This document shows positions 1 to 64,000 of a stretch of DNA of 64,000 nt, one piece after another. The stretch covers positions 36,732,774-36,796,773 of the forward strand of contig NC_092385.1 of NCBI RefSeq assembly GCF_030028105.1, written 5' to 3'. Made by a program: the position numbers and the translations under genes. This DNA comes from Mobula birostris. Its lineage: Eukaryota. A model generated the notes under the pieces. That model was given only the letters and a program-made list of their open reading frames with translations. It was not told where the DNA came from and ran no database searches. Numbering within the stretch: position 1 is the first letter of the stretch; each line of letters starts with the position of its first letter.

Positions 1-285
1 GATAGATTAGAAGTTTTTCCCAGGATGGAAATACAAGAGGGTATAATTTGAAGGTGATTAGAAGAAAGTTTAGTGGGGGTGTGTGAGATAAGTTTTTTAC
101 TCTGAGTTGTGGGTGCATGGGGCGGTGGTAGAGGCAGGTACTTTGGGAGCATTTAAGAGACTCTTAGACAGCACATAGATGAACGAAAAATGGAGGGCTG
201 TGTGGGAGGGAAGGCTTGGATTGATGTTGGAGTTGTTTAAAAAGTCAGAACAATTGTGCAGTACTATTCCAGGTACTATGTTCTA
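1..285 (+). mobile_element. CR1-type LINE 3' end, degenerate
   Basis: Similar to the 3' end of the better-preserved copy at 48800-49136 (tttttcccagg...gtggtagaggcag...tttaagagactcttagac). Confidence 0.75.
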
Positions 286-2739
286 AAGCTGATTGGGAAT
301 TTACATTAGATAAGAAGGCTGTGAAGGAGTTCATTGATTGTTTTAGAAGTAAGCACTGAAGTATTTATCTGAAATTGATATTACTGAATAGGTGTTCATT
401 TTGAGAAAAAGCTTAAAGAACTGTTTTGGCATCAAGGCAGCATCAAGTGTCTTGAGCAATATGAGATAGCAAAATGAAGTTAAACATGAAAGGAAATTAA
501 AGCTTAATAAGATGAGAATGAGATCAGGAATAAAATTTGAACTTAAATTTTCATGAAGAGTAAAGGATTATTAAGAACACAGCAAGCCAGATAATGCCCG
601 AGATTATGGTACTGCTTTATCAAGGCCACCCAGCACAATTAATCTATCATCAACCTGATCACCAAGATACAGTCCCTAGATGTTAGAATTTTTGTTTTTT
701 GTAGTAGAAAAATTGTATTTTTGGAGGGTAAACACTTAATAAAGCCAGATTGGTGAAAGTGAAAGATGTTGTTTACAATATTGAATGAAGGTTATATTTA
801 GATAATCTTGTAAAAATTGGTTGTGTAGCAATAATACACTTCCCTTTATGGAAGATTAAAACTCGTCTTTTTTAGTTTTATTGGTGTCTATAGGAAAAAT
901 ACAAGGCACAATATGAGTAATTTCTTAGGTTAAACTGTATGATGTAAACAAACTAGCCTTAATAAGCAGCTTATTGGGCTATGAACAATATCTTTAAACT
1001 GTAAGAGATTTGATAATGAAGTATGAAAGCTGAATCTAGTAAATCACAGTTTACAAAAAGTTAGTATTTACTGCTTAAATGATCTTTTACTTCACATCTC
1101 AATGCAGATTAGACCAGAATTCCATTCCCTTCAATGAATTTAGTTAAGTGGGCCTTTTGTTTACATGTCAGTCCAGTTTTTGGTTGTTTAAACTTTTTAG
1201 GAATAAATAATGCTAGAGGAAGTATCCAAATTCAATATTTTCTGCCAAGTCATATGTCCATTGTTTTAGACAAAAAAAGGCTAAGGGATTTTTCCTCATT
1301 ATGTTACCTTTGCTTAAAGGACATAAGTAAATAACCTGTCTTTCTAGATTACTTTGTCTATAGAATTGACATAATCTGAACAAAAAGCACAACAAAAGTT
1401 TGGTCTTTCTGTATGTGGTATAAAGATAGCAGCAAATGAATATAGTGAAGGTAACTGGATAATGATTAAATCTCTTCAATATAAGCAGTCACTTTTGGAT
1501 GTTACTGATTGGAGTAGGGTGACTTATATTGTAAACTAGTGGTATTTGAATATTCTATTTATGGTAATTTAGGTTTAAACTAATGAAGCACAAGAGCAAA
1601 GTATCGCTTGGTGTTATTCATCCATAACAAAGGCTTTGAAGTATATCTTAAAAATGCTTTTTATCCTGATGGAAATTAACTCCCTCAAATATTTAGAATC
1701 TTACATTTATGTGATATATGCAATGAAACAATGCCTTTGACTTGGATTAAGTTTGTCATAACCTTTTTACCCAGCCTTGTTCTAAAGTGTGCTTGCCTGC
1801 CAAGATATTCCATTGAAATGGTGATCATAATACACCATTTCACGCTGGTAATGTTGAAGGTAACTTTGATTGACAACCAAAAAGTTTGATGTCAACTTGC
1901 ACATTGAGACTATAATAATTAATGGACTGATTTATGGGGTAATTAGTCCGATTATTCAGCAGCTGCATTTGTTGGAGTGCAGAGATTTTTCTCTTTTTAT
2001 GGAAGGGATTAGTGGCTCAGGGAAGGTTTCAAACTGACATCTTGTATAGAAAGAAACCCTTTAGTTTTTGTACATAGTATGCACCAAAGGAGAAAGAAAA
2101 ATGTTTCTTGTCGTAAAGTCTGTTATGCAAGGAAAACTTCATAAATTTATAGAAAGATTAGATATATTTGTTTTATTTTCTGTAATATGGATGGAAAAGC
2201 TCTCTCATTCAGTTTATTAATTAAGTGAGAGAGGGCATACAGAAATATCACATTCCCGCCTGGCAAAATATTTCTGCAGCCCCAGCACAGACGGCAAATT
2301 CAACCTCATCCATCTTGCCAGTTTCCAAAGCACTTGGGAAAATACCCCGTTTCACCCCAGAAAAGGAAGGCAGCCTGTAACACTGAAGCAGCCAGTAAAT
2401 TTATCCCAATCCAGACCTCAGGCCAACCCGAACAGCAGCTCAGATCGCAAACTTCCATACAGATGCACAGTGTTCTGCTTAAAGTTGGGGAAACTTAACT
2501 TATTTTGAACATTATGGAAAATTTCTAATGAGTTTTAAAATAAATTGGAAATCCTTAAGTCAGCTTGATCATATGCACAGGTGCCCGAAATTCACAACCA
2601 GTGGAGGGCCTGTATAGCAGTTTTATAAGTGTCATTACCAGTTTCACAGTGGCAAAGTATGGGCAGTAAGTGCTGAATAGCCAACAATACTCATCCCATG
2701 AGTACAAATAGCAGGAATTAGAGGAGTAGATATGTACAA

Positions 2740-5190
2740 TGTTCAATAGGTCATAAAAGCATGAAGGTATAATAGGGTTTTAATAGGTAGATGATTTTAA
2801 CTTCCCTAATATTGACTAGGACACATATAGTGCTAAGTGATTAGATGGGCATAATATATTTAAGCATCTCCAGTAGATGGCTCTCTAAAGAGGAGGCAAC
2901 GCTTGATCTCCACTTGGGAAATGAGCTTGGGCAAGTGGATGAATGTCATCTAGGGAGCACTTTGGAACCGGTGACCGTCACCTGTGGAAAAGGATTGGAC
3001 TGGCCCACAGATTAAAGTCCTAAATTGGGGGAAGGCTAACTTTGATGGCATAAGACAGAAATTTGCAGAGGTGCGTTGGAAAAAGCTGTTAGTGGGTAAA
3101 GGAACATCTAGCAAATGGGAGGCCTTCAGAAGAGACATAGGGAGAGTTCAGGAACAGTATGTTTTGTTAGAGTGAAGGGCAAGGCTGGCAGGATTAGGGA
3201 AGCCTGGATAATGGAGGATATTGAGGCTCTGCTCAGGAAAAAGGAGAAAAAGTTAGGTAATGACAGCTGGAGTCAAGTGAATCTCTTGGGGAATATAAGG
3301 GATATAAGAGTAAACAAGAAATAAATCAGAAGGGAAGAAAAGGAATGGCATATCACTGGAGGATATGGTAAATGAGAATCCTAACAGAGTTTATAAATAT
3401 ATTCTGGGCAAATGAGTGACATGGGGGAGAATAGGTCTCCTGAAAGATCAGTGTGTTCATCTAAGCGTTCAGCAACTGAAGATGAGTGAGTCTTAAAATA
3501 AATTCTCCTGATCTGTATTTACCATGGAGAGCTGGGAAGTTCGAGGCATGGATGACCTGAAAAATTTTGATAATGACTGAAAGAGGAAATGTTGATGGTC
3601 TTGAGGACCATAAAAGTGGATAAATTGCCAGCCCTATCCAACTTCAGGCAAGGATATTGTGGGAAGCAGGAGAAGAAATTCATGGGGCTCTGGAAATCTT
3701 TCTCAACCCAAAGGCGGGGTACTTGTAGACTGGAGGATAGATAATGTTGAACCTTTATTTAAGTTCAAGTTTAATTGTCATTCAACCATACATGAATACC
3801 CATGAATACAGCCAAGTGAAACAGTATTACTCTGGGGCCAAGGTGCAAACCACACTACCAACAGTCATACAGCATAAGGTACATATCGCACATATAAGAT
3901 AGCAAGCACATGTACAATATCAGTAAAATATAATCATGCAAACAATGTACAGTCCAAGACCCTGAGTCCATGAATGTTGCAGCAGTCAGCAGTCGATACA
4001 ATACAGCTTGTCTTCTGTTGAGTGAACACTGAGGACAGCACCAACTCCAGCTTGCACTCTGCACCACACTGTCCCTGGCACTCTGCTGGAGTGCACCAGC
4101 TCTGACGCCTCTCTCCTGGGCGGCTGTAAAGCAGGTGACACTGCAGCTCAAGGCCCAGTCCTCACTACAATCAAGGCCATGCAGCCTCTGTGCCGTCCAC
4201 CCCTTCCACCCATCAATAAATAAGCGAATCAGAGCATTCCTCATTTACAATGTCCAGCAGAGTCTTGTGATCACAAGAAAAGCGACTAAGAGGATCGCTT
4301 GATATTGGACTGCACACCGCTTTCGCGCATCAACTCTTCTGACACCTCTCTGATGCAGGCAGCAGCACGATCCGCACAGAGTCCAGCTCCTTCAGTTTCT
4401 CAGCCAACGAGCAACTTGCTGAGGAATGGCAAGTGGAACTTAAGTCAAATTGTTATATTTTAGAAGGACAAATAAAAGTAACATTTTTATATTGGACAGA
4501 GGGGCCCTGAGTATTGCTGTGGAACAGAGGGACCCTGGAGTACAGTCATATAGTTCCCTTAAAGCGGAATCACAGGTAGATAGGGCAGTGAAGAAGGCTT
4601 TTGGCGTGCTGCCCTTCATCATTCACTGTAGAATACAGAAGTTATGTTGCAGTTGTAAAATACTTGATGAGGCAACACTTTTATTCAGTTTTGGTTACCC
4701 TGTTATAGAAGGGATGTAATTAAACTGGAAAGAGTGGAAAAAAAAGAGTTCCAAAGATGCTGTCAGCACTCAAAGTAGCCAGGCTGGCCTTTATTCCTTG
4801 AAACGTAGGAGACTGAAGGGTGATCTCATAGAGGTATATAAAATCATAAGTGACGTAAATAGGTGAATAGTCTTTTTCTAGGATGAAGGAATTGATAACT
4901 AAAGGACATAGTTTTAACATTAGAGGTGAAAGGTTTAATGAGGACTTGAGGGGCAAGATTTTTCACACAGTGCGTGGTAAATATATGGAACCAGCTGGCA
5001 GAGGAAGTGGTCAAGGCAGGTACATTAGATACATTTAAGAAGTTTGTGGACAGATATAGGGATGTCAAGAGTTTAGAAGGATTTGGGCCAAGTGCTGGAA
5101 TATGTGACTGGCTTGAATATACGTGATTCTTGGTCAGCATAGACATGCATAGCTGAAGAGCCTTTTTCTGTGCTTTGCAACTCTATGACT
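2740..5190 (+). mobile_element. CR1-type LINE ORF2 remnant, interrupted at 3761-4420
   Basis: Endonuclease-like DFNFPNID at ~2790; ORF 2984 'LNWGKANFDGIRQ...W...KWEAF'; RT C-terminus and 3' UTR at 4425-5190 resemble 48300-49136. Confidence 0.8.
3761..4420 (-). mobile_element. Non-autonomous retroelement with Rex1/Babar-like 3' tail, inserted in CR1
   Basis: Begins aagttcaagtttaattgtcattcaac, the reverse complement of the ...gttgaatgaca...aacttgaa tail of the + strand copy ending ~29700; GC-richer non-coding body. Confidence 0.55.
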
Positions 5191-5600
5191 GTGTAGGCTT
5201 AATTATATCCTGTTTCCTCTCTCAACATCTCCTTTCCCCAATCTTTCTTATCTTTTTGACACCAAGTCACAGAGTCCTCCTTCAATTAGTTTACTCACAG
5301 CTTTTTCCCCGATATTCTCCTCCCTGCTGTCAAGATTTTGTTTTCGCATATCCATCCCACATTTTGCTATTTTTCCCCATTCCCTCTCCAAAGTGATACT
5401 TCTTTCCAGTAAATTTCACTCATCACCCCTTTGGAATATCTTCTCCTGTTTTCTCTCACAATGAAGGTTATCACTTCACTCCCTGCTACTTTCTATCTTT
5501 GCTTAACAATATTTTTTCTCTTTTTGTCCCCTCCATAGCATTCCCTGCCGTTCTCCATTCTGCTCCTTGCCACACCCCAACCTAATCAATCTGATATGGT

Positions 5601-5801
5601 AACACACATCAAAGTTGCTGGTGAACGCAGCAGGCCAGGCAGCATCTGTAGGAAGAGGTGCAGTTGACGTTTCACGAAGGGTCTCGGCCTGAAACGTCGA
5701 CTGCACCTCTTCCTACAGATGCTGCCTGGCCTGCTGCGTTCACCAGCAACTTTGATGTGTGTTGCTTGAATTTCCAGCATCTGCAGAATTCTTGTTGTTT
5801 G
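5601..5801. mobile_element. PLE-derived fold-back mini-element with collapsed hammerhead core
   Basis: Near-perfect ~70-bp inverted arms (5601-5672 vs 5691-5763) plus a ~38-nt tail on the right; perfect 14-bp TSD caatctgatatggt at 5587-5600 and 5802-5815. Confidence 0.88.
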
Positions 5802-7684
5802 CAATCTGATATGGTTCTGCCTTGCTCACTCTTGTACTAGGCTATCCCTAAGCATCCCTCACTGAGAACTCCCTCTGCAGCTTGCTGTACATGTCCATCA
5901 AGTTGGGTGTTTGTAGGTCAGGGGTTGGAGGAAAACTGATCCTAAAAATAATAATGAGATTGTGCCACTTAGTTCAACAGGACACTCGAATCTTTGGCCT
6001 TCCAGTTTCAGAAAAATCCCTGCACCATCCCCTCGTACACATAAATGCATTTTATTCCAAACGTTGCAGGAGCATACACAGAAAATTATGTCAGCATATA
6101 TTTGGGCAAACTTGCAGTTTATTTTTAAATTGTATGCCTTTATTAATGCAAGATGTCAGCTAAAAAAACGTATTTTAAAATAGATTCAGCATAATACTAC
6201 AATGACATTTCATTAAATTTATAGCGAGTGTTAGAGCTATAAATACATCAGCATGTTAAATTTATTCTACTGCCTTAGAACGCAGCTTATTTTTGCAAAT
6301 TTCCACCTTAATATTGACCTCAGGAGATTACTGTGATTACTTTGAGGCTACAAAATTAGAAATGTCTAGCACCATTCAAAGTCTGTTAGAAAGATTGTGG
6401 CATTTGAAGGAAATTACTTATGTGAAATACTAATCTGCAAAAAGCATATCCTTTCTGCCCTTCTAAAATTTGTTTGTCATAGATTGATAGAGCAATATGG
6501 CATGAATGCTGGCCCTTTGGCCCAATGGGTCCATGCCAGCCTTGGGTCCACTCAGTTAAAGCCAATTTTTGTAAAAGGGCCGACAAGTACAAAAAAAAAG
6601 AAGAAATTGTCTTCTTTATTCCTAATGGATGGAAAAGGTTCAGGCTTAAGTTTTAATTAGAAATATAATTATTTGGCGGATGATCAGATTCTCTGGGGCA
6701 TACAGATTGGCCCGTTTTGGTGTAGTGATTGATTGCAGTTCAGAAATAAATTCATCATGAGGGATTATTTTTTAATTGGCTTTTGACAATAAAAGTTGTG
6801 TTATGAATAAACATAGTAAAATACATTTTGTTTGAAGATCATAGTAGGTATTTACTAATCAGGGATATTCACTCCTTGAGTTAATTTGAAAAAACATCCT
6901 TGATTTGGGCAATGGTGGTAAGGCTAGCAGTTACTGCCCATACTTGTTTGTCACTGAGAGACAAGAAACTGGATTGAAAATGAACAGCATTTTCTCAATC
7001 CAGTTAGAGTCCAATGGAGACTGCTGGAGGAATAGCACGTTTCTGTTGTGTCTAATTACCTTACTATGGAGCCTTCCAGATGCCACAGTGACAATGTCAG
7101 CTGGTATCAGTCTGCACTCCCCACCACTGGTCATTGCATGGAGTCTAAGGCTGTCAGTTTTGCAATGATCCCTACTGGCAACCCACATTGTGATAATTGA
7201 TTGGACTATGCAGCGTGCGAATTGTGGTTGCAGTTCACACTAAAAATATCCATTTCTTTGTTGGGGTTATCTGACTCCTACCTTACTAGGGGGTGAAGTA
7301 CCGGTCCTGTGAATCAGTTTAGACTGAACCTACTGAAAGCAGGTGCTTGATATTTTAGAATTACCTCTATGATTGATTGATGTCGCCAGTGTGCACATCA
7401 TTGGTAATTCTTCTGATCATTTAAAAAAAAATTGCTGTCAACTCTGTCATTGTGCCTAGCAGGCAAGATTCCTGAGTTGCGAGGGTTAATGGGTGACTTG
7501 ACATTAGATTTTGTATAGTTCTAGTAAAGCACCAGTTTAGCGCTAGTAAAAGATCTGTGGCATTTCCCTAGGCTCATCTGTCTTCCTCTTTACCCTTTCC
7601 TTTCTTTGGCTTCAGCATGCTTACTTTGGATCTGAACTCCACATTTCTGTCTTTTCCTTGAAGAAACATATCATGAACATATTA

Positions 7685-8390
7685 TAGAGCCATAGAAACA
7701 GGCCCTTTGGCCTATCCAGTCCATGCCGAAATGTGCACCACGGACCGGTTTAATATTGACAATATTCTTGCGGACCGGCCAACGGGGGTGGGGGGGTGTG
7801 TGGGGGTGGAGAGCGTGTTCAAGTTCAACAGTGCGTGACAGGGAATGAGGAAAGGTGCAGCTGACTCATAGTGTTTCATATTGCCAAATCATATTATTTC
7901 CTCATGGCCCGGTGGCGCATGCTTTGTGGCCCAGTACCGGTCCGTAGCCGGTGGTTGGGGACCACTGCTTTAGACCACCTGCTGGAACATAGCCCTGCAT
8001 ACCCCTCCCATCCATGTACCTACTGAAACTTCTCTTAAATGTTGCAGTCGAACCTGCTTCCATCACCTCTACTGGCAGCTTGTTCTACACTTGCACCACC
8101 ATATAAGTAAAGAAGTTTACCTCTCAAATTCCCCTTGTGTATTCACCTTCCACCCTTAACCTATAACTTCTAGTTCTAATCTCACCCAAACTCAGTAGAA
8201 AAGGTCTGCTTGCATTTGCCTGATCTAAACCCCCCTCATGATTTTGTCCCCCTCTATGAAATCTCTCCTCATTCTCCTACACTCTGGAATGAAGTCCTAA
8301 CCTATTCAACTTTATCCTGTAACTCAAGTTCTTATGAAGTATCTTGTGAAGTTTGCCGTTTGCCTTTGAACATCGGCAACATTTTGAGAA
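7685..8390 (-). mobile_element. CR1-type LINE 3' fragment interrupted by a hAT MITE
   Basis: Reverse complement of CR1 3' UTR and RT C-terminus (catagaaacaggccctttggcc...; taacttctagttcta...). Confidence 0.7.
7735..7967. mobile_element. hAT-Charlie-like MITE, left end missing
   Basis: Ends ggttggggaccactg (reverse complement CAGTGGTCCCCAACC, a Charlie-type TIR) followed by ctttagac, resembling the nTCTAGAn target; repeated ggaccgg/ccggt subterminal motifs. Confidence 0.7.
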
Positions 8391-10260
8391 CATTTTTAAC
8401 TATGCTCTCTGGAAGATGATAAACATATAAAATTGGGATAGGGTCCTACTTACTGTGTCCCTGTAGCCCATTTTGATTGACTACAGCCATAAATTATGAG
8501 TAGCTGGAACATAAACTAGGAATGCTCCTCTAGCTGATTGATCTCTGATTGTGGGGACCCATTAGCTATATCTGTCTGAGATTTGAGAAATGGTATAATG
8601 GTGGCTTCCGTTTAGCGACTGCATAAAAAGTCAAGGGAGGCTTACAATGGTAAGTTTTTAAATGACATTTATTGAGGGCCATTTTCAGGAGAGCTGGTCT
8701 GTTTTCCTCCATTTGTTCTCTCATTCCGATCTACTGACATTTTTGCTTGTGACCCAAGGTGGGTTTCCTTTTATTCTTTCAATTTTAATGGCCATTTTTG
8801 TTTAGAATGTTGATTATTGAGATTGGTGTGTTAAAATTAGCAAATCTATGATTCTAGATAGCTGGTCTTTTGTTACGTTATGTTCCTTCTTGGAATTAAT
8901 TTGAGCCCTATATACTGTATATAATTCCAGATTGACGTCATGTTTGTCAGAATAGAGCAGTAACCAGGTTTGTACAGCTTTGGCAACAGATGTGTTACTG
9001 AAATTAACATCTGTTCTGTGTCAGTGGTATCATAACCAGGCAGTAGCACATAATTGACAAAAGTTAGTGTAGATTTCCGATATGCTGGTGACCTGCTGTT
9101 TTGTTTATTTAACAACTCGAGAGCAATGCATTTCCATTCATTCCGTGTGTGCCTGGGAACATCTCAAATTATTGTAAAATGATCATTGCTCCAGAATACA
9201 ATTTAAGGCACGTTTTAAATTATAAATTTCAATTTACATTGAACTTATTGCAGCTTTTAAACTTTATAACTTCGAGCTTTAGCTTAAGAAACTTAGTAAT
9301 CAAGATTTAAATGTTCTGTTCAAAATTTTGGGCTTCAACAGATATTTTCACAATTTTCTGATGTTAAGCTTCCAATATGATCAGTTACCACTGAGATGGT
9401 AAAATAGTTTACAACGGAGGAATGATGATTCTGCCTATATATCGAGTCAGGTGTTCATATCACTTGGGCCCTCTCAGTCATTAACGTATTTTTCTATTCC
9501 TATTCTCGAATGATGCAGTATGATTTCAATAATGTCAGAGTTATTTGTCTTCGCCATGTTTGGTAGTAATGTGATCGAGGCTGAGACAAACAAGGAGCAG
9601 ACCCAAGCCACTTGGATCTTTGATCTTGCTCCATCACTAACTGAGATTGTGACTGATCTAACATTCCAACTAGTCAATATGGAAGTTTCACTTTTATTAG
9701 ATTTATTAGTTAACTACTGTACTTAACAATGTTGCATCGGTAATACTATGTATTAATATCAGCAAACATATTGGAATACTTTGCGATACTATGATCACAG
9801 AAAGGTCCAGAAAGAGCTCATTTGGCCCTTCATACCTCTGGTGGCCCTTCAGGAATTCTGTTATGTTAGACCCATCTTTTCCCATAAGTTAATGAATATT
9901 TCCCCTCATGTTGAGTTTTATTTAAGGGAATGATATGAATATTGATCTAATTTGCTCTGGCTTGACTGTTTTTTTATAGTTAAATAATGTTTTGATGAGT
10001 GAAATCTATTTGACTTTCTTAACACGACTGACAACTGTGCATATTCTAATGTAGATCTGATCTGTGGCTTCAGTCATTTGTCATCAACTGGGATTTGTGT
10101 GTGTGTATGTGTGATTGTTGAGGGCAGAAATCAGCTTAAAGTTACCAGAACGCGCATTGTTTAACTGCAGATTTCAGCTTTCAAGTTTTAGTCAATAGTG
10201 TGAGTTGCTAGCACATTCAGTGAGCTACATTCTCAAGTTGATAAGCATATTTCTGTCTCA

Positions 10261-10315
10261 TCTGTTGTTTTCTTCTAACGGAAGCCTGTTTTCTCCATTA
10301 TTGGTTTCATCACAG
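10261..10315 (+). promoter_or_regulatory. 3' splice site of MITF exon 1B1b (branch point, pyrimidine tract, AG)
   Basis: TTCTAAC branch-point consensus at 10273-10279, pyrimidine-rich sequence, CAG at 10313-10315. Confidence 0.8.
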
Positions 10316-10565
10316 CAATTCATCAGAGCAGCAAGGATCATCTAAACCCCCGTTAACCTCCTCCAATATGACATCACGAATACTGCTACGGCAGCAGCTC
10401 ATGCGTGAGCAAATGCAGGAGCAGGAGCGACGAGAACAGCAGCAACAGCAGCAGGCAGCACAGTTCATTCAGCAGCGAGTGCCAGTCAGCCAGACACAGG
10501 CCATCAACGTCAGTGTCCCCACCAACCTGCCCACAAATACTCAGGTGCCAATGGAAGTCCTCAAG
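10316..10565 (+). CDS. MITF: MITF internal coding exon 1B1b (common N-terminal exon of non-M isoforms), phase 2 in / phase 0 out
   Basis: Acceptor catcacag|C at 10315/10316 and donor AAG|gtacag at 10565/10566; 250 nt. Translates (S)NSSEQQGSSKPPLTSSNMTSRILLRQQLMREQMQEQERREQQQQQQAAQFIQQRVPVSQTQAINVSVPTNLPTNTQVPMEVLK, colinear without gaps with human MITF SSAEHPGASKPPISSSSMTSRILLRQQLMREQMQEQERREQQQKLQAAQFMQQRVPVSQTPAINVSVPTTLPSATQVPMEVLK (recalled). Closer to MITF than to TFEB/TFE3. Internal ATG at 10368. Confidence 0.96.
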
Positions 10566-13500
10566 GTACAGCTTAATTTTCATAATCTCTATTTCTTATC
10601 AGACTGCGCTAACAAATCAATATTTTTGAACAAATGTTCAGTAAGACAATGAAGAGAGAATGATATTCTACCTAATCTAGCTGAGCCATACGTGCAGCAG
10701 GAAAATTACATGTGACATAAATATTTTAATGTTTATGGATATTTTAACATAATGCTCAGAAGCTTGCAGCGGTTTTTTTTCTGGACAGCATTATAAAATA
10801 AAAGATTTACTGGTTTGGAAAACAGAAATAAACTAAATTTGATTTACAAACAATGTCATGTTGATTTTAAAGTTTTTATGTTTTTCAGAGGTTTTTTCTT
10901 GAACATTTTTTCAGTTGAACAAGTTTAAGGTTTTCATAGAAACTTCTTTGCTATTTAAAACATGCAGAACTTTTAACTCTTTGCCAGTGGTCACATATAA
11001 TCCAATTTCCTCCAATGAGTTGATGTCTTCTAACAGCCTTGATTCTTCATCAGACTAGCAAGTGCAGAAGCTTTATTAGTATCTCCTGCTTAACGAGACT
11101 ATTGTACATACTTTTCTAATTACTACATGATCTTGATATGGGAGCATTTTGAATTTTCCTGTGATGAATCTATATTTAGTGTCTGACTCCCATTATTGTT
11201 TTCCTTTATATCATTTAATAAAGGAAAAAATAAAACTGGAACAATTAGATCAATACACAGTGTTAGAATAATAGTTGTGTTATTTATCTGTTCTTCCCAT
11301 CAGGCCTAGGAACAATTTTGAATTTGCTGAAGCTCATATAAATAATTGAAACATGCAGTCTCTGTACAATACTTATTTGGCATTAAGTGTTTATTGTCTT
11401 TGAAATTACATAGTTTAATTTGATATACAGTTATTTTTTAATTATATAAAATGCCATCTTTAATTGGTAAGACTTTGCCTTGTTGTCATTGCTAAGCACA
11501 CTACATTTATTTACATTATTGAAAATAAGGTGTAATTTGCACTATTTGAAAACATCTCAGATACCAATAAGAGTCGAAGAAGCTTCACATGTTCTGAACT
11601 TTGTATTACTATGTTCCCCATTCTTTCCTTGGAATAGCAAGTTCTTATAAATAATGCAGGTTTATATAAAATATGCAATATTCAATCTTCTCAAACAAAG
11701 ATGCCATTCTTTCTATTTGAAACAAAAATACTGAGACTTTTTGGAAATCGGTTGCCAGTACAGTGTTCATTGTGAGTAGTAAGGCTTTATCTTTTTATTA
11801 GAAAGGAGTTGTAATCATTTTACTTGTATCATAAGAACATAAATGAAATCAAAATGAGGTATTTTGGAGTGCATGTGTAAAAGGTTGCAAGAAAAAAACT
11901 TCTATTAAGACGTACACAATTGTGGTGTAGATCTGAATAATACCAGGAATGGACTGTGGACTTCTTTCATGTCTCAGATGATGCATGACAATCCACTTAG
12001 AAAAAGATGGTTACAGGAGTGTTGAATTGTTGTTGTTCGTGTTGGAAGAAGGCACTAAAGTTGCCTCTGGATCAAGGCAGAAGTCAAGAGTTTCTGATTA
12101 GTTTCCAATATTCCTTTCTGGAGGCAACTTATGAAAATATTTACAAAAGACAAGAACATGGTGCAGACCACAGCTTCTCACACTTATAGTCCAGACTTGC
12201 ATAGATATTTGTTACTTTGGCAAGATGTCAGAGGGCATCTCAAATGCCTGGAAATGTATTGCATTTAGTGGTGTGAACAACAAAAAATATGCAGGTTGAT
12301 CAAAATTTCTCCTCAGAGTTAGAGTCTAAGAACACATTGGAATGTTGGGTAATTGGATTAATTTCTAAGAAAGTTTCCTTTCATATTGGGGTAGTGTATG
12401 ACATAGTGTGGTTAAATCAAAAGGGTTGAGAAGATGTGTGTACTTTTCAAATCAGTGGATTCCAAACAAAATATTGATGTCTTATTTTCACTGAGCAAGG
12501 CTTATTTTATTGGGATTCTTTTTACCCTCCCAACAATTTCTATCAGCTACATTCTCTTGTTTTGTTCTTACATATGCCTAATATAAAGTACTGATCTGAC
12601 TGCATCCAGGTGATGGCTTATTAAGGTGTATGTCCTTGCTAGTTAGTTGGCCGAATCTTTGCTGAGCCAAATCCAGCTCACTGGTCACTTATCTTTTTGA
12701 GCAGTGACAGCTGTTACTGATTTGGACAAGACCCTCATTAATAGAAGCCAGTTGTGGTGCTGTAATGTTGCTGTTAATACCAGGTAGCGAGCAAGAGGAG
12801 ATATCTTGTTATGTTAAAAGCCTTGCAAAGAGTAGTAGAATCATTGTTCTGGTGCCCACAGGCTTCACCTGCTCTAACTACCCTTTTCAAACACAAAATG
12901 GTTCTGATCCATTCTCTGTGTGCTGTCTTCATGCACATGAACTGCTTATAGTCTCTGCAATTTCCTTAGTTCTTTCTGTAATCTATAGCTGGTTAGATTC
13001 ACAGAATTATCTTTTGGAGTGCAAATATGGCTCTGTAATTAAAATCAACCAAGGTGGCCCAAAGAGGTGCCAAGGATGCAAAAACTGCCTCCTGCTGGAA
13101 GGATCAATCGTACATTTCCTCTCTCATTCAAAATCGGGTTTGAAATATTTCTTTTAATAATTTGGTGTTTACAGCAATGTTGCTGCTCCTGAAATTTAAA
13201 CGAATTGTTAGTATTGTGACATTAGTGCTGAAAATTTTAAGGACCTTCATTTCCTTAGACTTGCTGCAAGTATAAAGATTAAATCTGTATACACTATATG
13301 CTTTCAAGCTTTTCTTCAAAATGGAATGGACAAATGGACACGTGAATAAATTCACAAATGTGTCAAAATAATCTTTGTTTCTTTTTCCCTTTTTTAAACA
13401 TCATGCAATTTCTTTTTATCAAAGCCCACTTGATAAACTCTGATTTTGAAGTATTTGTGTGTTTCGTATTGGAATATTCCAATAAAGAATATTATTTATT

Positions 13501-13721
13501 TTGTCTGTGGATCAGAAAATATGATCAGTTATATTACTTTCATATATTAGAATGTTTTTAACTATTCTTTCACTGATACTGATAGGTATTGATATTCATT
13601 CTTCCATGGCATAGCATTTCTATTCCAGTCTGAAGATTCATTCATCTGTGATCTGCTTATTTACATCTTGCCAGGAAGTCTTGAAGAGCTACTTTTTGTC
13701 TTTCAAAGCCCTTTGAAATCC

Positions 13722-14094
13722 AAGGCAACACACACAAAATGCTGGAAGAACTCTGCAGGTCATGCAGTATCTATGGAAATAAATAAACAGTCCATGTTTC
13801 GGGCAGAGACCCTTCTTCAGGACTGAAAGGAAGGGGGAAGATGCCAGAATAAATAGGTGGGGGCGAGGGGGAGGAGGCTAGCTAGAAGGTGATAGGTTCT
13901 AGCCAGCCCCCTTCCCCTCTCCCCACCTTTTTATTTTGGTGTATTCCCCCTTCCTTTCCAATCCAGAAGGCCCTCGGCCTGAAACGTCATCTTGTTCATT
14001 CATTTCCGTAGATGCTGCCTGACCTGCTGAGTTCCTCCAGCATTTTGTGTGTGTAGCTTTGGATTTCCAGCCTCTACAGACGTTCTTGTGTTTA
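13722..14094. mobile_element. PLE-derived fold-back element with two inverted hammerhead-like motifs
   Basis: Inverted arms of ~165 bp and tail on the right; 13-bp TSD ccctttgaaatcc at 13709-13721 and 14095-14107. Minus-strand motif cagtc-CTGAAGA-agggtctctgccc-GAAACATG-gactg at 13788-13825. Confidence 0.88.
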
Positions 14095-14770
14095 CCCTTT
14101 GAAATCCTGACTTTTCTCAGGTGTTAATCTAATGTACTAGAGAAGTAGGAGTGGTGTGGCAGTGAAATGATGTAACTCATTCCTGCAGTTTTAGTAATTT
14201 GAGAAATTAGTAATAGCTAGCTTTAATAGCAAATCTAATTGAAATTATAAAGCACTTAAAACAATGTTCAGCCTGAGGTGTTCATGAGATACTTGACAAC
14301 ACATAAGCCAGTATTATGCCAATTTGAATCACCCCATGTGATACTAAGAAATGTTTGAAAGCACCCATATGAAAGTAACAATGGATCCAGCAAACATTTC
14401 GGATGCAGTGCTGAAATCTGCAGTCCAGAATAGTTTCCATTTCCAATAAAGCTTTTCCAGAACAGCTACAACATGGGTAGAAATCTAAATTCTGTATACA
14501 TATTTTACCAGTGTGGTCGACCACACTGTTTCATACGTTATTCTGTTCTGCTGCAAACTGAAATTAAATGAAAATACTGCACATGGTGGTTTAGTCTGCA
14601 GTCAATTTCAGTGGTGGCAAGAAGTCTAATGGCTATAAACTTAATTGCTTAACTGTGCCAGTTTTCTAGCTGGTGAAGGGTGGAGGGACTAGGGCCATGT
14701 GCTCTGGTGTAAACAGAATGGTGCTGGGGAGGTAGAGGGAAGGGTGTCAGGTAGGGAAGGAGATTTGGAG

Positions 14771-15631
14771 CTTTCCACAGGGATTGCTCCCTATGCGACT
14801 CCCTTGTCCATTTGTCCCTCCCCACTGTCTTCCCTCCTGGTACTTATCATTGTAAGCAGAACAGGTGCTGCATTTGCCCCTACACCTGCTCCCTCACTAC
14901 CATTCAGGGCCCCAAGCAATCCTTCCAAGTGAGGCAACACTTCACCTGTGAGTCTGTTGGAGTCATATACTGTGTGCGGTGCTCCTGGTGTGGCCTCTTG
15001 TATATCAGTGAGACCTAACATAGATTAGGAGACTGCTTCGCCGAGCATCTATGCTCCGTCCACCAGAACAAGCGGGATCTCCCAGTGGCCATCCACTTTC
15101 CATTCCTAATCTGATATGTCCATCTATGGCCTCCCTTACTGTCGGGATAAGGCCACACTTAGGTTGGAGGAACAATACCTTATATTCTGTTTGGGTAGCC
15201 TCCAACCTGATGGTATGAACATACATTTCTGAAACTTCCCATAATGCCTTCACCCCTTCACCATTTCCCATTCCTTTGTCCCTCTCTCATGTTATCTCCT
15301 TGCCTGCCCATCACCTCCCTCTGGTGCTCCTCCACTCCTTCCCCCTTTTTTTCATTTTTCCATGCCTTCTGTTTCTTTCATCAATCAGCTTCCTAGCTCT
15401 TTGCTTCATCCCGTCCCCTCCCAGTTTTACCCATCGCCTGGCGTTTCTCTCTCTCCTCCCAGCACCTTTGAAATCTACTTCTCAGCTTTTTTTCTTCAGT
15501 CCCGCAGAAGGGTTTTGGTCCGAAACGTCGACTGTACTTTTTTCCATAGATGCTGCCTGGCCTGCTGAGTTCCTGCAGCATTTTGTGTGTGTTGTTTGGA
15601 CTTCCAGCATCTGCAGATTTTCTCTTGTTTG
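14771..15631 (+). mobile_element. 5'-truncated Penelope-like element (Neptune-type): Cys linker, GIY-YIG endonuclease remnant, 3' UTR, hammerhead relic
   Basis: ORF 14812: GTYHCKQNRCCICPY...HFTCESVGVIYCVRCSWCGLLYISET (GIY-YIG), continuing to LEEQYLIFCLGSLQPDGMN; motif at 15497-15534; probable TSD agatttggag (14761-14770) / agacttggag (15632-15641). Confidence 0.88.
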
Positions 15632-16720
15632 AGACTTGGAGTGGAATCCTTCCTAAAGTTGGTGTGGGAGGTGATCGGAATTAGAGGGTTTATTCATTCA
15701 GTTGGGATCTGGTTGTGTGCTTCTTGGGGCTGTGGGGATGAGGATCAGGACGTGGGGGGCCAACTTCTTCTGGTTGAGGTAGGGTGTCGAAAGAGGGATT
15801 GTGCCAAATATTGCAATGAAGGTAAAAATTAATGTTTAGGTGAGCACTGGGGTGATTGGAATTTAAGAGCCCTTGTAGCCCTTAGCCTTGAGGGATCCCA
15901 GGGTTGTGCAGGAGGGGCAGGGGGATTGTTGTCCAGGATACTTAAGGAAAGATTTAGATACTGTTATAAAATATAATGGTTTGTTTCTTCAATTGTTGGA
16001 TTAGCCATCTGGTGAAACACTCCCAAAGTGCTATGTTTTGCAAGTTCCAGATTTTTAGATCCATTGATGATCTCCCTTGTTTTTACCTACATGTGAAAGG
16101 GCATGTGGGACATCGGTTGCCTTCCCATGTGAAAGACTGCTCCCTCACTATTAGAGGACAAAAGCAATAGAGTTGGATTTGAATCCACATCCTTTTGCAG
16201 TTGATGATAACATTGCCTAGATTAGAAATCAGTAGTGATGAACACTTGCACTAAAATGTAGACTGGAAGATTAATTATCTGTTTGGTCTGATTGCTTGAT
16301 AATTCCATATTGATTAATTGCAGTGTTTTAAAATGTTTCTTATTTAAATCCATCTAATGCCCTATCTGCAATCCCCTCCTTTGTATTGTTGTTTCTGAAT
16401 AGTAGTGACAATTTGATTTACATTTTCAGGGGAGTGAAAATGAAAGGAAATAGTTTGATGTTCAGTGTATTCCCCATTCTCTGCAAACAAAAGGAATTCT
16501 TGCCATTTGTTTGTTCAATTTGTTTTTCATCTAACATCAAACACAGCAGGGAATGAGTCTTTACTCTCTGCAAGCTTGGTGACGTCAGTTAATGAAACAT
16601 CCTTGAATGTTCCTTCATAATCCAGAAGGGGAATAATTATGGCCTTTATCCCTGACCAAAAATATGCTTCCCAGTCCTGGTCAACAGATTACATTGCAGA
16701 GAGTTTATGTTGCTATCCTA

Positions 16721-17212
16721 CACTCAGTGGCCATTTTATTAGTTTTCTATTGACCACTGAGTGTATGCTGCTGTAGTCTATCCCTTTTAAGGTTTGATGC
16801 ATTGTGCATTCAGAGATGCTCTTCTGCACTCCACTGTTGTAACGTGTGGATATTTGAGTTACTGTCAGCTTGAATGAGTGTGGCCATTCTCCTCAGGGCT
16901 CTCTCATTAACAAGGCATTCTGCACTCACTGGATGTTTTTCTTTGCACAGTTCTCTGCAAACTCTAGAGACTGTTGTGGGTGAAAAAATCCCGGGAGATG
17001 AGCAATTTCTGAGATACTCAAACCACCCCGTCTGGCACTAACAATCATTCCATGGTCAAAGCCACTTAGATCACATTTTTTCTCCATTCTGATGTTTGGT
17101 CAGAACAACAACTGAACTTCTTGACAATATCTATATGCTTTCATGCATTGAGTTGCTGCCACTTAGATATTTGCATTAACAATGCACCTAAGATTGAGAT
17201 ACATTGAGTATA
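16721..17212 (-). mobile_element. Non-autonomous Tc1-like DNA transposon
   Basis: TA followed by TIR cactcagtggccattttattag; body similar to 37637-38743; degenerate right TIR (cattgagtata) hit by a PLE insertion. Confidence 0.75.
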
Positions 17213-17213
17213 T

Positions 17214-17440
17214 CCAATCACAAACAAAAGAAAATCTACAGATGCTGGAAGTCCAAGCAGCACACAAAAATACAGGAGGAACTTGGGCCAGGCAGCATCT
17301 ATGGAAAAGAGTATGGTCGATGTTTCAGGCCGAGACCCTTCAGAAGACCTGCTGAAGGATCTTGGCCCGAAACGTCGACTGTACTCTTTTCCATAGATGT
17401 TGCTTGACCTGCTGAGTTCCTCCAGCATTTTGTGTGTGTT
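17214..17440. mobile_element. PLE-derived fold-back mini-element (tail on left)
   Basis: Inverted arms meet at ~17348; + motif CTGCTGA-aggatcttggccc-GAAACGTC-gactg at 17349-17381; 14-bp repeat tacattgagtatat at 17200-17213 and 17440-17453. Confidence 0.88.
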
Positions 17441-17957
17441 ACATTGAGTATATATTGTGATGTAAAGTAGCCTGTGGGACATTTTCAAGTCCTACTCCTC
17501 CCTCATCTGCAGTGACACAGAGGGTAAAAATAGGCACCATGCAGCAAACTGTCAGAGAAGAAGACCCTTCCTTAGAGCCTTCATGTCTGTTAAGGTTTCA
17601 CCCAAGCATGGGATACAACAAAAACAAATTCAGTGCCTTTCACTCTTTCACACAGAGAAACAGTGAAGCTCTTCGTGAATGTACTTTTATGAGTTTGAGT
17701 TGCAGTATGTTAATTGTAGTTACTAATGATATGCTCCTCAGAGCACAATTTATCTTAAATGCTGAATGAGCATGGAATATATGTCTTAAACAAAGCATCT
17801 CACACTTTAGAGATGGAATGATTTTACGAGATAACTTACTTATAATTTGTTTCATCTGTGTGAATTTATGTCAGGCCTTTGCCATTTGATATATTCAGGA
17901 GGCCAATTGGTGGGTGCATCAGATGCACATGCTCTATTTGAATAATTATGCTAATTT

Positions 17958-18345
17958 AAATCTCAAAGTAAATTTGTTATCAAAATACTTATATGTCACC
18001 ATATACAACCCTGAATTCATTTTCTTGCGGGTATACTCAAAGAATCCAATAACCATAATGGAATCAATGAAAGACTGCACCAACTGGGTGTACAGCCACT
18101 GTGCAGAAGACAACAAACTGTGCAAATACAAAAAGGAAGAAATATTAATAATAAGAAGAAATAAGAAATAAATATTGAGAACATGACATAAGGTCCTTGA
18201 AAGTGAGTCCATATGTTGTGGGAATAGTTCAAGATGGGGCAAGTGAAGTTGAGTGAAATTATTCCCTTTTGGTTCAAGAGTCTGTTGGTTGAGAGGTAAT
18301 AACTGCGCCTGAACTTGGTGGTGTGAGTCCTGAGGCTTGTCAATT
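17958..18345 (-). mobile_element. Rex1/Babar-type LINE 3' end
   Basis: Minus ORF 'SLRTHTTKFRRSYYLST.RLLN' and a 3' UTR shared with 37840-38385 and 61836-62992. Confidence 0.78.
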
Positions 18346-18837
18346 CCTGTCCGTGTTGATGGCAAGGTTGCTAAATAGAGACATGTAAATCTAGCTACCT
18401 CCCTGTTTAGGCTCTCAGCAAAAGGTGTAAATTCACAGGTAGCCTTAGGAGTGCTCCTCAGACAAGTAAAGGAGAGTTCCTTTTGTGAAGCCACAGTCAC
18501 AGTCATCTGCCCCATCTTTTCATGAACCAGGTAAACTGTGTTGTCTAATTCTGTGTCTATAGCCAAACAGCCATTGAGGAATCAGTAACGGCACTTAATA
18601 TGCAAATTGCTGTTTTATTAGGGAGATAATGAGATTTGTGCTCAGCGAGACCTGTCTTCATCAACTTCTCTCTAAACAGACTGCGCAGATAGTGCAAGCC
18701 GAGGGATTCTCAAGAATGCAAAGTGTCTTTTACTTTATCCACAAAGCATTGAGAAAACTACACCAATACTCTAAGGCAGGAAATATTAACACACCTGAAG
18801 TTTGTTTGGACAAATTGTGATAGTGAACATCTTATTA

Positions 18838-19755
18838 CACTGGACAACAAAGATTTTGCTTCCTGAATACCTTTAGGTGTATCTTATGAATTTTCGGCTA
18901 CTGATCGTGAAAATCACCATGAAATTTCCCTAGCACATATCAATTTTTTTAATAAACTTATATTTATTATTTCAATTTGTAATTCAAGTCAATTAAAATG
19001 TTGCCTACAAAGTAAGCTGGAAAGTTTCCTATCTTGTCTAGGCGTGCTTGGGCATGCTTAGGCGGTGCAGCTGCTGCATGGCAGGACAGGTTTTAGTAAT
19101 AATTATAGGGTTCAGGACTGTAAGGATGGAATCTGCTATCACCGGGCACAAAAATTTCTATGAAGGACTTCGATATTTGAGACAGATGCTTCCCAGAATA
19201 ACTGATGCCATGATTAAGGAAAGCATTTTTGTTTGTCCACAAATCAAACAGGTCATCAATGACAGGCAATTTGAAGAATTTCTAGTGGGACTGGAGAAAA
19301 TCACATGGAAGGCATTCAAGGAAGTTGTTGAAATTTTTCTCGGCATCTACAGAGCACCAAACTACATGCAGCTAGTTGAAAAAATGCTTCAAGCATATAA
19401 AACCATGAAATGCAATGTCACTAAAGATTCATTTTCTGCATTCCCATTTAGACTTCTTCCCTGCAAATCTTGGTGCTGTTAGTGACGAGCATGGTGAAAG
19501 GTTTCACCAGAACATTGCAGTCATGGAGAAAAGATACCAGGGCAACTGGAATCCATCAATGCTGACAAATTATTGTTGGATACTTAAGCGAGAAGCCTCA
19601 GACACTGAGTACAAATGAAAGTCATTAACAAAATATTTTTAACTTAGTTGAACTATTGCAAAGCATCAGCATCATTATGCAATTAAACACATTATATTCA
19701 ATAAAAGTTAATTTGTTGTTTCTCCAAATTCCTACGTGATACAAGTAGTCTGTGT
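18838..19755 (+). mobile_element. Chapaev3-like (CMC superfamily) DNA transposon, internally deleted, transposase C-terminus frameshifted
   Basis: Starts tta|CACTGGACAACAAA. ORFs 19048-19482 and 19415-19618 join as ...IKESIFVCPQIKQVIND...AFKEVVEIFLGIYRAPNY...MKCN/MSLKIHFLHSHLDFFPANLGAVSDEHGERFHQNIAVMEKRYQGNWNPSMLTNYCW. Right TIR not found. Family call from recalled motif. Confidence 0.72.
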
Positions 19756-19920
19756 TCATCATCAAGCAGACTATAATAAACAGTAGTGAGATGTATGGCT
19801 CAGGGATGCTCCTGGTTGTCATGGTGTTGGATGTGATGGAAGTTGCTTTGTCATGGGGTGGGGTGGTTTATTTCTGGAGGAGTGTCAGCAGACAGCAGGG
19901 TTTCAAGTCATATTTGGGGC

Positions 19921-20176
19921 TGGCAAGGTAGCGTAAAGCTATTACAGGACCAGTAACCTGGGTTTAATTCCTGCCACGACCTGCAAGGAGTTTGTACATT
20001 CTTCTCGTGATTGCGTGGGTTTCCTCCGGGCGCTGTCACTTCCTCCCACATTCCAAAGACGCACAGGTTAGAAGGCTAGTTAGTCACATGGGTGTAATTG
20101 GGCAGTGGGGGCTCAATGGGCCAGAAAGGCTTGCTGCTGCACTGTGTCTCTAAACTGTAAACTGAACAAAACTAAA
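19921..20176 (+). mobile_element. tRNA-derived V-SINE (HE1-like)
   Basis: A-box-like tggcaaggtagcg, B-box-like gggtttaattcc, V-domain gtgggtttcctccgggcgc...ttcctcccacattccaaagac. Confidence 0.75.
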
Positions 20177-20309
20177 TTCCACAACTCTGCAGATATCTTC
20201 AATGTGGTACACGTGTGCTCAAACGGAAGGACTAGAAGTGTTGGTTAAATCTGCACTCTGTGGGGTAATGCTAAGTTACCAACATTATCAATATACAGCA
20301 ATTCAGAAA

Positions 20310-20578
20310 GAGGTTAGAGATTAGCTTTATCTGTCACATGTACATTGAAACATACAGTGAAGTGTCTTGTTTGCTTCAACGGCCAACACAGTCTGAGGAT
20401 TGAACTGGGCACTCCTCAAATGTTGCTATGCTTCTGGCGCCAATGCCCTAATCCTAAATGACGTTTTTGGGATGTGGGAGAAAGTGCAAACTCCTTCCGC
20501 ACGGTGGTGGGAATTGAACCTTATCGGTGATCGTTGGCACTGTAAAGTGTTGCGCTAACTGCTATCCTACTGTACTGT
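20310..20578 (-). mobile_element. tRNA-derived SINE with LINE-like tail
   Basis: Reverse B-box gggaattgaacc at ~20509-20520, reverse V-domain fragment tttgggatgtgggag, tail resembling Rex1-type 3' UTR. Confidence 0.6.
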
Positions 20579-20848
20579 CCTAAGCTAGTTCTCCATCACC
20601 TTCTCCAGCTACCTGGGCATGTGTAATTAAGGACGAGCTTTGCCTGTGACACCCACATACTTGAATGAAGTGTTGTTGTACAACAGATTGCTGTTATGCC
20701 ATCAGAATCCTTTTGTGAGCTAAGGTGGAAGTCGTCTGAGCAATTGTACCTTGCCAAATGGCTGGGTCTGAAAGTAAAATGGATCTGGTCACCCTGTAAA
20801 GCATCAGGTCCAGGCTCTGCACAAGTCCACACACCCTGATACTTCACA

Positions 20849-21037
20849 AACATGAGGAAATCTACAGATGCTGGAATTTCAAGCAACATGCATAAAAGTT
20901 GCTGGTGAACGCAGCAGGCCAGGCAGCATCTCTAGGAAAAGGTACAGTCCAAGGGGTATAAGATCACGAAGGATTTCAGGCGGAGACTCTTCGTCGACTG
21001 TACCTCTTCCTAGAGATGCTGCCTGGCCTGCTGCGTT
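20849..21037. mobile_element. PLE-derived fold-back mini-element, same subfamily as 5601-5801
   Basis: Shares diagnostic aaagttgctggtgaacgcagcaggccaggc; arms 20908-20949 / 20996-21037; 16-bp repeat accctgata(c/t)ttcaca at 20833-20848 and 21038-21053. Confidence 0.85.
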
Positions 21038-21226
21038 ACCCTGATATTTCACACTTGTTTTTCAGCTAAGTCTGCCAATACCCCAGTAATGTTACTTACA
21101 CTGCCACCTGAAAATGCTCATCTGAGTTCTGTATGTTAGAAGTAGTTGAAAATCAAGAAGCTGCAATTGCTGGAAATCTGAAATTTAAAAAAAATACAGA
21201 AGTTGCTGTAAGCACTCAACTGGTTA

Positions 21227-21762
21227 GCCATCCGGTGGTGTAGTAGCATTAGCACTGGATTTTCCACTACGTAATGTACTGGGTGGGCACAGGAGTACAT
21301 TCAGCCAGAGACTCATTCCTCCAAGATGCAGCACAGAGCGTCATAGGAAGTCATTCCTGCCTGTGGCCATCAAACTTTACAACTCTTCCCTTGGAGGGTC
21401 AGACACCCTGAGCCGATAGGCTGGTCCTGGACTTATTTCATAATTCACTGGCATAATTTACATTTTACTATTTAACTATTTATGGTTCTATTACTATTTA
21501 TTATTTATGGTGCAACTGTAATGAAAACCAATTTCCCCCGGGATCAATAAAGTATGACTACTATTACTACTACTACTACTACTGCTACTACTACTATGAA
21601 GCAAATGGTTCCGAGTTGGAATCTTTGCACACTTTCCATTGTGCTGGGTTGTGCGTCAAGCTAGCAACTTGGCAGCCTTGTAATAAAAAACAGTCAATTG
21701 CTACAGAAATGGCAAAAATGTCCCCATTGCGCCACAAAGCATGAAAAGGAACAACAACAACT
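21227..21762 (+). mobile_element. tRNA-headed SINE with (AAC)n tail, split by a Rex1-type LINE 3' end at ~21268-21597
   Basis: A-box-like ggtggtgtagtag upstream and B-box-like ggttccgagttggaatc after the insert. Insert encodes RKSFLPVAIKLYN and ends aataaa plus (CTA)n. Confidence 0.6.
21558..21597 (+). repeat. (CTA)n microsatellite, LINE 3' tail
   Basis: About 13 units with two interruptions, directly after aataaagtatga. Confidence 0.9.
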
Positions 21763-21844
21763 TAACTAGTCAAGCACATCTACTCAGATGATGGTTAACT
21801 ATTTCTTGTTGCCTGAATTCTGATTGTTTCCCCCATTTATTTTT

Positions 21845-22515
21845 AAAGTTACAGAGCAATACAGCATTGAAACAGGCACTTTGGCCCAACTCTTCCATGC
21901 TGAACAAGGTGCCCATTTGCCCCAGGTCCCTCTGAACCTTTCTTACCAATGTATCTGCCCAAGTGTACTTTTTAATATTGTTACTGTACCTGCCTCAACC
22001 ATTTATCTGGTAGTTTGCTCCACATGTGCACCACCTTCAGTGTGAATAAGTTGCCCTTTTAAATCTTCCCTTTCACATTAAGCCTATGTTCTCTAGTTTT
22101 CCATTCTTTTCCACTGAGTGTGTATATTCACTGTACCTACACCCTTTGTGATCTTATACAGCTCTATAGGATCACCCCCCTTTCTCCTATACTCCAATGA
22201 ATTAAGTCAAATTTCACGATGTTCAAAGTACAAAGTACATTTATTATCAAGGCATGTATGCGTTATATAACCTTGAGATTTGTCTCCTTCCAGATAGCCA
22301 CAAAACATAGAAACTTAATAGATTCCATTTAAAAAAAGAAGACAGTCAAACCGAGTCCTAGTCTACCTAACCTCTCCCTGTGACTTGGGCCCCTCAGTCA
22401 TGGCAACATTTTCAGAAATCTTCTTTCCACTCTTTCCACCTTAATTACATATTTGCTATAGGAGTACTATACACAACACCTCACCGACATCATGTGCAAC
22501 TGCATTATGATGTTC
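21845..22515 (-). mobile_element. CR1-type LINE 3' fragment with Rex1-type tail inserted at ~22215-22350
   Basis: Reverse-complement similarity to CR1 3' ends in this window; insert starts gttcaaagtacaaagtacatttattatcaag. Confidence 0.65.
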
Positions 22516-23239
22516 TAGCTGCTATAATGGCCTGACAGATGAAGGGCAGCCTGTCAAACACCTTCTACACCACCCTGTGTACCTTGATGTATTATGAAAG
22601 AAGCAGTACATGCAGGAATTAGCACCCGAGCCGCAATGTGTTTCGAACTCTGGATGGATGAAACTCCATGAATGAGATCCGAGCCCGAATTTTCTGTGCA
22701 TCTTGTATTGGTTTGGGTTGAATTGGCAGGGGTTAATTACCTGTTGTGATTCTCGTACTCTCGTTTTCATGCACTTTCCAACGTACCTTTCATAGCATTG
22801 TGCTATCAAATTAAATATTTAATTCATGAACCAATAATGCTAATTCCATTTTTGACAATGTAGCAAAATTGTAATCTGAATATAACTCCAGCTTTTAATT
22901 AAGTGAATGTATTTTCATGCTGTCAATATAAATATTATTTTGAACACAGAAATAATTTTTAAAGAATTGATAAAATAAGCTACTAAAAATAAGTTCCTCT
23001 GTGGTATCTGAGAGCCACAATTTAACTTGTAGCTAAGTTAACAATTTATTTCATAAATGAGTGGTGCTAATCTTTTTGGATAATTAATTCTGATTAGTGT
23101 TATTTGTCTCCGAGGCAACATCTTAACTGATAACATGGTGCTAGAAAGTAAGTGTTTATAATACCTACTCAAACTGCAGACTTTCTGTGTTGTTATCTGA
23201 AAAGATAAGTAAGCTAGGTTATAGTTATATATAGATATC

Positions 23240-23440
23240 CTTGACATAAGAGAAAGTAGTCGAGGAGGGTGTAATTGCAACGTTTGCAAGATATTTGGAG
23301 AAGTACATGGAAGGGAAGAGCTTGGAGGAATAGGAGGTGAATGTGGGCAACTGGGCCTAGCAGGGAGAATGCTCTGATCGGTATGGACCAGAAGGGCTGA
23401 AGGGCCTGTTTCTGTGCTGTATGACTGTATGATTCTGTGA
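23240..23440 (+). mobile_element. CR1-type LINE 3' end
   Basis: gggctgaagggcctgtttctgtgctgtatgactgtatgattct terminal signature. Confidence 0.75.
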
Positions 23441-23649
23441 CATTCCTGTACTCTATGTATGACCAAAGTACTTTTTCAGTCTTCTGTATTAATTCTGATG
23501 TCTCTATACCATATGTGATTTTCATCAGCAAAAATGGAAGTTAGTGAAGTACACAGATAAAAGATACTGATATAACAGTGAGGATGCTGTCATGATTTAT
23601 CCAACTTTCAAATGTATTTGGACTTAACAACTTAATGGCACAATATGTT

Positions 23650-24355
23650 TTCAGCCCTTTGCTTTCCTCACCTATTACTCTCAGCTTCCTATTCCCGTTC
23701 CGACATGTCAGTCCATGGCCTCCTCTTGTGCCAAGATGAGGCCACCCTCAGGGTGGAGGTACAACACCTTACATTCCATATGGGTACCCACTAACTTGAT
23801 GGCATGAATATTGATTTCTCTTTCTGGTAAAAAATTAATTCCCTCTCCCTCATGTCTTCTTCTATTTCCCACTCAGGACTCTTAGCTCTTCTCACCTGTG
23901 TATCACCTTCCCCTAGGTCCCCTCCTCCTTCTCTTTCTCCTATGGCCCACTCTCCTTTCCTATCAGGTTCCTTCCTCTCCAGCTCTTTACCTCTCCTACC
24001 CACCTGGTATCACCTATCACCGTCTAGCTATACTCCCTCCCTTCCCTCTACCTTTTTATTCTTGCCCTTTCTTTCCAATCCTGAAGAAGGAGCTTGGCCC
24101 AGAACTTTGACTGTTTGTTCATTTCCATAAATGGTGCCCGACCTGCTGAGTTCCTCCAGTATCTTGTTTCTCGCATTGTTCCCTTTTTCTGCCCTCTCTC
24201 CCATCCTCCTGCCTGCAGCTCCTCGTTGGGCTTCACCTATCACCAGCCAGCTCCTACACACACCCTCTCCTTTGCATTCTGGTTTTTGCCCCTTTTCCTT
24301 TCCAGTTCTGATGAAGGGTCTCGGCCGGAAACACTGACTGTTCGTTTGCCTCACT
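23650..24355 (+). mobile_element. Penelope-like 3' region with two tandem hammerhead-like motifs
   Basis: Endonuclease C-terminal remnant (gatgaggccaccctcagggtggag...caacacctt), pyrimidine-rich UTR, motifs at 24076-24113 and 24303-24340. Confidence 0.8.
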
Positions 24356-24954
24356 GTTTGTATTGATGATGCTGCATGCTGAAGTGTGGAACATCAGTGA
24401 ACCTCCACATCAAACTTTATACTATCATCAGCTCCCTTCTCTGACATTGAAGAAGGCTGGATGGGTTCTTCTATCAAGAAAGGTTGAACAAGTTGAGATA
24501 CCACTCATCAAGATTGGAGCCACCTGGCCCCTCAAACCTGCTCTGCCACTTAATATGATCATAGCTGATTATCCCTGGCATCAATCTGCCTTCTGTGCCA
24601 GTACGTGAAAGCCCTCAATGTCTTGATCTTTCAAAAGTTTATCAGCCTCTTCTTTAAATATCTCCATGGTTTAGCCTCTGGAATGTTTCTACATGGTGAT
24701 GACTACTCATGGTATTGGAGTATCTCTAAAGATATGTGGATGATGAATAGCATGGATAGTACAGACTGGATACAACATCATTGAAATGTTCAGGCAGCAG
24801 CAAGCTGGCGTGATGCCTGCGCTAAGGGAACTGTGCATGGGCCAATTTCACATTCCAATTCATGAACTCTTTTAGTGTGTGCAGTAGGTATTCTCCAGTT
24901 CAAAACAACTTGCCTCTTCCAAATAACACCTCAAGAACAACTTTATTACATTGG

Positions 24955-25525
24955 AATGAATCAGAATCAGAATCAGGTTTATTATCACCGGCATGTGACG
25001 TGAAATTGTTAACTTAGCAGCAGCAGTTCAATGCCATACATAATCTAGCAGAGAAAAAAAAATAAAATAAAACATAATAATAAATTGACAAATAAATCAA
25101 CTGCATATATTAAATTGACTAAAAAACATGCAAAAACAGAAATACTGTATATTTTTTTTTAAAAAGTGAGGTAGTGTCCAAAGCTTCAATGTCCATTTAG
25201 GAATCGGATGGCAGAGGGGAAGAAGCATCCTGAATCACTGAATGTGTGCCTTCAGGCTTCTGTACCTCCTGCCTGATGGTAACAGTGAGAAAAGGGCATG
25301 CCCTGGGTGCTGGAGGTCCTTAATAATTGATGCTGCATTTCTGAGACACTGCTCCCTAACAATGTCCTGGGTACTTTGTAGGCTAGTACCCAAGATGGAG
25401 CTGACTAGATTTACAACCTTCTGCAGCTTCTTTTGGTCCTGTGCAGTAGCCCCTCCATACCAGACCGTGATGCAGCCTGTCAGAATGCTCTCCAAGGTAC
25501 AACTACAGAAGTTTTTGAGTGTATT
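24955..25525 (-). mobile_element. Rex1/Babar-type LINE 3' portion with (AATCAG)n tail
   Basis: Minus ORF MESILTGCITVWYGG...HPGHALFSLLPSGRRYRSLK; close relative at 54023-54688. Confidence 0.85.
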
Positions 25526-28500
25526 TTTAATTTTTTAAAATTTTACTTCCTGGCGCCTAGGTGCAACTCGAATAGCAGCAGTATAAAGAATGATACAAAG
25601 ATCATAACAACATTGAAACTTAAAAGATAATTAAGTGTATATGAGTTCATATTTTGGAAAGGTCAAATATTTACTCTCACTTTCAATTCTGCTTTCTCAG
25701 CAGCAACAGATAAATAGCTCACAGAAGTAAACCAATTGTAAATTGGTATATTTTACATGTCAAGTTAAATAGAATGCTGCTTCTACTGTTTTTCATAACT
25801 CTAGTGTTGAAAATAACAATATGTTACTATTCTCCTCTTAATACATTTTTAATTTTAGGCTATAATATCCTCATTTTACAATTCCAATCTTATTTTGTAC
25901 AACTTTTCTAGCCAGATAGGAAAACAATTATTTGACATCCAGCTTTCTAAGGCAAAGTAACTTTCACATCCATGGCACAGAAAAGGTGCAACTTCCAGCA
26001 CCGAGTGCACACACCCAAGTAAATTATTCTTATGTGAACTTGATGAGTTAATAGTGGGAGGCAAAAGATAATAACTGGATAGATAAAGGAACAAAATAAT
26101 GCATTAAAACAAGTGTAAATGGAATAGCAGAATCATAATCTAGTGATGCTGTGTACAGGTGGATTGAATGTTGCTGAATGAAAGGCCAGGCCTATCCCTC
26201 AAGAAATTAAAAAGTTAGAAGCAGAAGGGTTGTGAGTCTTTCAGGTATAAAAATAACAAAGGAATTGTAATCTCAAAGTTCAAACTAAATTTATTAAAAA
26301 GGATGTACTGTATGGTAGAGGTGTTGCCATGCCTTCTTTGTAATAGTACTTACATGCTAGTCCCAGGACAGATCATCTGAAATTAAAACACCAAGGAATT
26401 TAAAGTTACTGATGCTCTCTACCTCTGATCCCCTGATGAAGACTGGCTCATGGACCAGTCTTTCAAGCCAATTCTTTTACTGAGATTTCAGACAGTTATA
26501 AATATTCTTTTTATTTCTGCCTGAACAGTTTTTTTTGCAGAACAACAGTTCAGTTAGAGGTACTGATGTGAGTCTGAAATGTTAGGTCTGTCTCTTCTCT
26601 CTACAGATGTTGCTAATCAACTGAGTGTGTCCATCATTTATTTGAATTAATGAACATTATACCTTGATACTTCCAAATTTCCTTTCACTTTTCCTTTTCA
26701 ACAGTTCTTCACCATTTATACAATGCAGAGTGAAGCTTTAAAACATTACAAAATTAGTAGTGACAGATCATGGAAATTCTTGTCATTCATTCTAGGATTT
26801 ACAAATTCTTGATTGAAATTTCTTTTTAGCCATAAGACAGAAACAAAATCTGATCAGTGCTCTCTGGATAGCAGTTTTAATGGGTATGTCTGTGACAAGA
26901 TTAGCAGATAGCCACTAGTGTTATATAAGAGTCAAAATTAGATTAAGGGTACCAGGCTGAGCTTTTAAACCCTAAAAGTGAAAACATTTATACTGGATGA
27001 TTCTGTTTTTAATGTGATTGGTGCTTGAATTAGCTAAATGACCTGTAACCTCTCAAGAATAAGTAAGGGATAATTTTAGGGATCAAGACAAAGCCTCCCA
27101 GAGATTTAGTGCACACCACACACTAATACATGAAGGAATGCCGATAATTAGCTTTGCTGCTTTCATTCTTTTGGTTGTTTTTTTTTAAATTCACTGCTTT
27201 GAAATAATGCCTACAGGTTCATTATCCACAGGTTTAAAGTCTGAACTGTTGCTGTCAAACAAAAGCATATTGTATGATGAATGGTAGTTGCCATGTCCTG
27301 TGTGCAATGTGCAGGCATGAACAAACATAGCAGTGCATTTCCTTTGTTTATTGAGGTACTGTCTAGTATTATTTACTATGAATCATTTGAAATTCAAGGA
27401 GTTAAATTTGGTGAGTTGAGCACCCAGGTTATTAGATTGAATGTTGTCCATTACCGTGTATAAATTTGACAAGCAGTTCCATCTAGTTGTATTACAGCAT
27501 TAAGCTTATAAAATGGGATCTCAAGCTGTTTCATCATTTTAATTGAAGGAATTGCGTTTATCGTGTGAACATTTTTCAGTAAAACTCAAAAAGATTCATG
27601 ATCAACTAACCCTTGGCAGGTGATCCTCATGTTCTTGACTATGTTTTGATTAAATCCTTTTTAAATGGGGAGGAAACAACTTAACTTGAACACTTAGCTC
27701 AGTTAAGTAATGGAAAACAAGTCTATTTATTTTAATGACTGTGGTTGCATTTAAAGTACATATTTTTTTGAAATAATGTTGAATTCTTCATCTTTCAGCG
27801 CATGTATGCTTAACACCGTATGATAGTTTGATTCACAAACCCACAGGGTTCCACATTATTGTGCTGGATTAGTTGGCTTCAGTAGAGCAATGTTGTCTGT
27901 GGAAAAGATGAAGAAAATTTGTTGAGGATTTCCTTAACTGATTAGTAACAGCTGAGGTTTGCTGAAAAAATATGTATGTGTGGGAATCAAGTGAGGAATA
28001 TTTCAACTTCAGCTGTGATGATCTTATGGTCAAGTAGTCTGCTTGCGTTTTAGGTTTGCATGTCAGCTGTGGAAAATTGGACTAAGTTCATGAAGATTGT
28101 TTGCACTTATGGAATTCTACCTCTTGACTGATGAGCGTCAGAAGCAAAAGACAAGCTCTTAATTCTCGGCAAATTACTGTTGTGGTTGCTTAGGAAGCAG
28201 CATATTATATGATGAAGCAAAGACAGAGAGATAATTCTATTTAAACATATTTAAATTATCTGGGAACAGTTAATATTTGCAAATTTAATAGGTTTTTGTG
28301 AAAAATGTTAAAGCTTATTATTTTAGTACAGGTAGATTGATCATAAAATGTGAACCAGTGAAAGATTCAATTGTACTTCAGATTAAATGGTATTTGTTTC
28401 TGGGCCAGCTTTTATTTTGATGATTTTTGTTATCATATGTGATTACTTTTTGAGAACATGGTTTTATTGGACCAAGAATTCAGTGCAACTTACACCAATC

Positions 28501-28759
28501 ATCTACTGTCATCCAGCATCTCCAATGCTATTTCCAACACAGTGTAATGGTTTAGTTGTCAGCTGAACATTTTCAGAGCGTTTCTCAGCATGGTATGCTA
28601 TGGAAATTCAAAATGTGAATCAATAGTTTATAGGAATCAATTTTACAACAGCCAACTAGCTTTTAAGAACTAGACTAATGATAAGTACGGAAATACTATA
28701 ATAGTCTTCAAAATCAGAAATTCTGGAAGAGGCAAACTGAGCTTGACGTTCAATATGAT

Positions 28760-29700
28760 CATCCCTCAGAAGCTGGTGGGTAACTGCCCTCATTAGGTAC
28801 CAACACCTCTATAACTGGATCCTGGACTACTTAACAGAAAGGCCCCAATCAGTCTATGTTGGGAGATGCATCTCTATCTCCATCACGCTGAGCACTGGCA
28901 CTCCCCAGTGCTACATCCTCAACCCCCGCTTTTCATACTGCTGATGCACAACTGCACTGCTAGATCCACTTCAAACCATTCATGTCTCCTTCATGGAGAC
29001 AGATAGGAGCATCAAGTCTCTGGGAATGCACATAATGGACAATCACACCTCTTCTGTTTACATCATCTCTTTAGGCACAAAAGCACAACAGCATCTCCAT
29101 TTCCTGAGGAGCCTGAGGAAAGTGAGGCATCCCCCACCCCACCATCCTAACAATTTTTTTTTACACAGGAGCACCATGCAGAAAGTCCTGACCAGCTGCA
29201 TCAGTCTAGTACAGGAATTCCTAGGCATCTGACTGTAAGACCCTTCAAAGGATTGCAAGGGTTGCTGGGGATCATTGGGGTCTCCCTTCCACCTATCCAA
29301 AATATTTATCTGGAGTGCTGTGAATGCAGGGCGCTTAGATTTCTCATGATCCTTCCTATCCATCCAATAATCTCTTTGACCCCTACCATCGAGCAGGAGG
29401 TACTGTAGCATTAGGACAAAAACAGTTAAGATGGGCAACAGCTTCTTCCCCCAGGCAGAACTCCATGCCAGCACCCAGGTCTCCTCATGTATAAAGCACC
29501 AGTAGAATTATACTCTTTATTTTTTAACTTGTGTCTTAAATGCACCTTATTATTTATTAATTTATTTGTGGTAATATTGCTTTATGTGTTATGTGTATGA
29601 GTTGTATGTACTGTGTAGTGCACCGTGCTCCAGAGGAATGTTGTTTCATTTGGCGGTATACATGTGTACAGTTGAATGACAGCTGAACTTGAATTTGAAA
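28760..29700 (+). mobile_element. Rex1/Babar-type LINE, internally deleted RT and 3' UTR
   Basis: [13 protein letters not shown]...LSTGTPQ motifs, KAQQHLHFLRSL, ends aacttgaatttgaa. Confidence 0.8.
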
Positions 29701-31281
29701 TCTTTGCTCTCAGTATAAGGTGCAGTTAAAAAAACTAACATGTATCTTCATCAGTGAATGATTTAATGCAACAAGGCCTGTGAATTTTACCACATGAAGG
29801 TCTGTGATGAAGATTAAAACTATTTTGAGGAATCACACGACAGTGAGGGAAAAATGTTTTTTCAGCTGTAAATGTAAGGAGAATTTAGATAGTCTCTGAA
29901 GATAGCAACTGTGTGCATAGATTCTGTACCAAGTGAATTACTCAATTTTACCCCAACAAGGAATTAATTCAATGTCCTTTAGAATGTAATTGGGAATTAC
30001 AAAGGTAAGCTAAGCATTTGTATTTTACTACTGAGGAGAACTGCTGTGTTTGTTGACATAAACACTGAAGTAGTTTACATCCCACCTACAACATCTCCCA
30101 GGCTTCCCTTTGCCCAGTTTATCTCGTATATTGGTGAAAACACAGAGCAAAAGCTGATCATCAATGACTGAACCTTTCTCTGGATCTGGCTTGACTCAGG
30201 CCACACCTTGCACTGACTAACCCTGACCAATTCCCACGGATACACTAACCTGTAGCAGCCCGCTGGAACAACATGCATTATGGGCCTTGCTGCCTAATCT
30301 CAAGACTGTGGATATTGAAACTAGTTCTACAGGAAAGGGTGTTTTCAAATGTTTTGGAATGTCTCTCATATTTTGAAACAATCAAAAACTATTGAAATTG
30401 CTTTAGATATTCAAAAAAGTTCTAGCTTTATTTAGAAAACTTAAATTTACTTATAAACACATCTACCACATTTTAAAAACATCAACGTTAGTTGAAGGTA
30501 AAAAAGAAAACACTTGTCTGTTCAGTCTGGTAAACCATCCTTTTCAGATTAGTTGAGAGTTGTGACATGCACCATCCATGACTGGTATGAAGTTGAAAGG
30601 CTGGATATAAATTGCATCCACCCCCTCAGCTTGGCACAACTAAGTTATGCCCTGAACATAGTGCTGAATCTAGCAGTGGAGGAGCTTCCTTGCCTTCTGC
30701 GCAGTGCAAGTCAGGGGTATGAACCAGCACACTACTGTTCTCTATGAAACAGTTAGCTGAAGAGGAACCATTTCAGATCATTATACAGCCAAGTGTAAGA
30801 TGACATAGTGTTATTTATTGTGAGTTGAGTTATTCCTTGAATAGTGGCTTAATCTGTGAATAAATGTTATGGGTATTAGAATTAACAGTCTGCTGATTTA
30901 CATCTAAACATTTCTTTTTCGGATTAGAAAATCATAGCAAATGATTTAGCAGTATCCAAAAATTGCAGTCAACAGTCTGAAGTGCTATATCCTACAGTTT
31001 TATTACGCTGCATTTTACTTGACAATAGCATGTATGTAGAAAATGCTGGGTTACCTACCACACAGATATTTTTTTCATTGTGGAGCTCAATGTGCAGTCA
31101 TCTGTAGTAAAGTCCACTGTATTCTGAAACTTTTCCACTGGAGTTTGGGAAGTTCAATGTTTACAGAATTTTTGATTGTAGATAACCAGAATATAGAAGT
31201 AATAGTAAAGTGTTCTTCAAGAACAAGAAGCAAATTAATAATGTGTTCTGCCATTTTCAGAACCCATTACACAATAGAATT

Positions 31282-31501
31282 ATAAACATAAGAGATTCTG
31301 CAACGCTGGAAATCCAGAGCAGCCCACACAAAGTGTTTGAGGGATTCAGCAGGTCAGGCAGCATCTATAGAGAAGAGTAAACAGTCAACATTTTCTGCTG
31401 AGTTCCTTCATCATGAAGGATCTCAGCCCAACGTTTTGACTATTTATTCCTCTGCGTAGGTGCTGCCTGACTTGCTGAGTTCCTCCAGCATTTTGTGTGT
31501 G
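31282..31501. mobile_element. PLE-derived fold-back mini-element (tail on left)
   Basis: Arms meet at ccttcatca|tgaagg (~31413), within the CTGATGA core; perfect 15-bp repeat ttacacaatagaatt at 31267-31281 and 31502-31516. Confidence 0.88.
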
Positions 31502-33369
31502 TTACACAATAGAATTCTGTGGCTTCATTTTGTATAAAAATATAATTAACGCATTATGTACATTATAACATTATATCTATTGAATGATCAATTAAGTAGT
31601 TTCATATCATGACTCTTTATTTGAGTACTTTTATTTGTACTTGGTCCTGTTGAACAATTTATAGCTGTCGTAGTCACAAAGAAAATGCAGAAGCAATTGA
31701 CATTTTGCACTGGGTTTTACCAGATGGCAATTTTATTGCAATCATTATGACTGATTAAGTTGGTTTCTTAATGCATTTTATTTTGCTAAACATAACATTA
31801 CACATTCTGAGATGGTTGTCATTTTCTGAAAAGTCTTTTACCTGTAGCATTGTGAACCACCTGGCTGATAAACCAGTGATATATCAGTTCTGAAAATGGA
31901 TATCTTTGGTTTTACATGCACATAAAGTGTACAGATGGATAAGTATTTTACGTTTGGTGTCAGTGTAACCTGACAGGGGTTCTGAAACTAAAAGGAATTG
32001 CAAACAGCAAAAACGAACTACAATAGCGTCATGCATTTGTATTCAGAAACTGGAAAGGGAAGAATGAGCAGCTTACAGCATTCGCAAAGCTTTAAATGTG
32101 GCTAGGTATTAATTGGCAATTTAATGAATAAGATGATCCAATTTGAATATCACAACAAGGAATTAATCTTATTCATTAGAGAAAACAACACTGATTTCAA
32201 AATATCAGTGTCAAAATTGTTCCAGCTCAGTATTCAAAAACATTCTTCTTTTGGTTTGCTCAGAAAGAAAAATACTAATGTAGATTTTCTGCTGGCTGGC
32301 TGGATTCCTTTGCAAAACATTATAGGATAAACCATGTTGGACCACAGAATGTTTAAGCATTTTGAATTTTGCATTCAGTAGATAAGAGTAGACCAGATAT
32401 TCTCCAATGTTTACCCCATGGCTGTATTCTCTGTAGGCCATTTTTGGGAAGATATAGAAGGCTAAATTTTGGCAGAGGTGCAAAATTCACTGTGGTGGAT
32501 CGGCCATTTACTTAGCAGCCACTAACATCAAGGGAAAGCAAAATTATGTGCAACATTTAGAGCAGAAGCATAAAAAATGAAACAATGTAAGCCATTCAGC
32601 ATCTCAGCATATCAATACGTATGATACATGACCAATTCATCATCACTTGCTTTATGTTTTTTTTAAATTACATTGCACTCCAAAAGATCTTTGGACTTTT
32701 CAGTTCCCCGAAAATCATTTTTATTTTACCTTCAAGCTACGCTTTGAAGTTTGCAAGTCTCCTTGTTTTCTGGTGACAGGAAGATTTTTTTTTATATCAT
32801 TTGACCTCATCCAACTTGGCATGAAGGTTTCTGCCTGGGGTTTCTCAGGATCTATAAACATGGAGTGAAACCGTCCAGTGTTTGAGCTACTATGGACTTT
32901 TCTTTTTACTGATACTGAATTGCCAGAATGTACAATGATGTTCACATACTGTAGGTCTGTTTATTCTTTACCCTACTGTTACAGAAACAGTACTACTGCA
33001 AGCACATATTTGGTTAGTTCTCTAGAACTTGACCTCAATGAACTGGATAAACCTCCAGTAGATTTTTTATTTCAGTTTATGCCTCAAAAAACTTCTATTT
33101 GTACAGTTGAAACAGCATACTGTTTTTTTAAATTTGATAATAAATTATCTATTATACAGGGTTCTTTTATGCATAAAAAGACAAACTGATGTGATATATT
33201 TTTCATTGGATTGTTCCTACACTACAGATAAATCTTTCATTTTAACTGTATTCTTACCTTGAAATTTCTATTTTCCCTTAAGTTTTCTGACTTTCACCAC
33301 ACTGTAGTTTTCCATTTGTGATTACTGCCCAAGGTATTAATCTTCTCCTCCTATACTGGAACCTAGTAA

Positions 33370-34330
33370 AAGTGGAACAATAGTCAGCCATTTAGTCTCT
33401 CCAGTGTGTTCTATCATTCAGTGAAATCATGGCTAATCTCTGACCTGTATCAATATACACTACTGTTTTGAGCCAGTACACTATTTCTTATTGCAAAGTC
33501 ACAATTTTAAAGATTGATGTAGAATCAAAGAGATCTAAAGTTCCACCAGCTTTTGCATGGATGATGGTTTGATAATGTTTTTACTTAAAAGCCTGGTTTT
33601 AATACTTAGACTGTGCCCCTACTCCTCGTCTCCACAACTAACTCATATAATTTCTCCTAATTCACCACATTATTATCCTCTGGAGAACTTGTACACTTCC
33701 ATCAACTAGTCTCATAGTCTTTTAAATTACAGGAAATGCATCTCAAGAATGCCTAACCTTACCTCATTACTTAACCTGTGATATCTGTGTCCTCCCAGCC
33801 TCTTGCAATTTTATGTTGTACCTACCAAAATAGTGATGTATCCAACATTGGCTGCAAATGATGTTTGTTACTTTAACCCTGTCAATCCTGGTAAGGATCA
33901 TATCATGTGACTAACTATTGAATGGTTGTAACTGTGTTTTGGTGATAAATATTCCAAAAAGTGACTTTGTTTTTAGTTGGAAATCTCTTGGTATCTTGGA
34001 GAAGTGAATATAGAAGATATTGAGAGTGTACTCTTCCAAGGCCAGTATATTCTTCCAAAGTTGTAGTGGTTAGGGCTGCACCAGCATTTTGCTGGTCTGG
34101 TCTAATCACAGCTTTATGGTCATATTGATGTAGTATAACCTTATCATTTCCAGTCCTCTAAATAAAATTCATCATCATCTTTACAAATGTCTTTAGATTG
34201 CCACTGCTCAAAGTTTTAAACCATTTGGAAATATATGGTTCTGTTTTTATAGTGCAATGTGGGTGACTTAACTACCTATTTTGAAATCCATTTGCCACAA
34301 TTTTGCCCGTTTGTCCAATCGGTTAATATA
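33370..34330 (-). mobile_element. Old, highly decayed CR1-type LINE 3' part
   Basis: Residual reverse-strand signatures (cagccatttagtctctc, gcaccagcattttgctggtctggtcta, ttgaaatccatttgccacaattttgccc). Confidence 0.45.
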
Positions 34331-34733
34331 TATTTGTTCGTCTGTGTTATTTATTTATATGGATCAGGCAGCAAGCTTACTGTTTCTTTAGCATTTGTCT
34401 GTTTTTTACGAGGATGAGTTGCTAGCTTGATGGTCATTCCAGCATGGATGGAAAGTGTGCAAGGAGCCTGCCAGATTTGAATGGGCATAAACACACACGT
34501 GTGTGCATGTGTATGTGCATATTTATTTATTTTTAAAATTTTTACTTAAATTACTTAACATGCCTCTGTGTCATTTCTAAGTTCTCTAAGTTTAAATATG
34601 TGTGTTACTATTCCATAATCTGAGACATTTCTAAATATCATAAATAGTTCTGGTCTGACTTTAATATTTGCAAGAACCTATTAGTTATATTCTGCCAATT
34701 TGATTATGTGCCACTGTTTTCCCTCCTTTCCAA

Positions 34734-35035
34734 GTGGCCAAGTGGTTAAGGCATTTGTCTAGTGATTTGAAGGTTGCTAGTTTGAGCCTTGGCTGAGGCA
34801 GCGTGTGTGTTCTTGAGCAAGGCACTTAACCACACATTGCTCTGCGACGACACCGGTGCCAAACTGTATGGGTCCTAATGCCCTTCCCTTGGATAACATC
34901 AGTGGTGTGGAGAGGGGAGACTTGCAGCATGGGCAACTGCTGGTCTTCCATACAACCTTGCCCAGGCCTGTGCCCTGGAAACTTTCCAAGGCACAAATCC
35001 ATGGTCTCATGAGACTAACGGATGCCTATATATAT
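34734..35035 (+). mobile_element. tRNA-derived CORE-like SINE
   Basis: A-box gtggccaagtggttaagg, B-box-like agtttgagcc, CORE-like gtgttcttgagcaaggcacttaacc, ends (TA)n. Confidence 0.7.
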
Positions 35036-35039
35036 AGAG

Positions 35040-35664
35040 GCAGGAGGAGAAGATGGCAGCGCGACGCAGCACGCGCAGCTCTCCGGTGAAATGATATCGT
35101 TTCTGTTAAATAGGGGCTGTGGACAATTCTGATTTGATGAAGACAGATGTGAGAAGCAGAGGAACATCTGGAGAAATTTCTGAAATGCCTGGTTCGCCGC
35201 CGTCGTTACTGTGCGATCGAGAATCTCCGGAGGGTAGGCCCCAAAATCCCTGGGTTTACCTGCTGCTGGTGACCGAGGCTGAGGTCGAAACGTTCAGATA
35301 GAGATGGAGCTCGGTATTTGGTGTCAGAGGGCTGATCAGAGCTCGAAGTTTTTGGACGACTCAGAGTCGAACTGTGGTCGGGCATGGCAGGGAGAGTTTT
35401 CTTCCTCCTCCCGTCTGTGTGAGATGTGGGACTTTCGAGAAACTTTGAACTTTTTTTTACTGTGCCATGGACTGTTCTTCATCAAGTTCTGGTATTGTTG
35501 CACTGTTGTAACTATATGTTATAATTACATGGTTTTTGTTAGTTTTTCAGTCTTGGTCTGTCCTGTGTTTCTGTGATATCACACCGGAAGAATATTATAT
35601 CATTTCTTAATGCATGCATTACTAAATGACAATAAAAGAGGACTATGTGTCCTCATAATCTAAT
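35040..35664 (+). mobile_element. Non-autonomous LINE-derived element, CpG-retaining
   Basis: Starts aagatggcagcgcg (YY1-like motif common at LINE 5' ends); CpG-rich 5' half; ends taaatgacaataaaagaggactatgtgtcctcataatctaat. Confidence 0.6.
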
Positions 35665-35689
35665 ATTTACCTCCACTCACAATTGTTCA

Positions 35690-37620
35690 GTGGGTTTTTC
35701 AGGCAAGAAAATAATTTCTCTTCAGTTCTATGAGCTTCAACTTTAGGTCAGTTTCTTATGAAGAACTTTTACAAAAGCCTTTCTGAATATCCCCATCGAT
35801 ACATCCATGGTAAGTCCCCCATCCACAAAGTACTTGCTTTGACTTCTTAAAAACAAAGTACAGGTTCATTAGTCCTGTCCATCTCTGGTCAACTGAAAAG
35901 TGTTAGTCATTCTGTCCTTAATTATAAACATGAGTAATTTCCTAACAACAAATGTTGTTGAATTATTTCCTGATTGGCCTCTCTGATTTTTCTTTAGTAG
36001 AGATTTGACATGTGTAGCTTTTAAAATTAAGAAATGCTACTCAAGAGAATTTAGGAAAAAATATATATTTAGGGCACCGACACAGTACTTGCTTTCTTTA
36101 AAGTTCATGGGTAGAAGTCTAAGAGATTTGCAAACCTTTAGTGCCATTATTTTCATTATCTTGCATTAATTTTGTGACACTCAGCCCTCAATTTAATAAT
36201 ATTTTCTCTTTGACTGTCTGGAGTATTCTTACAGTCCTCCACTGTAAACATCAATAAGGAGTAGTATTTAAGATACCTTCTATTTTATTTTTCTGTTACA
36301 ATTTCAATGTCATCTGTTTTTAAGAGGCCCAGCCAGTCTTGATCATTATCATATTCCTAAAATGGTTATAAAGTAGCAAGTTATTATTTTTGCTATTCCT
36401 TGCAAAATCCCTTCCATTTTCTTTTTGTACTTTCTCTTTTTCCCTTTTTGTTTTTAATTTTCCCTAACTGACTATGGAAGCTTTGTGATTGCAACCTTTC
36501 AATGGTAAACCCGCTCATTTTCCTCAGGCGCAAGTTAGTATCTGTAAGTATGTGACTGTTAAGGCCAAAGGAAAATATGGATAGATTTAATTTTCTGTGT
36601 TCATTTAAGTTTTTGCTCAAACCTGGTTCCTTTTATAGCTTTGGACTACAAACTGATTTGCACCACAAGTTATTTTGTGAGTTTTACTCATGAGTAGATT
36701 TTCCAGGTTTTGTGCCAACTATCTATATTATAGTGAATTTATCCTTGCACATTGAATACTACACCAAATCCTGTATCCTGCTGGAAAAATTTTCCTTTAT
36801 CATTTCCTGTTAAGTAAAGCTGACTTGTAACTGAATTCAAAATGGGTTTCCCTCGTTATCTCTAGGAGATATTGTCAACATATAAGCTGGAAATTTAGCA
36901 CCTACCAGACATGATTTAGTCTCTTTATCTCAAGCTACATGTTTAACCTCTGCATTTATGTACTTTACCACCTCCAGGGATGTAAGCAAGGGTTTATATT
37001 CCAATCCTCTTTTAGGGTCTTAAATTCTTGTCTGTAAGTTATTGTCCCTAATATTTGTTATATTTTCTCCTGCAGCCCCCAATCCCCACCCTAAGTATTT
37101 CCTCTGATCTTTTCAGAGCACTTGACATGATCTGAAGTTATGGCTGAATCCACATAGTCCAACACCACTGCTACCTCTGTCTTCTCCTTCAGTGTGGATA
37201 AATTCTCAGACAATTTGATGATGTGCAATACTGCATGAACAGCAATTTCTTCCATTTAAATAGCAGGAAGGAATTTTTTGCAATCTTGGCATTCACTCAA
37301 TTATGTCTGGAGTGAAGCTTTGAACGGACTATCCTTTCCATTGGAAAGACTGCCTTCTTCCACATTCCTGACTCATTCTTTCTTTCCGTCTGTCCAAGAC
37401 CACCTGCTGCTTCTGCTTTTTCGTCCTCCATGTCTCAAGCTATTCCATTGTTCTGGTAAACTACCCACTCTGCACAGTCCTGAAGTTCATGAAAAATCAC
37501 TTCATTACTCCTAAACTACACCAAGTCACATTGCTTCATCACCTCTCTGCATTCTCAACTATATCGTTGACTTTGTATAGTCACCTCCAAATTTCAATGA
37601 TCACCTTATGTCCCTTTGGT
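35690..37620 (-). mobile_element. Old decayed CR1-type LINE ORF2
   Basis: Scattered reverse-strand remnants (caaaagcctttctgaatatcc = DIQKGF; tcacctccaaatttcaatgatcac; tatagtcacctcc). Confidence 0.45.
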
Positions 37621-37636
37621 AAACAGATATAATATA

Positions 37637-38743
37637 CATTCAGTGGCCACTTTATTAGGTACAGGGAGTACAGGGGGTACCTAATAAAGTGGCCACTGAG
37701 TGTATGTTCGTGGTCTTCTGCTTCAAGGTTTGATATGTTGAGCATTCAGAGATGCTCTTCAGCAAATCACGGTTGTAAAGTGTAGTTATTTGAGTTACTG
37801 TTGCCTTCTTATCAGCTTGAACTAGTCTGGTCATTCTTAAGGTTCGAAGTTCAAAAAAAAATTATTATCAAAGTTACATATATGTCATCACATAGTACCC
37901 TGAGGTTCATTTTATTGCAGGCGTTCGCAGTAATTAGGAAGAAACAAAATGGAATCAATGAAAACTGGCATGACAGCAAGGAACAAACAACTAATGGCAA
38001 ATACTAAAAGAAAAGACAGAGAAAAAGAAAATAATAAAAAGCAATAAATATTGAGAACATGAGTTGTAGAGTCATTAAAAGTGAGTCCATAGGTTGTGAA
38101 ATCAGTTCAGTGTTGGGGTGAGTGAAGTTATTCCCTCTGGTTAAAGACCCTGATGGTTGAGGTGTAATAACTATTCCTGAACCTGGTGGTCTCGGAACTG
38201 AGACTCCTTTGCCTTCTTCCAGATGCCAGCAGCGAGAAGAAACATGGCCTGGATGGTGGAAGTTTTTAATGATGGATACTGCTTTCCTGCCAAAGTGCTA
38301 CTTGTAAATGTGTTCAGTGATGGTGAGGGCTCTACCTGTGATGGACTGAGCTGTATCCACAATTTTTGGTAGATTTTTTCCCCCCTTAGACCTCCCTCAT
38401 TAACAAGATTTCACCCACAGAACTGCCACTTACTGGATGTTTTGTTTTTGCTTTTCACACCATTCTCTGTAAGCTCTAGTGACTGTTGCATGTGAAAACC
38501 CTAGGAGATCACCACTTTCTGAGATACTCAAACCACCCGTCTGACACCAACAATCATTCCACTGTCAAAGTCACTTAGGTCATATTTCTTTCCCATTCTG
38601 AAGTTTGGTCTGAATAACAACTGAACCCCTTGACCATGTCTGCATGCTTTTATGCACTGAGTTGCTCTCACATGATTAGCTGATTGGATATCGGCATTAA
38701 CGAGCAGTTGTACAGATGTATCTGATAAAGTAGTCACTGAGTG
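37637..38743 (-). mobile_element. Non-autonomous Tc1-like transposon with transposase N-terminus and an internal third TIR
   Basis: TA-flanked (37635-36, 38744-45) TIRs cattcagtggccactttattaggtac / gtatctgataaagtagtcactgagtg. Minus ORF contains MGKKYDLSDFDSGMIVGVRR (Tc1 HTH start). Confidence 0.85.
37840..38385 (-). mobile_element. Rex1/Babar-type LINE 3' end nested in the Tc1-like element
   Basis: Same 3' UTR as 17958-18345; the Tc1 sequence resumes afterwards (ccctcattaacaag). Confidence 0.8.
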
Positions 38744-40434
38744 TACATCTGCTAATCTACCATTATTCTATCATTTCTGTAATAAAATTGTCGCAGGTGA
38801 TCTGCTTTATGTTTGTGGTAACACAAGACATGACATGAAAACATTCTTTGCATTTTATATCCTACTACTTGTTAAGCTAATTTTTACACTGAAATACTTT
38901 GCCAACAACTTTGAATGAAATAAAGCAATTTTTAGGTTAGGAAAAATAGATATTGCAGATTACTCATTACTTTGAGATAAATGCCCAAAATATGTATTTC
39001 TGTATGTAAATACAGGTGTATAAAGAACACGGCTCCTGATTCTGAGAGCAGAAGTTGAGGCCGATGCAGAATCTGGGTCTGATCTGCAGCGCTGAAAATG
39101 GAGTTGATTTTATCCATTTGCTTTAATGGCTATGATTGAAATCCTCATTCTAGTTCCTTCCATTGTCTTTTGTAATTGGATTGTAAAGTGACAAATGATG
39201 CCACATTTGAAGAAAGCTGTGTATTAATACAGGTCAGAACGTAAAATGATTAAAACACTTGGTGGCAAGTTATCTTAAACTCTTAATGTCCCTGGTCAAG
39301 AAGGTCAAATGTGTGAGATTACCTTTTAATTTTCAGTAAGATTAATGGGCAATGCCCCGTGAGCAAATCCTAGTGCAGAATTCAATGAGAATGTATCTCA
39401 TTTATAAACTGGGAACAAATTTACAGAACAAATTGGTTTCTTGGTCTGTAATCAAAAAGCAATTTTCTGAGTTAAATTGATTTGCTAAGTTTGACTTCAG
39501 TCTGTGGACTTTGGATTTCCCATTTTTGTGAAGTTCTTTTTACACTCAGAGCAGTTTGGTTTACATTTTGTTATTTGTTCTTAGAATGACAGTGATGTTT
39601 ATCACTATCAGGACGTGAATGTTGCTTTCATTATTCTGGGTTAAGAACTCTCCTGATGAACAGCATTAAACTAATGAAGCTTATTCCTTTAGAAAGTTTA
39701 CAAAGTATATTCTAGTCATGTTTATGAGAATGACAAGGCGCTGTTAACTGCTCAGCGTAGCTGAGCTGGGTCTCACCCAATGCTGTATGTCAGAAAAGCA
39801 TTTTGACTATTGAATTACAAAGTTCTAACTTTCACCTAAAACATGAAAATAAGTAAACCAGATAAACTAAAATTTTAGATGAAAATTGAAACTTTTTTTT
39901 AAATGGTTACACACAGATTTACTAAAATCAGTTTCATTAGTTCCCAAAGCACAATACAAAATCTCCACCTCTGTGAAAACCCATCCATTACTAGCAATGA
40001 GTTACCTCGGTCACATCAGTATTTAGTGAATACAGAATGGGGGAGGGGGGAATTAGGTTTTACAAAGCATTCAATAACCACAAATGTCAGATATTTTCCA
40101 ACATCATATTAGTGAATGATTTTTTTAAGCTCTGCTCACGCAATTGGCCCAACCCAAGGCAACAGGAATATAAAGGTCTTAACTGTTTGAATAATTTTGC
40201 TCTGAGGCTTAACACTGTCTTCATTGGACTTCACTATATTAAGTCTCATTGTTGATGTTCTTCTGCTGCTTGGTTCAAACTAAAAACAACGAATCCCTTG
40301 CATTCATCAAAGGCACATCTTATGAATAAGCAAACCCGTTTTGGAAGCAATAGTTTATTTGTTATGAATATACAATATTGTACTTTATAATGTTTGCCCG
40401 AAATATCCATGTTATTTTGGTGGAGTACAATAAA

Positions 40435-41310
40435 TTAAGAACATAAGAAGTAGAAGGAAGAGATGGCCATTCAGCCCTTTGGATGTATCTGTGACTGAGC
40501 CCCATTGACTTTCGAGATGAAGAATTCCCAAGACTCACAATCTGTCCCAGCTAGCTGACTCCTGTGAGGTTGTGACACCACAACCAGAGGAAATACCATC
40601 CTTGAATCAACCGTGTCAAGCCCCTTCATTATTCCAAGTTCAGGAAAATAAAGGATTAGTCTGCAAATTGAATAAATATTCTCTGGTTTTCTCCATAGAG
40701 ACACAGAAAACTTCATCCTCATGGAAATAGAGAATTGCAGCTCTGATTGTGTGAAAAATTGGTATTGGAAAAATTAATGGGACTAAGAGGTAGTGATACT
40801 TGCAGTCAACCTCCCAATCTGAAAATAGGCTGTTTATTTTTCACTCTATTTTCTGTCCATTAACCAGTCCTCAAGGTATAGCATCCCTAATCTCACTTGT
40901 TCTCTTATTGTTTAGTAACCTCCTTGTGGGAATGTACTGATGTCCAAATACCATATCCATTGATTCTCTCTTATCTATTATGATAGTTTCAATCTCATAA
41001 AATTATAACAATTTAACAAACTGTTTTTTTTATTTCCTTTAATGAATCCCTAATGATTCTGATTATTTTGTTATCACATTGGTGATAATATATTCTTACA
41101 TTTATTCTACTTTTGATCTCAGGCTATCTGCTTTATAGCTTTCTCTTTAGTCACTTCCTTTTTTGAAATGGTGGAATTATAATTACCAATCAATGGGAAA
41201 CCTACTAGAATTTTTGGAAGCTTATCCATACAGCCATAATGTCTATTGAAATCTCCTTAAAGTCTTGGGCCTTTATTACCTCTTAGTGCTTTTAATTTCT
41301 CCAATAGCAA
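40435..41310 (-). mobile_element. Decayed CR1-type LINE
   Basis: taagaacataagaagtagaag...ggccattcagccc reverse 3' terminus; minus ORF 'MKGLDTVDSRMVFPLV'. Confidence 0.55.
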
Positions 41311-41603
41311 TTTTTTAAAGGCGTGATGGAGGAACAAGGAAAAGAGTTAAATAAAATGCTTTGGAGAAAAGACCTGGAACTATGACTTTGCATTCTAATG
41401 CAATCTTGTGATAATAAGTGGATTTAGCAAATGAAAGTAAATGATCCTACAGTCTCTCCAGGCAGGTCTAGCAGTGTATGGCTAAACCAGTTTCCCACCA
41501 TATTCTTTTAATACTGTCTGTTAGACTTAAGGGAACATTGATCCTAGTGCATTGATCAGGAAGCAAAAGAGCTTAGCTGTTTGAACAGGGACTAGGTGGT
41601 AGC

Positions 41604-42475
41604 AATTGAATTGAATTGACTTTATTACTCACATCTTTCTCATACATGAGGAGTAAAAATCTTTATGTTACATCTCTGTCTAAATGTGCAATGTGCAATT
41701 TATAATAATTTGTAATAAATAGTATGTACAACAGGACAGTCAATATAACCTCCATGATCATACTGAATGGCGGTGCAGGCTTGAAGGGCTGAATGGCCTA
41801 CTCCTGCACCTATTTTCTATGTTTCTATGTTCCTAACATAGAAATACAATTGTATCAGTGTGAATTAATCAGTCTGATGGACTGGTGGAAGAAACTGTCC
41901 TGGAGCATGTTGGTCCTGGCTTTTATGCTGTGGTACTGTTTCCTGGATGATAGCAGCTGGAATAGATTGTGGTTGGGGTGACTCGGGTTCCCAAAGATCC
42001 TTCGGGCCCTTTTTACACACCTGTCTTTGTAAATGTCTTGAACCGTGGGAAATTCACATCTACAGATGCGCTGAGCTGTCTGCACCACTCTCTCCAGAGT
42101 CTTGCGATTGAGGGAAGTACAGTTCCCATACCAGGCAGCGATGCAGCCAGTCAGGATGCTCTCAATTGTGCCCCTGTAGAAAGTTCTTAGGATTTGGGGA
42201 CCCATACCAAACTTCCTCAGCTGTCTGAGGTGAAAGAGATGCTGTTGTGCTTTTTTCACCACACAGCCGGTATGTACAGACCACGTAAGATCCTCGGTGA
42301 TGTGTATGCTGAGGAACTTAAAGCTGTTTACCCTCTCAACCCCAGATCCATTGATGACAATAGGGGTTAGCCTGTCTCCATTCCTTCTGTAGTCTACGAC
42401 CAGCTCCTTTACTTTTGGGACATAGAGGGGGAGGTTGTTTTCTTGACAGCACTGTGTCAAGGTGATGACTTCTTC
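41604..42475 (-). mobile_element. Rex1/Babar-type LINE 3' portion with (AATTG)n tail; short CR1 3' end inserted at ~41750-41833 (+)
   Basis: 201-aa minus ORF: KELVVDYRR...VERVNSFKFL...KKAQQHLFHLRQLRKF...FYRGTIESILTGCIAAWYGNC...SFFHQSIRLIN. Confidence 0.88.
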
Positions 42476-43254
42476 AGCAGCTTGGAAGCAGAGAGAAAAT
42501 GATGGCTATAAAGGGTTGAGAGATAACCTTATATGTGTTTGCCCCAATGTGAATAGCAGAACTGTGTCTAGAGAGATAAAGAGAATAGTCATGAGTATGG
42601 GGCAAGACTGCTTATGTGGACTAGGAAATTCAGAGATGCTCTGACATCATTGAATTAGAGAGCAGAGAAACACAAAATGAAAAGGAAATGCATAAAGAAA
42701 AAAATTACAAAAGCTATAAGTGAAAACAGGAGTATATTTTCTAGTTAGCTTTTCAGCAGATGGAAAGTTATAGAAAAAAACTCTCTTGAATCCAGATTGA
42801 TTAACCTTAATATTTTTGACATGGAATATCATCAGTCATAGATTAATTAAGTAGGAAAATCTGTTAAGGGTTCTTCCCAATTTTCTGATTCCATGTACAT
42901 CATCTAATTGTGTTTACAGGGAATTTTGGTATGTAACTCTCTGTTTCTATTCCCAAGTTATGGTAAATGAGATGGAAACTGAAACCCACAATGACGCAAG
43001 GGACTCATAGCTAATCAAGTTCTGCTAACTGAAGTGTACTTGCATTATTTGAACTTTTGTCTCTTTGTCAATCCCTTACTTGTGTTCTGATGAAAGATCT
43101 TAAGCCTTGAAATATTCACCATCTGTACTGATGCTGTTTGATTTGCTGAGATTTTCTTGTGTATGTTGCTTTTTCCAATTTTTATTATCTGCAAAATCTT
43201 AATTTCTTCCATCAAGTTTATCTCAATTTCTATTTACATTGTTACCTTGAATTG

Positions 43255-44345
43255 CTGATGAGACATAACCATCTTGACTTCAGCACTCCTGTCTCCTCCT
43301 CAAACTTACCCCTTCTGAACACACTGCCCTCCACTCTCTCTGCACCAATCCAAATCTTACCATCAAACTGGCAGACAAAGGGGATGCTGTTGTAGTGTGG
43401 CGGACTGATGCCTACATTGTTGGGGTCAGCTAGTAACTCTCATACACCTCCTCATACCTACCTCTTGACGCGATTCCAGACCATCAGAAATCTGTCTCCA
43501 ACACCATCACTGACCTCGTCGCTCCCATCCACTGCCGCCAAACTCATAGTTCACTTGCCCTGCACTGATTGCTTCTATCTCCTACTCAAAATCCACAAAC
43601 CTGACTATCTCGGTAGGCCCATTGTCTCTGCCTGCTCCTGCTCCACTGAACCCATGTCCTCATACCTCAACTCCATTATATCTCCCTTTGTTCAGTTCCT
43701 TCTCACCTACATCTGCAAAACTTTTCATGCTCTCAGTTTCCTCACTAACTTTCAATTCCCTAGTTCTGACCACCTCATCTCCACCGTGGATGTCCAGTCT
43801 CTGTACACTTCTATCCCCCATCAAGAAGGCCTTAAAGCTCTTTGCTTCTTTCTTAATAAAAGAACCATCCGGTTCCCGTCTACCAGCACCTTCCTCCGAC
43901 TGGCAGAACTGGACCTCACCCTTAAAGATTTTTCTTTCAGCTCCTCCCATCTTCTCCAGACACGAGGCAGCCATGGGCACCCGCATGACCTACAACTATC
44001 CTTGCCTTTTCATTGGATATGTAGAACAGTCCATGAGCTTGTCAATTTCATCAACTTTGCCTCCAACTTCCACCCTCCTCTTACGTTCACTTGGTCGATT
44101 TCTGACACCTCCTTCCCCTTTCTCGATCTCTGTCCCTTTCTCCATCACTGAGATAAACTGTTGACCAACATCTTTTATAAATCCACTGATTCACACAGTT
44201 ATTTTGACTATACCTCTTCCCACCCTGCCTCCTGTACAAATGCTATTCCCTTTTCTTATTTCCTCGCCTCCATTGCATCTGTTCCCAGGATGTGGCCTTC
44301 CTTTTTAGGACATCAGTGATGTCCTCCTCCTTCAAAAAACAGGCA
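43255..44345 (+). mobile_element. Penelope-like element reverse transcriptase remnant (Neptune-type)
   Basis: NPNLTIKLADKG (PLE DKG motif), LLKIHKPDYLGRPIVSAC, DVQSLYTSIPH (motif A), AMGTRM (motif B'), NFHPPLTFT...PFLDL (D/E). The YxDD segment is missing at ~44035. Confidence 0.9.
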
Positions 44346-44384
44346 ATTTCTTGGGTAACCCAAACATATACACCATCTGTGCTC

Positions 44385-45055
44385 CTTGATACGCATTTCC
44401 ACTGTGCTACGACCTATCTTCCCTATATTTCCACAGTTTCTGGAAGGATCACCGGGATCCTGAAGAAATACTGGATTAATACCATCCACAAACCCGTAAG
44501 GAAGCTCAGGTCACAGCTTATGCAGGTCAAAGATGACATGGGACTCAGGTGGGCAGAGCAATGTATATCAATCAGACAGGATGCATGATAGAAACCCACA
44601 TCAAGGAGCACAGGAGGTGTATCCATTTGGGTTACCCGAAGAAACCGGTGGTAGCAGAACATTGCATTTGCAATGGCCACAGGATTGACTTCGATGGCAC
44701 AAAACTACTGTGCCGTGCCAATGGCTTTTGTGATCACTTGGTGAAGGAAGCCATTGAAAAAAAACTAGAGGATAAGAATTTTAATGAAGATGAAGGTCTC
44801 GCTCTAAATAAGAACTGGAATTCGATTGTAAACAAAGTGGAAGAGCAGAAGCCTGATTGAATGAGGTCTAACCAATCAGGAGGGACAGAATGCAGGGATA
44901 TAAATAACATCAGCCCAGACACGCCCAGGCATCATCTCTGAAGAAGATGGCAGAGCTTGTCCTTGAAACGTCGGTTATAATCGATACCTGTACCCGGCTT
45001 GAAGCCTGAGAAGAGTTTATTTGCCATATATGCTGGGAAAGCACTAGATCTTTTT
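44385..45055 (+). mobile_element. Penelope-like element 3' end, Poseidon/Penelope-type GIY-YIG remnant and 3' UTR
   Basis: LPYISTVSGRI...HKP; YINQTGCMIETHIKEH...VAEHCICNGHRIDFD...KEAIE...NFNEDEG; followed by a hammerhead motif. Confidence 0.85.
44936..44974 (+). ncRNA. Minimal type I hammerhead ribozyme motif with intact catalytic core
   Basis: CTGAAGA (44938-44944), helix II gatggcag/ttgtcctt (one mismatch), GAAACGTC (44965-44972) with palindromic ACGT helix III and GUC cleavage triplet. Helix I is only ~2 bp. Confidence 0.62.
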
Positions 45056-46145
45056 ACAGTATTAATGGATGTAAAAAGATTTCTGTTTTTGTTTATGATG
45101 TTATAGTATTAAAGTTTATAACTTATGCCAGCACTTGATGGAAGAAATTATTCTTCTGTAGCAGACTGAATGTGGTCACAGTGGTCTGTGATTTATGAGA
45201 GGAATGTGCACAGCATTTTACTTATTCGTACTCCCAAGTAACAGCTCAATGAGAGAGCCTCTGGTTTGACGTGGTATGCATCGAATCAGACATTTCTGAT
45301 GCAAAATTATAAACCCTATCCTAATGGATTTCTGGTAGCTGGCATTTTTGTGACATCAAGTGTCAGCAGTAGCCTCAGGTGATATTCAGTGGTATCGTTG
45401 CTTTGGAATAAAAGATCTTGATCACTACTTAAGTCTCGGTTGAATGTGACAAAATAACCACTTTACAAAGTAACTGAATGAAAAGGTACAGGTGAACAGC
45501 TATGAATATGGAAATTTCATGTATGTTCAACACTGACCTGTGTATAATTGGGCCGTGGATGCTTTTCATCAGCCTGCAGGTCAGTAAATTGTGAGGAATG
45601 TACTATGTGATACTAGCATGACAAGTAATCAGAAGAATAGGGTTGATTCAAGAACTCTTAATGTGATGCATTCAGCCGTGTATGTGTAGGATAAACCCTG
45701 CCAGACAGTGCTCTGCTGCTCAACATCATAAGGCATAGACAGAGTTTTGCTGCCATCTTCAACTCCTTCAGTACTGATTATCCTTCCATCATAGCCTGTA
45801 GGATTTGCTGATGAAAGTACGTTTAATATCATTTGCCACTCCTCAGCAGGTGAAGCAATCCTTGCATGTATGCAGTAAGACCTGGAAAACACATGGTGTG
45901 GACTGCAAAGTTGCAAGAAGCATTTGTACAACACAAGTGCCAGATAATGATAATCTCCAACAAGAGAGAATATAGCCACCTGCTCTTGATAATCAGTGGT
46001 ATCATTGCTGTGGGCTGCACAGCTATCGTTTACCAGAACCTCAGGTAGAGCAGCTTCATAAATAGTATTCTAAAAGAGCAGGTTGGGGTTTCAGTATCTT
46101 CCCACCCTCCAAAGCAGTTTTACTATTTAGAAGTCTCAAGTCAAG

Positions 46146-46255
46146 GGCCGGCTGGTGGTGACTTCAGCGCTGGACCCGGGAGCGGAAGTTCCCAGGTTCG
46201 AAACCAGTCGGCTCTACTCCCGAGTACGCTTTCCATCCATGCCGGTTTGATTAGC
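46146..46255 (+). mobile_element. tRNA-derived SINE head
   Basis: B-box ggttcgaaacc; related to the SINE at 21227; no complete cloverleaf. Confidence 0.5.
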
Positions 46256-47857
46256 ATGCCATTCGCCACCCTAGGTATTCACCTCCACAATCAGTGTGTC
46301 AACGCTCTCCGATGCACCAAAACCAGCAAGTATCATGATCATTTGCAGACATGGTCTAAATAATTGATTTATTAATTAACTGACCAAGTATTGATCAAAA
46401 TAGTAGAAGCATCTTAAATGGAGAGACTGTTAGATTAATCAAAATGTTTTGGTTATAGATTAGAAACCCAAGAACTGAGTTGACCATCTGAACATTACAA
46501 TTGCATAAGAGGTCAGATAAAAAATGATGCAGAGATTTTGTGTTAGATTGGAAGTGCTTTGAGAGATTGGGAAGGGAAAGGCTTTGGAAGATTTAATGCT
46601 AAAGATGACATTCTTAATGCTACATTCATTGCTGGTTCTTGACCAAGTGTTGATCAATAAAATGGTGGGAATTTTGGATAAGCACAAGTTACGTAAATTT
46701 GGGAAGATAGTCGAGATATTTCACAAATTCCAGCTACTTAGGTGATGAATGTTAAATGCATAAAATACAGAATAAATGTTAATGTGTAAAAAAAAATCAT
46801 TGTGTAGTAATTCAACTTTAGGTGGTATCCACAACCTATTATGTTTCCATTTGATATTGATTTAAGCAAAATTAAATATCTTGCTCAGGTGATCCATTTA
46901 AAATGCCTTTTAGCAATACCACAAAATTCTTTCCCCTTTTTGTCTCAACCCGGGTCAGCAGGTCCACTCAAAAGAATGGGGCTGCCCCAAAAACACAATC
47001 CATATCCAATGTAAGGCACAGGGCTATAAATGAAAATGCAGGTCTCTGTCCCAATCTTTATACCAAGTTTAATAGTGGTGCCCCGACAATACGCTACACA
47101 GGTATTATGCTTTCTATTTATAATTCTCTTCTGAATCACAGCAAAACTAAGTAGGTTTCAGCCAAATATCATTTGAAGAACAAACCAATTGTTCATTGTA
47201 GCTTAAAGGATCTTAAAAAATTGTTCAGAAAGTTTGTTAACTTCCTGAGCTAATGACAGTAAAGGAGAATAGACAAGATCCATCGTCCCTGAATAATGAA
47301 GATAAACAAAAAATAATGATGATGTTGAACAGCCATCGGTTTGCACCTTCTGAAAGAACACACATATTTTATCAGTGTATTTCAGTCACCTTGCATACAT
47401 AATTAGAAATGAAAACAATGGATTAGAGAGCATACCATATGGCCAGACTGATGTTTCACCCAGCAGCTAATCATCCAGTCGGAGGAATATCCAACCTGGG
47501 TATTAGCTGTGAGCTACTTTTGAAAAGTTTGCAGTTCTATAATAAACACGGCAGTGTTGATTACACCTTATCTCCTCTGATTTGGTCTGTTCATGACTCT
47601 CTACCTGACGTTTGAAATCAACTAACTTGTCCTAAAATACGGAGAAAGAACTATATTGTTAACCAGACAAAAAGTACCCTGAAAGACATGACTTCTTGGC
47701 CTCATTTGCATGTTCTGTGTATTTTGTGGACTGTAAGATACCTTTGATCAGATTAGAAATAGGTATTGTGGAAAGAAGTCACATCTTCAGTGTGAAAACA
47801 TTTGAAGAGCTATCACAAAGTTTATACACTTCTTAGGAAATAGAGGAAAAATATTGG

Positions 47858-49136
47858 TAGTCAGCATGGCTTTGTCAAGGGCAGGTCATGCTTTACGAGT
47901 CCGATTGAATTTTTTGAGGATATGGCTAAACACATTGATGAAGGAAGAGCAGTAGATGTAGTGTATATGGATTTCAGCAAGGCATTTACCCCATGCAAGG
48001 CTTATTGAGAAAGTAAGGAGGCATGGGATCCAAGGGGACATTGCTTTGTAGATCCAGAACTGGCTTGCCCACAGAAAGCGAAGAGTGGTTGTAGACAGGT
48101 TATATTCTGCATGGTGGCCGGTGACCAGTGGAGTGCCTCAGGGATCTGTTCTGGGACCCTTACTCTTCGTGATTTTTATAAATGACCTGGATGAGGAAGT
48201 GGAGGGATGGGTTAGCAAGTTTGCTGATGACACAAAGGGTGGAGGTGTTGTGGATAGTGTGGAGGGCTGTCAGGAGTTACAGTGGGACATTGTTAGGATG
48301 CAAAACTGGGCTGAAAAGTGGCAGATGGAGTTCAACCCAGATATGTGTGAAGTGGTTCATTTTGGTAGGTCAAATATGATGGCAGAATGTAATATTAATG
48401 GTAAGACTCTTGGCAGTATGTTGGATCAGAGTGATCTTGGGGTCTGAGTCCATAGGACACTCAAAGCAGCTCCGCAGGTTGACTCTGTGTTTAAGAAGGC
48501 GTTTGGTGTATTGACCTTCATCAATCGTGGAATTGAATTTAGAAGCCGAGGAGTAATGTTGCAGCTATATAGGACCCCGGTCAGACCCCACTTGGAGTAC
48601 TGTGCTCAGTTCTAGTCACCTCACTACAGGAAGGATGTGGAAACCATAGAAAGGGTGCAGAGGAGATTTACAAGGATGTCGCCTGGATTGGGGAGCATGC
48701 CTTATGAGAATAGTTTGAGTGAATTTGGCCTTTTTTCCTTGGAGTGACGGAGGATGAGAGGTGACCTGATAGAGGTGTATAAGATGCTGAGAGGCATTGA
48801 TCATGCGGATAGTCAGAGGCTTTTTCCCAGGGCTGAAATGGTTGCCACAAGAGGACACAGATTTAAGGTGCTGGGGAGTAGGTACAGAGGAGATGTCAGG
48901 GGTAAATTTTTTACTCAGAGAGTGATGAGTGCATGGAATGGGCTGCTGGCAATGGTGGTGGAGGCAGATACGATAGGGTCTTTTAAGAGACTTTTAGATG
49001 GGTACATGGAGCTTAGTAAAATAGAGGGCTATGGGTAAGCCTAGTAATTTCTAAGGTAGGGACATGTTTGGCATAACTCTGTGGGCTGAAGGGCCTGTAT
49101 TGTGCTGTAGGTTTTCTATGTTTTCTATGTTTCTAT
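47858..49136 (+). mobile_element. CR1-type LINE, 5'-truncated, RT domain and 3' UTR
   Basis: QHGFVKGRSC, VDVVYMDFSKAF, SGVPQGSVLGPLLFVIFINDL, KFADDTK, MRGDLIEVYKML, FFTQRV; (TTTCTATG)n tail; several stops and frameshifts. Confidence 0.93.
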
Positions 49137-51056
49137 AAATGAAGTGCCTATATAAAATATTTCAGGATGGAAAATGAATGGCACAGTAGACGATCCAACT
49201 GTCTTTTCATTTCTAAGTCCTGCATGCATGTACATGCAGCTTAGACTAATAAGATGAAACTTGCCTCTGTCTCATAGTTAAGCTTTTCTTGTGTGCAAGT
49301 ATGAAAATTTTACAAGCTTCCGTTTTACCTTCCTCCATTTAACACTCATTGGAATTAAGTGATATTCTTACAACTACCTGTACAGGTCTGGAGAGTCATA
49401 ATTCTGTTTCTTGCTTTTGACACTCTGTCAACAGTACCTTGTATGGTAATCACCTTACAATTGCAAGTTTAAAAGCTTTAAAAAAGTTTTTTTATCTTGC
49501 AGTTGTAAGATGCATAACTCTATAACACTACAACTTCTACTGAGAATAAAGAGAAAATACCTCTTTGTGAATTAAGCCTTAAAATCTCATGTGTTAGCTA
49601 CCATAACAAGCTAGCTCTGGAGATTGAATGTTCCTTGCATTACTGCACTTTGCCATAGGGTTCCACACCAATGTAATTCATTGATAACTCATTCGGTGCT
49701 TCCTCCTTATGCTAGTGCTCTGAATAATGATTTTAAAACTTAATTGCTTAAAATTCTGGATTAAATGTTTGGGTGCTTATATTTAATTCACTGTATTCTT
49801 ACCAACAGTTAAACTCCATATCGCTTGTGTATTCTTGGGTCATTTGCAAAGCATTTTCCTGTCCATATTTAAAGTGATTTTGTTGCTCTGGCCATGTTGA
49901 AAGTGATTCTTTAAAAAAATGGTTAGAGATTGGAGGGACATTCTACATTTGGTTTGTGTGTAAGGACCGAAGATCTTTGTTGGATAAACAAGTTTAGATG
50001 GAAGTGAGAATGGCAGTAGTGAAATGGGCAGCTCTTCATTTTCTCAGTTACATATGTCAGGATAAGTTATGAACAGTATCATGAAGAAAATATCTTATTC
50101 TGTACATTATATGGATTATAAGATAATCCTTTTAAATGTATTTGTTTCTTAGGTTGTTCAAGGGCAAGTTGACAACTGATATTTGTATGTGACACCATTA
50201 GTTAAAATGAACAATTGTATCAGTAGTCATCAGGATTGTTTTACTGGAAATCTCAAAGAAAACAGCCTTTCTTTCTCTCAATATTAATACTCATGCCGTA
50301 AATTGAATGATGGAAATTTTATTTATTATTTCATTGCTTTGGAAAATATTCCAGAAAGTGAATGAATTGAGGTTTTCAAGATAATGAAAAATGCTGACAA
50401 AACTGAACGTAACTTATTTTCTCTTTAATAATAGGCTCATTATACCAGAGATGCTCATTATTAGAGAGGTAAGGGTCAACAAGGAAATCAATGTGATAGA
50501 ATTTATTTTGGATTTAAAGGACTAGTGTAAGTGGAAAGAAAGCCTGATATGTTCTTAAAGAGAGAAGGCTTTGAGGATGATCTGGAAAAGATATTGGGTA
50601 AGAATAAAATTAATGAAGGGATAATGAAGTCTCGCAGTTTACAAGTTGGAAAATTTCCTGTTGTTATTTGTAATATATTAGAAATAATGCCAAAATATAT
50701 GCTCTGTGCCAAAACCAATATTCCATATACTGTATATTCTTTAAATGATGCTAAAATTTACACAAACGCATTGACCATTTGTGAGATTATTGCTACTGGT
50801 CCATCTGTCAGTATTCTTTTGTGGCTATTGGGAAACACTATGCCCTGTGTATATTTTAATAGTTTTACTTTCAGAAATGACCCCGTTCAGACTACTGAAA
50901 GTTACAGAGTTCTATCGTGAGGAGCAGAATTCCATGAAGATGGTGCAGGGGATCTCATGCTGCAGTTGGGTGAATCCTTCATGAAGCTGGAGGGCGATAA
51001 CCACAAATACTGATAGACTCCATTTTACCTGAGACTGATTCAGCTGAGATTTACCA

Positions 51057-52051
51057 GAATTAATCAACAAATACTTTGGACAAATTCTAAAGCCACATTC
51101 TCCCTTAAATTGTTGAAAATCAAAAATAACTGCAGATGCTGGAAATTTGGAAATCTGAAAATGCACATAACATTCAGTTGATCAGGCAGCATCTGTGGAA
51201 TGAGTTAATATTTCATGATATTGTAGAAAAAGAGAATTTGCAATTATAGAGAGAGTGGTGGGGGATGGATAGTGCAAAGTGAATGTCCCTATTGGGCGAG
51301 GCCAGGTTGCTCTGAGAATAGATGGAGCCACAGACAGGAGAAAATCTGCAGAGACCCTTCATCAAGACTGGAAAAAAAAAGATGTGAAGTCAGAACAAGA
51401 AGGTGAGGGGAGGTGAGGAAGAAGTACAAGCTGGTAGGTGATAGGTGAGACCGGGAGGGGTGAAGTAAAGAGCTGGGAAGCTTATTGGTGAAAGAGATAC
51501 AGGGATGGAGAAGGGGAAATTTGATAGGAGTGGGTACCTTCTTACTCTGAATTCTCATCTTTTTTTCCAGTCCTGATGAAGGGTCTTGGCCTTGGTCAAC
51601 TGTTTACTCTTTTCCATAGATGCTGCCTGGTCTGCTGAGTTCCTCCAGCACTTTGTGTGTGTTGTTAATGAATCCATGTAGTTGATAGGTTCACAAAACT
51701 GCTGGACAAGAGAAAGAACACAAACAAAGCTTAATCCACTATAAACTATGAGGTTATCCTCACAGCAACCTGGCCTCACTTATCAGAGACATTCACTTTG
51801 CACTATCCATCCCTTACCACTCTTTCTGTAACTTTAAACAAACTTTACGTTCTCTTTCCCTATTCTCATATAACATCATGTACCATAACCTGATATAACA
51901 GTTAACATCATTATTAACTCGTTCCACAATTGCTGCCTGACCCACTTGCATTTACAGATTTCCAAATTTCCAGCATCTGCAGTTGTTTAGAATTTTCAAC
52001 AATTTAAGAGAAAATGAGTCTTCAGTATTTGTTTGAATTTGTTGATTAACT
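51057..52051. repeat. ~1-kb diverged inverted repeat (arms ~51057-51325 and ~51755-52051)
   Basis: For example ttaaattgttgaaaat...aactgcagatgctggaaatttggaaatctg is mirrored by cagatttccaaatttccagcatctgcagtt...attttcaacaatttaa; gtgcaaagtgaatgtc is mirrored by gacattcactttgcac. Confidence 0.88.
51331..51665. mobile_element. Younger PLE fold-back element nested in the loop of the 1-kb palindrome
   Basis: Minus arm with internal deletion (51331-51535); + motif cagtc-CTGATGA-agggtcttggcct..gtc-aactg at 51568-51602 lacking GAAAC. Confidence 0.8.
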
Positions 52052-52919
52052 CCAGACGTATAAAGAAATGAGCAGCATATCAGGGAATGTTCATGTCAAA
52101 AGAAAACGTGAGTTAATATTTACAGGAAGATAACGTACTGTAGAACTGAACAGTTTTGAGACAAGCAGAGAAAGGAAGTTATCTGAAATGAATGAATTTG
52201 ATAGTGAGACTGGTAGGTTGTGACGTAGCAGGAAGACGAGCTGCATTTCTTAAGTATATGTTGGGTCTTGTTATTTACAGTACAACAGTCTGCAGATGGA
52301 CAGTTCAATGTGGAAATTGGGTGGAAAATTAAAATGAGAATTCAGTTAATTGTTCCCCCAGTACAAATATCTAAACCTGTAAAATTGATATTTCTCATCA
52401 AGGATTTATCTACCTAACTTTTGGATGGTTCTAAAAATATTCTTTCGATAGTGTGACTCCATCATGGGTACAATTTAATAAACCTAAGGGAAAGAGACTA
52501 TATCTCAGAGGGAATTTTGAGAAAGGTTATTAGCCAAATCACCAAGGAAGTTGTCCAAAAATGCTTTTAGATGGTTATTGCTGTCACAATTAAAGATATC
52601 TAAGTGACACTTTGAACGTCTGGAACTTCACCAAGTGTTGTAAAAATACAACTGTCCATTTACCTGTTCCATAAAATATTAATAATTACAACTGATTCTC
52701 AGCAGCATCTCTAAGAAGCTAGTTCTTCCAAGCTTGAATGCCTGACCTCAAACAAGGAGAAAGCAGGAATTTGCAAGATGAGAGTAAATTCTTTTCCACT
52801 CCTCCTATTCCTTTTTTCTATTAACTTAAATCAATTAATAACATTTAATTAATAACCTATTAATAACATTTTTGCTAAGCAAAATATTTTTTCTCTTTTC
52901 TAAATTTATCATGCAGTAG

Positions 52920-53997
52920 CAGACATCCCACCCTGCAAAAACTCATTTCAGGGAGGTAGCACCACCACCCCTGCCCCCTGCAACCCCATATCCACCCCCG
53001 CCCCAGTCAACCTCCAAGGGTGTATGTATACAGGATGTTTGATTATGAATGAACACAATTTATTTGATCACATATTGAAACTATTTACACACACACACAT
53101 ACATATATATATTCCTTGTTGAGTATTTCGTTGGCAGTCTCAATGCTAATAGCTAAATCCTAATGCAGATAGCTTTTCTATTTCTTTTGCAAACTTTCCA
53201 TGTACTGTGATGTGGCTTGCTTGGCAGATTTGAGCATTTTGCCGGAAGTCTCAACCTCATAGCAGTCTGTGTCAATTTATTTGTTAATTTTGCAAGACAT
53301 CAGATTCACAAGATTCTCTATTATATTATAATATATTATCATGGAGTTGCTTTTTATTCTATTACAACTTTAAGCAGGTCTACAGGGAGTTTGGTCTCAT
53401 CACGTAGGACATCAATAGAGTAACCCTTTAGCAGCTAGACAGCTAGTTTAAATAATGTTAGCTGTGCTAATGAATGAATGACACCTGTTAAACTCACCTC
53501 AACCTGTCTTTTACAGTCATTTAACCCGCTATGCACAATAGAAAAGTCACTGTTGCAAACAGTGCAGCGAGCAAAACTGTCATTATTTTTGATCCCTATT
53601 AGGCAGGGGTACACTTTAGTGTAGTCTGGGGTGAAGTACGTTTTATATTTTCTTTTTTTGGAACACTGTGCCACGGCGCCACAGGACAATAAACTGAACT
53701 GATGGACAATGAAAGAGAGAGAGAAGTTGACTGTAAAGCCCGCCCACAGAGAAAACTGATAGGTCTACTTAGCACAAAGAGAGACCAATTAGGATTCATT
53801 CATATTCTCTCTCATTCTCTCATTCTCTCTCTTTCTCTCTCTCTCCCCGCCCCCCCCCCCCCTCGCTCGCGCTCTCGCTCTCCATCTCGCTTCCAAATAA
53901 TCGATTTCCGGGATATTGTGTATAATTTGCGGGCGTCAGGAAGCCACTAGCAATATGCGGGAGACTCCTGGAACTTCCGGGAGAGGTGGTATGTCTG
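52920..53997 (-). mobile_element. Non-autonomous hAT-family DNA transposon with BED zinc-finger exon remnant, 6-bp TSD
   Basis: 13-bp TIR cagacatcccacc / ggtggtatgtctg; TSD cagtag at 52914-52919 and 53998-54003. Minus ORF KKRKYKTYF...ARCTVCNSDFSIVHSGLNDCKRQVE ends at donor GAG|gtgagt (~53497). Confidence 0.82.
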
Positions 53998-54022
53998 CAG
54001 TAGGGGAATTCTAGGCAGTTTA

Positions 54023-54688
54023 GAATCAGAATCAGGATCAGGTTTTTATCATCGGCATGTGTCGTGAAATTTGTTAATTAGCAGCAGCAGTTCACTGCAA
54101 AACATAATATAGAAGAAGAAGGAAAAAAATAATAAATAAGTATATCAATTACAGTATATATATTTGAATGGATTAAAGTTATGCAAAAAGCAGAAATAAT
54201 ATATATTAAAAAACTGAGGTAGTGTTCATGGGTTCAATGTCCATTTAGGAATCGGATGACAGAGGGGAAGAAGCTGTTCCTGAATCGCTGAGTATGTGCC
54301 TTCAGGCTTCTGTACCTCCTACCTGATGGTAGCAGTGAGAAAAGGGCATGCCCTGGGTGCTGGAGGTCATTAATAATGGATGCTGCCTTTTTGAGACACC
54401 GCTCCTTGAAAATGTCCTGGGTACTTTGTAGGCTAGTGCCCAAGGTGGAGCTGACTAGATTTACAACCCTCTGCAGCTTCTTTCGGTCCTGTACAGTAGC
54501 CCCCCTCCCCATACCAGGCAATGATGCAGCCTGTCAGAATGCTCTCCACTGTACATCTATAGAGGCTTTTGAGTGTATTTGTTGACATCTCAAATCTCTT
54601 CAAATTCCTAATGAAGTATAGACTCTATCTTGCCTTCTTAATAACTGCATCGATATGTTGGGACCAGTTTAGGTCTTCAGAGATCTTG
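54023..54688 (-). mobile_element. Rex1/Babar-type LINE 3' portion
   Basis: Minus ORF DRKKLQRVV...HPGHALFSLLPSGRRYRSLKAHTQRFRNSFFPSVIRFLN; (AATCAG)n tail. Confidence 0.85.
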
Positions 54689-55655
54689 TAGAGTACATTA
54701 CATGGTCAGCACAACATTGTGGGCTGAAGGGCCTGTAATGTGCTGTAGATTAAAGCCTCAATTATGCCCATTAGTCTCTTTGATTCCACAAACTCTATAC
54801 TAAACTGTTTCTCTTCATACCTGCAATCTCTAGCTCTGGTAAAATCCTTATAAATCTTGATTCACACATATCACCTCATCCCCGCACCGTCCCACCCCCT
54901 TCTCTTTGCCCCATGCCATCATATCTTTCCTGTGGTGTGGTGGCCAGAACTGCACCAGGATTCCAGCTGTGTCTGAACTATTGCTCCATACAGTTGTAGG
55001 ATCACCACCTCACTCTTGTATTCTCTGCTTTGGGCAGTCAAAACCAGTATCGCAGCTAAAGATAGAACTTGTGGAATTCAATGATTAAGAAAGAAACAGG
55101 TGAAAAATTGAGAACGGCGATGAGATATGGAGGCAGGGTAGATTAAAGTCAAATCTGATGTAGGGAAAAAACAGGAAGGGATTTAATTGTGAGAACTATT
55201 ATGAAAGGAAAGTTTCAACCTTTCTTAATTACCGGATTTAAACTCTCAGTGTCTGGTTTTATCTAAAATTAATGCAAATCTTAAAGTAACCAGGAGATTT
55301 GAAGCAACATAGTGTATGTTCAAAGCAAATGCTATCAGCATCAATCTACTGGGAACTTTTGGAGTTTTACAGCCTGGATGGTACTCACCATTCAATTTGC
55401 ATATCTGTAACAAGTACAATAGTAGTAGTTCATTTTGTTTTCTGGGGTCACTATCAATTAAGTGATCCTGTCCTTCAACATTATAGAGCAAAGTATATAG
55501 AACTGGATTCACTAGTGCAGTTCTTTCAATGCAAGGCGCCTTAGTTTCAACTGCTGCTGTCAGAAATCAGGTGACTGCTTGTTCTGCAGTTTTGGTCATC
55601 GGATTATATCTTACATTTAGGCTCAAAGTGTATGAAAAGACTTGGCCACTACTTC

Positions 55656-56282
55656 TATAGTAAAATGTCTGTCCACAGCCTTCTCTACGGTCACATTGAG
55701 GCCAGAGGTAGATCAGAGGAGCAACAGCTTGATTTCTGTCTTGGTAGTTTCCAACCTTATGCATCCACAACACTGATTTCTCTAACTTCCAATAACCACT
55801 CCTCAATCCTTCCCTGTTTTCCCTTATCCCTGTGGCCCTTTACCCCTTCTCTTTCCCTGCCCCATCCTCACGACCTGCCCATTACCTTCACCTTTTTCGT
55901 CTGGTTGCTTATCATCTTCCCCTTAATCCATGGTCTGTTGTCCACTTCTGTCAGATTCCTCCTTCCCCAGCCCTTTGCCTTTTTCAGCTATCACCTCCCA
56001 TCTTCTCACATCATTCCCACTTCCCCCTCTATCCCTCCTACCTACCTTCCCCCTCTCACCTGGACTCACCTGTCACCTACCAACTGGTGATCTTTCCTTT
56101 CCTCCACCCTTTCATTCTGGTTTCTGCCCTCTTCCTTTCCACTCCTGGAAAAAGGGTCTTGGTCCGAAATGTCAACTGTTCATTTCCTTCCATAGATTCT
56201 GCTTGACCTACTGAGTTTCTCCAGCATTTTGTGTCTGTTTCTCCAGATTTCCAGCATCTATAGTCTCCCTGGTGTCTCTGTA
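55656..56282 (+). mobile_element. 5'-truncated Penelope-like 3' end with degenerate hammerhead motif
   Basis: MSVHSLLYGHIEARGRSEEQQLDFCLGSFQP (endonuclease C-terminus); motif at 56140-56178; 13-bp repeat tggccactacttc at 55643-55655 and 56283-56295. Confidence 0.8.
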
Positions 56283-56974
56283 TGGCCACTACTTCCCGTA
56301 CTGGAAGAACAGACGCATAAGTCTGAGTAAAGTCTTTTGCCAAATTGTTAATGGATCCTTCTGTGTCTCACTGACCATGAACTCATACTCCTTCACATAT
56401 TCTTCAATGCATCAGGCAACTCCACATACATATCTGCATTGTAGTCTGCCTCACTAAAATCTTCATGTGAGAGTTTTGCTGCAGAACTTATGTATGATTT
56501 CAGACAAACTGATTTCTGCATTATGCCCTTTCTACTCCTCTGACTTCAAGCCATTCACTTCTTGTACCTCATATATGCAAATCCACTATTAATTTGCAGT
56601 GCAGATAGCTGATCTGACAGCTGGCAGAGTAATACTGGTTTGTCTTGATTATTCCTCTTCCTGGTAGGCTGCAATTTTGCAGTACTTATAATGAAAAAGG
56701 CTAATATTATGGTGCATTAAGTGGGGAGATATGAATGGCACATACTGACCTCTGCATTTTGTACATCAGAAGGTGAGTGTTAAGGAGGAGAACTTCGTGG
56801 GAATGTGTTTGTCAATTTCAGCCCTACTATTTAGCACAGTCTTAACCATCTTTGTGCCAGTGATGGCCAGCACAGTGTTTTCCATGTAATTTAGTACAAG
56901 CAAGCAAGTCTTGGCCATTTGGTGATTCAAAGATTTTATCCTGTAGCAGAGAAGAAAATGTGGCAGTGAGCATT

Positions 56975-57245
56975 TTTTTTATTATTTGGATACAGCGCAG
57001 AATAGGACCTTCTGGCCCTTCGAGCGGCTGTGACCAGCAGTCCCCCAATTTAATCCTAGCCTAATCATGGGACAATTTACAATGACCAATTAACCTAGTG
57101 GCTGCAGGAGGAAACCAGAGCATCTGGAGAAAATCCACACAGTCACAGTGAGAACATACAAATTCCTTACAGGTAGCGGTGGGAATTGAGCCCAGATTGT
57201 TGGTACTGTAGAGCATTGTGCTAACCACTATACTATTGTGACACC
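56975..57245 (-). mobile_element. tRNA-derived V-SINE
   Basis: Reverse V-domain ggaggaaaccagagcatctggagaaaatccacac and reverse B-box gggaattgagcc. Confidence 0.75.
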
Positions 57246-59129
57246 CTTCTGTAATTAGTTTGGTTCATCAGCACTTGTGAGTACTGTTGAAATTTTGATT
57301 GTTGAGCATGAGTTAAAATTGACAGAGGCGAATGGAAAGCTTTGTGGTGAACTGAGCAGAGCCTAAGGTGCTTAGGGAATTAGATTAGCAAATGTAATTT
57401 GAAGATATGTTCATTGACCTTGATGACTAATTTAGGGTTATTGACCACTGCTCCCTCTGCCTTCTGAGCGTATGCCCTAGTGGGCTCCTGCAGATGCAGG
57501 ATATTGCTCTAAATTTTTCCTTCCTCTGCTAAGACCTTTGGCATAATGAACAGCAAGATTTTATTTGTGTTCTCCCTTAACGTAATTCTTCACAAGTTTG
57601 CAAGTTAAAATGCTCACCAGCACCTGTCTTAGATAAAATGTACAAGAAGTCCAGATTGGCTTGAAGTTGTTCTGGCTAATTGACTGCTGCCTGTTTCTCA
57701 TAATATTACTGACTGCTTTAGACCTGCCAGTGGAAGAGTGTTGCTATCTCTTTAAGACAAAGGTCATTAAATTTTGGAATAAAGTCAGCATGCTGTTTGT
57801 GTTAGCTGTAATGCATGTGTTAATTACATATTATTCATTTTCAGGAGCTCTCAGTCTGTATTTCAATTTATCTAATGAAATATATAGGTAGTGGAATTCA
57901 GTTACATACCTATCCATATGCCAAACATCATGGGCCATTTTGTGCAATCTGCTAATCTGTTAATATATTGCATTTGATTCACTATGCCTCTAATTAGCCC
58001 TTGTTAGCAGGATAGAAACTTTTGGCAGGTGCCATGGCTGTCTTGGAAGCATTCAATTTATTCATTGCAAAACAAATGGTGTTAGATTGTTTATACTTAA
58101 GCAATTATTCTTCACCTCTGATTGTGACTCAAGCAATTTGGTTACGGAGATAACAATATTAATATGAAATATTTGATGTTTAAGATCACATTAATTTATA
58201 TATTTGTTAGCTGTTTATGCTTTTGATAGCACTGAGGAATATTGAAGAGGAAATAACATCATTAATGCTTGCCTAGAGTTAAATAGTAAGGAAGTATGTT
58301 TCCTTTATAATTGTAGAAATGTAGTTTACTACATAAACCTCCTTGTGACAACTTGATTGCTTTTGAGTTAGTGCATCCTTCATTTGAGCTTGTTTTATAG
58401 GAGATAGTTCTATTTCTTCCATTTTCTCTCTCTGCTGTAATGGCACTATAATGGCTCACAAATTGCCAAATCTAAAAGTCTGAGCTCCCAGAAGGATATT
58501 ATATCTTCCTCATTGAAATGAATGTGTGGAGAAAGACAAGCTGTGCACCTGTAATTTCTGCACATGCTGACCGTTGATATGATATACAATTTGAATCTTA
58601 AAATAAATGATGTATGAGTGCTCCATCTTTGTAAAATGATGATGAATTCTTTCTAACATTGACTCCAAAGTAGTTTTGCTGTGATACTCAGTCATTCTAA
58701 AAATCCATTTATCTCACATGTGAGTTAGTTTGTTAAACTTACTGATTGTTGTAATGGTGAAGTGTCTATTAATAAAGATAGAAATGTTTGTGGAGAAATC
58801 ATTAAAAAAATTTTCTTAATTAATCAAAAGCAGTATTTTAGAACATACCGTCTGAGATAATGTTTCGTACTTTTACTTCAAAGATTCAATTTGCTACATT
58901 CTTGTAGCTTCATTTAATCATTTTCATCCCTGAGGGCCTGTTGCATCCATGTGACACATTCCCAGAGATCATCTGGTGAATAGGAAAGAAAGATCACCTT
59001 CCCGCTAACACAGCCTAGTCTGTTATGCACAGGAGGGCTTTTATACAAGTTCCCTGCATGTATCAGCTCACATCGTAATGTGTATAAGACACATATGCCT
59101 CAGATGTGACTGAACATTCGAACAAAGCC

Positions 59130-59412
59130 ATGGCGCAATTACAGCTCGGGGTGTTGGAGTTCGGAGTTTAATTCCATCGTTGTCTGTAAGGAGTCTGTAC
59201 ATCCTCCCTGTGGAATGCTTGGGCTTTCTCCCTGTCCTTCTGTGGTTTCCAGTTTCCTCCCACAGTCCAAAGAAGTACCGGTTAGTAGATTAATTGGTCA
59301 TTGTAAATGTCCTGTGATTAGGTTCAGGTTAAATCTGGGGTCGCTGGGTGGTGTGGCTCGAAGAACTGGAAGGGAATATTCTGCACTGTATCTCTAAATA
59401 AAAAATAAATAA
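59130..59412 (+). mobile_element. tRNA-derived V-SINE
   Basis: B-box-like gagtttaattcc, V-domain ccagtttcctcccacagtccaaagaag, A-rich tail. Confidence 0.75.
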
Positions 59413-59840
59413 AAGTTTACTTTTCTTTGAAAAATTACCTAGAATTGGACCTACTCTGAGGATTAAGTCTAATTGTAACTCAGTTGATCCTTCCTTTAAG
59501 AAATGTGCCTGAACTCACTCTTGTGTAACCCAAGTCTAGAAAGATAAAGACAAGTAAAGTTGGGTTTAGGTGATGAAGACATAGGCCAGAACAAGTGGCA
59601 CTTTGCAGTGAGACTAATGATGTCAGGTGATGTTAATAATAAAAACCAGAGGGACATTTGTCCTGTTGCCCACAAGATGACACCCTCAAATATACTTTGC
59701 ACTTAGGATTTTGAACATGCGTTTGGACACGTTGTCTTGATCAAGACCACTTGCTATGATGTAGAGTAAAGATCTGCCCATACCTAACACATGCTATAGA
59801 AGAATATTCACACTCACAAATCATCCTTCAGTCTCCCTAA

Positions 59841-60874
59841 CAAGAGAAAATCTGCAGATGCTGGAAATCTAAGTAACACACACAAAATGCTGGAGGAAAT
59901 AAGCAGGTCTTACAGTATCTGTGGAAACGAGTACCAATTGATGTTTTCGGGCTGAGACTCTTCAGCTGGACTGGAGAAAAAAGGTTGAGGAATCAGAGTT
60001 AGTGGGTGGGGGGAAGGGAGAGAAACACAAGGTGATAGGTGAAACTGGGGGAGGGGTGGGGTGAAGTAAAGAGTTTGGAAGCTGATTGGTGAAAGAGGTA
60101 CAGGGCTGGAGAAGGCAGAATCCAATAGGAGAGAACAGAAGGCCATGGAAGAAAGGAAAAGAGGGAGGAGCACCAGAGGAAGGCAAAGGGCAGGCCAGGA
60201 AATGTGAGAGAGGAAAAAGGGGATGGAGAATAGAGAAGCGGGGGAAGGTAAAGGCCCAAAGTAGATTGGGAGACTGTTTCACCGAACACCTATGCTCCGT
60301 CAGCCAGAAGAAGTGGGATCTCCCGGTGGCCACCCATTTTAATTCCACTTCACATTCCCATTCCAACATGTTCATCCATGGCTTCCACTGTTGTTGTGAT
60401 GAGGCCACACTCGGGTGGAAGAGCAACGCCTCATATTCCATCTGGGTAGCCGCCAACGTGATGGCATGAAACTTGATTTCTCGAACTTCCGGCAATGCCA
60501 CCCCCACCTTCTCCATCCCCTTTACCCTCTCTCACCTGATCTTCTGGTCTGCCCACCGCCTCCCTCTGGTGCAGTTCCCCTTTTTTACTTTCTTCCATGG
60601 GCCTCTGTCCTCTCCTATTAGATTCCCCCTTCTCCCGCCCTGTATCCCATTCACCAATCAACTTCTCAACTCTTTACTTCACCCCTCTCCCCACCCACCC
60701 AATTTGACCTATCATCTTGTGTTTCTCCCTCCCCATCCCCACCCTCTAACTCTTGACTCCTCGTCTTTTTTTTCTCCAGTCCTGCTGAAGGGTCTCAGCC
60801 TCAATCGTCGACTGTACTCTATTCCACAGATGCTGCCTGGCCTGCTGAGTTCCTCCAGCATTTTGTGTGTGTTG
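59841..60874. mobile_element. Penelope-like element with inverted pLTR arrangement
   Basis: Minus arm 59841-~60245 (with tail); plus arm ~60250-60874 with RLGDCFTEHLCSV...DLPVATHFNSTSHS; hammerhead relics at 59935-59973 (-) and 60777-60814 (+); perfect 15-bp TSD cttcagtctccctaa at 59826-59840 and 60875-60889. Confidence 0.92.
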
Positions 60875-61089
60875 CTTCAGTCTCCCTAAATGAGATTTCC
60901 AACATAATAGTAATTTTAGGGGAGAGACACCCATACAGTCTCAGAGAGAGAATGTTCAAACTTCCCCGGACAGTACCTGATTGAAACCAGGTTACTGGAG
61001 CTGGGAAGCAGCAGCTTTACTTCCTATACCATTTTGCTACAAAGTTTTCTTACTATGCAAGCAATTTTTAAAAACTTGTTAATTGAACT

Positions 61090-61318
61090 GCAGCCAGTGG
61101 TGCAGCTGGCAAACAGCTGGAGGAACTCATTAAGTTGAGCAGCATCTATGGGGGGAGTGTGGTGTTAGAAGGAATGGTTGACGTTTCAGTTCAAAACTCT
61201 GTATCCTGATTACCTGAAATGCTTACAATTCCACTCCCCCTGCAGATGCAGCTTGACCTGCTGAATTCCTCCACGGGTCATTTGTTGCTCCACATTCCAG
61301 CATCTGCAGCCTCTTATT
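61090..61318. mobile_element. Older PLE-derived fold-back mini-element
   Basis: ggaggaactca...gcagcatct / agatgcagc...tgaattcctcc arms; centre has gacgtttc...ctga...gaaatg; right tail ttccagcatctgcag. Confidence 0.7.
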
Positions 61319-61835
61319 TATGGCCTCTACAATGAAAGGTCAAGTTAACCATGGTTTTTGCTCATGACCTTCCTTGAAGTTTTTATTTCATGTTTTCAGA
61401 TAGCAATGTTATGATTTTATTTTAACCATATTGTAAAGCCAAAGAAAATAAATTTTTATTGTAAACACGTCATGTAATAGAACAGTAGAGCACCGTACGG
61501 GCCCTTTGATGCAATTTTATGACACAAGGTCAGGTGATCAGTATTTCAAACCACATGATACTTGTCAAACTTATTCCTGTATTGTCCTTACAACAAATAA
61601 TGGGCTACTTTGGTTTATTGACTCTGTACCAGCTCATGGAGCAAACCCACCTTACCCCCTACTTCCCTGTTTTCTCTCTTCTCCAAGAACGTACAAACTG
61701 CACATAAATGGTACCAGAAGACCAGATTGAACCTGAGACTCTGGACCATAGAGGTACTAGCTTTACCAGGTGTACCATTGTGCAATTGAATCAGTAAAGT
61801 GTTCATCATTGCTTGTCAACGGAAAAAAAAGTGCA

Positions 61836-62992
61836 TCAAAGTTCAAAGTAAATTTTCTTATCTAAGTACTTATGGGCATACTCAACAAATATATGGAATA
61901 ATAACTATAACAGAATCAGTAAAGTCTGCCCAACTGGGACGTCCAACCAGAGTGCAGAAGACAGCAAACTGTGCAAAGAGAAGAAACAATAATATAAATA
62001 AATAAGCAATAAGTATCGAGAACATGAGATGAAGAGTCCTTGAAAGTGAGTTCATTGTGTGGGAACATTTCAATGGTGGGGTATGTGAAGTTGAGTGAAG
62101 TTATGCCCTTTGGGTGAGGGGTAGTAACTGTTCCTGAACCTGGTGGTGTGGGTCTTGAGGCTCTTGTACCTTCTTCTTGATGGCAACAGCGAGAAGAGAG
62201 CATGTCCTGAGTGGTGAGAGTCCCTGATGATGGATGCTGTTTTCCTGTGACAGCACTTCACATAGATGTGCTCAATGGTTAGGAGGACTTTGCCTGTGAT
62301 AGACTGGACTGTATCTGCTACTTGTACGATTTTCTGTTCAAGGATCTTGGTGTTTCCATACCAGTCTGTGATGTAGCCAGTCGATATACTCTGCACCACA
62401 CATCTATAGAAGATTGTCAACGTTTTAAATGTCATGCCAAATTTCCACCAACTCCTAAGGAAGTAGAGGCACTGCCGTGCTTCCTCCATTATTGCACTTA
62501 TGTGCTGGGCCTAGGACAGGTCCTCTGAAATAGTAATAACTAGGAATTTAAAGTTGCTAACCCTCTCCCCCTTTGAGAGTCCCATGGGAATTGGCTGATG
62601 GACCTCTGGTTTCCTTCTCCTGAAGTCTCTAATCAGTTCCTTAGACTTGCTGACATTGAGTGAGAAGATGCTCTTACGGCTCCGCTCAGCCAGAATTTCA
62701 GTCTCCCTCCTATGTACTGATTCACAACCCCCTTTGATCTGGCCTATGACAATGGTGTCATCAGCAAACTTGAATTTGCCACACAGTCATAAGTGTAAAG
62801 CGAGTAGAGCAGGGGCGAAGCACACAGCCTTGTGGTGCACCTGTGCTGATGGAGATCGTGGTGGAGATATTGTTGCCAATCAGAAACCCAGGATCCAATT
62901 GCACAAGGAGGTATTGAGGCCAAGGTCTCAGAGCTTATTGGTTAGCTTTGAGGGGATGATGGTATTGAATGCTGAGCTGTAGTCAATAAAGA
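61836..62992 (-). mobile_element. Rex1/Babar-type LINE RT and 3' UTR
   Basis: Reverse strand shows IDYSSAFNTIIP, WILGF, STGAPQGCV, KFADDT, EARQCLYFLRS, LLPSRRRYKSLKTHTTRFRNSYYP. Confidence 0.88.
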
Positions 62993-63194
62993 TAACATTG
63001 GTGGTCAGAAACCCATTGAAGTTAAAGTTTAAATATCATACTGTAGCATTATTCAATAAAGAGGGGATAAAAATAAATAATGATAGAATCATGGCAAAAG
63101 CACTTCATTTTGCAAATTGTAAGTAGTTGTATCTTTGTGTAATATGACTTAAATAGCTTAAGACTGAAACAGAAGAACATTTAAGGTAAAGAAG

Positions 63195-63930
63195 GTGTAT
63201 GGCATTTGTAGGAGTATTAAGTATAAGAGTAAGGAAGTCATGTTGAAGCTATATAAATCATAAGTCAGACTGCACATAGGTATTGTGTGCAGTTCTGGTC
63301 ATCCCATTATAGCAAGGGTTTGGAGAGCGCGCAGAAGAGTTTTGCCAGGATACTGCCTGGATTAAAGGGCATGAGCAATCAACACTGGACAAACTTCGGG
63401 ATTTTCTCCTGAGTGTCAGAGGCTCAGGGGAGACCTGATGGAAGGTTTTAAAATTTTGGGGGACATAGATAGGGTAGAGACTCAGAATCTTTTCCTCAGG
63501 GTAGGAATGTCAATGCTTTTGCAATTGGAATTGGAATAGTTAGGGTGAGTTTTTGATGCAGTGAGTGGCAAGTGATTGAATAGGTTACCAGGGAATCAGT
63601 GGAATTAGTGGAATCAGTCTGTTTGGTTGAGTTTTTAGCTAGACACATGAATATGAAGGGAATGGAAGAATATGGGTGATTGGAAGGGGCGCTATCAGGG
63701 ATGATACAGAACAGCAATGGCTGGGGTATCGGGGGGGGGGGGGCGGTTTGGAAGGCGCAGCTCAGATATGTCCCAAAGATGGAGAAGCTCTCTAAAGGGA
63801 GAATGAATCAACCACGGCTGACAAGGGAAGTCAAACACAGCATAAAAGGAGATGAGAGGGCATATAATATAGCAAATATTATTGGGAAGCTAGAGGATTC
63901 AATAGCTTTTAAAAACCAACAGAAGGCAAC
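63195..63930 (+). mobile_element. CR1-type LINE fragments
   Basis: tattgtgtgcagttctggtc, aggggagacctgatggaaggttttaaaat (RGDL.E.FK), and an upstream-ORF2 piece at 63750-63930. Confidence 0.7.
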
Positions 63931-64000
63931 TGATTTGATTCTGAGATACACCCCGCAGATGCGCTGGAGCACATCATGTGTGATGTAACCTGGGGTTGTC

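Follow-up and report, generated by a model that had tools for sequence, protein, structure and literature searches.

Fold-back insertions in the window

The window, a 64,000-nucleotide stretch of the Mobula birostris genome, contains five short fold-back insertions (e1 to e5) of two head-to-head 3′ ends of a Penelope-like element (PLE), two longer fold-backs of the same kind and a long copy of the parent element. Positions within elements are counted from the predicted cleavage site of a hammerhead ribozyme (HHR) motif (position 0). The motif spans -33 to +4, the 'core' end lies at about +66 and the 'tail' end at about +103.

5587-5600, plus strand: left target-site duplication (TSD) of e1, 14 bp, exact; second copy at 5802-5815
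5601-5673, minus strand: e1 core arm, a PLE 3′ end without tail, 5′-truncated at -8/-9 inside the HHR
5674-5801, plus strand: e1 tail arm, starting at -25 in the HHR core, with the tail of about 37 nt at its end
about 13722-14094: longer fold-back with a 13-bp TSD; its centre, at about -105/-96, lies outside the HHR
14902-15632, plus strand: parent PLE, long 5′-truncated copy with a broken GIY-YIG end, UTR, HHR motif, core and tail
17200-17453: e2 with its 14-bp TSD (17200-17213 and 17440-17453)
17214-17343, minus strand: e2 tail arm, reaching -25
17345-17439, plus strand: e2 core arm, from -32
20833-21053: e3 with its 16-bp TSD (1 mismatch); element at 20849-21037
20849-20949, minus strand: e3 tail arm, stopping at 0
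20950-20991: e3 centre, 42 nt, complex
20992-21037, plus strand: e3 core arm, short, including at its 3′ end
31267-31516: e4 with its 15-bp TSD (31267-31281 and 31502-31516)
31282-31501: e4 arms, tail arm on the minus strand to -27, core arm on the plus strand from -23
59841-60874: fold-back of about 1 kb, 15-bp TSD, both arms beyond -300
about 61108-61322: e5, an old, diverged short fold-back with approximate ends

Re-measured coordinates confirmed the four young elements (e1 to e4), their 14-16 bp TSDs and their junctions as given in a preliminary description of this DNA, with a complex centre in e3. The e1 junction is at 5673|5674 (whole element, 5601-5801) and its predicted cleavage site at 5698|5699; the e4 junction falls on a 6-nt palindrome (31411-31416). 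The centre of e3 is not a simple junction and combines about 16 foreign nucleotides with sense and antisense pieces of the HHR. A TSD search on e5 gave none above chance. The description also placed all junctions in the HHR, which holds for e1 to e4 but is partly a selection, because the same window has two more TSD-bounded fold-backs, absent from that description, with centres outside the motif. Its statement that arms reach 5-35 nt upstream of the cleavage site is true of six of the eight arms of e1 to e4 and fails for the other two.

Parent element and hammerhead motif

In the parent copy at 14902-15632, the UTR is pyrimidine-rich and about 280 nt long, and the HHR motif lies at about 15498-15535. 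The long arm of a second locus (L122) carries what we take to be reverse transcriptase (RT) motifs, including DKG, then a Cys-rich linker and a GIY-YIG region that ends at the same UTR as the fold-back family. The GIY-YIG region matched Pfam with an E value of 2e-4 and 22.0 bits, just below the 22.6 cutoff; the two RT pieces had no match among Pfam RT families. RT followed by a GIY-YIG endonuclease at the C terminus of the parent ORF is the arrangement of endonuclease-positive (EN+) PLEs. The linker corresponds to the zinc-finger-like motif between RT and endonuclease that marks the Neptune clade and is common to Nematis (PMC8557442). Judged from its sequence, with this linker and an ORF start placed after the tail, the family looks Neptune-like. 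The partial tandem at L220 has an ORF beginning about 35 nt past the tail.

The HHR is a predicted self-cleaving type I motif with the catalytic boxes and stems I and II of a minimal hammerhead. It shares with the minimal type I hammerheads described from metazoan PLEs (Cervera and De la Pena, 2014, PMC4209133) the CUGANGA and GAAA-C-GUC boxes, an extra base after A9, a palindromic 15.2-16.2 and no stem III. A descriptor search of 1.764 Mb gave 31 hits, every one in the fold-back family, no hit in the reversed decoy and no second HHR-bearing family for comparison. In the HHR alignment 94% of cells are paired, compared with 12-44% when it is slid, and covariation across 13 copies was not above that of shuffles. 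An Rfam scan of the window returned no hammerhead family among 28 matches at E values up to 1. The same scan yielded only sub-threshold miRNA hairpins, among them a plant miRNA match in e1.

Unlike in published PLE hammerheads, the inversion point in Mobula often cuts through the motif, so that most hairpins have no complete HHR. Opposite-strand hammerhead pairs 100-700 bp apart are known from Schistosoma (PMC4209133). Non-LTR retrozymes are also short, non-coding, PLE-derived sequences with a type I HHR, but they form head-to-tail arrays of units with complete HHRs (bioRxiv 10.64898/2026.07.22.740005), whereas the Mobula hairpins are head-to-head, unique in their junctions and known here as genomic copies alone.

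Abundance, independence and arm architecture

In 1.764 Mb of unselected genome, 38 of 104 neighbouring minus/plus arm pairs lay within 115 nt, whereas none of 100 opposite-orientation pairs lay within 125 nt; no arm was detected in the reversed decoy sequence. Extrapolation gives about 78,000 short fold-backs per genome. The tail, about 37 nt as in EN+ PLEs, is present on exactly one arm in all 28 TSD-bounded fold-backs of this sample and in all 30 nearest relatives of e1. TSDs measure 11-18 bp (mode 14), compared with 8-10 bp in rotifer PLE examples. About half of the TSD-bounded fold-backs pivot far upstream of the HHR, including the two in the window, and the several subfamilies span a size continuum up to 3.3 kb.

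All 30 relatives of e1 have distinct centres and their own flanks, in agreement with the earlier proposal of independent integrations rather than one MITE. Three loci (L011, L017 and L018) have the same junction with tail and core arms swapped, so this junction arose more than once. The hairpins of about 200 bases are real, very abundant and independently made tail-end insertions of a Penelope-type element. Their head-to-head anatomy is already published for PLEs. The canonical EN+ unit has an inverted 5′-truncated copy, an optional 30-40 nt tail at one end and a TSD (PMC3846280; PMC8557442). The Mobula family has the same head-to-head arms, one-arm tail, TSD, variable 5′ truncation and partial tandems (L220), and the hairpins are the shortest form of this insertion. 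It departs from canonical accounts in a large class without a body, just two 3′ ends, and in its measured stop points, which concentrate in the HHR's 5′ half.

Non-majority variants occur on both arms of an element in 29 cases, where 9.7 would be expected (the maximum in 2000 shuffles was 18), and near-private variants are common to both arms in 6 of 30 elements. Gene conversion between arms could also produce variants of this kind. Arm lengths are coupled, with 14 short-short, 5 mixed and 9 long-long elements against 9.7, 13.6 and 4.7 expected (p 0.0007 by permutation, or 0.009 when the events of the window are left out), from a coarse split estimator that misplaces the centre of the element at 13.7 kb of the window and was used solely to class arms as short or long. 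The shared private variants and the coupled lengths point to priming by both target strands on a single uncleaved RNA.

A stop hotspot in the 5′ half of the hammerhead

The excess of stops in the HHR proposed in the preliminary description is real and was borne out by block, pooled and alignment-free counts. In young copies, the density of stops at -34 to -18 is 6-12 times that of the flanks. For the young family, the unselected blocks gave 16 stops of 44 at -34 to -18, 2 of 46 at -17 to +4 and 3 of 28 at -74 to -35. Pooled with 49 copies picked by their 3′ end only, the rate at -34 to -18, a bin picked after viewing the block data, was 7.4, 5.6 and 12.3 times that at -17 to +4, -74 to -35 and -294 to -75, respectively. 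The a priori window (-33 to +4 versus the next 38 nt) gave 18/46 versus 3/28 in the blocks (p 0.009) and 11/47 versus 6/36 in the 3′-selected set (p 0.59). Free of alignment, 25 arm pairs were spaced 57-111 nt apart versus 4 at 112-166 nt (p 1e-4). In the youngest subset (L201-L230, query excluded) the hotspot is weak: the peak holds 2 of 29 tail arms, whereas the other sets have 23 of 66 there (p 0.005), and short partner arms stop at -29 to -36 in 6 of 8 cases. Single-reference mapping and mapping with permissive gaps were replaced by TSD-based measures and a leave-one-out control, in which 66 of 70 known-long arms passed -100, since such alignments may over-extend or break off at the diverged pyrimidine tract. 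A genome search with the core alone gave no matches, and our literature search found no paper on a stop hotspot at the HHR.

Contrary to what had been implied, the hotspot is not specific to fold-backs, because TSD-bounded single-arm copies stop at the same place. Of 26 TSD calls on unpaired arms, 13 landed in a single 20-nt bin, compared with 1 of 638 null trials; plain single-arm copies starting at about -19 to -33 account for 11 of the 13. Tail and core arms have identical stop positions despite a 37-nt difference between their starts, which makes location rather than length the cause, and length-limited (abortive) synthesis was ruled out. Stops avoid the predicted cleavage site; the absence of a genomic stop peak at 0 also ruled out run-off at a cleaved end. 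The earlier suggestion of an uncleaved template agrees both with this avoidance and with the in vitro preference for uncleaved RNA (Frangieh 2024).

The preliminary description had further named the RNA fold itself as a possible stall signal. A monomeric hammerhead fold is expected to halt RT at the 3′ foot of its stems. The stops lie away from that foot, at the motif's 5′ edge and within its 5′ half, which leaves the ribozyme fold as at best one candidate; a fold or an RNA end is likely to sit in this 5′ half. Structure prediction placed -26 to -18 on the 3′ side of a helix, with pairing of 0.4-0.7 per position (0.2 at one), in both 15 young and 53 older long copies. The helix predicted upstream has little stability (about -2 to -11 kcal/mol in examples) and is missing from some copies. 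Hairpins predicted 3′ of the HHR are equally stable, and the HHR region folds no better than shuffles (z -0.15 to +0.95).

Proposed double priming on an uncleaved template and its alternatives

The explanation that we favour, at roughly even odds, has two parts: PLE insertion uses a single uncleaved RNA as template for priming from both cut strands, and copying meets a barrier at the RNA level within the 5′ half of the hammerhead. The endonuclease would cut both strands about 14 nt apart, the spacing observed in the TSDs. One strand would start at the tail end (+103) and the other at the core end (+66), and these different starts would leave a tail on one arm and none on the other. Both start sites have been published for an anole element and we infer them for the Mobula family, in which the one-arm tail pattern is observed. 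Both cDNAs would pass the intact cleavage site before stopping, as they are observed to tend to, at -18 to -34. Their ends would then be end-joined through 0-3 nt of microhomology or with a few extra bases; the 19 insertion-free junctions all have overlaps of 0-3 nt, and 10 of 29 junctions have extra bases. Alternatively, one strand only would be extended and its cDNA joined to the target, giving a single-arm copy. The barrier would most likely be structured or protein-bound RNA. Structure prediction pairs the purine run at -28 to -18 with the pyrimidine tract immediately upstream; such a fold would bury the catalytic core and could thereby also keep the template uncut.

Double-primed integration, already proposed in the preliminary description, fits the one-arm tail rule and published activity, and we still infer it rather than observe it. 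In vitro, Poseidon PAc of Anolis cuts and extends both strands from two start sites that bound the tail (Frangieh 2024, PMC11167929). HHR cleavage is not needed, and uncleaved RNA is the main substrate (PMC11167929). The Mobula family would share the two start sites bounding the tail, the HHR just upstream, the use of both strands and the uncleaved template; it differs in being Neptune-like, with an ORF that starts after the tail and not in the HHR. The main text of PMC11167929 reports neither a termination hotspot nor head-to-head joining.

Twin priming of L1 offers a further parallel. There the second target strand primes on the same RNA and the ends are joined by microhomology, with the two pieces covering different parts of the RNA. 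In Mobula, by contrast, both arms copy the same 3′ part, which yields a palindrome.

A possible but doubtful alternative is double priming on RNAs that begin at the 5′ edge of the HHR, through a transcription start near -32 or processing at a splice-acceptor-like AG at -32/-31. As RT starts internally, copying from the first set of start sites would give HHR-to-tail products, with a few bases nibbled at joining. Coupled arm lengths would follow, and stops climb towards -32 and drop past -34; in a length-selected set, 29 of 29 relatives of e1 never pass -32. The sharp edge at -32 to -34 fits an RNA 5′ end equally well. The L220 ORF begins so soon after the tail that the start sites would be near a transcript's 5′ end. 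A pyrimidine tract and AG mark the -30 boundary in 54 of 68 long copies, much as the D. virilis intron ends at helix I (PMC4209133), but the AG also belongs to HHR stem I and its conservation need not mean splicing. The start site in D. virilis is 46 nt ahead of a 75-nt intron rather than at the HHR (PMC2377424). In addition, a 17-nt smear of stops is wide for a single RNA end, and the same ORF-side bases follow the tail in long and short copies. A spliced template was ruled against by 85 endonuclease ends that include no intron-less genomic copy (26 that were unmatched or without an HHR within 200 nt were read across the next 90 nt). In 7 distinct runs aligned to L220, joints connected the endonuclease end with the edge of the HHR; these were rejected as splicing evidence because all of them span an undefined stretch and the loose ends there match diverged UTRs of other subfamilies. 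The RNA search covered 22 runs, all contigs (18 guessed to be RNA), and contigs cannot reveal RNA ends.

Snap-back is unlikely. Here a cDNA whose end is a copy of the 5′ strand of stem II or I would fold back on itself, the second arm would be copied from the first and the tail difference would arise by endonuclease resolution, a type of model found in Arkhipova 2013 and Craig 2021. It explains the private variants common to both arms and the stops that follow self-complementary 5′ strands, and one junction spans the full 5-nt stem I overlap (C28a 29332). Against it, most junctions lie off the stems with overlaps of 0-3 nt, both arms usually extend well into the HHR, either arm can be longer by hundreds of bases and single-arm copies stop at the same place. 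The last point also counts against a joining bias, which we rate somewhat lower still: if cDNAs stopped anywhere and end pairs within the self-complementary HHR annealed and were fixed more often, single arms joined to unrelated target DNA should not peak there. An overlap of at least 2 nt in 7 of 19 junctions (17% expected, p 0.03) and pivots on short palindromes in e4 and two others favour such a bias, but the overlaps are short and extra bases are frequent.

At a slightly lower level still we place collapse after insertion, in which long head-to-head palindromes would lose their centre by deletion between direct repeats of the two HHR copies. The youngest subset does have the fewest short copies (2/29 versus 23/66), and median arm-to-arm divergence is 0.15 in short (n=10) versus 0.07 in long elements (n=14), a difference that is not significant (p 0.70). 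Collapse cannot yield single-arm copies with an intact TSD directly at their 5′ end; moreover, nearly perfect fold-backs up to 3.3 kb persist in the sampled genome sequence and short elements with near-identical arms exist. A MITE or SINE family propagated as a unit, despite its match to the high copy number, short size, inverted ends, TSDs and junctions common to 3 of 29 elements and to three more, is already largely refuted by the differing centres, the swapped arms at one shared junction, TSDs of 11-18 bp, asymmetric ends in place of symmetric terminal repeats around one fixed internal sequence, the several subfamilies and the size continuum.

Significance

The fold-backs are not a new element class, and their anatomy was already known. 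The ribozyme-linked route to hairpin retroelements first envisaged was overstated, as nothing indicates renewed mobility of these hairpins. Hairpins of this sort are not MITEs and not miRNA precursors, a point that matters for annotation. With some 80,000 short fold-backs and a far larger number of single arms, the genome offers a large natural read-out of PLE copying, in which a single template has two start sites and a sequence-set stop zone. The stop zone yields direct predictions for the existing in vitro system and bears on how PLEs make their inverted 5′ copy and on the role of a weakly active hammerhead. More tentatively, the PLE hammerhead region may be a reverse-transcription checkpoint rather than mainly a cleavage site, with an alternative fold involving the upstream pyrimidine tract, which resembles a splice acceptor, that would keep the ribozyme off in the unspliced template and halt a dimeric RT copying one RNA from two primers. 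If so, tens of thousands of fold-backs and single-arm copies would be the genomic footprint of the PLE insertion complex.

Fold-back copies in the window

The four young fold-backs that the preliminary description had reported, each made of two 3' ends (arms) of a Penelope-like element (PLE) joined head to head, are all present in the sequence with the target-site duplications (TSDs) and junctions it gave. We counted positions from the predicted cleavage site (0) of the hammerhead ribozyme (HHR), whose motif spans -33 to +4; the "core" 3' end lies at about +66 and the "tail" end at about +103. Stops are the 5' truncation points of the arms.

5601-5801: fold-back e1; 14-bp TSD; stops at -8 and -25
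17214-17439: fold-back e2; 14-bp TSD; stops at -25 and -32
20849-21037: fold-back e3; 16-bp TSD with one mismatch; stops at 0 and -4; complex centre of 42 nt
31282-31501: fold-back e4; 15-bp TSD; stops at -27 and -23
about 61108-61322: diverged fold-back e5; TSD not above chance
about 13.7 kb, and 59.8-60.9 kb: two further TSD-bounded fold-backs, centres far upstream of the HHR

The window holds 20 PLE arms in total. The claim that the centres fall inside the HHR stands for the elements first described but does not extend to the two additional fold-backs, and that first set is the short subset of those in the window. An older, diverged inverted PLE-like pair (51060-52050) contains, nested within it at about 51328-51664, a fold-back of the e1-e4 family with no core part in its left arm. 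The complex centre of e3 (20950-20991) and those of three sequences elsewhere in the genome (L210, L227 and L234) hold repeated sense or antisense HHR-region pieces, as if copying had halted and restarted there more than once. At 37632-37707, a near-perfect inverted repeat of 76 nt that has no relation to the PLE resembles a Tc1/mariner-type miniature element and gives a sub-threshold mir-9256 match. Other dispersed repeats (D6, D8, D11-D13, D18 and D19; 24979-25526, 38006-38671, 54043-54580 and 61971-62427) are not PLE 3' ends.

The parent element and its hammerhead

In long copies, the 3' end is preceded by a pyrimidine-rich UTR of ~280 nt and, upstream of it, the GIY-YIG end. Reverse transcriptase (RT) motifs, a Cys-rich linker and a GIY-YIG region are readable in a 2.6-kb arm (L122), for which Pfam returned GIY-YIG at E 2e-4, just below its cutoff, and no RT family match. 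By the linker criterion of PMC8557442, the parent would be a Neptune- or Nematis-like PLE. In a young partial tandem (L220:2-1500, minus strand), a 3' end leads straight into the open start of an ORF, ~490 codons long and beginning ~35 nt past the tail, with an internal ~200-nt duplication. Two short units also stand in tandem at L091:8250-8620 (starts -30 and -32), the first extending into the ORF start, to ~60 nt beyond the tail.

The putative HHR has the form of a minimal type I motif. Its descriptor matched 31 times in a 1.764-Mb sample, always at the parent PLE family, and never in the decoy; 94% of the cells in its stems pair. Covariation did not exceed that of shuffles, the region folded no better than shuffles, and Rfam returned no HHR match.

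Abundance and anatomy

The unselected sample consisted of the window with 50 kb on each side of it and of 16 further 100-kb blocks placed at round coordinates. Searching it with a profile of the region that follows the cleavage site gave 336 arms, against none in the reversed decoy. One 100-kb block (L071-L080; G000:C12:70.0-70.1 Mb; 54% GC) had 0 arms versus 12-38 in every other. Neighbouring arms with outward-facing 3' ends lay within 115 nt in 38/104 pairs; no opposite-orientation pair (0/100) lay within 125 nt. Outside the window, the 1.7 Mb of sample held 33 short pairs, which corresponds to ~78,000 per genome (54,000-109,000, Poisson error alone); the arms there correspond to ~750,000. 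Pair spacing was clumped (25 pairs at 57-111 nt, 4 at 112-166 and 0 at 167-276); a spacing of ~106 nt would result from two arms that each hold the whole HHR.

There were 28 pairs (14 short, 14 long) that lay less than 4 kb apart and scored at least 11 for a TSD, a value reached by 4/400 random pairings. All 28 carry the tail on one arm only, and their TSDs measure 11-18 bp (mode 14). In three fold-backs (C3a 15916, C8a 3143 and C16a 29577, in L042, L061 and L083), each lying inside a single TSD, the second arm is just 20-45 nt long and holds either the tail alone or part of the core; such elements escape the pair counts.

Independent origins and a probable single template for both arms

The earlier proposal that the fold-backs are not one copied MITE is borne out by the 30 best matches to e1, chosen for similar length and centre: they have 30 different centres, and each has the tail on one arm. 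One junction is common to L011, L017 and L018, but the tail and core arms are swapped in L011 relative to the other two, so this junction arose more than once. A MITE is thus scarcely credible. Extra bases are absent from 19/29 junctions, which overlap by 0-3 nt; the overlap is at least 2 nt in 7 of these 19, against 17% expected (p 0.03).

The two arms of an element share non-majority variants 29 times versus 9.7 expected, and near-private variants are common to both arms in 6/30 elements; gene conversion between arms may be the source. Arm lengths, in classes assigned by hand, are coupled (14 short-short, 5 mixed and 9 long-long; p 0.0007, and p 0.009 when the events in the window are left out), and all 5 mixed pairs have the short length on the tail arm. 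Shared variants, coupled lengths and short tail arms fit two primers on one RNA, with the core-primed one ahead.

A stop hotspot in the hammerhead

In the block set (46 young-subfamily arms, for which mapping is exact, after removal of 3 arms of the window and correction of 3 positions by eye), stops occurred in 2/46 arms at -17..+4, 16/44 at -34..-18, 3/28 at -74..-35 and 8/25 at -294..-75. The corresponding fractions were 3/47, 9/44, 5/35 and 8/30 among 49 copies chosen by 3' end only (query dropped, 2 corrected; 20/40 places of one search included). Pooled rate ratios of -34..-18, a bin defined after the block data were seen, to the other three were 7.4, 5.6 and 12.3, respectively. Against the peak, p with the whole HHR as a priori window was 0.009 for the blocks and 0.59 for the 3'-selected set. 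The effect is uneven across subfamilies: tail arms fell in the peak in 2/29 of the youngest subset (L201-L230, query excluded) versus 23/66 elsewhere (p 0.005), though 6/8 short partner arms of that subset stop at -29..-36. Tail and core arms have the same stop positions, and no peak was present at position 0 in young-subfamily arms.

An alignment-free test agrees with this peak. A TSD lay within 300 nt of 26 of the 228 arms that had no partner in inverted orientation. Of these, 13 fell into a single 20-nt bin (null 1/638); the 13 comprise 11 plain single-arm copies starting at about -19 to -33, one tiny fold-back and one doubtful case. Single-arm copies peak at the same place, and the hotspot is therefore general to the copying of the parent PLE. 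The proposed concentration of stops in the HHR holds as a peak at -34..-18, but not as a property peculiar to fold-backs.

An RT moving 3' to 5' would be likely to pause where it first meets stems I and II, on their 3' side (+5 and -8). The stops instead accumulate at -18 to -34, with an edge at -32 to -34. Folding of -120..+105 predicted pairing of -28..-18 with the upstream pyrimidine tract in young and old copies; this predicted helix is weak and would hide the catalytic core. We give about an even chance to a structural or protein-bound RNA barrier that halts copying. Run-off at an RNA end is possible, though doubtful. The stop zone is bounded by a pyrimidine tract plus AG in 54/68 long copies, similar to the D. 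virilis intron ending at helix I (PMC4209133), and this boundary may correspond to the end of an RNA or to a splice site. No intron-less genomic copy was seen among 85 endonuclease ends. Snap-back of one strand is unlikely, a bias in joining quite unlikely, and collapse after insertion very unlikely.

Relation to known elements

The fold-backs are real, occur in large numbers and belong to a known kind. Published work describes inverted truncated copies with a one-sided tail as standard PLE anatomy (PMC8557442), inverted pLTRs that lie head to head and carry a tail and a TSD, for which self-priming was proposed (PMC3846280), minimal HHRs and opposite-strand pairs (PMC4209133), the Penelope start site and intron (PMC2377424) and retrozymes as PLE derivatives (bioRxiv 10.64898/2026.07.22.740005). 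According to PMC11167929, both target strands are cut and extended, two start sites flank the tail and HHR cleavage is dispensable; a term search of the text of its supplements gave no match, and its Fig. S2 may bear on stop points. A literature search that left subscription journals and Repbase/Dfam entries outside found no paper describing a PLE hammerhead at which truncations cluster, and none describing PLE copies reduced to a minimal fold-back. What is new is a measured, sequence-fixed stop zone together with signs of a single template, both useful to specialists and directly testable.

Follow-up and report, generated by a model that had tools for sequence, protein, structure and literature searches.

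The 64,000-nucleotide stretch of the Mobula birostris genome analyzed here (the window) contains a recurring 38-nt motif resembling a hammerhead ribozyme, which raises the questions of what spread the motif and whether it cuts RNA. A preliminary description had reported about 15 scattered motifs in the introns of MITF, all damaged and all in the 3' ends of Penelope-like elements (PLEs). On re-reading of the window, the sequences at the 16 sites listed matched that description, and 15 of them overlapped an nhmmer match of a 136-position unit model (E ≤ 0.01); the remaining site, at 43087, was recovered with a window-seeded model (E = 0.0027). The unit model produced 22 matches in the window, of which 19 overlapped the 38-nt motif, and none in a reversed 1.2-Mb control. 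The matches were split 13 to 9 between the plus and minus strands, which is not informative. All 16 sites consisted of a hammerhead followed by a tail of 100 or 135 nt, in agreement with the assignment to PLE 3' ends. The count of separate motifs had to be revised, as the copies represented ~13 insertion events, 8 of them head-to-head pairs, and for several pairs one arm or strand only had been listed.

MITF is on the plus strand, with the coding part of one exon at 10368 to 10565 (+; Pfam PF15951, E = 1.4e-20) and further exons downstream. The identity of the gene was indicated by a downstream bHLH-ZIP exon, which scored 87 bits for MITF versus 74 for TFE3 and 57 for TFEB. The intronic location held for 20 of the 22 matches, all within one exon-to-exon stretch rather than several introns, extending from the exon at 10368 to 10565 to the next exon found, ~87 kb downstream. 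No sign of relevance to MITF was detected among the window copies, which are most likely debris without effect on the host gene.

The core CUGANGA, the GAAA and the UH triplet were all present in the family, and an exact 35-nt form of the motif occurred 5,734 times genome-wide versus 0 times for a control. The 14 matches to a generic descriptor in the sampled contigs had the type I topology that had been proposed, with a 4- to 5-bp helix I, (C/T)AGTC/GACTG; the youngest subfamily begins with U (TAGTC) rather than with the C of the cagtc/gactg pairing first described. Helix II, A-GGG(U)/(G)CCC, may alternatively be drawn with 4 bp (GGGU/GCCC) and a CUCG loop. It contains G10.1-C11.1, with a single nucleotide separating positions 9 and 10.1, a layout also found in other families with the same core. 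There is no monomeric helix III; positions 15.2 to 16.2 form the palindrome ACGU, with a predicted self-duplex of just -1.7 kcal/mol. Judged by its sequence, the motif has every feature of a minimal hammerhead ribozyme (min-HHR) in the sense of Cervera and De la Pena 2014. The monomer was predicted to fold as a rod that pairs the core, 3.6 to 5.4 kcal/mol below the helix I and II fold, and single-strand folding gave the hammerhead no z-score support. Cofolding returned a rod dimer, by a method that cannot represent the active dimer. In the window, Rfam yielded no hammerhead match at E ≤ 5; the sub-threshold matches, nearly all to miRNA families over fold-backs, were judged to be hairpin artefacts. 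By its likeness to known min-HHRs, the intact form would be expected to be active as a ribozyme.

The prediction of a very large genomic population was borne out. Extrapolation from contigs C1 and C3 to C9, which held 14 descriptor-intact copies in 1.17 Mb, gave ~7 × 10^5 units and ~5 × 10^4 descriptor-intact copies in 4.0 Gb, and units made up ~1.75% of the sampled bases. The 35-nt count was consistent with the sample (2 seen versus 1.7 expected). An initial exact pattern with 266 copies was an undercount because the young family begins with TAGTC, and it was superseded. The generic descriptor gave 1 match in the reversed sample and 0 in five Markov controls. Most sampled units (193/207, ~93%) were broken or truncated. 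In the window itself, the generic type I descriptor gave 0 matches and none of 10 motif-spanning copies kept both the core and the cleavage triplet, so the claim of a lesion in every copy stands.

Longer copies identified the parent element. A GIY-YIG endonuclease end was located 240 to 416 nt upstream of the unit in 30 of 41 tblastn HSPs, and all 20 near-full-length elements with a long RT-EN open reading frame (ORF) had the 3' unit. In five near-full-length elements, the ORF start was also joined to a unit, with hammerhead sequence in four of the five; hammerhead sequence was present at both ends, ~3.5 kb apart, in L199, L200, L202 and L214. The unit is thus placed ~300 nt past the endonuclease stop and again ~175 nt ahead of the likely ORF start. 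The single 958-aa ORF of L200 matched RVT_1 (E = 4e-5) and then GIY-YIG (E = 0.0048), both below the Pfam curated cut-offs. A C-X4-C-XX-C linker, CKRNKCYTC in L198 and L200 and degraded in the window at ~14850, suggests placement with Neptune/Nematis. A tail, an inverted truncated copy and a partial tandem were all found among element copies. The 3' ends of copies clustered at 101 to 103 (33/207) and at 133 to 135 (66/207), the latter coinciding with the model end and being confirmed as a cluster by breakpoints and duplications. Overall, it is very probable that a highly abundant Neptune/Nematis-type PLE left the window motifs as 5'-truncated 3' ends that have since decayed, that the window copies are broken and likely inert, and that the hammerhead is a minimal type I form of the PLE pseudo-LTR (pLTR), predicted to cut only weakly, as a dimer or with the element's protein.

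Head-to-head pairs, with arms on both strands, were prominent in the window. The pair at 5601 to 5801 is a young fold-back flanked by a 14-bp target-site duplication, in which neither arm has a whole hammerhead: the plus arm begins at motif position 9 and has a long tail, and the minus arm begins at position 25 and has a short one. Positions 5610 to 5755 were predicted by folding to form a hairpin of -139.5 kcal/mol (z = -23.7). The pair at 13714 to 14092 (13-bp duplication) has a first arm (13714 to 13825, -) that retained the core and lost the GUC triplet and a second arm (13960 to 14092, +) with a deleted core. Broken or truncated cores were also found in the pairs at 17224 to 17447 (17224 to 17343, -; 17345 to 17447, +; 14-bp duplication) and 31285 to 31506 (15-bp duplication), and the junction of the pair at 20847 to 21059 was rearranged within the motif. 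Longer 3' ends with broken cores make up the pair at 59834 to 60905 (59840 to 59973, -; 60777 to 60905, +), which includes an endonuclease remnant and a 15-bp duplication, CTTCAGTCTCCCTAA. An old, decayed pair occupies 61111 to 61311. Nested inverted PLE ends on both strands at 51080 to 52032 include a unit without GAAA (51568 to 51668, +) and a half motif (51348 to 51382, -).

The remaining copies were all on the plus strand. At 14700 to 15628, a PLE 3' end comprises the degraded CX4CxxC linker, a GIY-YIG endonuclease, a 3' UTR and a unit (15497 to 15628) with a broken CUGANGA. The unit at 24076 to 24168, behind a PLE endonuclease remnant, has a broken GAAA; that at 24303 to 24379 kept CUGANGA and GAAA and lost the triplet and one helix II pair; and that at 56140 to 56275 has a broken CUGANGA. 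The old unit at 43084 to 43171, the site recovered at E = 0.0027, is strongly decayed. A reverse-transcriptase (RT) fragment at 43396 to 44151 shared 63% identity with the RT from a young copy in L041 and matched Pfam RVT_1 at E = 0.085, under the cut-off; the RT retrieved no match from the PDB. A second PLE family was detected at 44537 to 44972, where an endonuclease-like end (44537 to 44857), lacking a Pfam GIY-YIG match, is followed by its own hammerhead (44938 to 44972). This previously overlooked hammerhead has a complete core and GUC, a weak helix I and a longer helix II with one mismatch.

Sequence decay was compared between the core and the tail. Mismatch rates at non-CpG sites were 0.042 versus 0.034 in young copies (n = 34) and 0.115 versus 0.145 (n = 61) and 0.178 versus 0.157 (n = 10) in two further groups of copies, with a rate of 0.17 to 0.58 at CpG sites. 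These results indicated that copies decay neutrally, chiefly at CpG sites, and that the core is kept no better than the tail. Covariation of helices I and II was absent within the main family, whose motif was invariant across its own subfamilies with no compensatory change, and present across other families that share this core. Double variants of the inner pair of helix I gave 758 matches versus 7 for the control; among 100 listed there was no compensating subfamily, and these were mostly mutated main-family copies. Across those families, double-sided changes were seen at 8 of the 10 helix I and II pairs and 85% of cells were paired, versus 28 to 52% in slid controls, for a set of 13 loci from ~4 families, the main family excluded, in which kin rows inflate the shuffle test. 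The families in this set, with no endonuclease match found upstream, are at most putative PLE ends.

The 5' ends of young copies lay inside the motif in 26 of 58 cases. Relative to the 40 nt immediately upstream, the excess was modest (26/56 versus 6/30; Fisher P = 0.02), in a comparison affected by the under-detection of copies beginning downstream of the motif, which are short. The cut site showed no excess, with 2 of the 26 motif-internal ends at 33 to 35 versus a uniform expectation of 1.9, and none of five near-full-length 5' ends began there. Head-to-head pairs combined one long and one short tail in 16 of 16 cases (P = 1.3e-5), and 13 of the 16 had 12- to 15-bp duplications, which suggests two-strand priming. 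The two copy endpoints at ~+100 and ~+135, which match the "tail" pattern known from PLEs, would correspond to two reverse-transcription start sites, and the presence of sequence on either side of the cut site implies that the template would usually be uncut at that hammerhead. Both nicked target strands would prime, one per start site, and the two cDNAs would then be joined, often inside the self-complementary motif; the observed basis of this joining step is the pile-up of 5' ends over the motif and the long and short pairs within a 12- to 15-bp duplication. With core and tail decaying equally fast after insertion, selection would be directed at the active element rather than at the inserted copies. 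Tentatively, the stubs may be a genome-scale fossil record of PLE integration, in which the enzyme nicked both strands ~14 bp apart and used each of two start sites on one uncut RNA to prime a cDNA. The hammerhead, folded and self-complementary, would then have been a place to stop and join, not a cutter, and near-perfect intronic hairpins would have been seeded by the tens of thousands, some of them from A-to-I-edited RNA.

Other origins of these patterns were weighed against this scheme. If the hammerhead cut in vivo, the transposition RNA would have its 5' end set by this cut, and host pre-mRNAs carrying intact sense copies would be cut at scale as well. The extrapolated number of intact copies is compatible with this, cross-family covariation suggests that the fold is under selection in active elements, and a related Anolis PLE hammerhead cleaves once protein is added (PMC11167929). 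This reading is nevertheless unlikely, given the absence of any excess of young 5' ends at the cut site and of any near-full-length 5' end there, the absence of intact copies from the window and the arrangement of the head-to-head pairs, whose two motifs lie on opposite strands and so form a hairpin, not a dimer. Single min-HHRs did not cleave (PMC4209133), and none of the Anolis reads started at the site (PMC11167929). A possible alternative, still short of an even chance, is that the pile-up marks the start of the element RNA, set by either transcription initiation or a 3' splice site in front of helix I, rather than stalling or joining at the folded motif. A pyrimidine tract and AG front helix I in both subfamilies, the PLE intron of D. 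virilis terminates at the helix I 5' end (PMC4209133), and 17 of 58 young 5' ends lay at -5 to +12. However, ends were scattered across the entire 40 nt, with 10 more at 16 to 34, 30 of 58 copies extended beyond the site, and the flanks listed for unpaired copies beginning there had no common upstream exon.

That the short units are an independent, self-replicating non-autonomous family (retrozyme, SINE or MITE) is very unlikely. Many short 150- to 250-nt palindromes with duplications, and the non-LTR retrozymes of one chondrichthyan (bioRxiv 10.64898/2026.07.22.740005), would fit such a family, but arm lengths and junctions (-554 to +43) were unique to each pair, pairs graded continuously into endonuclease-bearing ends, and retrozymes are head-to-tail tandems where the pairs here are head to head. 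A chance likeness to a hammerhead in an ordinary repeat end, already disfavored, is scarcely credible: against the missing Rfam match, z-score support and within-family compensation stand the generic descriptor counts over the controls and a core, bulge, G10.1-C11.1 and ACGU common to several unrelated families with different paired helices.

Min-HHRs in the pLTRs of metazoan PLEs were described by Cervera and De la Pena 2014 (PMC4209133), including those of fish (Xena, Poseidon and Neptune), coelacanth (~4,000), Xenopus (~9,000 in X. tropicalis) and reptiles. The Mobula motif shares with these the core, the 9-10.1 nucleotide, G10.1-C11.1, the palindromic 15.2-16.2 and the pLTR location, and likewise occurs mainly as single dispersed copies from truncated PLEs, with some close opposite-strand pairs. 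It differs in a helix II of 3 to 4 bp, versus 7 to 8 in Schistosoma, and in an intact count that, although extrapolated and obtained with a different descriptor, is above those of PMC4209133; the available text of that paper names no cartilaginous fish. The Poseidon-clade element PAc of Anolis (Frangieh et al. 2024, PMC11167929) shares two tail-defining RT start sites. For PAc, cutting and extension of both target strands were seen in vitro, uncut RNA is the main template, and cleavage by the hammerhead requires protein. The PAc ORF starts within the hammerhead, whereas the likely start here is ~175 nt downstream, and the available part of the PAc paper does not report the long and short rule for head-to-head pairs. 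With EN+ PLEs (Craig et al. 2021, PMC8557442) the element shares 5' truncation, partial tandems, an adjacent inverted truncated copy, a 30- to 40-bp tail at a single end and the CX2-5CxxC linker of Neptune/Nematis; that account, as available, is qualitative and does not include junction clustering in the hammerhead. Non-LTR retrozymes likewise have a type I hammerhead, a PLE origin and a chondrichthyan host, and are defined as tandems of at least two consecutive complete hammerheads. In contrast, the Mobula copies derive from an autonomous element, as truncated ends that stand alone or in head-to-head pairs, and none in the window is complete. This one-species preprint was all that was found on PLE hammerheads of sharks or rays, in a literature search that had most subscription journals and supplements outside its scope.

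The hammerhead type is already known, and these results add Mobula birostris to the list of its hosts, with a very high copy number. Thousands of identical, intact natural copies in this genome could serve as substrates for testing in vivo cutting by PLE hammerheads, and the second-strand step of PLE integration can be tested genomically through the strict pairing of one long and one short tail within a 12- to 15-bp duplication.

The sequence at all 16 motif sites of the preliminary description agreed with the minimal type I hammerhead described there. A profile of the unit (the 38-nt motif plus a 100- or 135-nt tail) detected 22 matches in the window at E≤0.01, 19 of which overlapped the motif; a 1.2-Mb reversed control gave no match. 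Fifteen of the 16 sites were covered by these matches, and the remaining site was matched at an E value of 0.0027. The motifs are real and were rightly identified as minimal hammerheads of Penelope-like elements (PLEs). The count of about 15 scattered motifs held for their presence but not for their independence, as grouping by judgement gave ∼13 insertions, including 8 head-to-head pairs (one unit on each strand), 5 of which were flanked by 13- to 15-bp duplications. Every copy had been described as lesioned, and none of the 10 matches spanning the entire motif had kept the core (CUGANGA and GAAA) and GUC triplet; the other 12 were truncated or only partially aligned. A generic hammerhead descriptor detected no copies in the window. 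The window hammerhead copies are relics.

Placement of the motifs in PLE 3' ends was borne out by 30 of 41 endonuclease HSPs from the sample and window (several loci contributing more than one), which had a same-strand unit 240 to 416 nt downstream; one further HSP had a unit at 1,362 nt. A young reverse transcriptase (RT) query produced 150 scored matches among 10,239 candidates, with open frames of up to 991 aa. Twenty RT loci picked for long frames were fetched; all 20 copies had a 3' unit, and 5 also had a unit attached at the start of the ORF. Two of these five units began 5' of the motif, and the others began at motif position 6, at motif position 23 or within the tail. The 958-aa ORF of locus L200 had sub-threshold matches to both RVT_1 and GIY-YIG and contained a C-X4-C-XX-C linker, a type described in PMC8557442 as a hallmark of Neptune/Nematis. 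Young PLE copies (L198 to L217) had open frames of 824 to 991 aa with a proline/serine-rich stretch ahead of the RT, a finding that suggests recent activity.

The expectation of a very large hammerhead population held. An exact 35-nt intact pattern occurred 5,734 times (2,854 + 2,880) in the whole genome and not at all in the control. A systematic sample of 120 10-kb stretches from contigs C1 and C3 to C9 (1.17 Mb after masking of 30 kb) contained 207 units, which extrapolates to 7.1 × 10^5 (bootstrap, 6.0 × 10^5 to 8.3 × 10^5) in a 4.01-Gb genome which, from the repeat, is probably that of a shark or ray; 14 of the 207 passed for core and helices. The generic descriptor, a separate search pattern, gave 14 matches in the sample versus 1 in the reversed sequence and 0 in five Markov controls, which extrapolates to ∼4.8 × 10^4 genome-wide (2.6 × 10^4 to 8.1 × 10^4). 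PMC4209133 lists ∼4,000 hammerheads in the coelacanth genome and 9,000 in that of X. tropicalis, counts obtained with a different descriptor.

Young copies (identity of ≥88%, tail reached, away from the locus edge) were mapped in 1.68 Mb; the 58 copies included 3 window copies, 1 that looks like a duplicate and 6 extending to the upstream end of the model. Of the copies at risk, 26 of 56 had a 5' end inside the motif (-3 to 36), compared with 6 of 30 for the adjacent 40 nt upstream (P = 0.02) and none of 24 for the region farther out (P = 1 × 10^-5). Only two began at positions 33 to 35, with a uniform expectation of 1.9. Each of the 16 head-to-head pairs combined a long with a short tail (P = 1.3 × 10^-5), 13 of the 16 had 12- to 15-bp duplications, and the arm reaching farther upstream could be either the long- or the short-tail arm. 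Together with the pair of RT start sites and the extension of both strands established in PMC11167929, these pairs and duplications suggest that both nicked target strands would prime reverse transcription. The inverted copy and one-sided tail of PLEs were already known (PMC8557442). Private changes were common to both arms in 3 of 18 candidate pairs versus 80 of 2,320 non-pairs, and in two of the three they were A-to-G changes. Such changes lay in or beside the motif in both arms at L108:4487-4724 and L075:6388-6854. Although these numbers are very small, the shared A-to-G changes hint at an A-to-I-edited common template; alternatively, the arm-shared changes may have arisen by conversion after insertion.

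Decay was examined in 105 motif-spanning copies forming three clusters. The non-CpG core was no better preserved than the tail (mismatch of 0.042 versus 0.034, 0.115 versus 0.145, and 0.178 versus 0.157), and CpG sites were the most mutated (0.17 to 0.58). Across the cluster consensuses, the tails diverged but the motif varied only at N7 and by CpG-type changes, which indicated constraint within the main family, the Neptune/Nematis-type PLE carrying the window units. Covariation of helices I and II was absent inside this family, with no compensatory changes across the three consensuses, but was present across other families sharing the core. A core-only pattern for a family with a 7- to 8-bp helix II, which sits downstream of a different endonuclease, had 350 matches genome-wide versus 11 in the control, and patterns with shorter spacings had 535 versus 158. 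Of 20 fetched shorter-spacing loci, 13 with equal spacing were aligned and 7 were excluded because they differed in length, were variants of the main family or probably matched by chance. In the alignment, 85% of cells were paired, compared with 28 to 52% in slid controls, and 8 of 10 pairs had changed on both sides; these loci were chosen by core only, form ∼4 related groups and represent putative PLE ends. At the centre of L232 to L248 (∼1501-1534), at least three or four more hammerhead families with a common core and differing helices were observed.

Four intact copies were predicted to fold into a core-pairing rod 3.6 to 5.4 kcal/mol below the fold with helices I and II, and the ACGU duplex had a predicted energy of -1.7. 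These predictions are consistent with the reported lack of cleavage by single minimal hammerheads and weak cleavage by dimers (PMC4209133). They also agree with the report that the hammerhead of Anolis requires protein for cleavage and is not needed for in vitro insertion (PMC11167929). A head-to-head pair is no source of a dimer partner because its second unit is antisense; the fold-back at 5610-5755 had a predicted energy of -139.5 kcal/mol.

Other repeats were also present in the window. A palindromic repeat at 37632-37707 and 16716-16768, with a sub-threshold Rfam match to mir-9256 (58 versus 80 bits), is probably a small DNA-transposon derivative. Other LINE RT fragments lay at 41855-42505 (-), 62070-62510 (+) and 48052-48447 (+); the first yielded an ALKBH8_N Pfam match, which is likely spurious and due to LINE C-termini. 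Transposase-like ORF remnants were judged by eye at 19042-19482 and 53435-53764 (-), and a Pfam search of these gave no match. A second PLE family at 44537-44972 (+), sense to MITF, carried its own long-helix-II hammerhead, the sole window motif found with a complete core and GUC; its helix I had only ∼2 contiguous pairs. The ∼350 genome-wide matches of the 7- to 8-bp helix II pattern are core-intact and have the spacing of this motif.

Location within an MITF intron was upheld for most of the units. A PF15951 match identified an MITF exon at 10368-10565, and the next MITF exons, on the + strand, began ∼33 kb past the window end and included a bHLH-ZIP exon most similar to that of MITF, so that 20 of the 22 unit matches fall between two identified MITF exons ∼87 kb apart. 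Core-intact units were present farther along the same intron at L250:8696 (+), L251:5319 (+) and L251:4902 (-), the two sense units having helix I mismatches. In both subfamilies, a pyrimidine tract and AG were observed at the front of helix I (window 15485-15499, 51556-51570 and 60765-60779; L041:8695-8712). By sequence, this arrangement resembles a 3' splice site like that of Penelope in D. virilis, and sense units with the tract and AG could be candidate cryptic acceptors in MITF.
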